IMG/VR virus record: IMGVR_UViG_3300020045_006640
Coordinates: 1-50,447 of that record
Source of the DNA: a virus
Lineage: Duplodnaviria > Caudoviricetes
Strand: one strand, 5' to 3'
Length of the DNA: 50,447 bases
Both the position numbers and the translations under genes were made by a program. Positions 1-50,447 of this stretch are shown here, piece after piece. The notes beneath the pieces were generated by a model, which saw only the letters and a list, made by a program, of their open reading frames with translations, ran no database searches and was not told the DNA's origin. Each line of letters begins with the position of its first letter. Positions within the stretch are counted from its first letter, which is position 1.

Positions 1-520
1 TCACTTCCATGAAGGCACCGAAATCAGCGGGTGCACCGCTGGCGACGGGTGCGGGCGGCGTGACCGGTGGTGCGGCGGGTGCAGCAACAACGGGCGGCAC
101 TTCAGGCACAGTCGGCGCGGGTGCGGGCGGCGTGACCGGTGCAGCGACGGGCGGCACAGTCGGAACAGTCGGAACAGGTGCCGGGGCGGTGCCATTGGCG
201 GCACGCAGACGGGCTTCAACAGCGGTCACAAGATCGGCCTGGACGCCCTTGCGCTTGCGCCAGCTTCCGTCAGCGTTCTTGGAGCGTGCCTTGCTGTGGA
301 TTTCTTCAGACCAGGGAAGGCCGGTGGTGTCGCGTTCGTTCGGATCACCAGCAACGGCAACAGCCGGTTCATCATCGGGATCGGCGGCGTTCAGGCTGAC
401 AATGCCCGGAATGGTCGATGTGCCACCATTGACCTGCTGACCCATGCCAGCAAGCATTGCAAGCACCGAAAGGTCGGTGCTGTTGTTCGTGTCGCCACTG
501 ATCGTCAAGGTGAATTGCAT
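1..520 (-). CDS. Conserved phage replication-module protein with Pro/Ala-rich linker (3' truncated)
   Basis: Not in the ORF track. ATG at 520 after AAAGGAAA; reads MQFTLTISG...DTTGLPWSEEIHSKARSKNADGSWRKRKGV...PAPVPTVP and stays open to the window edge. Confidence 0.8.
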   Translation of the reverse strand, partial: MQFTLTISGDTNNSTDLSVLAMLAGMGQQVNGGTSTIPGIVSLNAADPDDEPAVAVAGDPNERDTTGLPWSEEIHSKARSKNADGSWRKRKGVQADLVTAVEARLRAANGTAPAPVPTVPTVPPVAAPVTPPAPAPTVPEVPPVVAAPAAPPVTPPAPVASGAPADFGAFMEV

Positions 521-555
521 TTGTTGGGTTTCCTTTTTGGATAATTCCGAAAACC

Positions 556-585
556 GTTATAGTGGAAGGGGGTTGACTTTTGCAA
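556..585 (-). promoter_or_regulatory. Leftward sigma70-type promoter in divergent intergenic region
   Basis: TTGCAA-N18-TATAAC on the minus strand, with the AACCGC flank shared by promoters at 29919 and 46978. Confidence 0.55.
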
Positions 586-627
586 GCGGTTTTTGCACAA
601 GTGGTCAACAAATTTGGAGTTGGTCGG

Positions 628-780
628 ATGCCTGTCAATATCAAAGAATTTTCAGCTTGGTTGATCAAACAGGATGATCACGAACCCGGAAAATATCTGT
701 CCGGATCATATGGCAAGGAAAAGCGCGACCAATTCCTGATTATGCTGAAGCTGATGGCCGCACGGGTTGTTGCAGCATGA
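628..780 (+). CDS. Hypothetical protein (50 aa)
   Basis: TTTGGAG RBS before ATG 628; ATGA overlap with next gene. Confidence 0.6.
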   Translation: MPVNIKEFSAWLIKQDDHEPGKYLSGSYGKEKRDQFLIMLKLMAARVVAA

Positions 781-1385
781 CACAGTTTGCGATTTCTTGT
801 GAACTTTATCTGCGTTTGGCCGGTATGGCGCTGCAACCCGATGAAAACAATCGTCAGGTTTTGCGTTGTGTTCGCATTGAACACCGTGCGGGTGTCGCAC
901 TAGCGGTTGCATCGAATGCTTTCGCCTTGGCTGGTGAATATATGGGCGCACTGGCTGAAGGTGAACCGGATGGCGCGGTCAACATCGTTATTGACCCGGC
1001 ATTGCAAGCACTCGCAACGCAGTCGCTTGACGGTGATCTGATCATCAACCAAGCACCGGGTTGGACGGTGATCACAACCAGCGATGGCGTTATGTTCCCT
1101 GGCAACGGTGAATTGCCGGGCGACTATCCGGATTGGCGGGCTTTGGTGCCGGGCGATCTGCCAACCAAGAACAATGGCTGTTTTTGCTTCAGCGGTGCAT
1201 TGCTGTCGCGGCTTTGCAAAACCGCACCGTGCGGCGTGATCCGTTGCGCTCGCAATATCGATATGTCACAACCGACCATCGTTCGCGATATCAAAGACGA
1301 AAATTGGTTCGGTATCTTTTTTGTCAGCGATGGCGGAAAAGAACAGTCATTCAAACCCGCAACAATTCCGGATTTTCTGAAATGA
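777..1385 (+). CDS. DNA polymerase III beta-like sliding clamp protein
   Basis: AVASNAFALA and GDYPDWRALVP resemble beta-clamp motifs; replication context. Confidence 0.65.
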   Translation: MTQFAISCELYLRLAGMALQPDENNRQVLRCVRIEHRAGVALAVASNAFALAGEYMGALAEGEPDGAVNIVIDPALQALATQSLDGDLIINQAPGWTVITTSDGVMFPGNGELPGDYPDWRALVPGDLPTKNNGCFCFSGALLSRLCKTAPCGVIRCARNIDMSQPTIVRDIKDENWFGIFFVSDGGKEQSFKPATIPDFLK

Positions 1386-1627
1386 GCCAAAGAGACAAGC
1401 GTTTCAAGTCCCTGAAATGGGAACTAAACCTGACAAATACGGCTTGGAAGGCTGAAGCGTTAGGACGGGTTTATTACATCATCACAGCGGCAAAGCTTGG
1501 CGAAAGCATGCAAGGATATCTGGTTGTGCAAGGTGTTGAATTCAGCACGATTTATGCACGGCTTTACGATGCACAGACGATTTGCCAGCTCGAACATGAA
1601 AAACGCATCAAGGAATGGCTGGCATGA
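1382..1627 (+). CDS. Hypothetical protein
   Basis: ATGA overlaps at both ends (MSQRDKRF...). Confidence 0.6.
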   Translation: MSQRDKRFKSLKWELNLTNTAWKAEALGRVYYIITAAKLGESMQGYLVVQGVEFSTIYARLYDAQTICQLEHEKRIKEWLA

Positions 1628-2058
1628 TCAGGCACAAAATGATCAGCCGTCACGATCCGGCAAACGGTGAATATGGTGACTGTCTCCGCACGTGCATTGC
1701 CTGTTTGACCGATGCGGTTTCGGTCGGTGACGTGCCGCATTTTGCCGATGGCAACCCGGAACCGAACGCGCTTTGGCGGGGTGTCCGCAATTGGATGATG
1801 GATGAACACAACGCTTCATTGTGGTTTGTGCCGTATGCGTCCGATGATTGGCAGGAAGTCACCGCAACGTGCAATGCGCTCAACCCTGGCATGTTTTACA
1901 TGTTGCAAGGTGCATCCGATGGTGGCGATCATATTGTGATATGCCAAGGTGATCGGATCGTGCATGATCCTGCACCGGGCGGCGGCGGGCTAATCGGACC
2001 GGGAAGCAATGGCGTGTTCATGGTGGTGTTGATCGTGTCGGATAGGTTGGTAAGCTGA
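1624..2058 (+). CDS. Putative papain-fold (C39-like) cysteine peptidase
   Basis: GDCLRTCIACL ... DHIVI ... IVHDP gives a Cys-His-Asp order. Confidence 0.5.
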   Translation: MIRHKMISRHDPANGEYGDCLRTCIACLTDAVSVGDVPHFADGNPEPNALWRGVRNWMMDEHNASLWFVPYASDDWQEVTATCNALNPGMFYMLQGASDGGDHIVICQGDRIVHDPAPGGGGLIGPGSNGVFMVVLIVSDRLVS

Positions 2059-2813
2059 TGCGCCTCAACATCGGACGCGGCACGTTCATCATGGGCGATT
2101 GTTTGGAGCGTATGGTCGAAATACCGGATGGCTCGATTGATATGATCTTGTGCGATCTGCCTTATGGCACGACGCAAAATAAATGGGATAGCGTAATACC
2201 GTTCGATGCGCTTTGGTCGCATTATTGGCGAATTGCCAAGCCGAATGCTGCCGTGGTGTTAACGGCTGCGCAACCGTTCACGTCAGCGCTTGTCATGTCA
2301 CAGATTGAACGTTTCAAGTATGATTGGATTTGGCGGAAATCACACGCAACTGGGCATCTGAATGCGAATAGAATGCCGATGCGTGAACACGAACATGTTA
2401 CAGTTTTTGCCAGAAATACACCGATTTACAATGCCCAGAAATTCTTGAAAGACAAAACGAAAGTTCGGCCAGAAAAGAAAGGTGCTCAAACAAAAACATC
2501 ATCTTATGGTCAAAACGATCCAAACGCACCTAGAACTGATGAAAATACTATCGGTTTTCCCAAATCTGTAATCGAGTTTGGAAGTGCGAAAACAGAAGGC
2601 AAACCACAACACCCAACACAAAAACCCGTTGCATTGTTTGAATACCTGATCCGCACTTATACGAATGAAGGTGATACGGTGCTTGATAATTGCGCCGGTT
2701 CCGGTACAGCTGCAATCGCTGCCGAACAATCCGGACGTAACTGGATTTGTATCGAACGCGATCCGACTTATTATTGTGCGGCTGTTGCCCGTGTTGTTGA
2801 GGCTGTCCGTTGA
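2058..2813 (+). CDS. DNA methyltransferase, N6-adenine/N4-cytosine, beta class
   Basis: DLPYG catalytic motif, HPTQKP, VLDNCAGSGT SAM-binding motif. Confidence 0.92.
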   Translation: MRLNIGRGTFIMGDCLERMVEIPDGSIDMILCDLPYGTTQNKWDSVIPFDALWSHYWRIAKPNAAVVLTAAQPFTSALVMSQIERFKYDWIWRKSHATGHLNANRMPMREHEHVTVFARNTPIYNAQKFLKDKTKVRPEKKGAQTKTSSYGQNDPNAPRTDENTIGFPKSVIEFGSAKTEGKPQHPTQKPVALFEYLIRTYTNEGDTVLDNCAGSGTAAIAAEQSGRNWICIERDPTYYCAAVARVVEAVR

Positions 2814-4480
2814 CCATTCAATTACGTGACTATCAGCAACGGGCTGACAATGAAATCATGGCGGCTTGGGCTGGCGGTGCACGAAATGTGCTGTACGTTT
2901 GCCCAACGGGCGGCGGTAAGTCGATCAATCTTAGCCATGACACGTTGCGCGATTATCAGCGGAACGTTCAACAGCTTACGGTTGCACATCGTCAGGAACT
3001 GATCGGGCAAATGTCGCTGCATACGGCGCGTGTCGGTGTGCCGCATCAAATCATCGGACCGAAAGCACTGATTGCAAATATCACCGCTGAACATCGTCGC
3101 GAGTTTGGCCGGTCATTCATCGTTCCTGGCGCGAATTGCTCGGTCGGATCGGTGGACACGCTTATGGCGCGGCAATCCGACATTGAAGGCACGTCATGGG
3201 CTGCACAAATGGGCAAGGTCCGTTGTGATGAAGGCCACCACTGGTTGCTAGGCAACAAATGGGGCACGTCGCTTGGATGGTTTACCAATGCGCTCGGTTT
3301 GTCGGTGTCCGCAACCCCGCAACGTGCTGACGGGCAAGGGCTTGGGCGGCATGCGGACGGTGTGATTGACCATATGGTGCTGGCACCAACCATGCGCGAA
3401 CTGATCGACATGGGCGCGTTGACGGATTACCAAATGGTCATTCCGACAACCGACTATCACAGCGAGAATTTGAACGTCACGCCGGGCGGTGATTTCAGCC
3501 CGAAACAGATGAAACAGGAAAGCGAACGCAGCCGCATATATGGCGACGTGGTTGTGAATTATTGCCGGTTCGCGCTCGGTAAACAGGCAATTGTGTTTGC
3601 GACCGATGTTGAAACATCGAACAAGATGGCCGCACAGTTCAACCTGTTTGGTATTTCTGCCGCGTCCGTATCTGCCAACACGCCCGATGATGTTCGTTCG
3701 GAATACATTCGACGTTTCCGGGCTGGTACAATCAAGGTTCTTTGCAACGTCGATTTGTTCGGTGAAGGGTTTGACCTTCCTGCAATTGAAGTTGTGATTA
3801 TGGCACGCCCGACAAATTCGCTCGCTGTCTATCTGCAACAGATCGGACGCGCGTTGCGCCTCATGCCCGGCAAGTTGTTTGGCTTGATCATCGATATGGT
3901 CAGCAACTTCAAGCGGCACGGGTTCCCCGACAAGCGGCGCGAATGGTCGCTGGATCGTCGCGAAAAGCGCGCCAAGATGGCACCCGATCCGGATGAAGTC
4001 GAACTGACACATTGCCTGAAGTGTTACAAGCCGTTTGAGGCTGTGCACCGCGTCTGTCCGCATTGCGGTGAACCCGTGGTCAAGCTGGCACCAGGGGAAA
4101 CGGGCGGGCGCTCGATTGAACAGGTTGACGGTGATCTGATGATGCTAGATGCGGCAATGCTGAAGGCAATGCGTGAAGCCGTCGAACTGCCTAACGCTGC
4201 GTCAGAAGGTCAACGGCGCTCGCATGGGGCATTTGGCGGCGGCAATGCCGCTGACCACTTCGCGGCTATCCAGCAAGCTAAGATTGACGCTCAGCGGGCA
4301 CTCTCGGATGTAATCGACCTTTGGGCTGGTCAGCGGGTTGCCGGTGGCGATAGCCTAGAAAACGTTTATCGCAGATTTTACAAAACAATGGGTGTCGATA
4401 CCCTGTCCGTGCTGCACAAGGATCGCACCAGGGCGGACTATGACAAGACCCGCGAACTGGTTGAAGGCTGGCTGAAATGA
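2810..4480 (+). CDS. Superfamily 2 DNA helicase with C-terminal zinc finger
   Basis: LRDYQ, PTGGGKS, DEGHH, SAT, EGFDLP, QQIGRALR; CxxC...CPHC. Confidence 0.92.
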   Translation: MTIQLRDYQQRADNEIMAAWAGGARNVLYVCPTGGGKSINLSHDTLRDYQRNVQQLTVAHRQELIGQMSLHTARVGVPHQIIGPKALIANITAEHRREFGRSFIVPGANCSVGSVDTLMARQSDIEGTSWAAQMGKVRCDEGHHWLLGNKWGTSLGWFTNALGLSVSATPQRADGQGLGRHADGVIDHMVLAPTMRELIDMGALTDYQMVIPTTDYHSENLNVTPGGDFSPKQMKQESERSRIYGDVVVNYCRFALGKQAIVFATDVETSNKMAAQFNLFGISAASVSANTPDDVRSEYIRRFRAGTIKVLCNVDLFGEGFDLPAIEVVIMARPTNSLAVYLQQIGRALRLMPGKLFGLIIDMVSNFKRHGFPDKRREWSLDRREKRAKMAPDPDEVELTHCLKCYKPFEAVHRVCPHCGEPVVKLAPGETGGRSIEQVDGDLMMLDAAMLKAMREAVELPNAASEGQRRSHGAFGGGNAADHFAAIQQAKIDAQRALSDVIDLWAGQRVAGGDSLENVYRRFYKTMGVDTLSVLHKDRTRADYDKTRELVEGWLK

Positions 4481-4722
4481 AGCGGTGCACAGCATGCGGG
4501 AATGAAAAACCCTTGTCCGGATTTTATTCGGACGCCAGTCGCGCGGATGGTCATTGCAATACGTGCGTTGAATGTTGTCGGGCACAGAATAACGCTCGGT
4601 ATGCTGCCGATCCGGAAAAGTATAAGCAACGTCAAAGACAATACCATGCGGTCATTATGGCCGATCCTGTCAAACACCGTGAATGTTTGTTTCAACGCAA
4701 ATTGCGGGAATGTTTGAAATGA
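4477..4722 (+). CDS. Small zinc-finger protein (HNH N-terminal-like), copy 1
   Basis: KRCTACGNEKP..FY...DG.CNTCVEC. Confidence 0.7.
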   Translation: MKRCTACGNEKPLSGFYSDASRADGHCNTCVECCRAQNNARYAADPEKYKQRQRQYHAVIMADPVKHRECLFQRKLRECLK

Positions 4723-4979
4723 AGCGGTGCACAGCATGCGGTGACGAAAAGCCGCACGATCAGTTTCACAAAGACAAGTCGCAAATTGACGGGTTGATGT
4801 GTCAATGTAAGCCGTGCCGATCCATATTGCGCCGGTTGAGTTATGAGCGCACAAAGGAAAAACGGCTTGCATATCAACAGGCATATCGGGCCAAAATCTT
4901 TGCCGATCCGATTGCCAAACGTGAATACTACTGGATCAAAAACCTCAAAAGGAAATACCATCGTGAAAACCGCACATGA
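4719..4979 (+). CDS. Small zinc-finger protein, copy 2
   Basis: KRCTACGDEKP..FH...DGLMCQCKPC; paralog of the previous gene. Confidence 0.7.
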   Translation: MKRCTACGDEKPHDQFHKDKSQIDGLMCQCKPCRSILRRLSYERTKEKRLAYQQAYRAKIFADPIAKREYYWIKNLKRKYHRENRT

Positions 4980-5436
4980 AATCGCAACTGAAGCCGCACG
5001 CTTGGTCGGTGGTGATCGGGCACAACAGCATGGCGACAAGGGCGCAAACTTCAACGCAACCGCTGTGTTGTGGAATGCTTACCTATCGATCCGCAAGGGC
5101 GGTGCTGCCGCGCCGATTACCGGCATGGACTTCGCGCAAATGATGGTTCTGGCCAAAATGTCGCGCGTCCATACTGGATCGGTTTTCAATATGGATAACT
5201 TTGTTGATCAGGCTGGTTACAGCGCGTGTGCCGGTGAAGTCGCATTGCAGGAACAGCCTGACACGTCGCAAACCGAGTTGGATTTAAAAGAAGGTTTTGA
5301 AAAATGGAATGACGGTAAAATACCAGATGGTCAATGGTTTGATATTTACAACAAAGACGGCTCGTTTCACCCGTTCATACGGCGCGAAAAGATATACTGG
5401 AACGTTGTCGGCTGGTGGCGTTTGCATCATGCTTGA
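4963..5436 (+). CDS. DUF6378-like phage protein
   Basis: GTG 4963 after AAAGGA; LVGGDRAQQHGD...LWNAYL...MVLAKMSR...DNFVDQAGY. Confidence 0.7.
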   Translation: MKTAHEIATEAARLVGGDRAQQHGDKGANFNATAVLWNAYLSIRKGGAAAPITGMDFAQMMVLAKMSRVHTGSVFNMDNFVDQAGYSACAGEVALQEQPDTSQTELDLKEGFEKWNDGKIPDGQWFDIYNKDGSFHPFIRREKIYWNVVGWWRLHHA

Positions 5437-5830
5437 AGGTTCGGTTAGTCAGCAAGCACAAATGGAAATCGCCCGGTTGGGCGGTTTACCACAACGGAAC
5501 AATGTCGGTGCCTGTGTCGATAGCACGGGCCGGGCTGTCCGTTACGGGTTGATGAATGTCAGCAAGCAACAGAATGAACGGATCAAATCGAGCGATATCA
5601 TTGCGCCCGTGCCGATCACGATCACGCCGGAAATGGTTGGACAGACGTTTGGCGTGTATTGTGCATTTGAAACCAAGCACAGCGATTGGCATATGACGCC
5701 GGGCGATACGCATGCCCAGGCACAGGCGGAATATCATCGGGTTGTTCGGTTGCATGGCGGGCGTGCGGGGTTTGTCAGGTGCGTTGCGGATGTGCAGCGG
5801 ATCATTTTGACAGGTGTTGGTGCGTGGTGA
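5429..5830 (+). CDS. VRR-NUC / PD-(D/E)xK nuclease (Holliday junction resolvase-like)
   Basis: RNNVGA, SSDII, AFETK, Q..Y...V...GGRAGF. Confidence 0.8.
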   Translation: MLEGSVSQQAQMEIARLGGLPQRNNVGACVDSTGRAVRYGLMNVSKQQNERIKSSDIIAPVPITITPEMVGQTFGVYCAFETKHSDWHMTPGDTHAQAQAEYHRVVRLHGGRAGFVRCVADVQRIILTGVGAW

Positions 5831-6045
5831 AGATCAAGAAATATGACGTGTTGCGGGCGGTTTTGGAAACGAACCATCCGGACATTAAGCCGCAATCAAT
5901 GGCGGTTCTATCGCGGCGGCTCGGTGCGCCGAAGGTCCGCATTTCGTCGCTTTTGCAAAGGCTGAAAAATCAGGATATGGTGTTCCTGGCTGACGGCAAG
6001 CGTTGGCACTTGACCGAAATTGGTCGCAGGGTTTTTGACGAATGA
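5827..6045 (+). CDS. Winged-helix DNA-binding protein
   Basis: LSRRLGAPKVRISSLLQRL...WHLTEIG (MarR-like wHTH pattern); GTGA overlap. Confidence 0.6.
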   Translation: MKIKKYDVLRAVLETNHPDIKPQSMAVLSRRLGAPKVRISSLLQRLKNQDMVFLADGKRWHLTEIGRRVFDE

Positions 6046-6341
6046 CCAAGAGCGAGGCGACACGCGAAGCGATCCTGGCGGCTGGCGTGCTATGCGCGCG
6101 GGATGGGCTGCACTTGGTCACAGCGCGGCGCGTTGCCCGTCTGGCACGGCTTCACCACTCCAATGTGATTTACTATTTTTCCAGCACCGTTGCGCTTTTG
6201 GACGCGGTTGCGGATCGGGCGGTTGCTGACGGCAATTTGCTGGTGATCGCCCGGTTGATCATAGAAAAGCACCCGGCTGTCAGTGGCATGCCGGGTGTGG
6301 ATCGTGATCGGGCAATGTTGAGCGTGGCGGCTATTTCTTAA
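6042..6341 (+). CDS. TetR-like HTH regulator
   Basis: TREAILAAG...VTARRVARLA.....VIYYFSS...LLDAV. Confidence 0.8.
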   Translation: MTKSEATREAILAAGVLCARDGLHLVTARRVARLARLHHSNVIYYFSSTVALLDAVADRAVADGNLLVIARLIIEKHPAVSGMPGVDRDRAMLSVAAIS

Positions 6342-6561
6342 ACCGTTCCGTCCAAACGTCATAGTCAGACAGTGACGGGTGATCAGCGCTGGCGTTGCCG
6401 GGTGCGGGCGGTGTGCCGATGTTGATTTGCGTGAACACCAATTCGCCTTTTTCGTTCAGGCTGGCGGCGTTGATCTGTCCTGGCACAAACTTTCCGTTGC
6501 CGGTGGTTGAACAGGCGGTCAGTGTGGCGAGAATTGCGGCAAGTGCAATTATCTTGATCAT
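6331..6561 (-). CDS. Small lipoprotein
   Basis: Signal peptide with lipobox LTAC. Confidence 0.7.
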   Translation of the reverse strand: MIKIIALAAILATLTACSTTGNGKFVPGQINAASLNEKGELVFTQINIGTPPAPGNASADHPSLSDYDVWTERFKK

Positions 6562-6767
6562 TTCGTTTCAATCAGTTGGATGTTGTTGACAATAACCGAT
6601 TTGATCTTGGTGCCGTTCGATTTGGCCTGATCGGTCATGTTGCGTTTCATATCCTTGCGGATTTTGGAGCGATCCGCATCCGTCAGGCTAGTCAGGTGTT
6701 GTTCATGATCAGCGAGCGGGGCGGTCACTTCAACCGTGCTGGTGATCGTCATGCGAATTGATTTCAT
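6558..6767 (-). CDS. Hypothetical protein
   Basis: ATGA-coupled within the leftward operon. Confidence 0.6.
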   Translation of the reverse strand: MKSIRMTITSTVEVTAPLADHEQHLTSLTDADRSKIRKDMKRNMTDQAKSNGTKIKSVIVNNIQLIETK

Positions 6768-7075
6768 TCGTCGTCATCCTTGTATTGACGGATTGGGGCG
6801 GGTTCGCGGGTTGCACGCGGGGTTGATGATATGCCAGCCGGGGTTGGCGGGTGCAGGGTGCGCGGATCAATGAATGCAGTCGTGCGGATCGTGAAGCTTT
6901 GGTCATCGCTGGCGACGATTGCTGAACGAATGTCACCGTGCTTAGGCTTGTCATACCAGCGCGCAACCGTGCTGGCTTGTCCGCATTCAAGGCACTTATT
7001 GCGCCCTGCACCGCCATTGCTCGGATCGGGCGTGTAGAGCGTGCTGTTGCAGTTCGGGCAATGGGCGGTTGTCAT
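6764..7075 (-). CDS. Zinc-ribbon protein
   Basis: MTTAHCPNC...KCLECG; coupled start at 7075. Confidence 0.55.
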   Translation of the reverse strand: MTTAHCPNCNSTLYTPDPSNGGAGRNKCLECGQASTVARWYDKPKHGDIRSAIVASDDQSFTIRTTAFIDPRTLHPPTPAGISSTPRATREPAPIRQYKDDDE

Positions 7076-7323
7076 TTGTGTTTGACCTGATCGGCAAGAA
7101 ACATGAACATTTTTGTGTAATCGTTCACGCTGACAACCTTGTATGGCATGTTTGGGTTGACGGTGCCCAACCACATTTGAAAGATTTGCCGCACTTCAGT
7201 TTCGGTCAACGTGATTGTTCTTGGCGGCGGCTGCACCGGGCCAAGGCATTGCACATCAATTTTTCCGTATCGATGCGGAACGCGAGCGTAAATTTTCCCC
7301 TTGAATTCAAATGTGATAGCCAT
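7072..7323 (-). CDS. Hypothetical protein
   Basis: AAGGA RBS; operon packing. Confidence 0.6.
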   Translation of the reverse strand: MAITFEFKGKIYARVPHRYGKIDVQCLGPVQPPPRTITLTETEVRQIFQMWLGTVNPNMPYKVVSVNDYTKMFMFLADQVKHK

Positions 7324-7327
7324 CGGG

Positions 7328-7588
7328 TTATTCCTTGCGGGTTGCGTGCTTCAGATCGGCGGCGGTCACTTGCAGGATCGCCATATTGTTCGTGTCCAAA
7401 GCTATTTCACAAATCAGCAGACATGGCAACAGTTCATTCATTGCGGATTGTGCGGCGCGCGTTGCGTCGATCACATTTTGATTGTCGTCATATTTTCCGG
7501 ACAGAAAGCCGTTGCGCTCTTTCTCGGAACGATACCGGGCAGCGACAACCGCCCGGCCAATCCGTTTTGCTCGGTTCGTGATTTGCAT
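7328..7588 (-). CDS. Hypothetical protein
   Basis: TGATG overlap with upstream gene (MQITNRAK...). Confidence 0.55.
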   Translation of the reverse strand: MQITNRAKRIGRAVVAARYRSEKERNGFLSGKYDDNQNVIDATRAAQSAMNELLPCLLICEIALDTNNMAILQVTAADLKHATRKE

Positions 7589-8436
7589 CAATCGATCAGC
7601 CGTTGAATGCCGCTGGTTTCCCAACGGGTTTCACCGCTGATTGTGTCCATCAATTCGTAAACTGTCTGAAGCGAATTGCGGTCAATCGTCACGATCCTGG
7701 CACGGTGAAAACCGGACAGCGCGTGCGAAACCAGATCACCGCGCTTGAACGCGGGCTTGGGTTCCGGGGCGTATGCTGCCAACCACGTATCAGCGATGCC
7801 GTCACCGTTCCGCTTGCACATGATCTTGGCGGCTTCCGTGATCGCTTCACGCTGGCGGTTCATGATCCGGATTGCACTTCCGGTCACTAGTTCGGCACCG
7901 GCTGGCTTTTCGCCAAGATCGTTGCGGATGAAGTCGCCAAGTTCGCGCAATTGCCGCTGATATTCGGCGATCTGCTGATTGCGGCGGTCAAGGGCTGCAC
8001 CGATATTGGTACGGCTCATGTCGGTTGCGGGTTCGCGAGCCATATACCAGCCGTGACCGATTAATGCGGGTTCAGCAATGCGGGCAAGATTTTCAACATT
8101 GAATTGTCCGCCCGCCATTGTGATCGCATAGTCATCACCTTTTACAGTGGAATATACCTGACGAATTTGGAATGTGTCTTTTCCGCTGATCGTGCGAACC
8201 CAGGCACCCGGTTGAATGGGCTGGCGCTGCAAAAAGTGTTCAACATCGTTTGCATACCAACCGCGAAAACCTGACGTGATGCTTTCCGGTTGCGGATCAT
8301 CGTCAAGCTTGACAAAAACGCTTCTGTTGTCCGACGATTTCGGCTTGAAATCGACAACAGTCGCGAGACAGCCGCGCAAAACGGGCGAAACCTGATTGGT
8401 CAACACGACACGATCACCGGGGAGATATTCAGACAT
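7588..8436 (-). CDS. Hypothetical multi-domain protein with SH3/KOW-like segments
   Basis: Three similar motifs: PGDRVVL, PGAWVRT, RGDLVSH; AAGGA RBS. Confidence 0.65.
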   Translation of the reverse strand: MSEYLPGDRVVLTNQVSPVLRGCLATVVDFKPKSSDNRSVFVKLDDDPQPESITSGFRGWYANDVEHFLQRQPIQPGAWVRTISGKDTFQIRQVYSTVKGDDYAITMAGGQFNVENLARIAEPALIGHGWYMAREPATDMSRTNIGAALDRRNQQIAEYQRQLRELGDFIRNDLGEKPAGAELVTGSAIRIMNRQREAITEAAKIMCKRNGDGIADTWLAAYAPEPKPAFKRGDLVSHALSGFHRARIVTIDRNSLQTVYELMDTISGETRWETSGIQRLID

Positions 8437-8983
8437 GATAAATTTCCTTGTATGGCAGGGTTTCGAGAAGGGTTGTGACGGCAGTGCGGCGGCGGGGATC
8501 GCCTAGCGTTGCGATCCAATCGAGCGGGTTCATTTGGTCTTTCTTCATGTTGCATGCGATGCAACACGGTACTTTGTTGGCGGTCCGCTGTTGCGGTGAA
8601 AGTTGGACGATTGAATTGCGTAGAATGGCGCGCGGAATTAGATGATCCATGCTGAAGCCGGATGCGGATTGGCGACCACGGCGCAACCGTGTGCCGCAAT
8701 AGGTGCACTGTGCTGGCATTACAGCATCTTCACGGAACCGGTTTGTTTCGGGTGTGAGACAGACCCAAAAGCCGTTCTGGAATTCTCGATCCGGAAAACT
8801 GAAATAGAACGGCACCCAACGCAGCGTTTCGATATCGAAAACTAGATCAGTAGCGGATGGCATTTCCATCATTTGCGAGATCGGCAGCGGGCGGGTGATC
8901 GCATTGATTTGACAGCGCGTGTCGTCATGGCTGTTCAGTTCACCGTCATGCGTGCCGCCAATGATCGGGCCGGTGTTTGTCAT
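8429..8983 (-). CDS. HNH endonuclease with unrelated N-terminal domain
   Basis: CTYCG...MDHLIPR...NKVPCCIACNMKK; GGGAG RBS. Confidence 0.8.
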   Translation of the reverse strand: MTNTGPIIGGTHDGELNSHDDTRCQINAITRPLPISQMMEMPSATDLVFDIETLRWVPFYFSFPDREFQNGFWVCLTPETNRFREDAVMPAQCTYCGTRLRRGRQSASGFSMDHLIPRAILRNSIVQLSPQQRTANKVPCCIACNMKKDQMNPLDWIATLGDPRRRTAVTTLLETLPYKEIYHV

Positions 8984-9110
8984 CTTAATATGTCTCCCAG
9001 GTTGGCAACCTACTAGGGGTTGTATGTTGCGTTTTTTACCACTTGGACAGTATGATGATCGCTTGCGTTCGTCAACGGCATATGTGATTAGAGTGTGATC
9101 TGTCTGTGAT

Positions 9111-9767
9111 TTGGTGGTTGAACCCGTGACCGTTTATAGAAGCCTTGTAATTAGCGACGTTTGCAAAATCGTCGGGCTAAAGCCTTGGGCGATCTATAAT
9201 CGCGTCAAAAAAGGCAGGTTCCCGCAACGCATTCAGGAAACCAATGAGCGTTGGGCGATTTGGGCGCTAGAAGATATTTTGGCTTGGCTCGCTGAAAACG
9301 GTAAAACACCGCAATGTGATCTGGCTGAATTTGAATGGGGATATATTTATCCGGAACCCGAAAAATACACCGGTCCGGATGCCGATGAAACAATCATCAT
9401 ACCTGAAAACGATCCGAACACTGTCGAACACATTTTTGCAACAAAACGTGTGATCGGAAATGAAGCACTAATGCGACCTGCAATTTATTTTTTGTTGCAT
9501 GAAAATGCGATTGTTTATGTCGGCAAAGCATTGATGCCTTTGGCGCGGCTTGCTTCACATATGAACGTCAAAACATTTGACAGCTTCACACTTTTCCCAT
9601 GCCCGAAAGAACACTTGGATTTGTTTGAAGCATATTATCTTTTCAAATTCCGACCAAAGTACAATTGTCGGATCGGTCGCGGTTTGATGCAAACACTTTA
9701 TTCAAAACGACGCCTTGAACAGATCGACATGAAAGAAATGTTCAAGATGATCGGTGACGACGCATGA
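9111..9767 (+). CDS. AlpA-like HTH fused to GIY-YIG nuclease domain
   Basis: N-terminal VCKIVGLKPWAIYNRVKKGRFP; C-terminal AIYFL...IVYVGKA...RL..H...E...RPKYN; exact start uncertain. Confidence 0.7.
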   Translation: MVVEPVTVYRSLVISDVCKIVGLKPWAIYNRVKKGRFPQRIQETNERWAIWALEDILAWLAENGKTPQCDLAEFEWGYIYPEPEKYTGPDADETIIIPENDPNTVEHIFATKRVIGNEALMRPAIYFLLHENAIVYVGKALMPLARLASHMNVKTFDSFTLFPCPKEHLDLFEAYYLFKFRPKYNCRIGRGLMQTLYSKRRLEQIDMKEMFKMIGDDA

Positions 9768-12109
9768 CATTGCAGAACTATGAACATGCCGCTGCGTTCA
9801 TTGCGGCACTGACGGGCGATGTTAACACGCCGATGGCTTGGCGGGCGATCAGCGATATCAAAGGCGACGGACGCGAGGCAAAGATTTGGTTCGCTCCACT
9901 CGCAACGGTTTGGAACGATCTGGTTTCATACAATGCCGCGCGCTATGGTATTTTCGCGATCATCAACGCGACCGATGGGCTTGGCCGTGAGGCTCAGAAC
10001 GTTACGGGATTGCGGGCCAATTGGGTTGATCTGGATAAACCGTCTGCACTAGACGATTTGCAACGTGCGTTGGCTTGGTCAGTTGCCCCGCACATGGTGG
10101 TGCGATCAAGTACCGGTAAAGCGCATGTTTATTGGCTCGAAAATGAATGGAATGATCCGGCCAAGTTCAGCGAGCTACAGCGCAAACTGATCAGCACATT
10201 TAACGGTGATGTGACGATCAATGACACGCCGCGCATTATGCGTGTGCCGGGGTTCTTGCACGCTAAGAGCGTTGCCGGTGGTCCATTGGGTCCGCAAGTG
10301 CTGGTGACGGTTGAGGCTGGCCCGGCATGGGGCAAGGATAGGGTGCCGCATGAGTTGCTGGCGTCATCGCTGGCGGGCGTTGTGGTTGAAGCGGGCGGTG
10401 GTACAGCGACGAACGCGCTTGGCGATCCTAAGTTGGCCGCACCGACATTTGAATGGGCTGTCAAGGCTCTTGAGGCTATCGATCCGAGTGGCCTGGAATA
10501 TGACGAATGGCGCGATGTGACTTTTGCATTCAAGCAAGCCATTTGGTCGCATACGAACGAATTCGTTGCCAAAACGGTTTGGGATGCTTGGAACCGCAAG
10601 AGCGTTAAGTTTGAAGCGAACGAAAGCGAAAAGCTTTGGCGATCCGCAAAAGCGCCGCGCATGGGTTGGCCGGGGTTGCTGAAACGATCCGGCATGAAAG
10701 CCCAAATGATGTTCGGTCCGCCCGTTGCTGGTGGTCCGGTGGCACCGGTTGGTTTGCCTTTACCGGGTGAAGGCCCGCAAGCGCCGGTTGTGGTTGGCGA
10801 TCAGTTGGGCGACATGCTGTTGCCAGCGGAACAGGCCATCTATTTCAAGGGCTGCGTTTTGATTGAAAAGGATGGGCGCATTCTCACGCCGGGCGGGCGC
10901 TTCATGGATGTTGGCCGGTTCAATGCCAAGTATGGTGGCAAGCAATTCATTCTGACGGCTGACGGCAGCAAAAGCACAGACGAACCCTGGAAAGCCGCAA
11001 CGCGCGGTCAAGGTTTCAGTGTGCCCAAGGTCGATCACGTCCGGTTCCTGCCGATTGAGGCAAGCGGGGCGATCATTGAAGATGAATTGGGTCGAAAAGG
11101 GATCAACACATACGTTCCGCCCGTCATTAAGATGAAGGATGGTGATCCTTCACCGTTCGTTGAACACTTGCGCAAAATCCTGCCGACCGAACGCGACGTG
11201 CTGATCTTGCTGAACTACTTTGCTTGCATCGTTCAACGTCCTGGCGTGAAAATCCCTTGGGCACCTGTGATCCAATCGGTTGAAGGTGTAGGCAAAAACG
11301 TAATCAAGTTCTGCATGACACATGCGATCGGACGGGTTTACACATATTATCCGAAAGCAACCGAATTGGCCGAAAGCGGTGGCAAGTTCAATGCTTGGAT
11401 GCGCGGACGCTTGTTCATTCTGTGCGATGAAGTCCGGACGGACGAAAAACGCAATCTGATTGAAGCCCTGAAAGACATGATTTCTGAAGAAACAATTCAA
11501 ATTCAGGGCAAGGGTGTTGATCAGGATATTGAAGATAACTTTGGCAACTGGTGTTTCTTTACGAACTGGCAAGACGCTGTGCCGGTTGATCGCAAGTCAC
11601 GCCGTTGGGCAATTTTCTTCAGCAAGCTTCAAAACGAACAAGATTTGTTGAATGTCGGGATGGATAGCGCTTATTTTAGCGGATTGTACAATTGGGTTCG
11701 TGGTGAAGGTCGCGAAATTGTTGCGCAGTACTTGCACAATTATCTGATTGATCCGGAATTTGATCCTGCAATTCACCAGCGCGCACCAATCACTTCAAGC
11801 ACTGCTGAAGCTATCGCAGTGTCACGCACCGCGCCGGAATTGGCGATCATGGAAGCGATTGAGACAAATCAGCCGGGCTTTAGGGCCGGTTGGGTGTCAT
11901 CCGCTGCTGTCGGTATGGTGTTGGATGCTGCAAAGATCAAAGCAAGCCATCCGACCATTACACGCATTATTGAAGGAATGGGTTATAAGAAAATCGGGCG
12001 CGCTGGCGGTCGATACCTTCAGGAAGATATGAAGCAACCGAACTTGTACAACCTAGACGCTTCCAAGGTTGTTGGAGGTTACGCTGCTGATCAGGGATAC
12101 GCAACCTAG
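9764..12109 (+). CDS. DNA primase-helicase (RepB-like primase, PriCT-2, DUF5906-type NTPase)
   Basis: WVDLD, SSTGKAHVYW, RIMRVPG; YDEW..V; Walker A EGVGKN, Walker B LCDE, SRRW. Confidence 0.88.
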   Translation: MTLQNYEHAAAFIAALTGDVNTPMAWRAISDIKGDGREAKIWFAPLATVWNDLVSYNAARYGIFAIINATDGLGREAQNVTGLRANWVDLDKPSALDDLQRALAWSVAPHMVVRSSTGKAHVYWLENEWNDPAKFSELQRKLISTFNGDVTINDTPRIMRVPGFLHAKSVAGGPLGPQVLVTVEAGPAWGKDRVPHELLASSLAGVVVEAGGGTATNALGDPKLAAPTFEWAVKALEAIDPSGLEYDEWRDVTFAFKQAIWSHTNEFVAKTVWDAWNRKSVKFEANESEKLWRSAKAPRMGWPGLLKRSGMKAQMMFGPPVAGGPVAPVGLPLPGEGPQAPVVVGDQLGDMLLPAEQAIYFKGCVLIEKDGRILTPGGRFMDVGRFNAKYGGKQFILTADGSKSTDEPWKAATRGQGFSVPKVDHVRFLPIEASGAIIEDELGRKGINTYVPPVIKMKDGDPSPFVEHLRKILPTERDVLILLNYFACIVQRPGVKIPWAPVIQSVEGVGKNVIKFCMTHAIGRVYTYYPKATELAESGGKFNAWMRGRLFILCDEVRTDEKRNLIEALKDMISEETIQIQGKGVDQDIEDNFGNWCFFTNWQDAVPVDRKSRRWAIFFSKLQNEQDLLNVGMDSAYFSGLYNWVRGEGREIVAQYLHNYLIDPEFDPAIHQRAPITSSTAEAIAVSRTAPELAIMEAIETNQPGFRAGWVSSAAVGMVLDAAKIKASHPTITRIIEGMGYKKIGRAGGRYLQEDMKQPNLYNLDASKVVGGYAADQGYAT

Positions 12110-12648
12110 TCGCCAGGGCGAAACCCTGGCCTAGCCTTCAGCACATCCATTCCGGGTGCATGATTTGGTTTGAACTTTCCGGATCGCTCAAATGTCCAAC
12201 CGCGAACATGACGGTATCCAATCCGTCCGTTCAAATGGTTTGATAGAGTTGACGGGTTGAGCTTCATAGCTGCGGCAACGTGCTGGATACTCTCAAAAAC
12301 AATTCCGGTTTCCACACACAGAACACCCTGGTTGCGAACCCTGCCTTTTTTCTGGCTTAGGCGATCTTTCATTATCTCGCGATCTAACGAATTTTGATTA
12401 AGTGGCGGGTTCAAAATTTTGATCCAAGCACTTTCAATTTTCAAAACATCACGCCGATTTTTGCTGATGTACCAAAATTCGATTGTTGGATATTTTTCAA
12501 AAAATGTTTGTAAATATTTTGGCGAACGTGAAGTGACGCTGAAGGCACGTTGGAACGATCCGGCACCGATATACATCAATTCGCCGTTCAAATAATGAGC
12601 ATAAACGCAATAATGGTTTGTATCGAATTTCACTTCACGTTCCTTCAC
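12106..12648 (-). CDS. GIY-YIG homing endonuclease-like protein with C-terminal HTH
   Basis: CVYAHY....MYIGAG..R....E..WI..LNPPLN; VLCVETGIVFESI; AT-rich and antisense to neighbours. Confidence 0.75.
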   Translation of the reverse strand: MKEREVKFDTNHYCVYAHYLNGELMYIGAGSFQRAFSVTSRSPKYLQTFFEKYPTIEFWYISKNRRDVLKIESAWIKILNPPLNQNSLDREIMKDRLSQKKGRVRNQGVLCVETGIVFESIQHVAAAMKLNPSTLSNHLNGRIGYRHVRGWTFERSGKFKPNHAPGMDVLKARPGFRPGD

Positions 12649-12922
12649 TTGCGAACTTCATTTGGTATATCAATGAAATCAATGGGTTGGCACTTACTTC
12701 ACGTACTTCACTTGTTTTCAGGTTGCCGGGCGGGCGCGGGGCGGTGTGGGCTGTTCCAACCGTTGTTGAGCACCAGCCATAATGCTAATATTATATATCT
12801 CTTACTCTTAGGGAAGTAAATGAAGCAAGTGAAGAAAGTCGGGAGACGCCCGGAAAATATGGGGTTTTTCACTTCATTTGCAGTCCAAAGATCGTGAAGT
12901 TGATCGTGAAGCAAGTGAAGTT
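12629..12922. repeat. Clustered CTTCAC/GTGAAG repeats around an AT-rich core; putative replication origin
   Basis: About 11 CTTCA/TGAAG copies; TGAAGCAAGTGAAG at 12821 and 12907; mostly non-coding, downstream of the primase. Confidence 0.6.
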
Positions 12923-13070
12923 AACCGGTTTTCGGTTTATCCAAGGAAATGCTTGGTTTATCGTCAACCTAAAACAAGTTAAGGCTTGGTTTATTAAGGC
13001 GCTGCGTTTGGCAATTTGACCTAAGCGCACCACTCAGCTAAGTTCGTCCGAACAAATGGAGTTTCCCGCA

Positions 13071-13322
13071 ATGACCACACGCAATGATGACAGCACAATC
13101 GACATGCTAGACGCCGAAACGGTTGAAATCGAAATCGATGAAACCGGCAAAATGTGGATCAATGTTGATGGCCGTTGCCGGATGCGTATCGGCAAGGTTG
13201 AAACAATCGTCATCGATCATCGGTCATTGATCAATCCGATTTTGCCGCGCCGTGCGCAGATCGTAAACGGTAAAGCATCCAACCACATTGCACGTAATCT
13301 GAATTCATGGGATATCGACTAA
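13071..13322 (+). CDS. Hypothetical protein
   Basis: GGAG RBS before ATG 13071. Confidence 0.6.
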   Translation: MTTRNDDSTIDMLDAETVEIEIDETGKMWINVDGRCRMRIGKVETIVIDHRSLINPILPRRAQIVNGKASNHIARNLNSWDID

Positions 13323-13323
13323 C

Positions 13324-14001
13324 ATGGCACGTCGCGCCGATTTCTTGGTCAATCAGCAACGCAAAGCCGCAGCGATCCTAGACGGCGCGCGGTCTGGCGT
13401 CTTATCCGCATACGATCAGTGCAAGCCGCTGGAACGCATCTTTGTGCGTGCCTACGTGGCCACGGATGACCCAATCAAAGCGATCCTGGCGGTATCCCCG
13501 GAACTGAAGGGAAACAGCCTAGCGAACGTCCGCGCGCTCGATTACATGAAGCGCCCGCTTGTTCAGGCTGCAATCGCCCAAGAATTTCAAAAGATCGCTG
13601 ACCGGTTTGAAATCACCGCTGAAAACGTTGTGCAGGAAATCGCATTGCTGGCGTTCGCTCGCATGGGTGATTTTGCAACGCCAAGCCCTGATGGCGATTA
13701 TCTCACGCTCGATCTGAACAAAATTCCCGAAAGCGAATTGAGCGCGCGACTTGCTGCCGTGTCCGAATTCAGCCTGGACGAAAACACCGACAAAGACGGA
13801 AACAAGTCGCAAAAGTTCAAATTCAAGCTGCACGACAAGAATTCCGGACTTGACAAACTGATGAAACGGTTCGGAATGTACGCACCCGAAAAGCTCGAAT
13901 TGAGCGGGCCGGATGGTCGGCCTATCGAAACCCGCAACGTTACAGTCACCATGACGGCTGCTGAAGCCAAACGGCTGTATGAAGAAAGTTTGGAAGAATG
14001 A
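13324..14001 (+). CDS. terS: Terminase small subunit
   Basis: ERIFVRAYV..., ITAENVVQEIALLAFA, KLHDKNSGLDKL, ELSGPDGRPI; upstream of terL. Confidence 0.85.
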   Translation: MARRADFLVNQQRKAAAILDGARSGVLSAYDQCKPLERIFVRAYVATDDPIKAILAVSPELKGNSLANVRALDYMKRPLVQAAIAQEFQKIADRFEITAENVVQEIALLAFARMGDFATPSPDGDYLTLDLNKIPESELSARLAAVSEFSLDENTDKDGNKSQKFKFKLHDKNSGLDKLMKRFGMYAPEKLELSGPDGRPIETRNVTVTMTAAEAKRLYEESLEE

Positions 14002-14174
14002 AAGACGTTGAAATGATAACGGTTGTCAAACAGCGCTTGGATTTTGCTGAAGCGCTTGCCGAACGTATTTCGCGGTTGAACCGCAACAATGCTGAAATCG
14101 GGCACGGCATGCTGTGTTCATTGATCGATGATGCGAATTTGGTTTTGAAAAACCGAAAGATTGCGGAGCGCTGA
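13998..14174 (+). CDS. Hypothetical protein (58 aa)
   Basis: Not in the track; ATGA overlap with terS; MKDVEMITVVKQRL... Confidence 0.5.
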   Translation: MKDVEMITVVKQRLDFAEALAERISRLNRNNAEIGHGMLCSLIDDANLVLKNRKIAER

Positions 14175-14176
14175 TC

Positions 14177-14425
14177 ATGGCTGAAGCCCGCAAAAACCTG
14201 ATCGGTGTATCAATCCAGATCGGCACCCTGGCAAGCATGGCTGATGTTGATCGCCAAGCGCTGCCGACGATTGACATTGTGTGTCCGACACTGGAAACCT
14301 ATCATCGCCTGTTGCAGACGATCAAAAGCGATCCGGATATGTTCAACCAGCCAGCCTTGCAGCCCGGTCAATGGCTGGTTGCCGGGCTGATCGTTAGCGT
14401 TCGGCTTGCAAAGGATACGCCCTGA
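14177..14425 (+). CDS. Hypothetical protein
   Basis: GGAG RBS; operon packing. Confidence 0.6.
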   Translation: MAEARKNLIGVSIQIGTLASMADVDRQALPTIDIVCPTLETYHRLLQTIKSDPDMFNQPALQPGQWLVAGLIVSVRLAKDTP

Positions 14426-14808
14426 TGGAAATCGGTCGGATTGAAGGCGCAACCCGTGTGATCGGTAAAGCTCAGGGATATTACGGGTTGCCGGTGCGTG
14501 ATGAAGCCAAAAACCTTGGCGATTTGCCGCATATGCTCGAAACAGCCATGCACAGCACCGTCACCGGTCCAAACACTCCAACCATACAAACGTGCTGGTT
14601 TCCGTCACCGGACGAAATCGACGCGATCAGCAAGGGCGCACCGATATATCTGAATTTGGTCGGTGTTGCCCATCCGCCTGTCATGTTGAGCGTTGGAGAG
14701 GTGCCGCGCGACGTGTGCCCGACCTGTAACGGTTGTGGCTATCAGAACCCGGCTGAAGGCATTACGCCGTGTGAAGTCTGCAACGGATCGGGCGGGGTTC
14801 CGCTGTGA
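14425..14808 (+). CDS. Conserved phage hypothetical protein with C-terminal CxxCxGxG zinc finger
   Basis: YGLPVRD...W.PSPDEI..I..GAPIYL...G..HPPV; CPTCNG...CEVCNGSG. Confidence 0.7.
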   Translation: MEIGRIEGATRVIGKAQGYYGLPVRDEAKNLGDLPHMLETAMHSTVTGPNTPTIQTCWFPSPDEIDAISKGAPIYLNLVGVAHPPVMLSVGEVPRDVCPTCNGCGYQNPAEGITPCEVCNGSGGVPL

Positions 14809-14984
14809 TCCAAATTCGGCGCGACAAGTTCAGCACGTATGACAATGATCGGCGGTTCATCAATGGTCAGAAGGCTTGCACGTTTGTCACTAACAATCGG
14901 GAACGTGCTGTGCGACTGTACGCGATGCACAACACGCTAATTCGCGTTTGGATGCGCCCGGCAAAATTGGATCGCTGTTCATGA
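14805..14984 (+). CDS. Hypothetical protein (59 aa)
   Basis: Not in the track; GTGA and ATGA overlaps fill the gap exactly. Confidence 0.45.
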   Translation: MIQIRRDKFSTYDNDRRFINGQKACTFVTNNRERAVRLYAMHNTLIRVWMRPAKLDRCS

Positions 14985-15337
14985 ACAATCCCCGCATTTT
15001 CGTTTTTGGCAGTAACCTTGCCGGGCGACACGGCAAGGGTTCGGCACTTGAGGCTGTGCAGAAGCATGGCGCACGCCAGGGGCAGGGCACGGGCTTGCAA
15101 GGGCGATCCTTTGCCATCCCGACGAAAGATGCTGCATTGCGCGTGCTGCCGCTGATCCACATTCAGCCGCATGTTGAATATTTCGTTTGGTTTGCAACTC
15201 GGTATTACAACCTTGAATTTGATGTTGTCGCAATCGGTTGCGGTTTGGCTGGTTACAGCCCTGAACAGATTGGACCGATGTTCAAGGGTGCGCCCGCAAA
15301 CGTTCATTTGCCGCCAGAATTTGAGGCTTATCGATGA
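14981..15337 (+). CDS. A1S_2505-like phage non-structural protein
   Basis: IFVFGSNLAGRHGKG...SFAIPTK...IGCGLAGY. Confidence 0.75.
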   Translation: MNNPRIFVFGSNLAGRHGKGSALEAVQKHGARQGQGTGLQGRSFAIPTKDAALRVLPLIHIQPHVEYFVWFATRYYNLEFDVVAIGCGLAGYSPEQIGPMFKGAPANVHLPPEFEAYR

Positions 15338-15555
15338 CCGAACGTTATGCTCGTGTAATTCTGTACGATTTGAATTGCGATCATCCGAACCATGATCGCA
15401 ACGCTTTTGCGCGCATGGATATGAGCGATCCGGATGCAAATGAATATTCTTCACAAGATTGGGAAACGCTTGGCGATGCGCGCGCTGCCGCCCGGCGCTC
15501 TGGTTGGATCATTCGTGGCGGCAAAAGCTATTGCCCACGGTGCGGTTCGAAATAA
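15334..15555 (+). CDS. Hypothetical zinc-binding protein
   Basis: LNCDH...ARRSGW......YCPRC. Confidence 0.6.
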   Translation: MTERYARVILYDLNCDHPNHDRNAFARMDMSDPDANEYSSQDWETLGDARAAARRSGWIIRGGKSYCPRCGSK

Positions 15556-17327
15556 TGCAATCAACTGACCTATTCGATTGGATTGCACGCCCGTATGAAC
15601 CCGGTGACGCACCCGCATGGCGTCCGGAACCGCTCGATCACGCCCATTGGCCACCGGATTACAAAGCGGTGTATGCGTGGCGCGTGAAACAATTGCAGCG
15701 CATTCGCAGTGATCCGAACATGTTGGCTGGTGCCCTGGCATATTACAGCGAACCGGAACATGCCGGTGAATTCATCATGCATTGGATGGATACTTACAAC
15801 CCGCGCGTTGTCGGTGCAATGAAATGGATGCCATTCATTTTCTTCAAGCGTCAGGATGAATTCATTACGTTCCTGACCGAATTGGAACGCGATCAGGAAA
15901 GCGGCCTAGTCGAAAAAGCGCGTGACGTTGGCCTGACATGGCTGTGCGTTGGTTACAGCGTTTGGAAATGGCTGTTCTGCGATGAAAGTGCAGTCGGTTG
16001 GGGATCGCGCAAGGAAGCCCTGGTTGACAAGCTTGGCGATCCGGACAGCATCTTTGAAAAGCTGCGATTGGTCATCCGTCGCTTGCCGAAAGAATTCCTG
16101 CCGTCCGGATTTGTTCAGAAAGAACACATGACGTTCATGCGGCTGATCAATCCGGCAAATGGTGCGGTTGTGATCGGTGAAGCTGGCGACAACATCGGTC
16201 GCGGCGGGCGTAAAACGATCTATTTCAAGGATGAAAGCGCGCATTACGAACGGCCCGATCTGATTGAAGCATCCTTGGGCGACAACACGAACGTTCAGGT
16301 TGATATTTCCAGCGTGAACGGGTTGGGCAATGTGTTTCACAGGCGACGTGAGGAAGGCATTGACTGGACACCCGCAAACGACTGGACGCAACACCCTGGC
16401 AAAACCCGCGTGTTTGTTGTGGATTGGCGCGATCATCCGGCCAAAACACAGGCATGGTACGATCAGCGCCGCGCCAAATGGGAAAGCGAAGGGCTGCTAT
16501 ACAAATTCAAACAGGAAGTTGATCGCGATTATTCGGGCGCAATTGAAAACACGATTATTGATGCTGCATGGATCAAGGCAGCGATTGACGCACACCTGAA
16601 ATTCAAATGGATCGATGATGCTGGCTGCAAACGCATTGGGTTGCCCGACGAACGGCTATCGTCCGATTGGATGGCAGCGCTAGACGTTGCCGATGGTGGT
16701 GGCGATAGGAACGCCCTGGTGGCGCGTCAGGGCATGGTGTTGCGCTCAGCCGTCGAATGGGGCGAGCGGGATACCGGCGTGACCACACGGCGCACCGCTG
16801 ACGGGCTGAAGCACCATCGCGGCATTCTGGTGCAGTATGACAGCATTGGTGTCGGCAGTGGCGTGAAGGCTGAATGGAACCGTCTGGTTGAAGCGAATGA
16901 AGTTGATCCGAACTTGATCAATTTCGTTCCCTGGAATGCTGGCGCGTCCGTGGTCAATCCATATGATCACATCATTGAAGGCGACACGGAAAGCGCCCGC
17001 AACAAAGATTTCTTTGGCAACTTCAAGGCACAGGCTTGGTGGTCATTGCGCATGCGCTTTTGGCGCACCTATCAGAACATCGTTCAGGGTGTCATTCACG
17101 ATCCGGACGAAATGATCAGCATTGACAGCAACATTCCGCTGTTGCGTCAGCTTGAAAAGGAACTAGCACAACCGACGATCAGCCCGAACGGATCGCTGAA
17201 ACAGATTGTTGACAAAAAGCCCGACAACACCCGTTCACCCAATCTTGCCGATGGTGTCGTTATGTGTTATTTCCCTGTTGAGCATTATCAAGGTTCCTTG
17301 GTCGGAACCTATTCACAAGCCGCATAG
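15555..17327 (+). CDS. terL: Terminase large subunit
   Basis: EKARDVGLTW (Walker A), YFKDESAH (Walker B), ALDVADGGGD nuclease motif, SPNLAD. Confidence 0.93.
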   Translation: MQSTDLFDWIARPYEPGDAPAWRPEPLDHAHWPPDYKAVYAWRVKQLQRIRSDPNMLAGALAYYSEPEHAGEFIMHWMDTYNPRVVGAMKWMPFIFFKRQDEFITFLTELERDQESGLVEKARDVGLTWLCVGYSVWKWLFCDESAVGWGSRKEALVDKLGDPDSIFEKLRLVIRRLPKEFLPSGFVQKEHMTFMRLINPANGAVVIGEAGDNIGRGGRKTIYFKDESAHYERPDLIEASLGDNTNVQVDISSVNGLGNVFHRRREEGIDWTPANDWTQHPGKTRVFVVDWRDHPAKTQAWYDQRRAKWESEGLLYKFKQEVDRDYSGAIENTIIDAAWIKAAIDAHLKFKWIDDAGCKRIGLPDERLSSDWMAALDVADGGGDRNALVARQGMVLRSAVEWGERDTGVTTRRTADGLKHHRGILVQYDSIGVGSGVKAEWNRLVEANEVDPNLINFVPWNAGASVVNPYDHIIEGDTESARNKDFFGNFKAQAWWSLRMRFWRTYQNIVQGVIHDPDEMISIDSNIPLLRQLEKELAQPTISPNGSLKQIVDKKPDNTRSPNLADGVVMCYFPVEHYQGSLVGTYSQAA

Positions 17328-17338
17328 GAACCCGCAAC

Positions 17339-17596
17339 ATGCCAACGCTCAAACAATCGCTGAAAGCCGTTTATTCGCCTGAAGAAATCAAGCTGCTGAT
17401 CATCAAAGATTTGCGCGAACGTGGTTTTGCCAACATCAACGGCGATGACGTTCAGGAACCATCCGACTTTGAAACCGTGCAGCGTGAAGCCCGACCATAC
17501 CAGTTTGAAGGCTATGAAATCCGCAAGGATTTGCCCATTCCCGAACCGAAACCAAAAATTACGTTGCGTGATCAATCCATGCGTGGCATTGACTAA
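17339..17596 (+). CDS. Hypothetical protein
   Basis: AGGA RBS. Confidence 0.6.
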   Translation: MPTLKQSLKAVYSPEEIKLLIIKDLRERGFANINGDDVQEPSDFETVQREARPYQFEGYEIRKDLPIPEPKPKITLRDQSMRGID

Positions 17597-17624
17597 CCCG
17601 CAACAATCCGCCAAACAATCTGCA

Positions 17625-17738
17625 AAACGCGCTGGTGTTCCTCCAAAGTCAGCAGCGCGCCGGGGCAACAGGTGGCATGCAAGCGCCTTCAGCCCATATG
17701 AACCCCGCCCAAGTCTCATGCTTGGCGCGGGGTTTTTC
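17625..17738 (+). ncRNA. Candidate three-hairpin small RNA
   Basis: Hairpin with UUCCUCCAAA loop, a second hairpin, then an intrinsic terminator; TTGACT at 17589. Confidence 0.35.
17702..17738 (+). terminator. Rho-independent terminator
   Basis: ACCCCGCCCAAG...CTTGGCGCGGGGT followed by a T run. Confidence 0.75.
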
Positions 17739-17780
17739 GTGTGCTAGGTTCCGCGCAACCCGTATTAAGGAACCATTCGC

Positions 17781-19496
17781 ATGCGTCCGATTTTGACACC
17801 GAGCCGTCACGCTGTTCTGTGCAGCGCTTATGCCCTGTCACCAAGCGCAACGCCGACACCTGAACAGATGCGAATGTCGGGCTTGGTCGCGCAAAGCCGT
17901 ATGGCGGTGGTTCCCCCTGGCGCGACCATTGCCAGCGAAAACGTCTCGATTGCCGCCCGTGACAGCCGCACCGCGATCAACGGTGAAGATTTGAACAAGA
18001 TCGACATTGGTTCGCGCGACTGGCACGCCATGATCGGCTATTGGCAGAAAACCAGCGACATTGTTGACGGTGCCGAACGCATGCGCGATCAGCACGCGCT
18101 GTATTTGCCGCAATTCCCCAATGAAAGCGATCCGAGTTATACGTTCCGTTGGAAGAATGCGAAATTCACCAACGTCTATCGCGACATTGTGGAAAATCTC
18201 GCATCCAAGCCGTTTGAACAAGAAGTCACGCTGTCCGGTGCGGTCAACAAATCCAATGACGACACGGTTATTCCGCAAGCGTTTCTGGATTTTGTTGAGG
18301 ACGTTGACGGATCGGGCAACACGCTCAGCACCTTTGCGGCTGATACGTTTTTCGACGGTATCAATTCAACAATCGATTGGATTTTCGTTGATTACTCGAA
18401 TATTGAAGCCGGAACACGCACAGTTGCCGATGAAAAGCGTTTGGGCATTCGTCCGTTTTGGTCGCATGTCAAAGCTGCCAACGTTCTTGAAGTTCGGTCG
18501 AAAGTGATCAACGGAAAAGAACAGATCAACTTTTTCCGCATGCTCGAATTTGAAGCGGACGTGAAACACGTTCGGATTATCGAGCGTGACAACGCTGGTG
18601 TCTGGTGGCACCTTTATCGTGAACTTCCTGCGTCACAGGTCAAATCTGTTCGGTTTGAACTGATTGACAGCGGCGTGATGACTATTCCGGTTATTCCGAT
18701 GGTGCCATTCGTCACCGGGCGGCGCGTTGGTCGATCCTGGCAGTTCCGCCCAATGTTGCGCGATGCTGCTGATTTGCAGATCGAATTGTTTCAGGACGAA
18801 AGCGGCCTGAAGAACATCAAAGCGCTGTCCGGATTTCCGATCCTGACAGCCAATGGTGTCGCACCACCAACCATCGGTTCCGGTGCAAACAAGAAAATCC
18901 AAACAATTCAGGTTGGCCCTGAAACCATCCTGTACGCACCACCGTCAGGCCAGGGCGGCACATCCGGATCGTGGCAGTATATCCAGCCCGACGCTTCCGT
19001 GATGACGTTCCTGCAATCCGATGTGCAAAAGACCATCGATCAGTTGCGCGAACTTGGGCGCAATCCGCTCACAGCACAGACAGCCGGTGTCACCGTCATC
19101 AACAGCGCAACCGCTGCCAAGAAAACAAGCACCACCGTTCAGCTTTGGGCGCTTGGGTTGAAGAATGCGCTTGAAAACGCTCTGGTGATCACCGGTATGT
19201 GGTTGAACATTCCGCAAACGCAGTACGATCCTGAAGTGTTTGTGTTCACCGATTTCGATGTGATGGGCTCGCTTGAAGATTTGACCGCGCTGATTGAAGC
19301 GCGCAAGAACGGCGATATCAGCCGCGAAACGCTTTGGCACGAAATGGTTCGGCGCGGTATCCTGTCCGGTGAATTCGATCCGGAATTGGAAATTGAACGT
19401 ATTCTTGAAGATATGGTTGATTTGACAGTCGATCCGAACGCTGTTGACTTGCCAGACGACGAACCGCCCGCTAACGTGCCGCCTGTGGCGTCATAG
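17781..19496 (+). CDS. Portal protein (DUF4055-type)
   Basis: Follows terL; YLPQFPNES...Y..R, DVDGSGNTL, IPMVPF, ISRETLWHEMVRRGIL. Confidence 0.85.
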   Translation: MRPILTPSRHAVLCSAYALSPSATPTPEQMRMSGLVAQSRMAVVPPGATIASENVSIAARDSRTAINGEDLNKIDIGSRDWHAMIGYWQKTSDIVDGAERMRDQHALYLPQFPNESDPSYTFRWKNAKFTNVYRDIVENLASKPFEQEVTLSGAVNKSNDDTVIPQAFLDFVEDVDGSGNTLSTFAADTFFDGINSTIDWIFVDYSNIEAGTRTVADEKRLGIRPFWSHVKAANVLEVRSKVINGKEQINFFRMLEFEADVKHVRIIERDNAGVWWHLYRELPASQVKSVRFELIDSGVMTIPVIPMVPFVTGRRVGRSWQFRPMLRDAADLQIELFQDESGLKNIKALSGFPILTANGVAPPTIGSGANKKIQTIQVGPETILYAPPSGQGGTSGSWQYIQPDASVMTFLQSDVQKTIDQLRELGRNPLTAQTAGVTVINSATAAKKTSTTVQLWALGLKNALENALVITGMWLNIPQTQYDPEVFVFTDFDVMGSLEDLTALIEARKNGDISRETLWHEMVRRGILSGEFDPELEIERILEDMVDLTVDPNAVDLPDDEPPANVPPVAS

Positions 19497-19577
19497 CGTT
19501 TGGATCACCCGTCAAGGGTTCACGGTCGCGAATTGGCTTTTGGGTTGGGTTCGCTCCAATCCGCCACAATCAACCCG

Positions 19578-19627
19578 TTGCCTGATGGTTGGATGACCTA
19601 GGGCGCATTTGGCCGGATGGCCGGAAA
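19578..19627 (+). promoter_or_regulatory. Twin GGAU-loop hairpin 5' leader element (copy 1, scaffold)
   Basis: GGTT-GGAT-GACC and GGCC-GGAT-GGCC; same layout at 21058. Confidence 0.55.
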
Positions 19628-19636
19628 GACTGAAAT

Positions 19637-20485
19637 ATGTTCAAGACACTGAAGCCCGCTTTGCTCGCATCCGTCGCCCTGGTCACGCCCTACATGCCCT
19701 GGAAGGTCGTCAAGACCAAAGCGGATGACGGCACCGAAATTGAAGTGATCGCCACCAAGGATGGCAACCCCGTCTGGCTGGACAGCAACGGTTCTGAAAG
19801 CGTCATGGCCGGTGACACGGTTTCCCGGCTGAACAAGGAAGCCAAGGACAACCGCGAACGTGCTGAAGCCGCTGAAGGCAAGTTGAAGCCGTTTGAAGGT
19901 CTTGACCCTGCAAAGGCGCGTGACGCGCTTGCACTGGCTGATAAGATCGACAAGAAACAGCTTCTTGACGCTGGCAAGGTCGATGAACTGACGGCACAGA
20001 TCACCAACCAGTTCACGGAAAAACTGACGGCTGCTGAAAAGCGCACCCAGGAACTTACCGGAACGCTCAACCAACGCACGCTTGAAGCACAGTTCGGCAA
20101 GTCCGAATTCGTCAAGGACAAACTCGCGTTGCCGATGGATGTTGCACAAACCTATTTTTCGCGCAACATCAAGTTCGATGACAACGGCAATATGGCGTTT
20201 GAATATTCGGACGGCAACCCGATCATGTCCAAGGAAAAGATCGGTGAAAAGGCCGGTTTTGATGAAGCCATGTCGCTGCTGGTCGAAAGCAATCCGAACC
20301 GTGACGCGCTGCTGAAGGGCGGAAATCACCAGGGCAGCGGCAACAATGGCGGCGGCGGTGGCGGCAAGCCGGGCGTCAAGACCTATCGGCGCAGTGAAGT
20401 TGACAAGATGGCTGTTGACAATCCCCAGGCCATGTCCGCTGCTATGGCCGAAGTGAACGCCGGTACGGCTCAGCTAGTCGAATAA
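19637..20485 (+). CDS. Capsid scaffolding protein (DUF6651-like)
   Basis: DGNPVW.D..G.E, coiled coil, GLDPAKARDAL, LLDAGKVDE, Gly-rich C-terminus; between portal and capsid. Confidence 0.8.
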   Translation: MFKTLKPALLASVALVTPYMPWKVVKTKADDGTEIEVIATKDGNPVWLDSNGSESVMAGDTVSRLNKEAKDNRERAEAAEGKLKPFEGLDPAKARDALALADKIDKKQLLDAGKVDELTAQITNQFTEKLTAAEKRTQELTGTLNQRTLEAQFGKSEFVKDKLALPMDVAQTYFSRNIKFDDNGNMAFEYSDGNPIMSKEKIGEKAGFDEAMSLLVESNPNRDALLKGGNHQGSGNNGGGGGGKPGVKTYRRSEVDKMAVDNPQAMSAAMAEVNAGTAQLVE

Positions 20486-20513
20486 CACGAAATCCCCCTA
20501 GTGGGTTGATCAG

Positions 20514-20557
20514 ACGGTGCGCTAGGTTCGCGGGTTCCTAGCGCACCGTTCTGTTTT
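20514..20557. terminator. Terminator between convergent genes
   Basis: 13-bp stem ACGGTGCGCTAGG/CCTAGCGCACCGT with a T-rich tail. Confidence 0.75.
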
Positions 20558-20807
20558 ACGGCTTCATTCCCCTTTTTGCATAAAGCGCAACACCATCAAA
20601 AATCATGTTGCGCGGAAATTGTTTGTACGTGTGCAGATTGCAACCATACACTTTCGGGATTTCAACAATTACCTGTTCAATGCCGCGCGACGGCTTGACG
20701 TGCGGACTGTGAAAGGCGGCGTGGATCAGTTCGGGCGTTGGTGCCTCAACCGTGCATTGCCCGGTGATCATGTTGCAGATCATGAATGTTGTGTGTTGCT
20801 CGGTCAT
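20556..20807 (-). CDS. Hypothetical protein (antisense cassette 1)
   Basis: MTEQHTTF..., ATGA-coupled to upstream gene. Confidence 0.55.
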   Translation of the reverse strand: MTEQHTTFMICNMITGQCTVEAPTPELIHAAFHSPHVKPSRGIEQVIVEIPKVYGCNLHTYKQFPRNMIFDGVALYAKRGMKP

Positions 20808-20932
20808 GCTGAAAGCCGATCCACTTCCTTTTGCCAAAAGGCAATTTCTTCGGACCATGAAAATTTACCTTTGTACGGCGGTTTTGCCTTGTAATATGCA
20901 AGGCGACTTTCAGCGTATTGCAATTCTGACAT
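20804..20932 (-). CDS. Hypothetical 42-aa protein (antisense cassette 1)
   Basis: Not in the track; TTTGGAG RBS; MSELQYAESRLAYYKAKPPYKGKFSWSEEIAFWQKEVDRLSA. Confidence 0.55.
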   Translation of the reverse strand: MSELQYAESRLAYYKAKPPYKGKFSWSEEIAFWQKEVDRLSA

Positions 20933-20962
20933 GTCGGGCACTCCAAACGGGTTGATTGCTGA

Positions 20963-20991
20963 TCATTACAACCCGTTGCGGGCCGTGTCAA
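20963..20991 (-). promoter_or_regulatory. Repeated early-type promoter P1
   Basis: TTGACA-cggcccgcaacgggttg-TAATGA (17-bp spacer). Confidence 0.7.
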
Positions 20992-21057
20992 GCGTCATCC
21001 CCAAGATTTATGATCACCAACCGTTGACAGCCAACCGTGTTACATAGTAACGATGAT

Positions 21058-21108
21058 TTGCCGTGCTTGTTCGGATGGACAGCGGCGCTAGGGCTGGATG
21101 GTCCGAAA
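21058..21108 (+). promoter_or_regulatory. Twin GGAU-loop hairpin 5' leader element (copy 2, capsid)
   Basis: TGTTC-GGAT-GGACA and GGGCT-GGAT-GGTCC; TTGACA at 21024 upstream. Confidence 0.55.
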
Positions 21109-21147
21109 CGTTGTTAGAAATTCAACACAAGACATGGAACCTTTGAA

Positions 21148-22404
21148 ATGATCCGCACCACCGTTCGTGGCACCCGCGCCCAGGCGCGCAACGCCGTTCT
21201 TCTTTCCGGGCTCGCAATGCCCGCGCTCGCTCTTGGCGCACCGCTCGAAATGACCGGCGCTTATGCCAACACGCTGACCCGTCTGCTTCCCGATCTTTAT
21301 GCCGCGCTGAACTATGTTTCGCGTGAACTGATCGGCTTTCTGCCCGGCGTGAACCGCAACACTGGTGCCGAACGTGCCGCTGTTGGCCAGTCGGTTGTTT
21401 GGCCCATCGCGCCCCAGGCCAACCTTGTCGCCATTGCCCCGGCTATGCAGGTTTCCGAACCGGCTGATCAGGTCATCGGCAACAGTTCGATCACGCTGAC
21501 CCAGGCTTATGCGGCTGAATTCGGCTGGAATGGTGAAGAACAGCGCGGCCTGAACACCGGCCCTGGCTATCTGACGATCAATCAGCAGCAGATGGCCCAG
21601 GCTTTCCGCAAGCTGGCCAACCAGATCGAAAGCGATGTTGCTGGCGGGCTGTATATCGCTGCCTCGCGTGCTTTCGGCACCGCTGGCACGACGCCGTTCG
21701 CAACTGACCTGTCCGCATCCGCTGGCGTCAAGAAAATCCTTCTTGATAACGGTGCCGATCCGTCCGCTCAGTCGCTTGTGATCGACACCACCGCTGGCGC
21801 GAACATGCGCAACCTGCTGAACCTGACGCGCGTCAATGAAGCCGGTTCGCAAATGACGCTTCGCGATGGTGAACTTCTGCCGCTGCATGGCTTCAGCATC
21901 CGTGAAAGCGGTCAGTCGAAGTTCCATACCAAGGGCACCGGCACGCTCTACACCACCAGCGGCACCGCGCTTCCGGTCGGCACCAAGTCCATTCCGCTGA
22001 TCACCGGTTCCGGTACGGTCAAGGCTGGCGACGTGGTGACGTTCGCTGGCGATACGAACAAGTACGTTGTTGGCACGGGCGTTGCGGCTCCTGGCACCAT
22101 CGTTCTGAACGGCCCTGGCCTTCGCGTGGCAATCCCTGCCGCTGCAACCGCCATGACCATCGGCAACAGCTACACGGCCAACGTTGCCTTTGCTCAGTCG
22201 TCGTTCGGGTTCGCCTCGCGTCCGCCCGCAATGCCCGCTGAAGGCGATCTGCGCATGGACAGCTTCCTGATCACGGATGCACGCAGCGGCCTGACCTTTG
22301 AAGTTTCGGTGTGGCCCGGCTCGCGCAAGGTCAAGTATGAAATCGCCCTGGTTTGGGGTTGGGCACCGCTCAACTCGGACGGTATCGCACTGCTTCTTGG
22401 TTAA
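21148..22404 (+). CDS. Major capsid protein (P22 coat-like family)
   Basis: ANTLT.L.P.LY.AL..VSREL.GF, QAFRKLANQIE, TD.RSGLTFEV, WG; strong codon bias; follows scaffold. Confidence 0.88.
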   Translation: MIRTTVRGTRAQARNAVLLSGLAMPALALGAPLEMTGAYANTLTRLLPDLYAALNYVSRELIGFLPGVNRNTGAERAAVGQSVVWPIAPQANLVAIAPAMQVSEPADQVIGNSSITLTQAYAAEFGWNGEEQRGLNTGPGYLTINQQQMAQAFRKLANQIESDVAGGLYIAASRAFGTAGTTPFATDLSASAGVKKILLDNGADPSAQSLVIDTTAGANMRNLLNLTRVNEAGSQMTLRDGELLPLHGFSIRESGQSKFHTKGTGTLYTTSGTALPVGTKSIPLITGSGTVKAGDVVTFAGDTNKYVVGTGVAAPGTIVLNGPGLRVAIPAAATAMTIGNSYTANVAFAQSSFGFASRPPAMPAEGDLRMDSFLITDARSGLTFEVSVWPGSRKVKYEIALVWGWAPLNSDGIALLLG

Positions 22405-22431
22405 TCGTTCCGCCAATACCGATTAACCCTG

Positions 22432-22460
22432 ACCCGCCCGGATTGATCCGGGCGGGTTTT
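22432..22460 (+). terminator. Rho-independent terminator
   Basis: ACCCGCCCGGAT/ATCCGGGCGGGT plus T run. Confidence 0.8.
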
Positions 22461-22461
22461 C

Positions 22462-22620
22462 TTATTCCGCACCAATCCAATCAAACCAGATCATTGCCAT
22501 CCGTTCGGCAGTTGCCTTGGCTTCAAGTTCGGTTGCAAAACGCGGTGCAAAACCGCTGGCATGCTTTGCCGGGTTGCGTGCCCATTCGAGCGGGCGAATG
22601 TGTTCGATGATCTTTTTCAT
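22462..22620 (-). CDS. Hypothetical protein (cassette 2)
   Basis: MKKIIEH..., ATGA overlap. Confidence 0.55.
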   Translation of the reverse strand: MKKIIEHIRPLEWARNPAKHASGFAPRFATELEAKATAERMAMIWFDWIGAE

Positions 22621-23018
22621 TCCAAAATCTCCCAAGCGCGTTTGACCTTGCGCCGTCCATAAACCGAAATCGGTTTGCCGTGATTTTTTGTGTTGTCGGC
22701 AATCAATCCGTCTTTCAGCACGAAATGATGGCCGCTGATATTGATCAGATAGACGCGACCGGGTGCGGTGTGCCATTCCGCAAAACCGTGAACCAACATA
22801 CCACAAGCGCGGCATGGTTTGAACTTGGTTCCAAATGCTGCCATAGCTTGCGGCAACTGATGTGCAAAGGTTCTGCCTTTCCAGTTGGCAGAATGGTTAT
22901 TTTTTTCAACAAACCAATTCCAAACCTTTCGGTACGATTGACCCGTGACGATGGCAACAGCCGTAACACCACAATTCGGCAAGCCAGCAACAAAACCGGC
23001 AGGGCGTTCAAGTGTCAT
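22617..23018 (-). CDS. Putative papain-fold peptidase-like protein (cassette 2)
   Basis: NCGVTAVA...Y..V...SGHHFVLKDG.IAD; AGGAG RBS. Confidence 0.55.
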   Translation of the reverse strand: MTLERPAGFVAGLPNCGVTAVAIVTGQSYRKVWNWFVEKNNHSANWKGRTFAHQLPQAMAAFGTKFKPCRACGMLVHGFAEWHTAPGRVYLINISGHHFVLKDGLIADNTKNHGKPISVYGRRKVKRAWEILE

Positions 23019-23044
23019 GCGGATAACTCCTAATCAATGCAACC

Positions 23045-23073
23045 ACTATACAACCCGTTGCGGGCGCTGTCAA
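23045..23073 (-). promoter_or_regulatory. Repeated promoter P2
   Basis: TTGACA-gcgcccgcaacgggttg-TATAGT. Confidence 0.8.
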
Positions 23074-23152
23074 GCGTCAATCGTGATTTGCAACCTTTGG
23101 TGCCCGTGGTACGTTGACGTTGCATCGTCACTTCAAACAGGGATTTTTCCAA

Positions 23153-23434
23153 ATGACCAAAAATGCAAAAGGTGATCTGGTCACGCTGATGCGTGATCCT
23201 GCCGCACCATCGGGCGCAATCGATCTGATCGATATCACTGCCGCCAAGCCCAAGGCAAAGACCGGCTCGCAGTACTTCAGCGCCAAGATCAACGGCAAGT
23301 TCTACGTGGTCGATGGCCACATGAACCCGGTCAATCAGACCAGCTATGACGGCGAGCAGGAAGCCCAGGACGCGGCGGCAAAGCGCAACACGGACAGCGA
23401 GCAGATCGACTTGCCGATCCAGACCACCAACTAA
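23153..23434 (+). CDS. Hypothetical protein
   Basis: Codon bias like highly expressed genes; AGGGA RBS. Confidence 0.65.
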   Translation: MTKNAKGDLVTLMRDPAAPSGAIDLIDITAAKPKAKTGSQYFSAKINGKFYVVDGHMNPVNQTSYDGEQEAQDAAAKRNTDSEQIDLPIQTTN

Positions 23435-23507
23435 AAACCAGCCGGGCGGGCTTGACTTAACGGCCAAACCCGCCCATGCCTATCACCCATCCGAAGGATG
23501 GAAACCC

Positions 23508-23987
23508 ATGCCGACATTGATCGCCAAAATTCGCCGTGTTGTGCCTTCTGTGCCATCGGACGGTGAAGAATGGATTATTTCGATTGCTGTCCTGGCAGTC
23601 GGAATTCTTTGGCTGGTGTTCCCTGCGACGTTTTTGCGTCCGGATATGGACGAATTTCTGGATATCATGTCCGCCCGGCTTTGGACAACTTCAGCAATCA
23701 TGATTGGCCTTGTCAGTTGTGTTGCGATTGTTGCAAACAGTCAGGCACCAAGAGTTGCAGGGCTTTTGCGGATTGGCGCAAATCTTGCGCGGTTGACCTT
23801 GTTCGGTGCGTTCATCGGGCGTTCAATTGCAGCATCACAATTCGATCTTTTTTCAGCGTCAGTCGGGATTGTATGGTATTCCGCTTTTTTTGCCTTAGAC
23901 ATGCGGAATGTCATGCAATCATTTGCAGAAACCTTTAATGCTTTCCGGAAAGTCTATCGTGTCAGACCTACTACGTTGGTTCGGTGA
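23508..23987 (+). CDS. Multi-pass membrane protein
   Basis: About four hydrophobic segments. Confidence 0.65.
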   Translation: MPTLIAKIRRVVPSVPSDGEEWIISIAVLAVGILWLVFPATFLRPDMDEFLDIMSARLWTTSAIMIGLVSCVAIVANSQAPRVAGLLRIGANLARLTLFGAFIGRSIAASQFDLFSASVGIVWYSAFFALDMRNVMQSFAETFNAFRKVYRVRPTTLVR

Positions 23988-24330
23988 ACAATCCGAAGCT
24001 GTAAAACTTGCATTGATCGGTTTAACTGGTGGCGTTTCAGCCGGTTTTTGGGCGGCAATTCGTGAATGGAAAAAACCAGTTCTGAATGCGCAACCGGCGG
24101 TTGTGCATACAACGGCAACGGCACCGCGTGCGGCAGATGATCCGGTTTTGCTCTTGCTGAATGAAGTTGCAGCTATGAACGTGTGCCTTGCACAGTTGCT
24201 TGCTGTCACCGTCGCACAGGAACCATCGCAGTCGGCACGGACGGCAAATGTGATTGAAGAAATCACGGCTTTAAAAAGTGAAATTTATTTGCTAAGAAAC
24301 ATCATCAATCAACGTGGAATAGGAATGTGA
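23959..24330 (+). CDS. Membrane-anchored protein with coiled-coil C-terminus
   Basis: GTG start; LALIGLTGGVSAGFWAAI hydrophobic segment. Confidence 0.55.
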   Translation: MSDLLRWFGEQSEAVKLALIGLTGGVSAGFWAAIREWKKPVLNAQPAVVHTTATAPRAADDPVLLLLNEVAAMNVCLAQLLAVTVAQEPSQSARTANVIEEITALKSEIYLLRNIINQRGIGM

Positions 24331-24331
24331 A

Positions 24332-24832
24332 ATGATCCGCGCACTTCTCGCAAGCACCGCATATGTTGCCCTGGTTTCTGCCTTTGCCGACGAAACGCCG
24401 AATTCCGTCCAGCTTCGCAAGATGCCGCCCAATGGCGGCAATCAGGTGAACGGCCCTGAAGTGGTTGAAGTGCTGACGGTCAACACCGATGCCGGTCCGG
24501 TCCGGATCAATGCCAGCGACTATGACCCGGCTGTGCATTCCTTGGTTGATGGCCAGGAAGCACCGGCAACCGATGCCGCTCCTGAAGCCCCTGCCGCGCC
24601 ACCGGCACCGCCCGTCGCTGTTCCGCCTTCCAACGTGCCGCCCAACCCTGCCGCGCCGCCCGCTGGCGTCCCTGCACCGCCCGCACCATCGGAACAGGCC
24701 AAGCCTGTTGAAAAGTTCGTCACCAAAACCGGCAAGAAATTTTTCGTGACGGATGCTGACGGCAAGCCGATCGATCCGGCTCATGAAGGTTACGGCACCG
24801 AAGCCGAAGCCCAGGATGCCGCCAAGGCTTGA
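24332..24832 (+). CDS. Pro/Ala-rich probable virion protein with N-terminal leader
   Basis: MIRALLASTAYVALVSAFAD; VRINASDYDPAVH motif; head-module position. Confidence 0.7.
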   Translation: MIRALLASTAYVALVSAFADETPNSVQLRKMPPNGGNQVNGPEVVEVLTVNTDAGPVRINASDYDPAVHSLVDGQEAPATDAAPEAPAAPPAPPVAVPPSNVPPNPAAPPAGVPAPPAPSEQAKPVEKFVTKTGKKFFVTDADGKPIDPAHEGYGTEAEAQDAAKA

Positions 24833-24839
24833 CGATACC

Positions 24840-24866
24840 AACCGCCCGGCTCATAACCGGGCGGTT
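24840..24866. terminator. Hairpin / probable terminator
   Basis: AACCGCCCGG-N7-CCGGGCGGTT. Confidence 0.55.
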
Positions 24867-24889
24867 ACTCTTTTCAGGGGCGTGCGGTC

Positions 24890-25396
24890 ATGGCTGACAA
24901 TTACGGAACGGTTGCGGGCGCGGACGCATATCACCTTGCGCGCGGCAACATCGTTTGGGCTGGCCTGGACGACACTGACGAAAAGTTGCCAGCCCTGTTG
25001 CGCGCGTCCGAATGGCTTGACGGCAATTATCGGTCGCTGTTCCCCGGCTGGAAAGTTGGAAGCCGCGATCAGGTCCGTGAATGGCCGCGCAATTGGGCGG
25101 TGGACAATGAAGGCTGGTCAATCCCGTCAACCGTCATCCCTGGCGAAGTCGAACGGGCGACCTATGAAGCCGCATTGCGTGAGGCAATCCAGCCCGGCGC
25201 GCTGGCATTGGACTTCACCGGCAATGATGTGATCAAGCAAGCATCGGTTGACGGTGCCGTGTCGGTGACGTTCGGTGGTGACGGCTCGGTGTCCGGTGCA
25301 CAGTTGAGCATGCCAGCGGTTGACGCGATCCTTGCGCCGATCCTGACAGGCGGTAACGGTGCCAGCGCCATCAGCGGTTCGCGCGTTCGATCCTAA
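24890..25396 (+). CDS. Head-tail adaptor (DnaT-like family)
   Basis: YGTVAGADAYH..RG, ALLRASEWLD, Q.REWPR, IP.EVERATYEAAL. Confidence 0.8.
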   Translation: MADNYGTVAGADAYHLARGNIVWAGLDDTDEKLPALLRASEWLDGNYRSLFPGWKVGSRDQVREWPRNWAVDNEGWSIPSTVIPGEVERATYEAALREAIQPGALALDFTGNDVIKQASVDGAVSVTFGGDGSVSGAQLSMPAVDAILAPILTGGNGASAISGSRVRS

Positions 25397-25671
25397 ACGT
25401 TGCGCGCTCGATGTTCGGCGCGCATTGCCTCGTTGTAAATGCTCGATGACTTGGCATGAATTAGGTTGAATGTGTTGAACGTCAATTGGCGTGGCGGCTC
25501 GATGAATACGACTTCAGCCAGCGCATATTCACCAATTGGAATTGTACTGACAACCAATCCTTTGCCGCGATCCATTGTTGTCGGCCAACCCTTTGCGGCG
25601 GACGGATCGATTGAACGCAAAAAGGTGGCGCTAAGCACCACCCAATCGCCGGGTTTGATTTCCCCTTTCAC
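25393..25671 (-). CDS. Hypothetical protein (cassette 3)
   Basis: GTGA-coupled. Confidence 0.6.
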   Translation of the reverse strand: MKGEIKPGDWVVLSATFLRSIDPSAAKGWPTTMDRGKGLVVSTIPIGEYALAEVVFIEPPRQLTFNTFNLIHAKSSSIYNEAMRAEHRARNV

Positions 25672-25931
25672 TTGTTGATGAACCGATAAGCCATTGCGCC
25701 GAACTTCTGTGCGTTTTCCATGCTGGCAAAATTACCAACCGTGTAAGACTGCACTTCACTGTCAACATACAGATCAGGTGCATTTTCGAGAACCTGAACA
25801 TATTCACCGGTGCGGTTGTCGCGTGCGAACATTTTGATACCTTCAACCGATTTGGTATCTTTCCAAGCCAGTTCAGCGGTGATGTTTGCGGGGAACTTGA
25901 AGCGGGCACCGAGTTCGTAATGAGTGGTCAT
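25668..25931 (-). CDS. Hypothetical protein (cassette 3)
   Basis: AAGGA RBS before MTTHYELG. Confidence 0.6.
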   Translation of the reverse strand: MTTHYELGARFKFPANITAELAWKDTKSVEGIKMFARDNRTGEYVQVLENAPDLYVDSEVQSYTVGNFASMENAQKFGAMAYRFINK

Positions 25932-25967
25932 TTTTGAATTCCTTGGGTTTGTTCGTTTCGATGATTT

Positions 25968-25996
25968 GTTATCGCACAGCATTCAACCCGTTGCAA
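25968..25996 (-). promoter_or_regulatory. Repeated promoter P3
   Basis: TTGCAA-cgggttgaatgctgtgc-GATAAC. Confidence 0.6.
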
Positions 25997-26082
25997 CCCG
26001 TTATTTCAGAAATCGGCATAAAAAAAAATGACCCGCCCAATTAAGGGCGAGCCATCCAACATCCGGGAGGATGAACCAGGGA

Positions 26083-26583
26083 TTACTTGGTGCGGAAAAT
26101 CCGGACGCCGACGCCCTTGTTATCCGTCGCATCAACATCGTAATGCTCGAACTTGCGGGTTTCGGTATACTTGGCGACAGTCTTGCGGGTTTCCTGGCCA
26201 GCCTTGTTCTTGCCGATCTTGACAGTCGTCACAGGGTTGCCGCTGGCGTCCAGTTCGGGCGTGCGGAAATTCTTGTTGAACGTGTGCATGGTCGAATTCA
26301 GCGAACGCTTGGTCTTGCCCGCGACATGGAAAGACTGGCCGACTTCCAGGGCTTCAATCTTTTCCTTGTACGGCGATGCGCCGCCACCCTTGCCACCCTT
26401 GCGGGCGGGAACGGCAATGCCGGTTTCGATTTCGCCAACGGTGCCAGCGGCAACCGGATTGACCGGTGCAGCATTGCCAGCGTCAGCAACCGGCACGGGC
26501 GGAACTTCCGAACCCTTGGCAGCGAACGGAACGGACAGCGCGATCAGCGCGGCGGTGGAAGTGAGAATTGCAGTGCGGTTCAT
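26083..26583 (-). CDS. Basic phage DNA-binding-like protein with N-terminal leader
   Basis: AGGA RBS; MNRTAILTSTAALIALSVPFAA; IETGIAVP...PY....LEVGQSFHV...GVRIFRT; minus-strand terminator-like hairpin and T run at about 26019-26050. Confidence 0.7.
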   Translation of the reverse strand: MNRTAILTSTAALIALSVPFAAKGSEVPPVPVADAGNAAPVNPVAAGTVGEIETGIAVPARKGGKGGGASPYKEKIEALEVGQSFHVAGKTKRSLNSTMHTFNKNFRTPELDASGNPVTTVKIGKNKAGQETRKTVAKYTETRKFEHYDVDATDNKGVGVRIFRTK

Positions 26584-26668
26584 TTCGGGTTTCCTAGACG
26601 GTTTCAGGGTTCGGCGCTTTTGCGCCAGTGTCAAACAACTGCCGATTGTCGGCAACGCATGGGCATTC

Positions 26669-26854
26669 TTAGGCACGCTTGCGGATCATGTCAAACTGTT
26701 TTTCATGGGCTTCAGCAACAAATGTGTTGATTGCTGATTTGGCAAATCCCCGTTCGATTAGGCGGCTTATGGATTTTTCCAGCGATGGCGAGCCGTCCGC
26801 GCGATCATTCAGGACAGCGACGAATGCGGCAACGTATGTTTCCCGCGTTGTCAT
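26669..26854 (-). CDS. Hypothetical protein
   Basis: MTTRETYV..., ATGA-coupled to a 26-aa hydrophobic ORF at 26851-26931. Confidence 0.5.
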   Translation of the reverse strand: MTTRETYVAAFVAVLNDRADGSPSLEKSISRLIERGFAKSAINTFVAEAHEKQFDMIRKRA

Positions 26855-27000
26855 GCCAACCACATTATAAGCATGAAAAAGAACGAACCGATTGCGATGG
26901 CTTCAGCCAGTGTGCGAAGTGCGGTAAGCATTTGCGATTTTCCCGGTGTTGGTTTAGTGTCCGCATCATGCCTTTGAACCCGATAACAAATGGTTAAGTG

Positions 27001-27375
27001 ATGGTTGATTTCTATGGTCGAATGCAGGGGATTGCCACAAGCCTGTTGACGCGGTTCAACCAAGGGCTGATCGAGCTTTGCACCATCACGCCCGGCACCG
27101 GCCCGGCGCACAACCCTGGCACACCGTCAACCGCTTGGCGCACCGTCAAGGGCGCGGCGCGCGTGGCGCGTGGTTCGGTATTGCTGGAAACCGGCACGCT
27201 GGTTAAGACTGGCGATTTGCTGGTGACGGTGGCGGTGCTGGCTGATCCTGAACCCAAGCCGGGCGATCTGATCAGCTTTGCGGATCGCACAAAGCCCTGG
27301 CGGGTTATCCGGTTTGACAAGGTGCCAGCAACCGGCACCGCTGCCGCCTGGAAAATCTATGTGAGGCGCGGTTAA
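27001..27375 (+). CDS. Head-closure / head-tail joining protein
   Basis: FY..M...A..LL..F.QG, GTLVKTGDL, PKPGD; position. Confidence 0.75.
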   Translation: MVDFYGRMQGIATSLLTRFNQGLIELCTITPGTGPAHNPGTPSTAWRTVKGAARVARGSVLLETGTLVKTGDLLVTVAVLADPEPKPGDLISFADRTKPWRVIRFDKVPATGTAAAWKIYVRRG

Positions 27376-29243
27376 TGGCTCGCAAGCCGTCGCTGAAAAA
27401 ACAGCTTGAAGCACTGGCGGACAATCTAATTCCGGATGTGCGCAAAGCGTTCATTGCGTCAATTCGTGACGTGTCCGAAACCGCAATGCTCGGTGCGATC
27501 ATTGACGCCATTCGTGAAGGCGATCTGGAAAAGGCATTCCGTGCAACTGGATTGAGCCCGGCTGCAATGCGTCCAGTCACGTCGATGATCGAAAGCGCTT
27601 TTGAAAAGGGCGGTGTCACCGTCAGCAATGCATTGCCGAACATCAACAGTTCAGCCGGTCCGACCATTTTCCGGTTCGATGTTCGCAACAGCCGGGCTGA
27701 AGCATGGTTGCGCGATCAGTCATCCGGGCTGGTGACGCGGATCACCGAACAAACCCGTACCAACATTCAAACCATCGTTCAGGCTGGCATGCGTGACGGG
27801 CGCAACCCGCGCAACGTGGCATTGGATATCATCGGACGGGTTGACCCGGCCACGGGGCGGCGTACAGGCGGCATTGTGGGTTTGACCGATGCACAAGCCA
27901 AATGGGTTGCCAACGCCCGGCGCGAACTGTCTGGCGTGCCCGATGCTGCCTATTTCACACGCGAACGCCGTGATCGACGCTTTGATAAGATCGTGCAACG
28001 TGCGATCAATGACGGCAAGCCGCTGGACGCTGGCAAGGTTGATGCGCTGATCGGAAAATACAGCGACAATCTGTTGCAGTTGCGTGGCGAGACAATCGCA
28101 CGGACTGAAATGCTTCAGGCGCTCGCAAAGTCGCAGGATGAAGCGATCAGACAAGCCATCGACACAGGCACCGTCAATCCGCAACACGTCACAAAGAAAT
28201 GGGATGCAACGGGCGACAAGCGCACACGCGCAAGTCATGCAGCAATGGATGGCCAATCCGTCAAAATGGATGAAGCGTTCACAACGCCCGATGGTGCAAA
28301 ACTGCTGATCCCCGGTGATAGTTCGCTAGGTGCGCCCGCGTCCGAAATCATCAACTGCCGCTGCCGTGTCGATTATGACATTGATTTTCTGGCAGGGCTG
28401 GAAAACGAATTCACGCCCGCACCACCACCAGCACCACCAGTGCCGCCCGCGCCACCAGCACCCAGGCCAGCGCCAACCCCGCAACTGCCGCCCGTGCCAA
28501 GGCTTCCCGATCCGGAACAAACACCTGAACCCGGATTTGCATATGAGAATTTCACGCCATTAAAATCGGTTCCTGAAGCCGTGCAATGGATGAAAGCTAA
28601 CATTGCAGACGCGGTTGAGTTGACCAAAGGTGCCGATCTGGACGGATTGAATGCGATTGCCCAGGCAACGCTAGAAGTCAGCGAGCGTTTCGATCTGCCC
28701 AAAGTGAAATTCATCGGTGATCCGACCAAGGACACACGCGCAAAATGGCGGTTCCCCGCGCGTGCGCAAGCTGCCTACGGTGCAAGTCTTGACGGTTTTC
28801 TGTTCAAAAATCTTGCAACGGACAACGCGAAATTGCTTGAAGCTGGCGTGTACGGAAACAGCCCGGCTTACGGTGCGAAAGAACTGGAAATTGCACGAAA
28901 GGTTATCGAGCAATCAAAGTTCATTGACCCTGAAGTCAGGGAACGGATCAAGCGGCGTGACGGCTTGCAATGGGGCGTGTCAACCGGTTCCCGCAACGTG
29001 ACATATCACGAAATGGGACACCGGTTCGATGCGTTCAATTTCCAAGAACTGAAAATGCGTTCGCCGTCCAAAATGAGCGGTTGGCACTATCTGATCGGAA
29101 AGTACGCATATACGAACGCTGCTGAATATATCGCTGAAGCCTTCAGCCTTTATATGCAGGGCAATGAAGCTGAATACTATCGGATTTATCCACCAATGCT
29201 GAAATTCTTCAAGGAAAAGGATCGCAAAAATGCCCGCAATTGA
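27375..29243 (+). CDS. MuF-like head morphogenesis protein fused to a zincin metallopeptidase domain
   Basis: RGETIARTE, KKWDATGDKRTRASH, PGD..LGAPASEIINCRC; Pro linker; HEMGH ... YAYTNAAEYIAEAF. Confidence 0.85.
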   Translation: MARKPSLKKQLEALADNLIPDVRKAFIASIRDVSETAMLGAIIDAIREGDLEKAFRATGLSPAAMRPVTSMIESAFEKGGVTVSNALPNINSSAGPTIFRFDVRNSRAEAWLRDQSSGLVTRITEQTRTNIQTIVQAGMRDGRNPRNVALDIIGRVDPATGRRTGGIVGLTDAQAKWVANARRELSGVPDAAYFTRERRDRRFDKIVQRAINDGKPLDAGKVDALIGKYSDNLLQLRGETIARTEMLQALAKSQDEAIRQAIDTGTVNPQHVTKKWDATGDKRTRASHAAMDGQSVKMDEAFTTPDGAKLLIPGDSSLGAPASEIINCRCRVDYDIDFLAGLENEFTPAPPPAPPVPPAPPAPRPAPTPQLPPVPRLPDPEQTPEPGFAYENFTPLKSVPEAVQWMKANIADAVELTKGADLDGLNAIAQATLEVSERFDLPKVKFIGDPTKDTRAKWRFPARAQAAYGASLDGFLFKNLATDNAKLLEAGVYGNSPAYGAKELEIARKVIEQSKFIDPEVRERIKRRDGLQWGVSTGSRNVTYHEMGHRFDAFNFQELKMRSPSKMSGWHYLIGKYAYTNAAEYIAEAFSLYMQGNEAEYYRIYPPMLKFFKEKDRKNARN

Positions 29244-29388
29244 TCGCGCCCAAGAACTGTTGAACACTGTGCCGTTACCAGACGATGTTGAAGCGCAATT
29301 GGAAGCGCTTGAAGATGAAGCGACCGATGATGAAAAGCCGCTGTTTGCAGGGCTTTGGGAAGCGCTGTTTGCTTTGCAGAACAGCTAG
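29230..29388 (+). CDS. Small acidic protein (52 aa), candidate immunity/partner of the MuF peptidase
   Basis: Not in the track; overlaps the MuF 3' end; MPAIDRAQELLNTVPLPDDVEAQLEALEDEATDDEKPLFAGLWEALFALQNS. Confidence 0.55.
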   Translation: MPAIDRAQELLNTVPLPDDVEAQLEALEDEATDDEKPLFAGLWEALFALQNS

Positions 29389-29594
29389 GATTTAACAAGA
29401 ACGGGTTGGTATTTCAGCCCGTTCCAAATCCAAAGGTTTGACCAAGCCGGTTCACCGTCAATCGAGCGTGCGGCTTGGCGCAAAGCGTCTGCGTTGTCCG
29501 TTGCGCCGATCATAACCCAACCATAGGCACCGTTAAAATATCGATAGCTGATCAAGCCGGGCGCCGCCAACGGGCGTTCGCTGTGATGTGTCAT
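29385..29594 (-). CDS. Hypothetical protein (cassette 4)
   Basis: TTTGGAG RBS. Confidence 0.65.
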   Translation of the reverse strand: MTHHSERPLAAPGLISYRYFNGAYGWVMIGATDNADALRQAARSIDGEPAWSNLWIWNGLKYQPVLVKS

Positions 29595-29612
29595 GGTGAT
29601 TGCTCCAAATGG

Positions 29613-29639
29613 TTAAGCCCGGAGCGATCCGGGCTTTTT
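29613..29639 (+). terminator. Repeated terminator family copy
   Basis: TTAAGCCCGGagcgatCCGGGCTTTTT. Confidence 0.75.
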
Positions 29640-29641
29640 GC

Positions 29642-29869
29642 TTACATTTCCGAACGCAACGCTTTGTCGGCTTCAGCCAGGGTGTCATGCGATCCGCAAT
29701 AAAAGCCGTTGCGCATGACAGCGGTGAACATGTGAACTTCACCGACAACCTTGTACGTGAACACCTGACCAAAGGGAACGCCGTTCAGGTCATAGTTCCA
29801 ATCGATGCGGGGCGAACCCTTGCGCTTGTTCTTGGTGATCGTGATTTCCTGAACTTCAACGTACTGCAT
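29642..29869 (-). CDS. Hypothetical protein (cassette 4)
   Basis: CCGGAGA RBS directly after P4. Confidence 0.65.
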   Translation of the reverse strand: MQYVEVQEITITKNKRKGSPRIDWNYDLNGVPFGQVFTYKVVGEVHMFTAVMRNGFYCGSHDTLAEADKALRSEM

Positions 29870-29895
29870 TTGATTTCTCCGGGTTGGTGAAATTA

Positions 29896-29924
29896 CATAT
29901 ACAACCCGTTGCGGATCATTGCAA
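29896..29924 (-). promoter_or_regulatory. Repeated promoter P4
   Basis: TTGCAA-tgatccgcaacgggttg-TATATG. Confidence 0.75.
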
Positions 29925-29928
29925 GCGG

Positions 29929-31080
29929 TTATTTCAGATCAATCGGCAAATTTTCCGGAACGATCAACGGAAACAGCGAGCGAACCCGATCTTTGAACGT
30001 GTCGCCTGTGACGCGCTCTTGGTCATCTAAATGTAATTTGGGAATATAGTATGATCCTGGCGGCATGTCATCCGGATCGAATGCGTCCAACGGCGTGCCC
30101 ATATATGACCAAAACGTGCGCAGCCGGGTTTCAACCGCATTCACCGCAAAACAGAAGCGACGAAACATTGACGGGTGCCCAAGAGCGAACGCGACGTTTT
30201 CGATGTTCAGCGGTTCGCCAGCTTCCTTGATCTGCACAGCAATTTGCGAACCCAAACCCTTTCGGGATTTCGACATGCAAACACCGACGATTTCGCAACT
30301 GTAACCGTTGCTCGCCAAAACATCCGCCATTGCAGCAACAGCAGCCGCGCGGATGATTGCGTTTTCGGCTGTGATCCCTGAACTCATGAACAGTTCAACA
30401 AATAGGGTGATGACCTTGCGCCCATCCTGGCGCGGACGGCTGACCATATGCAGCGGGTTACCGCTCAGCATCCGACCGACATTCACACGCCCGCCCGCTA
30501 CGGCAAAGCGGCGCACACGCTGCGTTGCATGATCACCGCTGATAATGTCGCTCGCTTCAAGAGCAAGCGCTGTGCCCTTGTGCCAGCCGTTCCGCGCTAG
30601 GTCTAGCGCCGCGCCCATGCTTGGCGATCCGGACCATTCCAGCTTGCTCCTATCCCAACCGACATTACGCCCATCGGCTCGATCCGTGCTGATGGATGCA
30701 GGGATATTTTCGACAAATTCGATCAAGTCCGGAAACGACCGAAAACCCGCAAACATGGGCGGGTTCTTTGGCGCGAATGCGTTTAGATATGTAATATCAT
30801 TACCATGAACTGACGGTTCCCCGCTGCCGTGCTGAACCGGTTCGGTTTCACGCTTGGGCGAATTAATCAGCCGATCCCAAAAGTCATCATCAACCGGATC
30901 GGGCTTGTCAGCCTTGGGCTGTGCTGGCGTGTTGCTGATCACCAGCCCTGGCTTACCGCGCCAACGTTCAACATTCGTGCCGTCGCGGAATTCCCAAGCT
31001 TTCAGATCGCCATTCCATTTGCCGCCAAAGTCTTTCAGTTCATCTTTGACGGAAAATGTGTTGCCGCTGATCCGGATCAT
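29929..31080 (-). CDS. VWA/CobT-like partner of a MoxR-type ATPase
   Basis: VAGGRVNVGRMLSGNP..M, VITLFVE..MSSG, FALGHPSMFRR; N-terminal GNTF.VKDELK..GGKW domain. Confidence 0.7.
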   Translation of the reverse strand: MIRISGNTFSVKDELKDFGGKWNGDLKAWEFRDGTNVERWRGKPGLVISNTPAQPKADKPDPVDDDFWDRLINSPKRETEPVQHGSGEPSVHGNDITYLNAFAPKNPPMFAGFRSFPDLIEFVENIPASISTDRADGRNVGWDRSKLEWSGSPSMGAALDLARNGWHKGTALALEASDIISGDHATQRVRRFAVAGGRVNVGRMLSGNPLHMVSRPRQDGRKVITLFVELFMSSGITAENAIIRAAAVAAMADVLASNGYSCEIVGVCMSKSRKGLGSQIAVQIKEAGEPLNIENVAFALGHPSMFRRFCFAVNAVETRLRTFWSYMGTPLDAFDPDDMPPGSYYIPKLHLDDQERVTGDTFKDRVRSLFPLIVPENLPIDLK

Positions 31081-31388
31081 TTCGGACCGGCTTCAGTGAT
31101 TTTTCCGCCACGCTTGCGTTCAAAGCATGTATGCCAAGAACCTTTGCCCGACCATTGTTCAGGGTTCATCGCCTGAACAACAACCCGCCGGGTTTCACCG
31201 ATGCCCATCGGCTTGTCTGCAATGGCACGCGCTTCAGCATATGTTTCCAACGGTTGACCGACATTGTTGCAAGCCCATCCGAACGAACCCGTTTGTGAGG
31301 ACTGCCGATAAGAACGCACAACAAAAGGATAATCAGCCGGAACCCAAATCGGGCGGTTCCATGCGTCAGTTTTAATTTCTTTGGTCAT
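31077..31388 (-). CDS. Hypothetical protein (cassette 5)
   Basis: CCGGAG RBS after P5. Confidence 0.6.
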   Translation of the reverse strand: MTKEIKTDAWNRPIWVPADYPFVVRSYRQSSQTGSFGWACNNVGQPLETYAEARAIADKPMGIGETRRVVVQAMNPEQWSGKGSWHTCFERKRGGKITEAGPK

Positions 31389-31413
31389 GTCAATCACTCC
31401 GGTTGATTGCCAA

Positions 31414-31442
31414 TCCTTACCGACTATTGCGGATCATTGCAA
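31414..31442 (-). promoter_or_regulatory. Repeated promoter P5
   Basis: TTGCAA-tgatccgcaatagtcgg-TAAGGA; overlaps the ATPase stop codon. Confidence 0.6.
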
Positions 31443-32555
31443 GAGCTTTTTTCGATCCGTTGCGGACATTCCTTTCAGCACGTAAATTTCTTCAACGCGG
31501 GTGCGCTTCATGCCGCGCGCCAAAGCTTGCGCACCGTTGACGATTGCGCGCGTGCTGACAACGTGGCGAATGTTCTTTTCTTCAACCGTGCGCCGGGTGT
31601 TGGTTACGTATAGATACCAATCGATATTGCCGCCTGAAAGGTGCGTTTCAAGATTGGCGTCATATCCAACCTCAATCACCGCGAACCGGTCAAGGCTTGC
31701 CGCGTCCAATTCATTGCGACCGATATAAACGCGATCAGCGCCCTTGCCGAACGTGTTGGCAGTGCCGATCATCCTGAAGTCACTATGCCGCTTGACAGGC
31801 TGCGTTGCGTCCGGAAACGTCATGAAACCATTTGCCAGGGCACTATTGACGGACAGCAACGCAGCCGCGTCCCAAGCGTCAAGTTCGTCAGCAACCCAAA
31901 CACCGCCCGACTGAAAAGCATTGCGGAATGGCGTTTCATGATAGGTGCCCATGCCATCGACAAAGCCCAACAATTCGTGAGTGTCGAAAACGGTTGACGT
32001 GATGTAAAACGGCAATCCGAGTGCTTTGGAAACCGCCTCGCCAATCGTGGTCTTTCCGCAACCAGCCGGGCCAACCATCATAACGTGATGGCCCATGCTG
32101 GCAACCTGAATGACTTCCGGTGTCGCTTCATGCTGCAAGCCTTCAAGCACTTGCAAACCATCCGGACGCTGAACATGGATCACCATCGGCGGACCGGGCA
32201 ACTTGGCTTCAGCAATTGCTTGTTCAACAATGTTGGTCAAACGCTGTGCCATGTCGTCATCGTCGCGCGCAACAATGTCGCGAACAAGTCTGCTGACAAG
32301 ATCAACATTGATCGGCGCATATCCGGTTTCATGGATCGCCTTCAGCAGCAAAACCATTGGGTCCGTTGATGGCTTTGCCTTTGGCCCGTACTGGTGATAA
32401 AGGTTGGCTAAAGCCGCGCCGGTTGGCTTGGCATTGGGTTCAATATAACCGGCCAACACTGCCCAGGATCGAACCGTGTTCATGTTGTCATCGGTCAAAA
32501 TGAACTTGTTAGCCGGTCCTAAAACCGCTTCAGCGTTCTTTCGGAAATCGTTCAT
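31434..32555 (-). CDS. MoxR/CbbQ/CobS-like AAA+ ATPase
   Basis: GPAGCGKT, VADELD, TANTFG.G, RNELDAASLDRF. Confidence 0.88.
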   Translation of the reverse strand: MNDFRKNAEAVLGPANKFILTDDNMNTVRSWAVLAGYIEPNAKPTGAALANLYHQYGPKAKPSTDPMVLLLKAIHETGYAPINVDLVSRLVRDIVARDDDDMAQRLTNIVEQAIAEAKLPGPPMVIHVQRPDGLQVLEGLQHEATPEVIQVASMGHHVMMVGPAGCGKTTIGEAVSKALGLPFYITSTVFDTHELLGFVDGMGTYHETPFRNAFQSGGVWVADELDAWDAAALLSVNSALANGFMTFPDATQPVKRHSDFRMIGTANTFGKGADRVYIGRNELDAASLDRFAVIEVGYDANLETHLSGGNIDWYLYVTNTRRTVEEKNIRHVVSTRAIVNGAQALARGMKRTRVEEIYVLKGMSATDRKKLLQ

Positions 32556-32613
32556 TGCGGATTGTCTCACGTGTCAGCATCGAAGCGTGCTGAAGATTGC
32601 AGGTTTCTAGCAT

Positions 32614-33039
32614 ATGGGAAAGTTCACTGCAACAGTTGAAAGTTGGGCGGCACGTTCCGAAAAAGCGTTGGGCGCGATCCGGAATGAAAGCGTCAAACGT
32701 GTTATTCAGAAAGCGCAATTGTCGGATGATAAGGGCGGACGCATGCGGGTTGACACAGGGTTTTTGCGATCATCCGGGCAACTCTCGCTGAACGGAATGC
32801 CAACGGGTCCGATCCGTGGCGATGAAAATGCGGCACCCAATCAATACAATTACAATGCGTCACCGGTTGTGCTGATCCTGGCGGGTGCAAAGCTTGACAG
32901 CACGTTGTTTTTCGGATGGACAGCGAACTATGCAGCGTATCGCGAATTTCATGATGGATTTTTGCGGCTCGCTGTTCAGCTATGGCCGAACATTGTCAAT
33001 GACGTGACGGCAGAAATCAAAAGGCGCTATAAATTATGA
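32614..33039 (+). CDS. Neck/tail completion protein (HK97 gp10-like)
   Basis: MRVDTGFLRSS, WTANYA. Confidence 0.75.
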   Translation: MGKFTATVESWAARSEKALGAIRNESVKRVIQKAQLSDDKGGRMRVDTGFLRSSGQLSLNGMPTGPIRGDENAAPNQYNYNASPVVLILAGAKLDSTLFFGWTANYAAYREFHDGFLRLAVQLWPNIVNDVTAEIKRRYKL

Positions 33040-33443
33040 GTATTGAAACAGACGTTGCGGACGCACTTGCGAACCAAGCAATTCTGATTGCGGGTGTGAT
33101 TGGGCTTCCGATCAGCATGCCGAACGTTCCGTTTGAACCGCCAGCCGGTAAATGGCTTGAAGTGCGGCACTTCCGGAACACCAACCTGAACCCGACTTGG
33201 GGCGAAGAAGGTGTGTTGCTTGGCGTGTATCAGGTCAGTGTCATCGATCCTGAACAGGCGGGTGAAATTGCTGCAACGGCCATCGCGTCCCAGGTCATCG
33301 ACGCTTTCCACAAAAATACAACGCTGTATAGCGGTTCAGCGCGTGTCATGGTATATGAAAACCCAACGCTCTTGACAACGGTGCAAGACGCTCACAAGAG
33401 CATTTACCCGGTGTCAATTTCGTATCGCTGCGACAAAGCCTGA
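33036..33443 (+). CDS. Tail terminator-like protein
   Basis: PNVPFEPP...WL, G.YQVSV, PVSISY; precedes tail tube. Confidence 0.75.
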   Translation: MSIETDVADALANQAILIAGVIGLPISMPNVPFEPPAGKWLEVRHFRNTNLNPTWGEEGVLLGVYQVSVIDPEQAGEIAATAIASQVIDAFHKNTTLYSGSARVMVYENPTLLTTVQDAHKSIYPVSISYRCDKA

Positions 33444-33455
33444 AAGGCACAAATC

Positions 33456-33995
33456 ATGAAGAAAATGGCTCTTTTGACCGCTGCCCTTTCGGGCTCAACC
33501 GTCACCCTGGCAACGCCGTTTGCCGACACCAATTCCGGGCGCAAGTTCTATGTTTGCGCCACCGTGCAGCCAACCGATCTGATCGCCAGCGCCTTTGCGG
33601 CCCTGACTTGGGTTGAAGTGAAGGGTGTCGGCAATCTCGGTGAAACCGGCAACAATCAGAACATCCTGACCTATGACGAATGGGCAACCGATGTTGTCCA
33701 GAAGGGCAAGGGCAACACTGACGCCGGTTCGCCCGAACTGGAATGCCGCCGCATCCCGACCGATCCGGGCCAAATTCTCATGCGTTCGCTTGCGCTGTTG
33801 CCCGGCAACTACGCATTCAAGACTGAAGCCAACAACGCACCGGAACCGGGCGGCACCGGAACGATCAAGTACAATCGCGGCATTGTCACCGGTCCGCGCA
33901 ATCCGAACGGACGCGGTGAAGATTTCGAGCTAGATATCTTCACGCTCGGTCTTAACCAGCGTCAGATCACGGTTGAACCGACCGAAGCGCCCTAA
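33456..33995 (+). CDS. Major tail tube protein
   Basis: W.EV.GVGNLGE.G, KGKG..DAGS, DPGQ; position and codon bias. Confidence 0.82.
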   Translation: MKKMALLTAALSGSTVTLATPFADTNSGRKFYVCATVQPTDLIASAFAALTWVEVKGVGNLGETGNNQNILTYDEWATDVVQKGKGNTDAGSPELECRRIPTDPGQILMRSLALLPGNYAFKTEANNAPEPGGTGTIKYNRGIVTGPRNPNGRGEDFELDIFTLGLNQRQITVEPTEAP

Positions 33996-34014
33996 TTCGC
34001 ACCGTCAGAAACGA

Positions 34015-34041
34015 TTAAGCCCGGATCACTCCGGGCTTTTT
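34015..34041 (+). terminator. Repeated terminator family copy
   Basis: TTAAGCCCGGatcactCCGGGCTTTTT. Confidence 0.8.
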
Positions 34042-34044
34042 CTT

Positions 34045-34242
34045 TTAGTGGCCGCTCAACCGCATTGTTGCAACTTTGTGATCCAGTCGCCCGCCGTGTG
34101 TGCTGGCATATGAAGCCTTGACCGCTTCAGCTTCAGTCGAATAATCAGCAACAAAGCTTTCAGTTGCATACGTCGAAACACGAAACCAGATTGCAGGATA
34201 GTCAGCGGGGATGTTGCCGATTGCGTTAAGCTGAAGTTTCAT
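34045..34242 (-). CDS. Hypothetical protein (cassette 6)
   Basis: CCGGAGA RBS after P6. Confidence 0.65.
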   Translation of the reverse strand: MKLQLNAIGNIPADYPAIWFRVSTYATESFVADYSTEAEAVKASYASTHGGRLDHKVATMRLSGH

Positions 34243-34270
34243 TTTCGATGTTCTCCGGTTTGGTTCAATA

Positions 34271-34299
34271 CATATACAGCCCGTTGCGGATCATTGCAA
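34271..34299 (-). promoter_or_regulatory. Repeated promoter P6
   Basis: TTGCAA-tgatccgcaacgggctg-TATATG. Confidence 0.75.
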
Positions 34300-34371
34300 C
34301 CCCTTTTTGCATTGACCGCATAAATTATTTTTCGTAACCATGACGCGCCATCTAAACAAGGAAATCCGCAA

Positions 34372-34791
34372 ATGACGAAACCCGCAACCGGCTTTGATCT
34401 TTCGACGCTGACCAATGAGCGCAAGCCGCACGAACTGGAATTGCTGCACCCTGGCACCAAGCGCGGCCTTGGCGTTTTTCTGACGCTGATCAGCGTCAAT
34501 GAACCCGGTCCGAAAAAGGTCACAGCCAAGATCAACACGCTGGCTGGCAAGCTTGCCCGGAAAAATCAGGGCTTCAATTCGGAACAGTTGCGTGAAAACG
34601 CGATTGAAATCCTGACCGCATGCACAACCGGCTGGCGTTGGGGCGACGATGCGGACGGCAACCCCGCAACTTGGGCTGGTGAACAGCTTGCATTCACCCC
34701 GGCCAATCTGCGAAAAGTTCTGATCATCGATGAACTGCGTGATCAGGTTGATCAGGAAGTTGCTGACAACAGCAATTTTTTTATGAGCTAA
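34372..34791 (+). CDS. Tail assembly chaperone (gpG-like)
   Basis: FDLS.L...LELLHP, ends NFF; between tail tube and tape measure. Confidence 0.8.
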   Translation: MTKPATGFDLSTLTNERKPHELELLHPGTKRGLGVFLTLISVNEPGPKKVTAKINTLAGKLARKNQGFNSEQLRENAIEILTACTTGWRWGDDADGNPATWAGEQLAFTPANLRKVLIIDELRDQVDQEVADNSNFFMS

Positions 34792-35174
34792 GCGAAGCGT
34801 TATGTGAAGCGATCCGCATCCGGACGCGATACCACACGCCGGATTTTGAAGGAACTACGCGAGCCGAACGCAATGCCAGTGCTGAAGTTGACGTGCCGGA
34901 TTATGAAATTCCGGACGGTGGCGAATATATTTGGGATTGGTTTTGCGATTTGCTCGCGTGGTTCAACGCTGTCAAGGACGGTGCGGCAATCCGTTTGCCG
35001 CCGTCCGAATTGCTCGCTTGGGCAAGGATCACAGGGAACGTTGTAAGCCCTGACGAATATGCTATCTTGCGCGACATGAACGCGGCTTGGGTCGCTGCCA
35101 TGAATGACGAAATTGCTTATTCTCAAACCGTCAAGGCGGAACGTGATGCGGCAGCGGGCAAGAGCAAAGGATAG
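34776..35174 (+). CDS. Tail assembly chaperone gpGT extension via -1 frameshift
   Basis: Slippery T TTT TTT at 34776-34782; the -1 frame stays open through YELSEALC...YIWDWF to 35174. Confidence 0.75.
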   Translation, partial: FFYELSEALCEAIRIRTRYHTPDFEGTTRAERNASAEVDVPDYEIPDGGEYIWDWFCDLLAWFNAVKDGAAIRLPPSELLAWARITGNVVSPDEYAILRDMNAAWVAAMNDEIAYSQTVKAERDAAAGKSKG

Positions 35175-35180
35175 GGTGTC

Positions 35181-37328
35181 ATGGCCGATATTGCTGAACT
35201 AGGCTTCCGGGTCGATAGTGATCCGCTGAAGCGTGCGGCAGATCGGCTTGACACCCTGGCACCTTCAGCGGACCGCGCCGAACGGGCAACCGATCGGTTC
35301 AACCGCACAGCAGGGACGGGGCGTAAGTCGGTTGACAGCCTCGCGATGGGCGTTGGTGGCCTGACAACCATTGTCGCCCGTCTGGCGGCTGGTATCGCGG
35401 CCTATGCCAGCGTCAGCGAGTTGATCAACCTTACAAACACCTGGACCGATCTGAATTCGCGCATTGAAATCGCGTCCGGATCGATTGGTCAGGGAACCGT
35501 TGTCATGGAACGCTTAAGCGACATGGCACGCCGTACCTATTCCAGTCTGACACTGACGGCTGAAGGCTATTTGCGCAACGCCGTTGCAATGCGTCAACTC
35601 GGTTACACGACAAATCAAACGCTCGATTACGTTGAAGCGATCAACAACGCTTTGGTTGTTTCCGGGGCGAAAGGCGAACGTGCCGCATCCGTAATGGATG
35701 CACTCGGAAAAGCAATGGCGCTTGGCAAGCTATCCGGTGATCAGCTTGAAATCGTGCTTGCATCGGGCGGACGTGTTGCCCAGGCGCTTGCCGATAGTTT
35801 GGGCGTGTCGGTGCTTGAACTTCGCAAGCTTGGTGCTGAAGGCAAACTAACCGGATCGGTGTTGCAGGAAGGTTTGACCAGCCAGCTTGAAAAGCTACGT
35901 GCTGAAGCCGATGCAATGCCTGCAACAATCGGTGACGCATTCGTGTTGCTCGGTAACAGCATTCTTGAAACGGTCGGCAAGTTCGATCAGGCAACCGGTG
36001 CGTCATCCCGTGTCGCTGGCGGATTGATCTTTCTGGCTGACAACATGGAAATGTTGACACCGATCCTGGCGGGTGTTGGTGCGGTGATCGTGACCGCTCT
36101 AATTCCGGCTCTGGTGTCCGCAACCGCTGCTGTTTCAACCTTCACAATCGCATTGCTCGCAAACCCGCTGACATGGGTTGCACTTGCCGTTGGTGCCGTG
36201 GTTGCCGCGATTGTCATTCTGGTGCAGCGCATGGGCGGTTTGGGTAACACATTCCAGACTGTGCAAATGATCGCTCTGGACGTTTGGAACCGGATCACAG
36301 CCGGTGCGGGCGCGATGATGGCTGCACTCGATCAGGTCAGCTTGAACATTTCGGCAAAATTCACAAGTACATGGGCTGACATTCTTCAAGGCTATATCGG
36401 CCTTGTGAACGCGATTGCCGGTCCTGGCAACGGCTTGGCAATGGCAGCGGCGGATGTGTGGATCGATGCACGCACCCGCGCTAACGAATATGCCGCGTCT
36501 GCTGAAGCCGCTGGCGAGCGGATGAACGCGCTTTGGTCCGAAGCGACTGGTGCGGGCGCGCAAATGGATATCACCGGCCAATCCGTTTCATGGTCGGATT
36601 TCAACAGCGTGCTTGCCGACACCGGTTCAACCGCTGGCTTGGTTACGCCCGCAATGACCGGGCTTGGTGATGCGGCTTCCGGTGCCGCGCCAAAGGTTGC
36701 GGAACTGTCAAGTGCGTTGACTGAAGCACAGCGGCAAGCTGCCGACACTTGGGAATTTTACAAGGGCACGTTCAGTTCGTTTTTCAGCAATTTCAAAAGC
36801 GATATCATGTCCGGAACGTCGCTTTGGGATAGTTTCGCCAATGCGGCTTCAAAGGCTTTGGACAGCATTGCGGATCGTGCGCTAGGCATGGCGGCGGATG
36901 GCATTTTTGATCTGCTGTTTAGCGCTTTCTCTGGCAACTTCATTGGCGGCACATCCGGTGCGCCCGGATTGCAGCTTGGCTTTCAGAAAGGCATTCCGGG
37001 TTTCGACAATGGCGGCTATACGGGCAGCATTGGCACGGGTCAGGCGGCGGGCGTGGTACATGGCCAAGAGTACGTGCTGAACGCTCAGGCAACGCGCTCG
37101 ATTGGCCTGAACACCCTGAACGCCATGAACGCCACGGGTGCGGCACCGGCAAATGACAATGGCGGGTTTGTCTATCAGGACAATCGCGCATATGATTTCA
37201 GCGGGTCCGCAATGACACGTGAAGAAATTGAAGAAATCATGGAAAATGATCGTCGCGCATTGCTGTCCGATATGCCGAACATTATCGCCAGTTACAACGC
37301 CGATCCGCGCAAACGTCGCAAGGGATAA
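35181..37328 (+). CDS. Tape measure protein
   Basis: MADIAELGFRVD, tape-measure domain, Ala/Gly-rich, FDNGGYTG...AGVVHGQEYV. Confidence 0.92.
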   Translation: MADIAELGFRVDSDPLKRAADRLDTLAPSADRAERATDRFNRTAGTGRKSVDSLAMGVGGLTTIVARLAAGIAAYASVSELINLTNTWTDLNSRIEIASGSIGQGTVVMERLSDMARRTYSSLTLTAEGYLRNAVAMRQLGYTTNQTLDYVEAINNALVVSGAKGERAASVMDALGKAMALGKLSGDQLEIVLASGGRVAQALADSLGVSVLELRKLGAEGKLTGSVLQEGLTSQLEKLRAEADAMPATIGDAFVLLGNSILETVGKFDQATGASSRVAGGLIFLADNMEMLTPILAGVGAVIVTALIPALVSATAAVSTFTIALLANPLTWVALAVGAVVAAIVILVQRMGGLGNTFQTVQMIALDVWNRITAGAGAMMAALDQVSLNISAKFTSTWADILQGYIGLVNAIAGPGNGLAMAAADVWIDARTRANEYAASAEAAGERMNALWSEATGAGAQMDITGQSVSWSDFNSVLADTGSTAGLVTPAMTGLGDAASGAAPKVAELSSALTEAQRQAADTWEFYKGTFSSFFSNFKSDIMSGTSLWDSFANAASKALDSIADRALGMAADGIFDLLFSAFSGNFIGGTSGAPGLQLGFQKGIPGFDNGGYTGSIGTGQAAGVVHGQEYVLNAQATRSIGLNTLNAMNATGAAPANDNGGFVYQDNRAYDFSGSAMTREEIEEIMENDRRALLSDMPNIIASYNADPRKRRKG

Positions 37329-37331
37329 GTT

Positions 37332-37982
37332 ATGACCGCCTTTACCTATCCTTACAGCACAACGTTTTTCATGGATACGCTCGGAATTGAAGCGGTTGAA
37401 TGGGATATTGTGCGGTATGATGAATTTGACAGTCAAGGCACCGGCCTGGACATGCAATCAGAAATGGCCGATCCGAAATGGTCCGCAACGTTAGTCATGC
37501 GCGAACTGTACAATGCTGAAGCACGGGCAATGAATGCCAAGGTGCGCAAGCTTGACGGTTCCGCACTGACCTTTCTGGTTTACGATCCATCAAACCCTTA
37601 TCCGGCTGCTGATCCGAAAGGTTTGGTTATCGGGTCCAGTTCGGTTCAGGTCAACAGCATTGGCAGCAACAACAGTTCGATAAGCCTGAAGGGCTTGCCA
37701 GCCGGATACGCACTGACCATTGGCGACAAAGGTCAGATCAATTTCGGAACGGGTCAAGTTTTCTTTTTTGAAATCTCGGAAACGATCAGTGCGAACGGGT
37801 CCGGTGTAACGGCTGAATTTGAAATTTGGCCACACGTCACAATCGGGATTGCAGTTGATCAGGCTGTCAACCTAAAAAAACCCGCATGCAAGATGACGAT
37901 AAAGCCGGGCGGGCACAGCCCTGGTAGATCGCAAGGCGTGATCACTAGCGGCGCATCCTTGTCCGCATTGGAGCATATCTAA
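37332..37982 (+). CDS. Distal tail protein
   Basis: Follows the tape measure gene; LKGLPAGY.L..GD. Confidence 0.7.
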   Translation: MTAFTYPYSTTFFMDTLGIEAVEWDIVRYDEFDSQGTGLDMQSEMADPKWSATLVMRELYNAEARAMNAKVRKLDGSALTFLVYDPSNPYPAADPKGLVIGSSSVQVNSIGSNNSSISLKGLPAGYALTIGDKGQINFGTGQVFFFEISETISANGSGVTAEFEIWPHVTIGIAVDQAVNLKKPACKMTIKPGGHSPGRSQGVITSGASLSALEHI

Positions 37983-38608
37983 TGAGAACGGCAGATAGCG
38001 CATTCATTAGCGCCCTGGTTGACGCACCGGCCAAGGGGATCAAGCCGCGCCGGTTCCTTTGGGTCCGTGCGAAAACTCGCGACACAACCCCTGCTGCCTT
38101 TGAAATTGGGCTTTGGACAGGTGATCGCGACATAAGCGTGACGGTTAAAGACGGGTTGACCGGATCGAACGTCAACCGCGTTTATTTCGGCATGGGTCGC
38201 AAGTTGGTTATGCCAACAATCTCGCGTGTGTCTGATCTGACAATTCAGACACCGACTGTGAAAATGTCGCAACTTTCCAACGTCACGCAAACGCTTGTGC
38301 GTGAAAACAATGTCCGTTTTGCAAAGGTTGATATTCATGAAGGGTTGCTGCACACGACGACAAAACTTCTGGTTAGCGCGCCGGAACTGGTTTTCATTGG
38401 CGAAGTTGACGGCGATCCAATTGAAACACCAAAAGCGGGCGACACGGGTTCAATCACGCTGGAATTAGTATCCGATGCAATTCGCAGTCTGACCCGCACG
38501 AACCCGGCAATGCGTTCATATGAAACGTACAATCAACGCAGCGGTGATCAGTTCGGAAAATATTCAAACACAATCGCAAACTTTGAGTTTGCATGGGGCG
38601 AACAATGA
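37982..38608 (+). CDS. Minor tail / hub protein
   Basis: Position; RSLTRTNPAMRS...R.GDQF.KY. Confidence 0.65.
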   Translation: MRTADSAFISALVDAPAKGIKPRRFLWVRAKTRDTTPAAFEIGLWTGDRDISVTVKDGLTGSNVNRVYFGMGRKLVMPTISRVSDLTIQTPTVKMSQLSNVTQTLVRENNVRFAKVDIHEGLLHTTTKLLVSAPELVFIGEVDGDPIETPKAGDTGSITLELVSDAIRSLTRTNPAMRSYETYNQRSGDQFGKYSNTIANFEFAWGEQ

Positions 38609-39021
38609 CCCGCAAAGATAATTGGCGTAAAGAGTTTGAAACCGTCATTGACGACTTGAAAGCTGAACCCTTTCGTTGGGGCAGTGATTGCCTTTTCGGG
38701 CTGGTTGTGCCAATCCTGAATGCGATCAGCGACGATGGCCCGCGCTTCACGGCGTATGCTGGACGATACAAGACAGCAAAGGGTGCGCTCGGTGTCATGC
38801 GGCGTTCAGGTTTCCAAAATCTTGCTGATCTTGCCGCGTCCGAACTACCTGAAATTCATCCGTCACAGTGTCGGGTTGGGGATATTGCAGCCATTCCGAC
38901 CGATGATGATTTCGGTTTTTCGCTTGGTGTGGTCAATGGCGATCGTGTGTTTGTCAAGCTTGAACACGGGCTTGGAACGCGCGATTTAATGGAAGCGAAA
39001 CGTGCTTTTCAGGTGATTTGA
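38605..39021 (+). CDS. NlpC/P60-like tail assembly protein (DUF6950-like)
   Basis: PFRWG.DC, GRYKT..GA, GDIA. Confidence 0.7.
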   Translation: MTRKDNWRKEFETVIDDLKAEPFRWGSDCLFGLVVPILNAISDDGPRFTAYAGRYKTAKGALGVMRRSGFQNLADLAASELPEIHPSQCRVGDIAAIPTDDDFGFSLGVVNGDRVFVKLEHGLGTRDLMEAKRAFQVI

Positions 39022-39022
39022 T

Positions 39023-41632
39023 ATGCCATTTCTAGTGCCCGCATTTGCCGCTGTTACTGCGTTCGCAAGCACCGCGCTAGGTTCTATTCTGGTCAATGCC
39101 GCAATCAGTGTTGGCCTTAGCCTGTTGTCCGCTGCCCTGGCACCCAAGCAAGACACCAAGGCTTCACAGCCTCGCGGCATGCGCCTTTCCGTGGCAATGG
39201 GCGACACTATTCCGCTTTCGTTTCCGCTCGGTTATGTCGGAACGGCTGGTTCTAAGAAATACGCAATGTCATGGGGCAATTCGGGCGATGTTCCGAATGC
39301 ATACGTGACTGAAGTTTTCCACATTTCAGATATTCCGCTGTCCGGACTAGATGGCTTTTGGGCGAACAAACAGCGTTGCACGATCCTTTGGGGCGAAACA
39401 CCAACTGCGCAAGGATATCCGGTTGCTGAATTCCGGGTGTCCGGTGTTGATCATATGTGGGTCAAGTTCCGGACAGGCTTGGAAACCACTGCTGACAGTT
39501 TCATGGTCGGAACATTCGGCGCGCATCCGGACTATCCCTGGACAAGCGCATTCATCGGGCGCGGCGCGGCGCATGCAATCGTCACGACGCTTTACAACCG
39601 TGAACTGTTCACGTCTGTTCCGACTTGCCTTTTTGAACCGACACCGGCCAAGCTTTACGATCTGCGCAAGGACAGCACAAATGGCGGTTCCGGATCGCAT
39701 CGGTGGAATGATCAAACGACTTGGGAAAGCACGCGCAACCCGGTTGTGATGATCTATAACATCATTCGTGGCATTTATTACAACGGCGTTTGGATGTATG
39801 GCGGACGCGATTTGCCAGCCTTCAGGTTGCCAGCATCGTCATGGATTGCGGCAGCGAACGAATGCGATGCGCCGCGCGCTTTGGCGGCTGGCGGAACTGA
39901 ACCGCAATTCCGTGCGGGTATGGAAATCAACGTTGACGCTGAACCGCTCAGCAACATTGAAGAATTGCTGAAAGCCTGTTCCGCTCGCATGTCTGAAATC
40001 GGCGGCATTTTTGAAATCTTGGTCGGTGTTCCTGGCGCGGCTGTTTACAGCTTCACCGATGACAACATTATGATTTCGCGCGGTCAAAAATACAGTTCGT
40101 TTCCAAGCCTTAGCGCGACACACAACGCGATTGAGGCGACATATCCTGAACCCGGTGAAATGTGGGCTTCCAAGTCCGCACCAGCCCGGTTTAACGCCAC
40201 TTACGAGGCTGAAGATGGCGGGCGGCGGCTTGCCACCGGTCTAACCCTGAACGCCGTGCCATACGCTGTACAAGCTCAGCAGTTGATGGCCACAATGATT
40301 GAGGATGACCGGCGCTGGAGGACGCACTGGTTTACGCTGCCGCCTGACGCTTGGATTTTGACCGGAACGTGTGTCGTCAACTGGACAAGCGCTCGCAACG
40401 GCTATGTGAACAAGAAATTCTTGGTTGTGCAAGCCGATGGTGAACCCGGCATGTCACAGCCGGTGGTGATCCGTGAAATCGATCCGACTGATTACGGTTG
40501 GACTTCTGGCCAGGAATTGCCAAACCCGATTGGCAATCTGGTGATCGTGCGTCCGTCTGCACAGATCGTCAGCGGCTTTCAGGTTTTCCCGGCGATCCTG
40601 TACGATGATGACGGTATTGCGCGCCGTCCGTCGATTGAAGTGGTTTATGATGGCAACATGCCTGACATTCGGGCTGTGCATGTTCTTGTTCGGCTGAAGT
40701 CATCCGGTGCTTATGTTTATGACGGTGAAATTCCGTTTGCTGTTCCGTACCGGAATGTTTTGAACGGTGTTTTTCTGCCGCTGACAACGTATGAAGTTGC
40801 GGCAAAGTATCTGCCATTCAGCGGGCGTCCGACCGAATTCACGACTTATCTTGAAGTCACAACCGATAACGTGAAATTTGTCAGCGGCAAGGATTTCGAT
40901 CCGTTTGGTGATGTTGACCTTGACGCAATCGACGCAGATTTTCAGGGTTTGCTGACTTGGATCGGATCAAACACCCGTGAAATTTTGCGTCAAGCCCAGG
41001 AACTTGCAACCAAGTCGGCTGACGATATTTTTCAGACCTACACGGATCGCCAACAAATCCGGCGTGAAATTACATCTGTTCAGGCGAATGTCACAGCATC
41101 TTATCTTGAAGCAATCACGGTTGCAACCGGACCCGGATCAGCAATTGTCAGTCGAATTGAGGATTTGGAAGTAACTGTAAATGACAGCATTGCGAGTGCT
41201 GTTGATTTATTGCAAACGCAAATCACAACCATCGACGGTGAATTGACAGCCGTCGCTAATTCTGTGACGCTTTTGAATGTAACCGTTGGCAGCTTCAGTG
41301 CGTCCGGATTATTGCGGGCCGAAGTGGTTGCGACTGAAAGCGGCGCGCTTTCCACCATTGGTCTAAGTGCGGCGGCTTCAGGTGGCGGCACGACGCCAAC
41401 CGCCTCGCTGTTCTTATCGGCTCTTGCGGGCGGTGTTAGTCGCGTGTCGATTGAGGCGGACGAATTCATTGTCAGAAACGGCAGCGAAACCCGTCAGCCT
41501 TTTGTTTTTGTCGGTGGTGTTGCACGTCTGAACGTTGCACATATCGGAACCATTACAGCCGGTGTTCTGCAAAGCGGTGACGGCTTGATGGTGATCGATC
41601 TGAACAATAAGCGGATAAGTATTTCAACATGA
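39023..41632 (+). CDS. Tail tip / central fiber protein (gpJ-like)
   Basis: LYDLRKDSTNGGSGSHRW, NPVVMIYN, AAANECD; C-terminal coiled coil and I.ADEF..PFVF. Confidence 0.85.
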   Translation: MPFLVPAFAAVTAFASTALGSILVNAAISVGLSLLSAALAPKQDTKASQPRGMRLSVAMGDTIPLSFPLGYVGTAGSKKYAMSWGNSGDVPNAYVTEVFHISDIPLSGLDGFWANKQRCTILWGETPTAQGYPVAEFRVSGVDHMWVKFRTGLETTADSFMVGTFGAHPDYPWTSAFIGRGAAHAIVTTLYNRELFTSVPTCLFEPTPAKLYDLRKDSTNGGSGSHRWNDQTTWESTRNPVVMIYNIIRGIYYNGVWMYGGRDLPAFRLPASSWIAAANECDAPRALAAGGTEPQFRAGMEINVDAEPLSNIEELLKACSARMSEIGGIFEILVGVPGAAVYSFTDDNIMISRGQKYSSFPSLSATHNAIEATYPEPGEMWASKSAPARFNATYEAEDGGRRLATGLTLNAVPYAVQAQQLMATMIEDDRRWRTHWFTLPPDAWILTGTCVVNWTSARNGYVNKKFLVVQADGEPGMSQPVVIREIDPTDYGWTSGQELPNPIGNLVIVRPSAQIVSGFQVFPAILYDDDGIARRPSIEVVYDGNMPDIRAVHVLVRLKSSGAYVYDGEIPFAVPYRNVLNGVFLPLTTYEVAAKYLPFSGRPTEFTTYLEVTTDNVKFVSGKDFDPFGDVDLDAIDADFQGLLTWIGSNTREILRQAQELATKSADDIFQTYTDRQQIRREITSVQANVTASYLEAITVATGPGSAIVSRIEDLEVTVNDSIASAVDLLQTQITTIDGELTAVANSVTLLNVTVGSFSASGLLRAEVVATESGALSTIGLSAAASGGGTTPTASLFLSALAGGVSRVSIEADEFIVRNGSETRQPFVFVGGVARLNVAHIGTITAGVLQSGDGLMVIDLNNKRISIST

Positions 41633-42402
41633 GCGTTCGTCTTTTTGCGGATGCAACCGCTTGTGCAATTTTCGATGAAGCACCGGGCGGCGGCAATCCG
41701 CTTGATCCGAATTCATTAATGAACCGACCATTTCTGAACCCTTCAGCATGGTCAACCTATGTGTATTTTCATTCTGATTTCAATTATTACGGTGTTGCCG
41801 CCTATGACATGGCCAAAGTGGTCAACCATGCGGCTGTTGCAGGATTGGACACGGTTACGGGTCCGGATGTTGCATCGCTGCATTTCTATGGCCAGACTGT
41901 TGCAACCGATACTGTTCTGATCAATCATGGTTTGGGATACATACCCAAATTCTTCCTGGCGTCAGGCGGAAAAATGTTGCCGCACGGCATTCCGGTTCAG
42001 GTTGACGGTGCTGCTAAGGCACGATTTATTTGTGCTTATGCAACCAGCACACAGATTATTTTGCGTGACATTGGGATATCGTCAAACACGGCACTCGCTG
42101 CAATCAGTTTGACATATCAGGTGCTTGTTTTTCGAGATACGGCACCGCAAGCCGGTGTTGAAAATCTGCGGATCGAGCCGGGCAATGTGATTTTCGGTAA
42201 AGGCAAGTTTCGTGCCGGTCAACCACACTTGCGGATCAGTAGCACGGGCGACACGCCGTTTTCAATCGCGCTCAATAAAACCGCTGCCGTCCGCAACGGG
42301 GCAATTCGGACAATCCCGCCCAACGGCTCAGCTATTGACTTTGGCAACTTTACCGGTTCTCTTGCTGCACCCGGTTTCCAGAATGTGACGGTTGGTTTGT
42401 GA
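41629..42402 (+). CDS. Tail-associated protein
   Basis: Position; VYFHSDFNY, HGLGYIP. Confidence 0.65.
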   Translation: MSVRLFADATACAIFDEAPGGGNPLDPNSLMNRPFLNPSAWSTYVYFHSDFNYYGVAAYDMAKVVNHAAVAGLDTVTGPDVASLHFYGQTVATDTVLINHGLGYIPKFFLASGGKMLPHGIPVQVDGAAKARFICAYATSTQIILRDIGISSNTALAAISLTYQVLVFRDTAPQAGVENLRIEPGNVIFGKGKFRAGQPHLRISSTGDTPFSIALNKTAAVRNGAIRTIPPNGSAIDFGNFTGSLAAPGFQNVTVGL

Positions 42403-43253
42403 TGGTCGATTACTTTGAAGCAAGCGGAAATGAATTTCTAGTTGTGAAAAATGACGATATTGTTTTCGACACTGATCGCCCATCTGTCAACCTTTTTCCG
42501 GACAGCACAAAGATTGCATATACTGGCGGTGTTGACTTTCCGGATCTGTTCAGCACCACAATTTATCTGAACAGATCGACGGGCACGACATATTGCGAAA
42601 GCTATTCCGCGCTGATTTGGCAGGAATGGGGACCGAATGAAGTCGATTTCAATGAAACAACCGCTACAGGTTCGCAGCCCACAACCCGCAATTTGCCGCG
42701 CACTTATCTTGGCACGGTTCCGGCTGACACCGATTATCTTGATGTGCGTGCAACGCTGACACGCACTATTGTTCCGCCACCTTTTTTCACAATGTATCCG
42801 CCCGTTGTGATGTTCAAGGAAGGGTTTGAAATTGATCTGAAAGGCGGTTCATGTCCGTGCGAAATCTTTGCACCGTTGATCCGTCATTTCGATGTTGTCC
42901 GGATCGGTAACGACATTTATCTTGAACGGTATCAGTCTGTAAATTTCAAAGGAAATTACACGGCAGTTGACGCAGCCGGAACACACCCTTGGATCAGCCC
43001 GGGAAGTTCTTCAGGGTGGTCAAATTGGTTTCGCGGCAATGGTGAATGGTCAGCAATTCGCAGCGATGCCGCACAGCTTGCCGTGCGGCTCGATACCAAA
43101 GGACCGGACATTAGCGGCAATAAACGCCCGCCTTGGATCAGCCCGGCTGGCACAAATCCTTGTGCATGCCCAGGCTACGGCACAGTTGCGGCTAACTTCC
43201 GTTCGTTCTATGCTGGCAGCATCACAATTCACCCTGGCAGGATAAACCCGTGA
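42399..43253 (+). CDS. Tail-associated protein
   Basis: Position; IVFDTDRP. Confidence 0.6.
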   Translation: MMVDYFEASGNEFLVVKNDDIVFDTDRPSVNLFPDSTKIAYTGGVDFPDLFSTTIYLNRSTGTTYCESYSALIWQEWGPNEVDFNETTATGSQPTTRNLPRTYLGTVPADTDYLDVRATLTRTIVPPPFFTMYPPVVMFKEGFEIDLKGGSCPCEIFAPLIRHFDVVRIGNDIYLERYQSVNFKGNYTAVDAAGTHPWISPGSSSGWSNWFRGNGEWSAIRSDAAQLAVRLDTKGPDISGNKRPPWISPAGTNPCACPGYGTVAANFRSFYAGSITIHPGRINP

Positions 43254-43423
43254 ATGAACCCAATGCCCGAACGGTTTCAGTTCATGCGATTGCCTTGCGC
43301 GCTGAAGCGAAAGCCAAATGGTCCGAACAGCAAGCTTTGATGCTTCAGGATGAACTGATAATTGCCCGTCAGCAGATCGAACAATTGACTGCCGAACTTG
43401 AACACTTGAAAGCGAAAACCTGA
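43250..43423 (+). CDS. Small coiled-coil protein (57 aa)
   Basis: Not in the track; GTGA and TGATG overlaps fill the gap. Confidence 0.55.
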   Translation: MNEPNARTVSVHAIALRAEAKAKWSEQQALMLQDELIIARQQIEQLTAELEHLKAKT

Positions 43424-44940
43424 TGGCAACGGCACCTGATACCATTACCGGAACAATTACGCTCACTTCCGGTTCGGCAGCGTTCACCACATCCGGCGTC
43501 AACATGATCACGCGCGGGCATTTGCCCGGTGACACGATCATGCACAACGGGTTCGTTCTGATCATCGCCACGATCACGGGCGAAAATGTCGGCACGCTCT
43601 TGGATGTTTGCCCGGCTGGTGCTGCTGGTGCTGCCGTACCTGTCCGCATCCGGTTTCAGCCTGACGGATCGCGCGTTGCAGCCCAGGCGCGCAATCTGAT
43701 CGATTTGCTCGGAAATGGCAATTTGCTGGCGGAAGCCGGTTTGACCGGTGCGGCGGACAAGATCAGCTATTACACGGGTGTAAGCACAAAAGCACTGGCT
43801 ACGCTCACATCATGGGCAAGGGGATTGCTGAATAATCCGGATGTATCCAACGCAAGAATATATCTTGGCTTGTTGGAATTGGCAACCCGTTCAAGTACAG
43901 CATATGCACGTGGCATTCTGGACAATCCGGATGCTGCCAACACTAGAGTTTACTTGGGTGCACAAGCTGCACTTGGATTTACGCCCGCAAACAAGGCTGG
44001 CGATACCTTAACCGGCGATCTGGCCATTGCCAAAGCTTCCCCGACGCTTTCGCTGAACAAAAGTTCCGGCGTAAATGCTTTGCGTGGTCTTTCGGGTGGA
44101 ACACTGCGTTGGCAATTTGAATTCGGCGATAGTGCTGCTGAAGCTGGCGGTAATGCAGGGTCCAATCTGTATTTACGCAGGTTCGATGACGGTGGCACGC
44201 AATTATCGATCCCTTTTTCCATTGATAGGGCAACCGGCATTACTACCATTGCCGACAATCTCAAAATTCTTGGCAGTGGCAGTGCTCAGCTTGACCTAGT
44301 GAAAAACGGAACAACTTCTTGCTTAATCCGTTCATTCAAGGGCGGTGCACTACGTTGGCAAATGGATTTCGGTGACGGTGAAGCTGAAGCGGGCGGCAAT
44401 TCCGGGTCGAACTGGTATTTGCGCCGGTACGATGATGCGGGAAACCCGACCGGGCTTGTTCTGGCGATCAATCGTGCAAGCGGCGCTGGCAGTTGGGGCG
44501 GCAACTTCGCGGTTGCCGGAACGCTGTCCAAGGCGGCTGGCACATTCGACATTGAACACCCGCTTGATCCTGAACGTCGCTTGGTTCATGGGTTCGTTGA
44601 AGCACCGCGATATGATCTGATTTATCGCGGTGTTGCCAAGTTGGTTAAGGGTCGCGCAATGGTCAACATTGACGATGACAGCAACATGACAGCCGGAACA
44701 TTTGCCGCACTCACGACAAATGCAGTTGTGACAAGTCTGCAAAATCAGGACGGTTTTGCGCGGCTGCGTCCTGGCAAAATCAAGGGTGCTGATTTTGAAA
44801 TCATCTGTGAAGATGAAACGTGCACCGACAAAGTTTCATGGGTTGTCATTGCAGAACGCAACGACAAATTTGTGAAAAGCGCAATTGATCCTAACACCGA
44901 CAAAAATGGTCGGTTCAACCCGGAACCTGTAAAGAAATGA
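43423..44940 (+). CDS. Tail fiber protein
   Basis: GAADKISYYTG, ARGLL..PD..AR..LG repeats, GFTPANKAGDT, LSKAAGTFDIEHPLDP. Confidence 0.85.
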   Translation: MATAPDTITGTITLTSGSAAFTTSGVNMITRGHLPGDTIMHNGFVLIIATITGENVGTLLDVCPAGAAGAAVPVRIRFQPDGSRVAAQARNLIDLLGNGNLLAEAGLTGAADKISYYTGVSTKALATLTSWARGLLNNPDVSNARIYLGLLELATRSSTAYARGILDNPDAANTRVYLGAQAALGFTPANKAGDTLTGDLAIAKASPTLSLNKSSGVNALRGLSGGTLRWQFEFGDSAAEAGGNAGSNLYLRRFDDGGTQLSIPFSIDRATGITTIADNLKILGSGSAQLDLVKNGTTSCLIRSFKGGALRWQMDFGDGEAEAGGNSGSNWYLRRYDDAGNPTGLVLAINRASGAGSWGGNFAVAGTLSKAAGTFDIEHPLDPERRLVHGFVEAPRYDLIYRGVAKLVKGRAMVNIDDDSNMTAGTFAALTTNAVVTSLQNQDGFARLRPGKIKGADFEIICEDETCTDKVSWVVIAERNDKFVKSAIDPNTDKNGRFNPEPVKK

Positions 44941-45893
44941 AAATAACCCGCGAATTCATTTTTGCAATCGCACCGACTGCAAAGCCGGAATACGTGACAG
45001 CGATTGTGTCGCATCAATCCCTGTTGTCCGAATATGGGATTTCCAGTGTTCCGGATGTGTGTCACTTCCTGGCGCAATGTGCGGCTGAAACGCAAAGCTT
45101 CAACAAACTGGTTGAAAGCCTGTATTATACCACAACCAGCCGGTTGCGGGCGGTTTGGCCAAGCCGGTTCAAGTCGGACGCGGCAGCATCACCGTTCGTC
45201 CGCAATGAACAGAAGCTTGCAAATCTGGTTTATGGCGGACGGCTCGGAAACACCCTGCCAAATGACGGCTGGCTTTATCGCGGTTCAGGCTGTCCGCACC
45301 TGACTGGCAAATCCAACTATCAGGGCATGCAGGAACGAACCGGCGTTCCGTGTGTCGGTGCGCCTGATCTGGTGCGGGCGTTTCCCGCTGCCTTGGAAGC
45401 CGCGTGCGACTTCTGGCAAGCCAATCGGCTTCACCGCTACACTGGCGACGTGACCGCGCTCACAAAGGCATGGCAGGGCGGCAATGGTGCCCTGGCGGAC
45501 CGGAAAGCCTACACAGCCCGCGCGCTGAAGGCTGCAAGCGCTCTCAACCCGACAACCGCACCTATCAGCCCTGCACCGGCTCAGCCCATCCCTGCCGCAC
45601 AGCTATTGCGCCACGGGTCCAAGGGTGAAGCGGTTCGGTCGCTTCAGGCCAAGCTGACCAGTCGCGGCTATGACGTTGGCCGCAATGATGGTGATTTCGG
45701 TGATAGCACCGAACGCGGCGTGCGTGATTTTCAGCGCGATCACGGGTTGATCAGCGATGGTGTTGCAGGACCGGCAACAATGCGGGCATTGAACAGCAGC
45801 ACGGCACAGGCTAAGGTGCCGCCATCGGCTGAACAGCCGTCCGGACTGAACAAGTTCCTTGCTTGGCTTTTCAGCCTTATAACCCGCGCTTAG
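44937..45893 (+). CDS. Endolysin: GH19-like catalytic domain plus peptidoglycan-binding domain
   Basis: HFLAQ..AET, LANLVYGGRLGN...DGWLYRGSG..HLTGKSNY; LRHGSKGEAVRSLQ...DGDFG..T...V..FQ..HGL..DGVAGPAT. Confidence 0.88.
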   Translation: MKITREFIFAIAPTAKPEYVTAIVSHQSLLSEYGISSVPDVCHFLAQCAAETQSFNKLVESLYYTTTSRLRAVWPSRFKSDAAASPFVRNEQKLANLVYGGRLGNTLPNDGWLYRGSGCPHLTGKSNYQGMQERTGVPCVGAPDLVRAFPAALEAACDFWQANRLHRYTGDVTALTKAWQGGNGALADRKAYTARALKAASALNPTTAPISPAPAQPIPAAQLLRHGSKGEAVRSLQAKLTSRGYDVGRNDGDFGDSTERGVRDFQRDHGLISDGVAGPATMRALNSSTAQAKVPPSAEQPSGLNKFLAWLFSLITRA

Positions 45894-45907
45894 GAGGCGC
45901 AACCGCT

Positions 45908-46474
45908 ATGAAGTTTCGTGCTTGGATTATTCTAGGGCTCGCGTTGCTTGCCTGGACGCCTTTTGCTGCATTCGCGCAGGATGTTTCGCCCGATATCGTC
46001 GTGACTGTTCCACCGACTGAAGTGGTTCTGAATTGGGGCGACTTCGCACAGATTTTGCTTGCCAATCTTGCCGATCCGACTTCTGTGGCCTGGACGGCTT
46101 TCGGGCTTGCAATGACTTGGCTTGTCGCCATGTTGCCCGGCCCGGCCAAATGGGCGTTCAACGCTTTCCGGATCGATCAGCTTTTGAAGAATGCGGCAAT
46201 GGCTGCGATGAATTCGACCAAGGGCGCGGTTGCTGGCAAGGCGCTGAACGTCGATGTGGGTTCTGAAGTGCTGGCCAAGATGCTGCAATATGCCCTGGAC
46301 AACGGCAACGCGGCGCTGATCAAATGGGCTGGCGGTGCCCAAGGCATTCAGCAAAAGTCGATTGCCCGGCTCACTCTTGACGCCACGGTTGACGGTGCCG
46401 AATTGGCCAGCAAGGCAAGCACGGTTTCCGGTGCCAATACGGTTGACGGATCACCGCCCAAATCGCTGTCCTAA
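45908..46474 (+). CDS. Putative holin / lysis membrane protein
   Basis: AGGAGG RBS; signal peptide plus transmembrane segment; follows the endolysin. Confidence 0.55.
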   Translation: MKFRAWIILGLALLAWTPFAAFAQDVSPDIVVTVPPTEVVLNWGDFAQILLANLADPTSVAWTAFGLAMTWLVAMLPGPAKWAFNAFRIDQLLKNAAMAAMNSTKGAVAGKALNVDVGSEVLAKMLQYALDNGNAALIKWAGGAQGIQQKSIARLTLDATVDGAELASKASTVSGANTVDGSPPKSLS

Positions 46475-46483
46475 TAGAAATGA

Positions 46484-46511
46484 TTAAGCCCGGATCGCTC
46501 CGGGCTTTTTT
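46484..46511 (+). terminator. Repeated terminator family copy
   Basis: TTAAGCCCGGatcgctCCGGGCTTTTTT. Confidence 0.8.
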
Positions 46512-46512
46512 C

Positions 46513-46929
46513 TCATTCGTTCGTCCAACCGATCACCTTCAAATCATCCCCAATCACCGGGCAAACCTTGCCGCGTCCAGCCCGGCACAGTTCGATGAAT
46601 GCCGCCTTGCAATCAATGCCGCGCGCCTTGGCATAATCTGCACTGCTAAATGGTGCAACCATCGAACGCAGAACAGCGCGGGTTTCGCGATCAAGAACGA
46701 TCCAACCGCCATTCTTTTCGGCAACATCGTTCGTCATGGTATAGGCAACAAAAAAAGCATCGTTGATTTTTTTAGCCTTGCGTGCCTTTTCCTGATTGGC
46801 GGCAAAAGCTTCATATGTTCCAGCACCGTCACAACCAAAGCAAAGACCGGGAATTCCCATGTGTGCAACAGGAGTGTTGCGCGAACCCTTGCCGTTGCAG
46901 CGATTGCATTTGCCGTTTGCTTTGGTCAT
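46513..46929 (-). CDS. Zinc-finger protein (cassette 7)
   Basis: KCNRCNGKG...LCFGCDGAG; CCGGAGA RBS after P7. Confidence 0.7.
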   Translation of the reverse strand: MTKANGKCNRCNGKGSRNTPVAHMGIPGLCFGCDGAGTYEAFAANQEKARKAKKINDAFFVAYTMTNDVAEKNGGWIVLDRETRAVLRSMVAPFSSADYAKARGIDCKAAFIELCRAGRGKVCPVIGDDLKVIGWTNE

Positions 46930-46954
46930 TTTCAATTCTCCGGAACGTTTGATT

Positions 46955-46983
46955 GTTATCTCACACGTTCCGGATCATTGCAA
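46955..46983 (-). promoter_or_regulatory. Repeated promoter P7
   Basis: TTGCAA-tgatccggaacgtgtga-GATAAC. Confidence 0.65.
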
Positions 46984-46992
46984 GCGGTTATT

Positions 46993-47097
46993 TCACCACT
47001 TCCGGATTGCACCGATAAAAATCAGACCAGCCGGAACGATGAAAACCGCTGTGAGAAGCGCAATCATCAAAATTGCAAAAACACTTGCGCTGTCCAT
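46993..47097 (-). CDS. 34-aa single-pass membrane protein
   Basis: Not in the track; MDSASVFAILMIALLTAVFIVPAGLIFIGAIRKW. Confidence 0.45.
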   Translation of the reverse strand: MDSASVFAILMIALLTAVFIVPAGLIFIGAIRKW

Positions 47098-47098
47098 T

Positions 47099-47761
47099 TC
47101 AGAATGCCTTTCCACCATCAATGATCGCCCTGGCTTCAAGCTTGTGATCCGGGCGGATCGTATTGAATGCCATCTTAGCCTGACACACTTCCGGCAAGTT
47201 CCAATGGTTCTTGCGGGCGATCAGATCGCACAGGATGACGACGCGCGCCAAATTGGCAGCCATGCCCGACAACGCTGGAATGCTGCTGTCCGGACGGTTG
47301 CCCTTGCGATGGCTTTCCATCGCGGCGCTTGTCCAGCATTGAAGTCGATTGAAGGCAACATGAATAGTTGCCCAACTCTCACCGTATCCGCCATCACCAA
47401 CATAGGTTTCCAAATGATCCGCTTGCAACACCAACATGATCGCGCTGCCCAGGTTGATGTTGAGATATCCGGCCAAGTCGCCAATGCGGATCAGCACGTC
47501 ACCGAATTCAACCGCTGCGTTCGGATATTCCGGCAAGTGTTCATCGTCCGCGCCGGTCATGTAACCGTCATACGCTTCCGAAATTTCGGAATGGATCAGG
47601 CACAGCTTGGTCGGCACCGTCAGGCGATCCGGGTCAGCCGCGCCGACCGCAACTGCAACCATTCCATTGTAACGCTGACTGGTTTTCCACCAACCGGCGT
47701 TGACGCTGGCGGTGTGACACGCATCGCGGAATTCGTTGAAATTTTCGATGTTGTAAAGCAT
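47099..47761 (-). CDS. MazG-like nucleotide pyrophosphohydrolase
   Basis: KLCLIHSEISEA...EFGDVLIRIGDLAG...KMAFN..R...GGKAF. Confidence 0.8.
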   Translation of the reverse strand: MLYNIENFNEFRDACHTASVNAGWWKTSQRYNGMVAVAVGAADPDRLTVPTKLCLIHSEISEAYDGYMTGADDEHLPEYPNAAVEFGDVLIRIGDLAGYLNINLGSAIMLVLQADHLETYVGDGGYGESWATIHVAFNRLQCWTSAAMESHRKGNRPDSSIPALSGMAANLARVVILCDLIARKNHWNLPEVCQAKMAFNTIRPDHKLEARAIIDGGKAF

Positions 47762-47773
47762 GGCGGGTTTTCC

Positions 47774-48334
47774 CTATTCAGCTTGTTCAATGGGCTTGCG
47801 GCGGGCGGCACGGCGTTCGCGGGTGTTAGGCGGCTTTGCTGTCAGCGCGGCAAGATCATCGGGCGTGAGAGTTGACAACTCTACATCCTGCACGTCGCGG
47901 GCGGCGCGCTCGGTCGCTGGCAACAGCACCAGTCGGGCGGCATGATATGCAGCGAGCGACTTGCGCAGACCGACCAATTCATCGGCTTGTGCGTCATCGC
48001 TGCGTTCTTGGCTGATGTGCCGTTCAAGGCGATCTGCTTCATACAGATTGCGCTGTTCATCGCGGGCGGTTTCGGCTTTGGTAATCCGGCCTTCAAGTTG
48101 CTGGATCATCTTTTCCGTCAGGTCAAGATGATATGCGGGCGTGCTGGTGTCGCGGGCGGTGATCATGCGACCGGGTTCGATGAATGCAATCGGTCCAGTC
48201 GGTGTGCTGCCATCCAAAGTTGCCGAAGCTTCCAAAGCATCTTCAACAGCCTTAAAGCCGATCTGGTGCACAACTGGATCAAGCGGCTTTGGCGTGATCC
48301 GACCGGCCAACCAACTCAATACGGAATTTTTCAT
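47774..48334 (-). CDS. Coiled-coil hypothetical protein
   Basis: AGGA RBS before MKNSVLSW. Confidence 0.65.
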   Translation of the reverse strand: MKNSVLSWLAGRITPKPLDPVVHQIGFKAVEDALEASATLDGSTPTGPIAFIEPGRMITARDTSTPAYHLDLTEKMIQQLEGRITKAETARDEQRNLYEADRLERHISQERSDDAQADELVGLRKSLAAYHAARLVLLPATERAARDVQDVELSTLTPDDLAALTAKPPNTRERRAARRKPIEQAE

Positions 48335-48345
48335 TTTGCGGGTTC

Positions 48346-50445
48346 CTATCCGATGATTAGTTTTCGACTGGCTTCGATATACCAACCCAAATTGAGATTG
48401 TCAAAGGAAAAATCCGAAGCTGTGTTGCACTCGGTCACAAGCCATCCGGATTGTAAGCCGGTTTCGCGTTCGTCGTGCTTTGATTGGTTCTTTGTGTGAA
48501 TGTCCGGGTTCCAAACATTGCCGTTTGCAGCGTGCCAAGCCAGATAGTCGCGATCTGAAACCTTTTGGGCTTTCTTGTATTGCCCTGGCGTGCCGGTTGG
48601 CGGGCTGATCTTTCGCAGCGGTCCGCCTTGCTTGCCCATGTAATAGCGAGTGATCCGCTGCACTTCGCGATCACCGATCATCAACGTTGATCCGCGCGTG
48701 ACCTTGGCGCGCAACATGTAATCGAACGGATCGCGATGCACCGACATGAACACTTCAGGATCAACGCCATGAACCATTGCCGCCACGGCAGCGCGTTGCA
48801 CGATCTGTGCGCTCAAATCCTTGTGCCATGCGCTCGGACCGGCTTTGCTGATCGCTTCCGGCCAACCGCCTTCAAACTTGGTGCCGTCCGGATACCAGTA
48901 ATCACCTTTCAGCTTTAGCTTGCCTTTGAAATCTTCAGCAACATAATTGTTCACGTCACGGACCCACATCCGGCGATAGCTGGCACGTTCAAGGTTCAGC
49001 AGCGTAAACCGTTCCCATTCGGCTTGTACGGCTTCAGCATGCTTGCGCATAGATTTGTGGATGCGGTAAGTCATGCCGTCCGTGTTGATCTGGATCATCT
49101 GGACGGTTGGAATTCGCATCATCCGTTCAGCGAGCATGCACAGCATTAGCTGTCCGTTGATCGTGATCGTCATGGTGAATTTGGGATCGTATAGCGGTGA
49201 ATATGGGTTGTTGCTATCGCCATATGCGCCATTCTGACCAAGCTTGATCGCACCGTTTTGTGTGGTGCCCTTGGCATATTTTGCGCGTTCTTCAGGAAGC
49301 TTGCCGTATTCCGCCACGAATTGTTCACCCAGGTGTTCAGGGAACAAACGGTTCTTAATTGCAATCGACGGATAAAGGCCGGTCACGTCAATGTCGTCAA
49401 TGTGCCATTCATCGTCCGCTTCATATTTGCGGGCGGTGACACTGCCGTGAATTCCGCCCGTGCCGAAATCGAACTGAAAACCGTCGATCACCGCATTGAC
49501 GCCAGTGAACACGCCCTTGGTACTGACGCGCGCCGGTCCGTTGCTGCCATCGTCGCCCGGTTCAAGATCGGCTGGTGTCAGTGTTTGGGCTTTCATCCAA
49601 TTCAGTACGCGGTTCAGTTCCGGATGCTGAAATGAGATATACGGAAAAATCACGTCAGCGAGCGGAATGGTTGACCGGATCGTTTGGCGCGGTTGTTTCT
49701 TGCCGGATGATCGGTCAAAGCACAGATTGTCGCCTAGCCGCTGGATCAGCAGTTCTTTGCCGATCTTGGTGTCATTGAAGTTCAGCAGATCGCCCGTCAA
49801 CATGCTGGACATGTCGCGACGAAAGCTGATTGCTTCAGCGCTGATCAGCGCAAAATTCTTGGTTTCTTTCACATCCCATTGGTTGTACGGGATCAACACA
49901 CTATCAATGCGGGCGTGTTCAAGCGGCGTGTCAAAATCAACATTGCCTTCAAGAACGGACGCGCTGCGCATGTTGAATTCCAACCCTTTGAGGGATTGGG
50001 TTTTTGCTCGGTTGTCAAAGTGGTGGATTTTGTACAGATCGATTTGCGGCGTGAAACGATCCGATTGCCAGATCATGTTGCCGAACCGATCCTGGCTGTT
50101 GATGATCGATTTAGATTTTTCGTACAGGTGTGCGTATGTCACTGAATGGCGATACTGCCAAATCAGGTGGATAACATTGTAATCATAACCGATGGAGTTA
50201 TAACCGATCATCGGCATTTGAACGCTGTTCAGATAGTCAAACCACTGTAACAGCAAATCCAGATCATTGCGGCGGTCCGAAATTTCAAATGTGAAATTGT
50301 CGTCTTTATCGATGCTTTCCGCATTCAGCGTGAACACGTTCGGCAGCACTTCAATGTCATAAACAACAGCGGGGCCAATCAGCGCGATCAGCCGTTTGAT
50401 ATATTCCGGGTTCCATCCGAACGGTTCGGCAATGATCGGGTTCAA
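48346..50445 (-). CDS. DNA polymerase, family B-like with 3'-5' exonuclease (5' end likely beyond the window)
   Basis: YDIEV, GYNSIGYD, YN..DV (exonuclease); DIDVTGLYPS, KLGQNGAYG, QINTDG (polymerase). Confidence 0.9.
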   Translation of the reverse strand: MNPIIAEPFGWNPEYIKRLIALIGPAVVYDIEVLPNVFTLNAESIDKDDNFTFEISDRRNDLDLLLQWFDYLNSVQMPMIGYNSIGYDYNVIHLIWQYRHSVTYAHLYEKSKSIINSQDRFGNMIWQSDRFTPQIDLYKIHHFDNRAKTQSLKGLEFNMRSASVLEGNVDFDTPLEHARIDSVLIPYNQWDVKETKNFALISAEAISFRRDMSSMLTGDLLNFNDTKIGKELLIQRLGDNLCFDRSSGKKQPRQTIRSTIPLADVIFPYISFQHPELNRVLNWMKAQTLTPADLEPGDDGSNGPARVSTKGVFTGVNAVIDGFQFDFGTGGIHGSVTARKYEADDEWHIDDIDVTGLYPSIAIKNRLFPEHLGEQFVAEYGKLPEERAKYAKGTTQNGAIKLGQNGAYGDSNNPYSPLYDPKFTMTITINGQLMLCMLAERMMRIPTVQMIQINTDGMTYRIHKSMRKHAEAVQAEWERFTLLNLERASYRRMWVRDVNNYVAEDFKGKLKLKGDYWYPDGTKFEGGWPEAISKAGPSAWHKDLSAQIVQRAAVAAMVHGVDPEVFMSVHRDPFDYMLRAKVTRGSTLMIGDREVQRITRYYMGKQGGPLRKISPPTGTPGQYKKAQKVSDRDYLAWHAANGNVWNPDIHTKNQSKHDERETGLQSGWLVTECNTASDFSFDNLNLGWYIEASRKLIIG

Positions 50446-50447
50446 GC

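What the first reader, a model, noticed from the sequence alone, without database searches (positions are those of the whole stretch)
17781..33530. Shared signal-peptide-like leader on portal, scaffold, capsid, tail tube and two more proteins
Seen in sequence: six proteins start with a basic residue, an A(L/V/I)L core usually followed by Ser/Thr/Ala, and (A/P)(F/Y) before A or M. Portal MRPILTPSRHAVLCSAY-A (17781). Scaffold MFKTLKPALLASVALVTPY-MPWK (19637). Capsid MIRTTVRGTRAQARNAVLLSGLAMPALALGAPLEMTGAY-ANTLT (21148). Gene 24332 MIRALLASTAYVALVSAF-AD. Tail tube MKKMALLTAALSGSTVTLATPF-ADTN (33456). Gene 26583(-) MNRTAILTSTAALIALSVPF-AA. Each upstream ATG has a purine-rich RBS, and the tail tube has no alternative Met. 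From recall, homologous capsid and tube proteins begin near ANTLT and ADTN, right after the aromatic residue. Established precedent: the host Prp protease cleaves an F|A leader from S. aureus phage 80alpha capsid and scaffold. Inference: this is a common removable tag for maturation, sorting or membrane-proximal assembly. It may be cut by a host protease (TldD/E is a candidate, or signal peptidase, since AYA/AFA fit AxA) or by a phage peptidase. No canonical prohead protease gene is visible.
Basis: partly seen in the sequence, partly recalled or inferred. Interest (0 to 1): 0.85.

Follow-up and report, generated by a model that had tools for sequence, protein, structure and literature searches.

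The report
Shared N-terminal leader on virion proteins
This phage and its relatives begin their capsid, scaffold and tail-tube proteins (and a few others) with the same kind of short, signal-peptide-like add-on, most likely a removable assembly tag whose reader or cutter is still unknown.

Summary
All six ORFs begin as quoted, and in each the first ATG has the best Shine-Dalgarno pairing. The same orthologs carry a basic, hydrophobic, small-small-(F/Y/H) leader in Rhizobium phages P106B and RHph_X2_24 and in about 25 uncultured relatives. In 8 of 8 genomes examined the capsid, scaffold and tube have it; portal, DUF7303 and the 24332 family have it only sometimes. 57 of 83 capsid homologs start directly at M-ANTLT, exactly where the leader ends. 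Leaders evolve faster than the mature parts. Their last residues match among unrelated proteins of one phage (0 of 20,000 shuffles), so one common factor probably reads them. Cleavage is inferred, not shown. The tag copies the end of local Sec signal peptides. It is often too short for export, and scaffold leaders break the AxA rule. No Prp, S26/S24 or canonical prohead protease is present. A conserved phage protein with a C39-like fold (1615-2058) is a weak cutter candidate, because distant family members sit in two leaderless phages. The closest known system is the Prp-cut F|A leaders of staphylococcal phage 80alpha. This scan has noted similar tags on other phage DNA.

The parts
17781..17831 (+). 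Leader of the portal protein (17 codons, ends ..CSAY; gene 17781-19496)
   Evidence: PHROG portal profile starts at residue 73. Similar portal leaders occur in P106B, X2_24, L029 and L070/G005 only.
19637..19693 (+). Leader of the scaffolding protein (19 codons, ends ..VTPY, followed by a retained Met; gene 19637-20485, DUF6651)
   Evidence: Leaderless homologs start MKLKLD/MPFKFD. The leader is present in 8 of 8 clade genomes.
21148..21264 (+). Leader of the P22-type major capsid protein (39 codons, ends ..TGAY before ANTLT; gene 21148-22404)
   Evidence: 57 of 83 homologs start at M-(A/S/P)NTLT or a variant. 19 of 83 carry the ..AP.I(I/G)H..(A/V)Y leader.
24332..24385 (+). Leader of gene 24332-24832 (18 codons, ends ..VSAF); the family is otherwise mostly leaderless
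   Evidence: score 13.2. A leader is seen in the window, L023 and L070 only; 8 homologs start directly at M(N/S)D..T..NGPV.
26524..26583 (-). Leader of the DUF7303 protein (20 codons, ends ..SVPF; gene 26083-26583, minus strand)
   Evidence: A leader is present in 4 of 6 family members of the compared genomes and absent in G001 and G002. L039 and L053 also carry one, by eye.
33456..33521 (+). Leader of the tail tube protein (22 codons, ends ..ATPF before ADTNSGRKFYVCAT; gene 33456-33995)
   Evidence: Relatives read ..F|AN(S/T)NA(A/G)SKLYVCA. The leaderless L039 tube starts MSGTNKKSKLYVCA. Leader in 8 of 8 clade genomes.
1615..2058 (+). Candidate (weak) leader peptidase: 147-aa protein of phrog_5845 with a papain/C39-like predicted fold and invariant Cys23, His106 and His117
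   Evidence: It is present in every clade genome where that region is assembled. Distant family members also sit in the leaderless phages Me-ZS1 and AXL3.

Best explanation
This lineage of siphoviruses has P22-type coats and includes Rhizobium phages P106B and RHph_X2_24. It puts a portable N-terminal pro-leader of about 10-26 residues (39 on this window's capsid protein) on its high-copy, self-assembling virion proteins. Capsid, scaffold and tail tube always carry it. Portal, DUF7303 and the 24332 family carry it only in some members.

The leader has a basic start, an uncharged hydrophobic stretch, two small residues and an aromatic residue (F, Y, rarely H). The next residue is A, N or D. It imitates the last part of the Sec signal peptides of Rhizobium-type hosts (..S/T/P-A-F/Y-A).

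I infer three things. First, it is read in the cytoplasm by one common factor. Second, it is clipped at or next to the aromatic residue before or during assembly, which regenerates the N-terminus that leaderless homologs have. Third, the uncut form helps folding or delays polymerisation, as proposed for the Prp-cut leaders of phage 80alpha.

Shown: the leaders exist, are translated from the upstream ATG, are conserved in kind, end exactly where leaderless homologs begin, and match each other within a phage. Inferred: cleavage, its site, its timing and the enzyme. The phage's own C39-like cysteine peptidase (1615-2058) is one candidate cutter, at about 0.2. An unidentified host protease is at least as likely.
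For: (1) Orthologs in P106B and X2_24 carry the leader on the same five proteins. About 25 uncultured relatives do so too.
(2) In most of these genes there is no other start codon near the boundary. Leader ATGs pair with the anti-SD at -3 to -7 kcal/mol, like the starts of leaderless homologs.
(3) The boundary coincides with the homologs' start: M-ANTLT in the capsid, MKLKLD in the scaffold, MSGTNKKSKLYV in the tube.
(4) The tag is portable. Within the 24332 and DUF7303 families some orthologs have it and others do not. In the window's scaffold and in the 24332 homologs of L023 and L070 the old initiator Met is still there just after the aromatic residue.
(5) Leader identity is 0.27-0.28, against 0.49-0.61 for the first 60 mature residues.
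(6) Residues -3 to -1 match between different proteins of one phage: 0.382 against 0.236 after shuffling, reached by 0 of 20,000 shuffles over 14 representative genomes. For scaffold against tube alone it is 0.515 against 0.247.
(7) Rhizobium phages with a related tube but other head modules (X3_2, TM3_3_9, N28_2) have no leaders, so the tag belongs to the phage lineage.
(8) Precedent: an F|A leader of 13-14 residues on the 80alpha capsid and scaffold and on the phi13 major tail protein (PMC5744158, passages).
Against: No proteomic or N-terminal data exist for any member in what I could search, so retention of the leader is not excluded. In 80alpha itself, capsid cleavage is dispensable. No single cleavage position suits every known protease rule. 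No cutter is identified: there is no Prp, S26 or S24, and no prohead protease except an S78 match in 1 of 9 genomes. The C39-like family also occurs in leaderless phages. The within-phage matching test does not fully remove shared ancestry among the 14 genomes, and gene conversion between leader-coding stretches could produce it. The window's capsid leader scores only 4.2, below the 95th percentile of the null.
Confidence: 0.5

Rival explanations
1. The leaders are working Sec signal peptides cut by the host signal peptidase I. The precursors are taken to, or threaded into, the inner membrane, so that assembly starts at the membrane, and LepB releases them.
For: The window's six leaders have an n-h-c layout, and five of the six have A directly after the aromatic residue (A/P-F/Y-A). 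The window's own lysis-region secreted protein ends ..TPFAAFA|QD. By my eye, 9 of 23 signal peptides of SBP_bac_5 proteins in a Phyllobacterium genome end (F/Y/H)-A. Other lineages of this capsid family carry long, truly membrane-like N-terminal segments (L012, L031, L041, L091, L093, L103).
Against: Capsid, scaffold, portal and tube must act in the cytoplasm. In the 41-leader training set all 10 scaffold leaders have N or D after the aromatic residue, and 7 leaders have V at -1. Three window leaders have P at -1. Several relatives have leaders of 10-13 residues, while the real host-type signals run to 22-40 residues. Portal and capsid leaders are weakly hydrophobic, with a median 8-residue Kyte-Doolittle mean of 1.0-1.5. 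Orthologs of DUF7303 and of gene 24332 occur with and without the leader, which is odd for an export signal. No signal-peptide predictor was available here.
Confidence: 0.12
2. The leaders are kept in the finished proteins. They would act as an uncut tag for chaperone recruitment, for transient membrane or partner binding, or for hydrophobic self-association that nucleates assembly.
For: No cutter was found. Within-phage matching would also follow if leaders bind each other or one non-proteolytic receptor. The capsid leader has its own conserved AP.I(I/G)H motif, which suggests a structural contact. In 80alpha the scaffold leader is needed for assembly but its cleavage is not.
Against: The leader ends exactly at the homologs' N-terminus, and its presence varies between orthologs. 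That argues it is not part of the mature fold. If kept, each capsid and tube subunit would carry an extra 10-39 hydrophobic residues, by inference into the capsid interior and the tube lumen.
Confidence: 0.22
3. It is an artefact. Upstream in-frame ATGs were mistaken for starts, or a loose motif arose by chance.
For: In the window the capsid, scaffold and portal have internal Met codons. The window's capsid leader scores below the 95th percentile of the null.
Against: Most relatives have no start codon at all near the boundary. The leaders are conserved in kind over about 25 genomes at 50-60% capsid identity. Leaderless homologs have an in-frame stop a few codons upstream of their start. The first ATG has the best SD pairing in 6 of 6 window genes.
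Confidence: 0.03

Closest known systems
Prp-processed N-terminal leaders of Staphylococcus phage 80alpha capsid and scaffold (and the same motif on the phi13 major tail protein); PMC5744158, passages read
   Same: A short N-terminal leader is shared by non-homologous virion proteins. It runs to 13-14 residues in 80alpha and 13 residues on the P106B tube, portal and DUF7303. It has a hydrophobic run ending in Phe followed by Ala, and sits on capsid, scaffold and tail tube. The phage has no prohead protease of its own.
   Different: No Prp (PF04327) was found in the window or in 5 Hyphomicrobiales genomes. The known hosts are Rhizobium and Sinorhizobium, not Firmicutes. The leader resembles a Sec signal peptide end, not (from recall) ribosomal protein L27. 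Cleavage is unproven here.
Sec-type signal peptides cut by signal peptidase I
   Same: A basic start, an uncharged hydrophobic core and an (A/S/T)-(F/Y/H)-A end, like the local signal peptides.
   Different: The leaders sit on cytoplasmic virion proteins. They are often far shorter: tube 10-23, scaffold 13-22 and capsid 12-26 residues in relatives, against 22-40 for the host-type signals. Scaffold leaders lack the small -1 residue.
T4 capsid-targeting sequence and gp21 cleavage of head proteins (recalled, not read here)
   Same: A common N-terminal tag on several head proteins that is removed on maturation.
   Different: There is no S77 (gp21-type) protease: 0 of 9 genomes above the cut-off. 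The motif differs, and the tail tube is tagged too.
C39 double-glycine leader peptidases (ComA, PCAT1, LahT), as the nearest fold of window 1615-2058
   Same: The predicted fold matches: Z 9.1 to PCAT1 and ComA, 8.7 to LahT150. The size is about 140 aa, with a conserved Cys at a helix start and a His on a strand. These enzymes remove N-terminal leaders.
   Different: No Pfam match in 0 of 5 members. The leaders end in an aromatic residue, not Gly-Gly. The gene lies in the replication module. Family members occur in leaderless phages.

Membership tests
Prp / L27-type leader system (MEROPS C108) | Short N-terminal leader ending in Phe, cut before Ala, shared by capsid and scaffold | tested here: met
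   The sequence pattern ..(F/Y)|A occurs on the capsid, tube, portal and DUF7303. The scaffold has (F/Y)|(N/D). Cleavage itself is not shown.
Prp / L27-type leader system (MEROPS C108) | A Prp protease (PF04327) in the host or the phage | tested here: not met
   0 matches in the window. 0 of 5 Hyphomicrobiales genomes above the cut-off. The true host genome was not available.
Prp / L27-type leader system (MEROPS C108) | Leader copies the N-terminal extension of host ribosomal protein L27 | not tested
   Host L27 was not fetched. From recall, proteobacterial L27 has no extension.
Sec signal peptide / signal peptidase I substrate | n-h-c layout with small residues at -3 and -1 of one consistent site | tested here: not met
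   Cutting after the residue that follows the aromatic fits 24 of 41 leaders. Cutting before the aromatic fits at most 33 of 41 at -1 (counts from the column tallies). Scaffold leaders have N or D after the aromatic in 10 of 10 training rows.
Sec signal peptide / signal peptidase I substrate | Length and hydrophobic core sufficient for export | tested here: inconclusive
   The window's leaders run 17-39 residues and look adequate. Relatives go down to 10-13 residues. No SignalP-type tool was available.
Sec signal peptide / signal peptidase I substrate | The protein works outside the cytoplasm | not testable with these tools
   By established knowledge, capsid, scaffold, portal and tube assemble in the cytoplasm.
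Canonical prohead-protease maturation (S78, S49, ClpP-like, S77) | A prohead protease gene in the phage | tested here: not met
   S49 and ClpP: 0 of 9 genomes. S77: 0 of 9 above the cut-off. S78: 1 of 9 (G017 only), none in the window.
Peptidase C39 (for window 1615-2058) | Papain-like C39 fold | tested here: met
   AF2 model with pLDDT 85.2. VIA-align Z 9.2 (PeiR), 9.1 (PCAT1), 9.1 (ComA, rmsd 2.9 over 113 residues) and 8.7 (LahT150). The Foldseek E-values are weak, 0.016 or higher.
Peptidase C39 (for window 1615-2058) | Sequence membership (Pfam model) | tested here: not met
   0 of 5 members match any peptidase family at E up to 10. A profile search against PDB sequences found nothing relevant.
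Peptidase C39 (for window 1615-2058) | Conserved catalytic Cys, His and Asp/Asn | tested here: inconclusive
   Cys23 and His106 are invariant in 5 of 5. Position 118 is Asp in 4 and Asn in 1. Cys23 sits at the start of helix 22-31 and His106 in strand 104-111. Their geometry was not measured.
P22-type coat protein (PF11651) | Pfam and PHROG match of the capsid protein | tested here: met
   PF11651 at 40.2 bits, above the cut-off of 24. phrog_283 at E 1.1e-87.

The most novel reading that the evidence does not exclude
A lineage of protease-less siphoviruses with P22-type coats matures both head and tail parts by a new route. Leaders that copy the host's signal-peptide ends are read in the cytoplasm and clipped by the phage's own small C39-like cysteine peptidase. 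One enzyme would then time the polymerisation of capsid, scaffold and tail tube.
Probability: 0.18. Interest if true: 0.85.

Novelty: new variant of a known kind. Interest (0 to 1): 0.68.

Why it matters
Phages with P22-type coats and a separate scaffold are textbook examples of maturation without proteolysis, and tail tubes are not known to need processing. A shared, portable leader on capsid, scaffold and tube in phages of Gram-negative hosts would extend the single known case, staphylococcal Prp. It would point to a general way of keeping abundant self-assembling proteins in check. It also matters for annotation. Signal-peptide predictors will probably call these virion proteins secreted, and start-codon callers may trim them. 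P106B and RHph_X2_24 are cultured phages of harmless rhizobia, so the question can be tested directly. My searches of the held library found no paper describing this. Paywalled papers, including the P106B genome paper, and supplements were not visible.

Tried and rejected
Candidate partners that did not hold up:
- MuF C-terminal HExxH domain (27375-29243). It gives a sub-threshold ATLF match, 21.4 bits against a cut-off of 27.4. The domain is absent from the 343-369 aa MuF proteins of the other seven genomes.
- The antisense AAA_5 plus DUF7192 pair. DUF7192 is in only 1 of 5 complete leader genomes.
- A membrane plus coiled-coil protein just after the capsid gene. It is seen in the window, L002, L003, L029 and perhaps L039, but not in L017, L026, L056, L063 or L037.
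- Gene-content contrast between leader and leaderless loci. It only recovered the clade's own structural genes.

Protease searches that found nothing: Prp, S26 and S24, and S78, S49, ClpP and S77. Pfam was run on 36 window ORFs and PHROGs on 26, and neither gave a peptidase family apart from the ATLF hint. Large replication and tail ORFs were not scanned one by one.

C39-like protein. Complex prediction of A1 with scaffold residues 1-50 gave 'no answer', with scores of 0.00 and 0.00; this is no evidence either way. Three contigs with weak C39-like matches but no capsid or tube homolog (G013, G020, G021) showed no clear leader set. The apparent absence in G004 arises because the contig ends before the syntenic spot.

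The AF2 model of the tube was unusable, with pLDDT 44.6, so I could not place its N-terminus.

DNA-level motif. In P106B, GCATTTGCAAAC recurs at three leader ends, but the window uses varied codons. Close pairs show 14 synonymous-only and 36 amino-acid-changing codon differences out of 97 compared codons. The signal is therefore at the peptide level.

Genome contigs gave only leaderless or long-leader prophage capsids, so no host could be named for the window.

Literature searches gave nothing on this clade. I read only passages of PMC5744158. Supplements were closed.

Full report
What the window is. The 50,447-base window is a nearly complete (93%) IMG/VR phage record. Its capsid protein is of the P22 type: PF11651 and phrog_283. 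The nearest named phages are the Rhizobium phages vB_RglS_P106B and RHph_X2_24 of the genus Rigallicvirus, at 53-57% capsid identity.

Check of the observation. In all six genes the first ATG has the strongest pairing with the anti-Shine-Dalgarno sequence, -3.2 to -6.1 kcal/mol. Internal in-frame starts are at -2.5 or weaker. PHROG profiles start at capsid residue 40 and scaffold residue 23, so these are extensions. I built a position matrix from 41 leaders of other phages, using only the leader part. It places the six at 13.2, 8.4, 7.3, 7.1, 6.1 and 4.2. The 99th percentile of 229 internal windows is 7.0. Only 3 of the other 57 genes reach 7.0. Inside the window alone the case is moderate. 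The capsid leader scores lowest, and the portal, at 7.1, only just clears the 99th percentile.

The decisive evidence is comparative. In P106B and X2_24 the orthologs of portal, scaffold, capsid, tube and the minus-strand DUF7303 gene all begin with M-(K/R), a hydrophobic run, and (S/T)-A-(F/Y), followed by A or N. Among 83 capsid homologs (the window plus 82 loci), 19 have this leader and 57 start directly at M-(A/S/P)NTLT or a variant of it, often with an in-frame stop a few codons upstream. Five have a different, long, membrane-like leader, and 2 are unclear. Leaderless scaffolds start MKLKLD or MPFKFD, while leader-bearing ones read ..(F/Y/H)|(N/D)..GWKLD. Tubes read ..F|AN(S/T)NA(A/G)SKLYVCA, and the leaderless L039 tube starts MSGTNKKSKLYVCA. 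Most leader-bearing genes have no other start codon near the boundary. In eight genomes compared in full, the scaffold, tube and capsid carry the leader in 8 of 8. For this count the G002 tube was read by eye and the window's capsid was included although it fails my strict filter. DUF7303 carries it in 4 of 6, the portal in about 4 of 8, and the 24332 family in the window and G005 only. Seven further contigs add more cases.

Properties of the tag.
- It is short and fast-evolving. The median length is 17-21 residues and the range is 10-26 in relatives. Leader identity is 0.27-0.28, against 0.49-0.61 for the first 60 mature residues.
- It is portable. Orthologs of DUF7303 and of gene 24332 occur with and without it. 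In the window's scaffold and in the 24332 homologs of L023 and L070 a Met, presumably the old initiator, follows the aromatic residue.
- It is matched within a phage. G005 has Gly before the aromatic in six proteins, five tabulated and the portal. G001, L029 and L053 have P-x-V or V-V. P106B has (S/T)-A. The window has Pro in three. Identity of residues -3 to -1 between different protein families of one genome is 0.382 against 0.236 after shuffling genome labels within families, and 0 of 20,000 shuffles reach it. For scaffold against tube alone it is 0.515 against 0.247, reached by a fraction of 0.0004. Shared ancestry among the 14 genomes is not fully removed by this test.
- It belongs to the phage lineage, not to the host. 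Three Rhizobium phages with a related tube but other head modules have none.

What it resembles. The end of the tag copies local Sec signal peptides. The window's own lysis-region secreted protein ends ..TPFAAFA|QD. By eye, 9 of 23 signal peptides of a Phyllobacterium genome end (F/Y/H)-A. Those run to 22-40 residues, though, while several leaders are only 10-13. The 10 scaffold leaders in the training set have N or D after the aromatic residue. Portal and capsid leaders are weakly hydrophobic. The tagged proteins work in the cytoplasm. I therefore rank true export and signal peptidase I low.

The closest known system is 80alpha. Prp cuts F|A and removes 13 and 14 residues from capsid and scaffold, and the motif recurs on the phi13 major tail protein (PMC5744158, passages). 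Prp is absent here.

Search for a cutter. There are no S26 or S24 peptidases. S49 and ClpP are absent from all 9 genomes, S77 gives nothing above its cut-off, and S78 appears only in G017. The MuF-fused HExxH domain is unique to the window among the 8 genomes compared. Among the clade's core genes, the 147-aa protein at 1615-2058 (phrog_5845, no Pfam match) has invariant YGDC.R.C, VPH, His106 and H-x-P. Its confident model (pLDDT 85.2) is nearest to the leader peptidase domains of ComA, PCAT1 and LahT, at Z 8.7-9.1, and to other papain-like enzymes. It is present wherever that region is assembled in the clade and absent from 5 leaderless or long-leader genomes. However, distant members of the family sit in Microcystis phage Me-ZS1 and Stenotrophomonas phage AXL3, whose virion proteins have no leader. 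The gene also lies in the replication module. I give it about 0.2 as the cutter.

Verdict. The reading as a common, probably removable tag is the best supported, but it remains unproven. The enzyme is unknown. Earlier notes of this scan describe similar tags with other motifs in other phage clades. I used two of their leads, testing within-phage matching and searching for S26. These notes are not independent evidence.

Noticed in passing
window 27375-29243 (+): The MuF-type head protein carries an extra C-terminal domain of about 240 aa with HEMGH. It gives a sub-threshold Pfam hit to the lethal-factor-type zincin family (21.4 bits, cut-off 27.4). The MuF proteins of the seven other genomes are 343-369 aa and lack it. 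It is probably a MuF-fused cargo or effector domain.
   Followed up: partly
window 1615-2058 (+); L199 40945-41385 (-); L200 38691-39158 (-): The small papain/C39-like protein family (phrog_5845, no Pfam) has 698 relatives in the protein collection. Members occur in unrelated named phages: Xanthomonas Mallos, Caulobacter Sansa, Stenotrophomonas AXL3, Microcystis Me-ZS1, mycobacteriophages and jumbo Pseudomonas phages. It is usually encoded among replication genes, and its function is unknown.
   Followed up: partly
L012, L031, L041, L044, L047 (viral contigs); L091, L093, L103, L112, L125 (prophages): Other lineages of the same capsid family carry a different, long N-terminal extension of 50-70 residues. 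It has one or two membrane-like hydrophobic segments and ends ..(V/I)(L/F)G before ANTLT. Where the scaffold gene lies in the fetched stretch, it has no leader.
   Followed up: no
window 39023-41632 (+): A large tail protein starts with a long uncharged hydrophobic run (MPFLVPAFAAVTAF|ASTAL..). It scores as high as the best leader (13.2) but lacks the basic start.
   Followed up: no
window 29929-32570 (-): A MoxR/CbbQ-like AAA_5 ATPase and a DUF7192 protein are encoded antisense inside the virion module. The same is seen in P106B and X2_24, but DUF7192 is in only 1 of 5 other complete clade genomes.
   Followed up: partly
window 23908-24330 (+); L002 6415-6966; L003 17272-17718: A small protein with one membrane segment and a coiled coil is encoded downstream of the capsid gene in some clade members but not all.
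   Followed up: partly
G017:C1:1222-1563 (+): One leader-bearing relative has an HK97-type S78 protease match (52.6 bits) far from its head genes. The other 8 genomes have none.
   Followed up: no
L002 (P106B) 1777-1794, 17863-17880, and minus strand near 12120: In P106B three of five leader ends are encoded by the same 12 bases, GCATTTGCAAAC, which contain the palindrome TTTGCAAA. The window shows no such DNA-level repeat.
   Followed up: partly

What the first reader, a model, noticed from the sequence alone, without database searches (positions are those of the whole stretch)
19578..21108. Twin GGAU-tetraloop RNA motif duplicated in the scaffold and capsid 5' leaders
Seen in sequence: both leaders read TTGCC-[stem, GGAT loop]-GGC-GC-few nt-[stem, GGAT loop]-(G)GAAA (19578-19627 and 21058-21108). 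The four stems differ in sequence (GGTT/GACC, GGCC/GGCC, TGTTC/GGACA, GGGCT/GGTCC) yet pair using G-U, which points to RNA-level selection. Established: CsrA/RsmA proteins bind paired GGA loops, and P22 scaffolding protein autoregulates its own translation. Inference: a translational operator that sets scaffold:capsid stoichiometry, or an assembly-related RNA signal.
Basis: partly seen in the sequence, partly recalled or inferred. Interest (0 to 1): 0.7.

Follow-up and report, generated by a model that had tools for sequence, protein, structure and literature searches.

The report
GGA-loop RNA hairpins before head genes
Two short RNA hairpins with the same GGAU loop sit in front of the scaffold gene and again in front of the capsid gene of this phage, and the same design recurs in many related phages and prophages, so it is very likely a real, still unnamed control element for making virus-shell proteins.

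Summary
Four GGAU-tetraloop hairpins lie at 19587-19598, 19608-19625, 21067-21082 and 21091-21104. They form two twin units in the scaffold and capsid leaders. 500 shuffles gave a mean of 0.014 twins and never two.

The motif is conserved. A covariance model finds it, nearly always on the coding strand, directly upstream of scaffold, capsid or (in five phages) major-tail genes. It scores E<1e-3 in 134 of 160 loci fetched by scaffold homology. Hosts include Alpha-, Beta- and Gammaproteobacteria, Planctomycetes and an Acidobacterium; a cyanophage carries it too. In a set not used for training the stems are 94-99% paired, with many compensatory changes.

It follows the DUF6651 scaffold gene across three capsid families. 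It is absent from 43 of 43 capsid relatives whose records lack DUF6651. It matches no Rfam family.

Host CsrA cannot be the general partner: it is absent from the window and from five of five alpha/beta host genomes tested.

My best reading is a translational operator and 5' leader element bound by a factor encoded in the head module, most likely the scaffold protein. That binding is inferred, not shown.

First readers of this scan noted the same motif on at least six other genomes.

The parts
19579..19605 (+). Unit A of the scaffold-leader motif. An outer helix (TGCCT 19579-19583 pairing with AGGGCG 19601-19605) encloses hairpin 1.
   Evidence: Fold of 19578-19627. The GCC/GGC outer helix recurs in relatives, 75.5% paired in the independent set.
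19587..19598 (+). Hairpin 1: GGTT-GGAT-GACC, a 4-bp stem with a U-G closing pair and a GGAU tetraloop.
19601..19606 (+). Conserved linker GGGCGC (family consensus G-G-C/U-G-C). The fourth base, G, is invariant in 84 of 84 distinct model-aligned rows.
19608..19625 (+). Hairpin 2: TTTGGCC-GGAT-GGCCGGA, up to 7 bp. Its 3' arm overlaps the likely Shine-Dalgarno sequence.
19623..19628 (+). Likely Shine-Dalgarno sequence GGAAAG of the scaffold gene, 8 nt before the ATG.
   Evidence: Read from the sequence. Relatives show GGAG/GGAAAG/AAGGAG directly after the last hairpin. That it is the Shine-Dalgarno sequence is an inference.
19637..20485 (+). Head scaffolding protein gene (282 aa): DUF6651, phrog_784 and phrog_206.
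   Evidence: ESM Atlas look-alikes carry PF06810 Phage_scaffold. Structure model has pLDDT 86.
20513..20552 (.). GC-rich hairpin followed by a T-run after the scaffold gene, terminator-like. It separates the scaffold gene from the minus-strand cassette.
   Evidence: Sequence. The hairpin is visible in a chance Rfam alignment at 20515-20550. The simple terminator scan did not list it.
20556..20941 (-). Minus-strand small ORFs (100 aa and 45 aa) between scaffold and capsid genes, with no family match. They interrupt the head operon, so the capsid gene needs its own leader.
   Evidence: A similar minus-strand insert is annotated in phage P106B.
21059..21087 (+). Unit A of the capsid-leader motif. 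An outer helix (TGCCGT pairing with GCGGCG) encloses hairpin 1.
   Evidence: Fold of 21058-21108.
21067..21082 (+). Hairpin 1: TTGTTC-GGAT-GGACAG, 5-6 bp, GGAU loop.
21084..21088 (+). Conserved linker GGCGC.
21091..21104 (+). Hairpin 2: GGGCT-GGAT-GGTCC, 5 bp with G-U and U-G pairs.
21148..22404 (+). Major capsid protein gene (418 aa): P22 coat-like PF11651, phrog_283. Homology with most relatives begins near residue 40.

Best explanation
The two sites are copies of a conserved structured RNA leader motif that matches no Rfam family.

Anatomy:
- A first hairpin with a GGAU tetraloop, nested in a GCC/GGC outer helix.
- A G-G-C/U-G-C linker.
- One to three further simple hairpins with GGAN tetraloops, where N is U far more often than A, then C, and almost never G.
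- The closing pair is C-G or U-G, and hairpins recur about every 21-26 nt.

Where it occurs: the motif belongs to phage head modules that encode a DUF6651-type scaffolding protein. It sits in the 5' leaders of the scaffold gene, often of the capsid gene, and sometimes of the major tail gene.

Most likely mechanism (inferred, not shown): it acts on the mRNA as a translational operator. A multimeric factor encoded by the head module, most likely unassembled scaffolding protein, recognises the repeated GGAN loops. In the scaffold leader the last hairpin abuts or overlaps the Shine-Dalgarno sequence. Binding there would block the 30S subunit and give autogenous, assembly-coupled control like that known genetically for P22 scaffold. 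In capsid and tail leaders the motif lies further from the start codon, and probably at or near the 5' end of a promoter-proximal transcript (inferred). There the same binding, or the 5'-terminal helix alone, would adjust message stability or translation.

Confidence by layer: about 0.9 that this is a real, selected RNA element acting in cis on these genes; about 0.4 that the scaffold protein is the binder.
For: Shown:
1. Structure under selection. In 84 distinct model hits from bacterial-genome prophages, none of them used for training, the two hairpin helices are 94.5% and 98.8% paired, and all 7 of their pairs show changes on both sides. The covariation score is 0.576 against 0.220 in shuffles (0 of 500 reach it) and at most 0.118 when partners are slid. 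The capsid-seeded set gives a similar result.
2. Strand and place. All 45 hits at E<1e-3 in the capsid-related set are on the gene strand; 25 of them were the training sequences themselves. 114 of 114 hits and 91 of 92 hits at E<=1 in the scaffold-related sets are also on the gene strand. Every hit checked lies directly upstream of a scaffold, capsid or tail ORF.
3. Operator-like geometry. Of 99 non-redundant scaffold leaders, 97 have 1-3 GGAN hairpins. The last GGA is 18-26 nt before the AUG in 68 of those 97. In the leader sequences printed for 60 of them, that hairpin is commonly followed at once by GGAG, GGAAAG or AAGGAG.
4. Sequence-specific loops. Loop counts are GGAU 194, GGAA 30, GGAC 6 and GGAG 0. 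GGAG would be the best anti-Shine-Dalgarno match, so simple Shine-Dalgarno mimicry is unlikely.
5. Dependence on the scaffold family.
   - The motif scores E<1e-3 in 134 of 160 scaffold-related loci, and 12 of the 15 loci without any hit carry GGAA/GGAC variants.
   - The scaffold pairs with three capsid PHROG families: 283, 247 and 212.
   - 63 of 160 loci have no match to the window's capsid.
   - 43 of 43 capsid relatives whose record lacks DUF6651 lack the motif. Nine of these records are at least 98% complete.
   - In L037's phage the scaffold gene lies about 5 kb from a capsid leader that still carries the motif.
6. Not a general host signal. In 40 whole host genomes, 41 of 43 hits at E<=0.01 fall inside the known scaffold loci (only the top 132 candidates per genome were scored).
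7. Not in Rfam 15.

From the literature: the N-terminus of P22 scaffolding protein is implicated in translational autoregulation. I saw this as a passage in the introduction of bioRxiv 10.1101/2022.12.13.520362.
Against: - No binding test was possible, and no tool here models RNA-protein complexes.
- The scaffold model (pLDDT 86) shows no recognisable RNA-binding fold. Foldseek found nothing at E<=0.001 and VIA-align gave a best Z of 4.2, all to coiled coils.
- The raw association between the fourth loop base (U or A) and a scaffold sequence motif (TISRLN or KIxELN) holds in 131 of 142 proteins. On the tree it collapses to 4 independent pairs on supported branches, with no consistent direction.
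- A copy in front of the major tail gene in five phages fits a leader for high-copy virion proteins at least as well as scaffold autoregulation.
- Repressing the capsid gene when scaffold is in excess would be counter-productive, so different outcomes at different leaders must be assumed.
- Mixed GGAU and GGAA loops occur within one leader, for example in HK639.
- Three DUF6651 loci (L154, L210, L214) lack GGAN hairpins in the scaffold leader.
- P22 itself has only 13 nt before gene 8 and no motif. The P22 precedent is therefore an analogy only.
Confidence: 0.42

Rival explanations
1. The motif is a protein-independent cis element for the highest-copy virion proteins. The outer helix and hairpins form a 5'-terminal or processed-end structure that protects the message from 5'-end-dependent decay. 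The exposed GGA loops give weak, repeated contacts with the 30S anti-Shine-Dalgarno sequence (a standby site) and so raise initiation at the adjacent true Shine-Dalgarno sequence. On this view the tie to DUF6651 reflects only joint inheritance of gene and leader, followed by duplication within the genome.
For: - The motif precedes exactly the three most abundant structural proteins: scaffold, capsid and, in five phages, the major tail protein.
- In tail leaders, and in some capsid leaders, a sigma70-like promoter ends 5-7 nt before the outer helix. The helix would then sit at the very 5' end of the RNA (an inference from the sequence).
- It works across many host phyla, which needs only universal machinery.
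- In some leaders the last loop lies at Shine-Dalgarno distance from the AUG, with GGA at -8 to -14 in 14 of 97.
- No RNA-binding fold is seen in the scaffold model.
Against: - GGAG, the best anti-Shine-Dalgarno match, is absent from 230 loops.
- The loop sequence and an unpaired linker G are nearly invariant. A mere stabiliser does not need that.
- A generic enhancer should spread. Yet it is absent from 43 of 43 capsid relatives without DUF6651 and from the rest of 40 host genomes.
- Many scaffold-leader copies follow a terminator, not a promoter.
Confidence: 0.25
2. The hairpins are binding sites for a CsrA/RsmA-type protein of the host, or of the phage where it carries one. That protein represses translation by bridging GGA loops next to the Shine-Dalgarno sequence.
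For: - CsrA proteins recognise short hairpins with GGA in the loop. I saw this in the abstract and passages of PMC7366521.
- Tandem sites with one at the Shine-Dalgarno sequence are the classical CsrA layout (recalled).
- As I recall it, the CsrB repeat is CAGGA(U/C/A)G. That would match GGA(U/A/C)G here, including the absence of G at the fourth position.
- Many carriers are prophages of Gammaproteobacteria, which have CsrA.
- 2 of 33 motif-bearing viral records encode a CsrA homologue at 85-88 bits.
Against: - PF02599 is absent from the window.
- It is absent from 5 of 5 host genomes tested: Rhizobium, Xanthobacter, Methyloversatilis, Aquitalea and Azospirillum. Controls gave hits in E. coli, B. 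subtilis and Thermotoga. Four of the five carry prophages with a model hit at E<1e-3. Methyloversatilis has only variant hairpins.
- 31 of 33 viral records lack it.
- The window's nearest named relatives infect Rhizobium and Sinorhizobium. S. meliloti is stated to lack chromosomal csrA in PMC7366521 (passage).
- The base before GGA is C or U in 78 of 80 and 81 of 82 copies, not A or a purine.
- The motif is not found elsewhere in host genomes.
Confidence: 0.08
3. The motif is a transcription-level or processing signal. It could be a put- or nut-like RNA that makes RNA polymerase resist the terminators interrupting the late operon, or a site for endonucleolytic processing that uncouples scaffold and capsid messages from the upstream portal message.
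For: - Twin hairpins just downstream of promoters or terminators, in 1-3 copies per genome, recall HK022/HK639 put sites and lambda nut sites (recalled).
- A terminator T-run directly precedes the scaffold-leader motif in about two thirds of independent hits. It is annotated as a terminator in HK639.
- The window's head operon is interrupted by a terminator-like hairpin and a minus-strand cassette.
- Variant loops GUGAA and GCGAA in L041 and L016 look like GNRA-type pentaloops, as in boxB (the boxB comparison is recalled).
Against: - The tight spacing to the Shine-Dalgarno sequence and AUG in scaffold leaders is not needed for antitermination.
- Where capsid follows scaffold by 10-20 nt, a single copy directly before the scaffold gene suffices.
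- No copy precedes the terminase, portal or other late genes in the window or in 33 other records.
- The stems are too short, at 4-7 bp, for RNase III.
Confidence: 0.1
4. The repeats are a DNA-level feature, such as direct GGATG repeats two helical turns apart bound by a transcription factor, or they are a chance similarity of two leaders.
For: The GGATG repeats are 23-24 bp apart. A palindromic CAACCCGTTG box abuts site 1 (first-reader note e1-6298607).
Against: - Compensatory stem changes and frequent U-G closing pairs would be C-A mismatches on the other strand.
- The orientation relative to the genes is strict.
- 0 of 500 shuffles give two twins.
Confidence: 0.02

Closest known systems
CsrA/RsmA target leaders and the FliW-CsrA-flagellin checkpoint
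   Same: Short hairpins expose GGA in the apical loop, arranged in tandem, with the last one at or next to the Shine-Dalgarno sequence. In the flagellin case (recalled) translation of a structural subunit is coupled to its assembly state.
   Different: - Most hosts tested, and the window itself, have no CsrA.
- A pyrimidine, not A or a purine, precedes GGA.
- The loops are tight tetraloops.
- There is an extra outer helix and a conserved GGCGC linker.
- The motif is confined to one phage head module.
Autoregulation of the P22 scaffolding protein (gene 8)
   Same: A phage scaffolding protein controls its own synthesis after transcription, and the N-terminus is implicated (passage in 10.1101/2022.12.13.520362). 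The window's capsid is P22 coat-like.
   Different: - As far as I recall, no RNA target has been defined for P22.
- P22 gene 8 has only a 13-nt intergenic space and no motif.
- The scaffold here is DUF6651. In one search it matched no other Pfam family, so none for a P22-type scaffold.
- The motif also precedes capsid and tail genes.
Translational operators of RNA phages (MS2, PP7, Qbeta coat protein) and the E. coli thrS operator (recalled)
   Same: A structural or dimeric protein binds hairpins with specific loops next to a ribosome binding site. In thrS, two similar stem-loops match a homodimer.
   Different: Those operators are single-gene and of different sequence. Here 1-4 repeated hairpins occur at two or three genes of a dsDNA phage, and the binder is unknown.
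HK022/HK639 put RNAs and lambda nut/boxB (recalled)
   Same: Paired stem-loops near the 5' ends of transcripts, in two or more copies per phage genome. HK639 carries the present motif before its scaffold gene.
   Different: - put and nut sites lie in the early operons and act on RNA polymerase.
- The present motif lies in late head and tail leaders, next to ribosome binding sites.
- No sequence comparison with put was made.
Rfam release 15 families
   Same: None.
   Different: - No match at gathering score in the whole window.
- No match in the motif region at E<=10.
- In 12 further loci at E<=1 there were two sub-threshold matches, both overlapping the scaffold-leader region in part. One was GA-cis at 25.3 bits against a cut-off of 34.7 (L171 2316-2423). 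The other was GadY at 26 bits against 45 (L227 2307-2389).

Membership tests
CsrA/RsmA binding-site arrays | GGA in the apical loop of short hairpins | tested here: met
   All four window hairpins. 230 of 230 loops are GGAN by construction of the scan, and 97 of 99 leaders have at least one.
CsrA/RsmA binding-site arrays | Two or more sites, one overlapping or abutting the Shine-Dalgarno sequence | tested here: met
   In the window's scaffold leader, hairpin 2 overlaps GGAAAG. The last GGA lies at -18 to -26 in 68 of 97 leaders. This is not met in the capsid leader, where the AUG is 43 nt downstream.
CsrA/RsmA binding-site arrays | A or a purine just upstream of GGA (A(N)GGA; consensus recalled, not from a call) | tested here: not met
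   The base before GGA is C or U in 78 of 80 copies of hairpin 1 and 81 of 82 copies of hairpin 2.
CsrA/RsmA binding-site arrays | A CsrA-family protein is available in the host or phage | tested here: not met
   PF02599 gave 0 hits in the window and 0 of 5 host genomes. It was found in 2 of 33 motif-bearing viral records. The window's own host is unknown.
Any Rfam 15 RNA family | A covariance-model match at the curated gathering score | tested here: not met
P22-type scaffold autoregulation | Free scaffold protein lowers its own synthesis after transcription | not testable with these tools
   This needs expression experiments. Only the analogy is available.
P22-type scaffold autoregulation | The same RNA element is present in P22 | tested here: not met
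   P22 gene 8 starts 13 nt after gene 1. The best model hit in the first 9 kb scores 12.4 bits and lies elsewhere.
put/nut-type antiterminator RNAs | Located downstream of early promoters and acting on RNA polymerase | tested here: inconclusive
   The location is in late head and tail leaders, next to ribosome binding sites. Action on the polymerase cannot be tested here.
DUF6651 / phage head scaffolding protein (the linked gene) | A Pfam DUF6651 match above the cut-off and a position between portal and capsid genes | tested here: met
   71.4 bits against a cut-off of 27. phrog_784 and phrog_206 'head scaffolding protein'.

The most novel reading that the evidence does not exclude
The DUF6651 scaffolding protein is a sequence-specific RNA-binding protein. 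When unassembled it binds the repeated GGAN tetraloops and so couples translation of the scaffold, capsid and, in some phages, tail genes to the progress of head assembly. That would give the first defined RNA operator for scaffold autoregulation. The operator is shared by phages of several bacterial phyla and by a prophage present in about 15% of complete E. coli genomes.
Probability: 0.35. Interest if true: 0.85.

Novelty: new variant of a known kind. Interest (0 to 1): 0.72.

Why it matters
Scaffold autoregulation has been known genetically in P22 for decades. As far as I recall and could find, its RNA target has never been defined.

This report describes a compact RNA element with covarying stems that is tied to one widespread scaffold family. 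It gives a concrete object to test.

- It occurs in cultivable systems: E. coli phage HK639, Rhizobium phage P106B, and a prophage found in 809 of 5,426 complete E. coli genomes.
- Reporter, gel-shift and toeprint experiments are therefore straightforward.
- If the scaffold protein is the binder, this is a general mechanism by which phages match the output of structural proteins to assembly.
- If no protein is needed, it is a portable leader that works across phyla and is of practical use for expression.
- Either way it is a candidate new RNA family for Rfam. It also corrects annotations: two tiny 'hypothetical' ORFs of P106B overlie it.

Tried and rejected
Tried without useful result:
1. Rfam: nothing at the motif.
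2. Fold energy: z-scores are not exceptional, so energy is not used as evidence.
3. Structure of the scaffold: a good model but no informative match by Foldseek on the PDB or by VIA-align wide (best Z 4.2, coiled coils). The N-terminal beta domain was barely tested. A profile search of PDB sequences gave 0 matches.
4. Protein-RNA co-evolution: a strong raw association that is not significant by independent pairs. Rows without any hairpin, and duplicate protein fragments, were dropped before the count.
5. RNA evidence: 14 RNA-library runs hold the E. coli prophage stretch as Logan contigs. Laying 4 runs gave no starts, ends or strand. The one raw-read run laid nothing. One contig pair breaks at the terminator in one run only. 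This is no evidence of transcription or processing.
6. P22: no leader and no motif.
7. Literature. None of these searches found a description of the motif, and papers outside the held library were not searched.
   - 'HK639/scaffold'.
   - 'scaffolding protein/autoregulation/P22/translation' (I read one passage).
   - 'DUF6651' (0 papers).
   - 'CsrA/prophage/capsid/GGA/CLIP-seq' (passages of PMC7366521 read).
   - 'GGAU/tetraloop/bacteriophage' (passages of PMC3014915 read, not relevant beyond noting that GGAU can serve as a Shine-Dalgarno sequence).
   - 'scaffolding protein/translational repression/...'.
   - Supplementary tables of PMC7366521, which list csrA-positive phages, were not opened. 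They might show whether those phages carry this scaffold.
8. The simple GGATG-N-GGATG pattern alone is not rare: 4 matches against 2.3 expected. The hairpin context is what makes the sites significant.
9. The promoter scan around site 2 gives only weak plus-strand candidates. The 5' end of the capsid message in the window remains unknown.

Considered and rejected: an SD-mimic made of GGAG (no GGAG loops); RNase III sites (stems too short); a DNA-binding site (covariation and G-U pairs).

Not done: complex prediction (it cannot take RNA, and a scaffold dimer pass would not change my odds); a second, broader covariance model; R-scape.


Full report
**What is in the window.**

The window is a 50,447-bp IMG/VR virus record with estimated completeness 93%. 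Its nearest named relatives are Rhizobium phages vB_RglS_P106B and RHph_X2_24.

Around the finding the plus strand encodes, in order:
- large terminase, 15459-17327;
- portal, 17781-19496;
- a 282-aa DUF6651 protein, phrog_206 'head scaffolding protein', 19637-20485;
- two small minus-strand ORFs, 20556-20941;
- a P22-coat-like major capsid protein, 21148-22404.

Each site has TTGCC, a first hairpin with loop GGAT, GGCGC, a second hairpin with loop GGAT, and then an A-rich stretch.

Folded alone, both units form the two hairpins. TGCC pairs with GGCG to make an outer helix around the first hairpin. The energies are not exceptional (z from -0.3 to -2.3), so energy is not my argument.

Two twin GGAT-loop hairpins in one window were never reached in 500 dinucleotide shuffles (mean 0.014).

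**The motif is conserved.**

I fetched 80 IMG/VR loci by homology to the capsid. A plain scan showed tandem stem-GGAT-stem hairpins on the gene strand upstream of capsid and scaffold genes in about 30 of them. The stems differed and the other strand had almost none.

Over all 256 possible tetraloops, GGAT is the commonest loop of hairpins with stems of at least 4 bp on the gene strand. It occurs 152 times against a mean of 57 (sd 24), and only 37 times on the opposite strand.

I built a covariance model from 25 twin units (A2, R1).
- It gave 45 hits at E<1e-3 in these loci and the window, all on the gene strand. 25 of them were the training sequences.
- Every hit lies directly upstream of a scaffold or capsid ORF. 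The exception is a third site in L034/L035.

I then fetched 160 further loci by homology to the scaffold: 80 viral and 80 from bacterial genomes.
- 134 of the 160 have a hit at E<1e-3 and 145 have one at E<=1. 205 of the 206 hits are on the gene strand. Many of these loci are near-duplicates.
- Of the 15 loci without a hit, 12 carry hairpins with GGAA or GGAC loops at the same place. Three (L154, L210, L214) do not.

Covariation was counted on the bacterial-genome set, none of which was used for training (84 distinct rows).
- The hairpin helices are 94.5% and 98.8% paired, and all seven of their pairs show changes on both sides.
- The covariation score is 0.576, against 0.220 in shuffles (0 of 500 reach it) and at most 0.118 with slid partners.
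- The outer helix is 75.5% paired.
- The alignment is fitted to the model, which favours pairing. The slide control and the frequent U-G closing pairs still point to an RNA structure on this strand.

**Anatomy across the family.**

99 non-redundant scaffold leaders had a recognisable MKLK-type start.
- 2 have no GGAN hairpin, 15 have one, 31 have two and 51 have three.
- The loops are GGAU 194, GGAA 30, GGAC 6 and GGAG 0.
- The last GGA lies 18-26 nt before the AUG in 68 of 97.
- In the leader sequences printed for 60 of them, the 3' arm of that hairpin is commonly followed at once by GGAG, GGAAAG or AAGGAG. In a minority the loop itself sits at Shine-Dalgarno distance.

In the model-aligned rows:
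- the base before GGA is C or U in about 96% of copies;
- the linker is G-G-C/U-G-C, and its fourth G is invariant in 84 of 84 rows.

In about two thirds of scaffold leaders a terminator T-run directly precedes the motif. HK639 has an annotated terminator there, followed by hairpins with GGAU, GGAU and GGAA loops and then a GGAG Shine-Dalgarno sequence.

In capsid leaders the motif is further from the AUG. The model hit ends 7-69 nt before the start.

**What the motif travels with.**

- It follows the DUF6651 scaffold gene. That scaffold pairs with three capsid PHROG families: 283 in the window, 247 in L103, L194 and L185, and 212 in L163.
- 63 of the 160 scaffold loci have no tblastn match to the window's capsid.
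- Conversely, I examined 45 capsid relatives that had neither a tblastn scaffold match nor a model hit.
  - 43 come from records without DUF6651, and none of these has the motif. Nine of the records are at least 98% complete.
  - One (L041) has a divergent DUF6651 and two leader hairpins with GUGAA and GCGAA loops.
  - One (L078) has its leader off the locus.
- L037 and L021, which have a capsid-leader motif but no scaffold in the locus, do have DUF6651 elsewhere in the record. In L037's phage it is about 5 kb away.
- So whether a capsid leader carries the motif depends on which scaffold the genome encodes.
- In 40 whole host genomes, 41 of 43 hits at E<=0.01 fall inside the known scaffold loci (only the top 132 candidates per genome were scored).
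- In whole phage records the motif occurs once to three times.
- The distal copies that I examined lie in five phages: L035's, plus G012, G016, G018 and G035. Each precedes a phrog_158 major tail protein gene. In four of the five a TTGACA box and a -10-like box stand just upstream.
- The window has only the two sites. Its tail gene at 33456 has none.

**Who binds it?**

- PF02599 is absent from the window.
- It is absent from five of five alpha/beta host genomes examined. Four of them carry prophages with a model hit at E<1e-3, and Methyloversatilis has only variant hairpins. The controls gave hits in E. coli, B. subtilis and Thermotoga.
- Only 2 of 33 motif-bearing viral records encode a CsrA homologue, and both belong to one group of proviruses.
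- The resemblance to CsrA sites is still real: GGA loops, tandem copies, and one copy at the Shine-Dalgarno sequence. In Gammaproteobacteria CsrA might bind as well.

The scaffold protein is the only gene always present.
- Its model is confident (pLDDT 86). It has an N-terminal four-strand beta unit, long helices, a small alpha/beta domain, a glycine-rich linker and a C-terminal helical hairpin.
- It has no informative structural or sequence match in the PDB.
- ESM Atlas look-alikes carry PF06810 Phage_scaffold.

I tested for co-evolution between the fourth loop base and the scaffold segment TISRLN or KIxELN. The two agree in 131 of 142 proteins. Only four independent contrasts lie on supported branches, and they show no consistent direction. 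The test is inconclusive.

Anecdotally, the scaffolds with the most altered LNxEAKxHR segment (L041, L154, L214) have altered or missing loops. L210 is a counter-example.

**Reading.**

A selected RNA structure acting in cis on these messages is well supported. For the mechanism I favour a translational operator bound by a factor encoded in the head module, most likely free scaffold. My reasons are:
- the operator-like spacing to the Shine-Dalgarno sequence;
- the near-invariant loops, with GGAG absent;
- the repeated units, which suit a multimeric binder;
- the dependence on the scaffold family in trans;
- the P22 precedent of translational autoregulation through the scaffold N-terminus (passage in 10.1101/2022.12.13.520362).

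The main rival is a protein-independent leader, a 5' stabiliser plus ribosome standby site for the highest-copy virion proteins. The tail-gene copies and the position close to promoters favour it.

P22 itself has no such leader.

**Novelty and context.**

- There is no Rfam match, and six literature searches found no description.
- First readers of this scan noted the same kind of hairpins on at least six other genomes. A follow-up report describes a related GNGAY-loop hairpin on head genes of a cyanobacterial virus. I did not test those records.
- I did see the canonical motif in the capsid leader of Synechococcus phage Yong-M4-211.
- The motif is present in a prophage found in 809 of 5,426 complete E. 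coli genomes. This makes experiments easy.
- Public RNA-library contigs hold that prophage stretch, but they say nothing about transcript ends.

Noticed in passing
window 19637-19700, 21148-21260, 33456-33520; also L082, L015, L024, L003, L051, L035: In the window and its closer relatives the scaffold, major capsid and major tail proteins all begin with a 20-35-aa hydrophobic, signal-peptide-like extension. Examples are MFKTLKPALLASVALV..., ...AVLLSGLAMPALALGAP... and MKKMALLTAALSG.... More distant homologues lack it; their scaffolds start at MKLKLD and capsid homology begins near residue 40. It could be a shared propeptide or targeting segment. These are the same three genes that carry the RNA motif in relatives.
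   Followed up: partly
G021:C1:16159-16311 and G025:C1:16684-16836 (records of L103 and L121): Two proviruses carry three GGAU hairpins before the scaffold gene and also encode a CsrA-family protein (85-88 bits). A phage with both GGA-loop leaders and its own CsrA is worth a look.
   Followed up: no
L041:2760-2830; L016 about 3160-3210; L154:2430-2500: Variant leaders. L041 has two hairpins with GUGAA and GCGAA loops. L016 has GCGAA and GGAA hairpins after four GGAU hairpins. L154 has three hairpins with unrelated loops. L041 and L154 also have the most divergent scaffold LNxEAKxHR segment.
   Followed up: partly
L082:4285-4353 (P106B); L012, L034, L054 capsid leaders; L244, L245 tail leaders: Between the motif and the Shine-Dalgarno sequence, many capsid and tail leaders of the AT-rich relatives have a further hairpin of the form GGYGCGC-loop-GCGCRCC. 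Its role is unknown.
   Followed up: no
L082:4115-4361 (P106B_07, P106B_08): Two annotated tiny 'hypothetical protein' ORFs of phage P106B overlie the capsid-leader motif (model hit 4221-4284). They are probably not genes.
   Followed up: partly
window 19571-19580: The palindrome CAACCCGTTG abuts the TTGCC that opens site 1. Another first-reader note reports it in the minus-strand cassette promoters; the copy at about 20969 is visible.
   Followed up: no
L176:2418-2446, L243:2868-2889 and many scaffold leaders: An intrinsic-terminator-like hairpin with a T-run directly precedes the scaffold-leader motif, in the middle of the late head operon. In one RNA-library run the assembled contigs break exactly there, which proves nothing.
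   Followed up: partly
L176 (Escherichia ruysiae) and 809 of 5,426 complete E. coli genomes: A prophage with the DUF6651 scaffold, a P22-like capsid and both leader motifs is very common in E. coli. PGAP annotates the gene only as 'DUF6651 domain-containing protein'.
   Followed up: partly
A6 column 57 (window 19605 and 21087): The fourth base (G) of the GGCGC linker is invariant in 84 of 84 distinct model-aligned rows, although it lies outside the modelled helices. It may make a specific contact or a tertiary pair.
   Followed up: no
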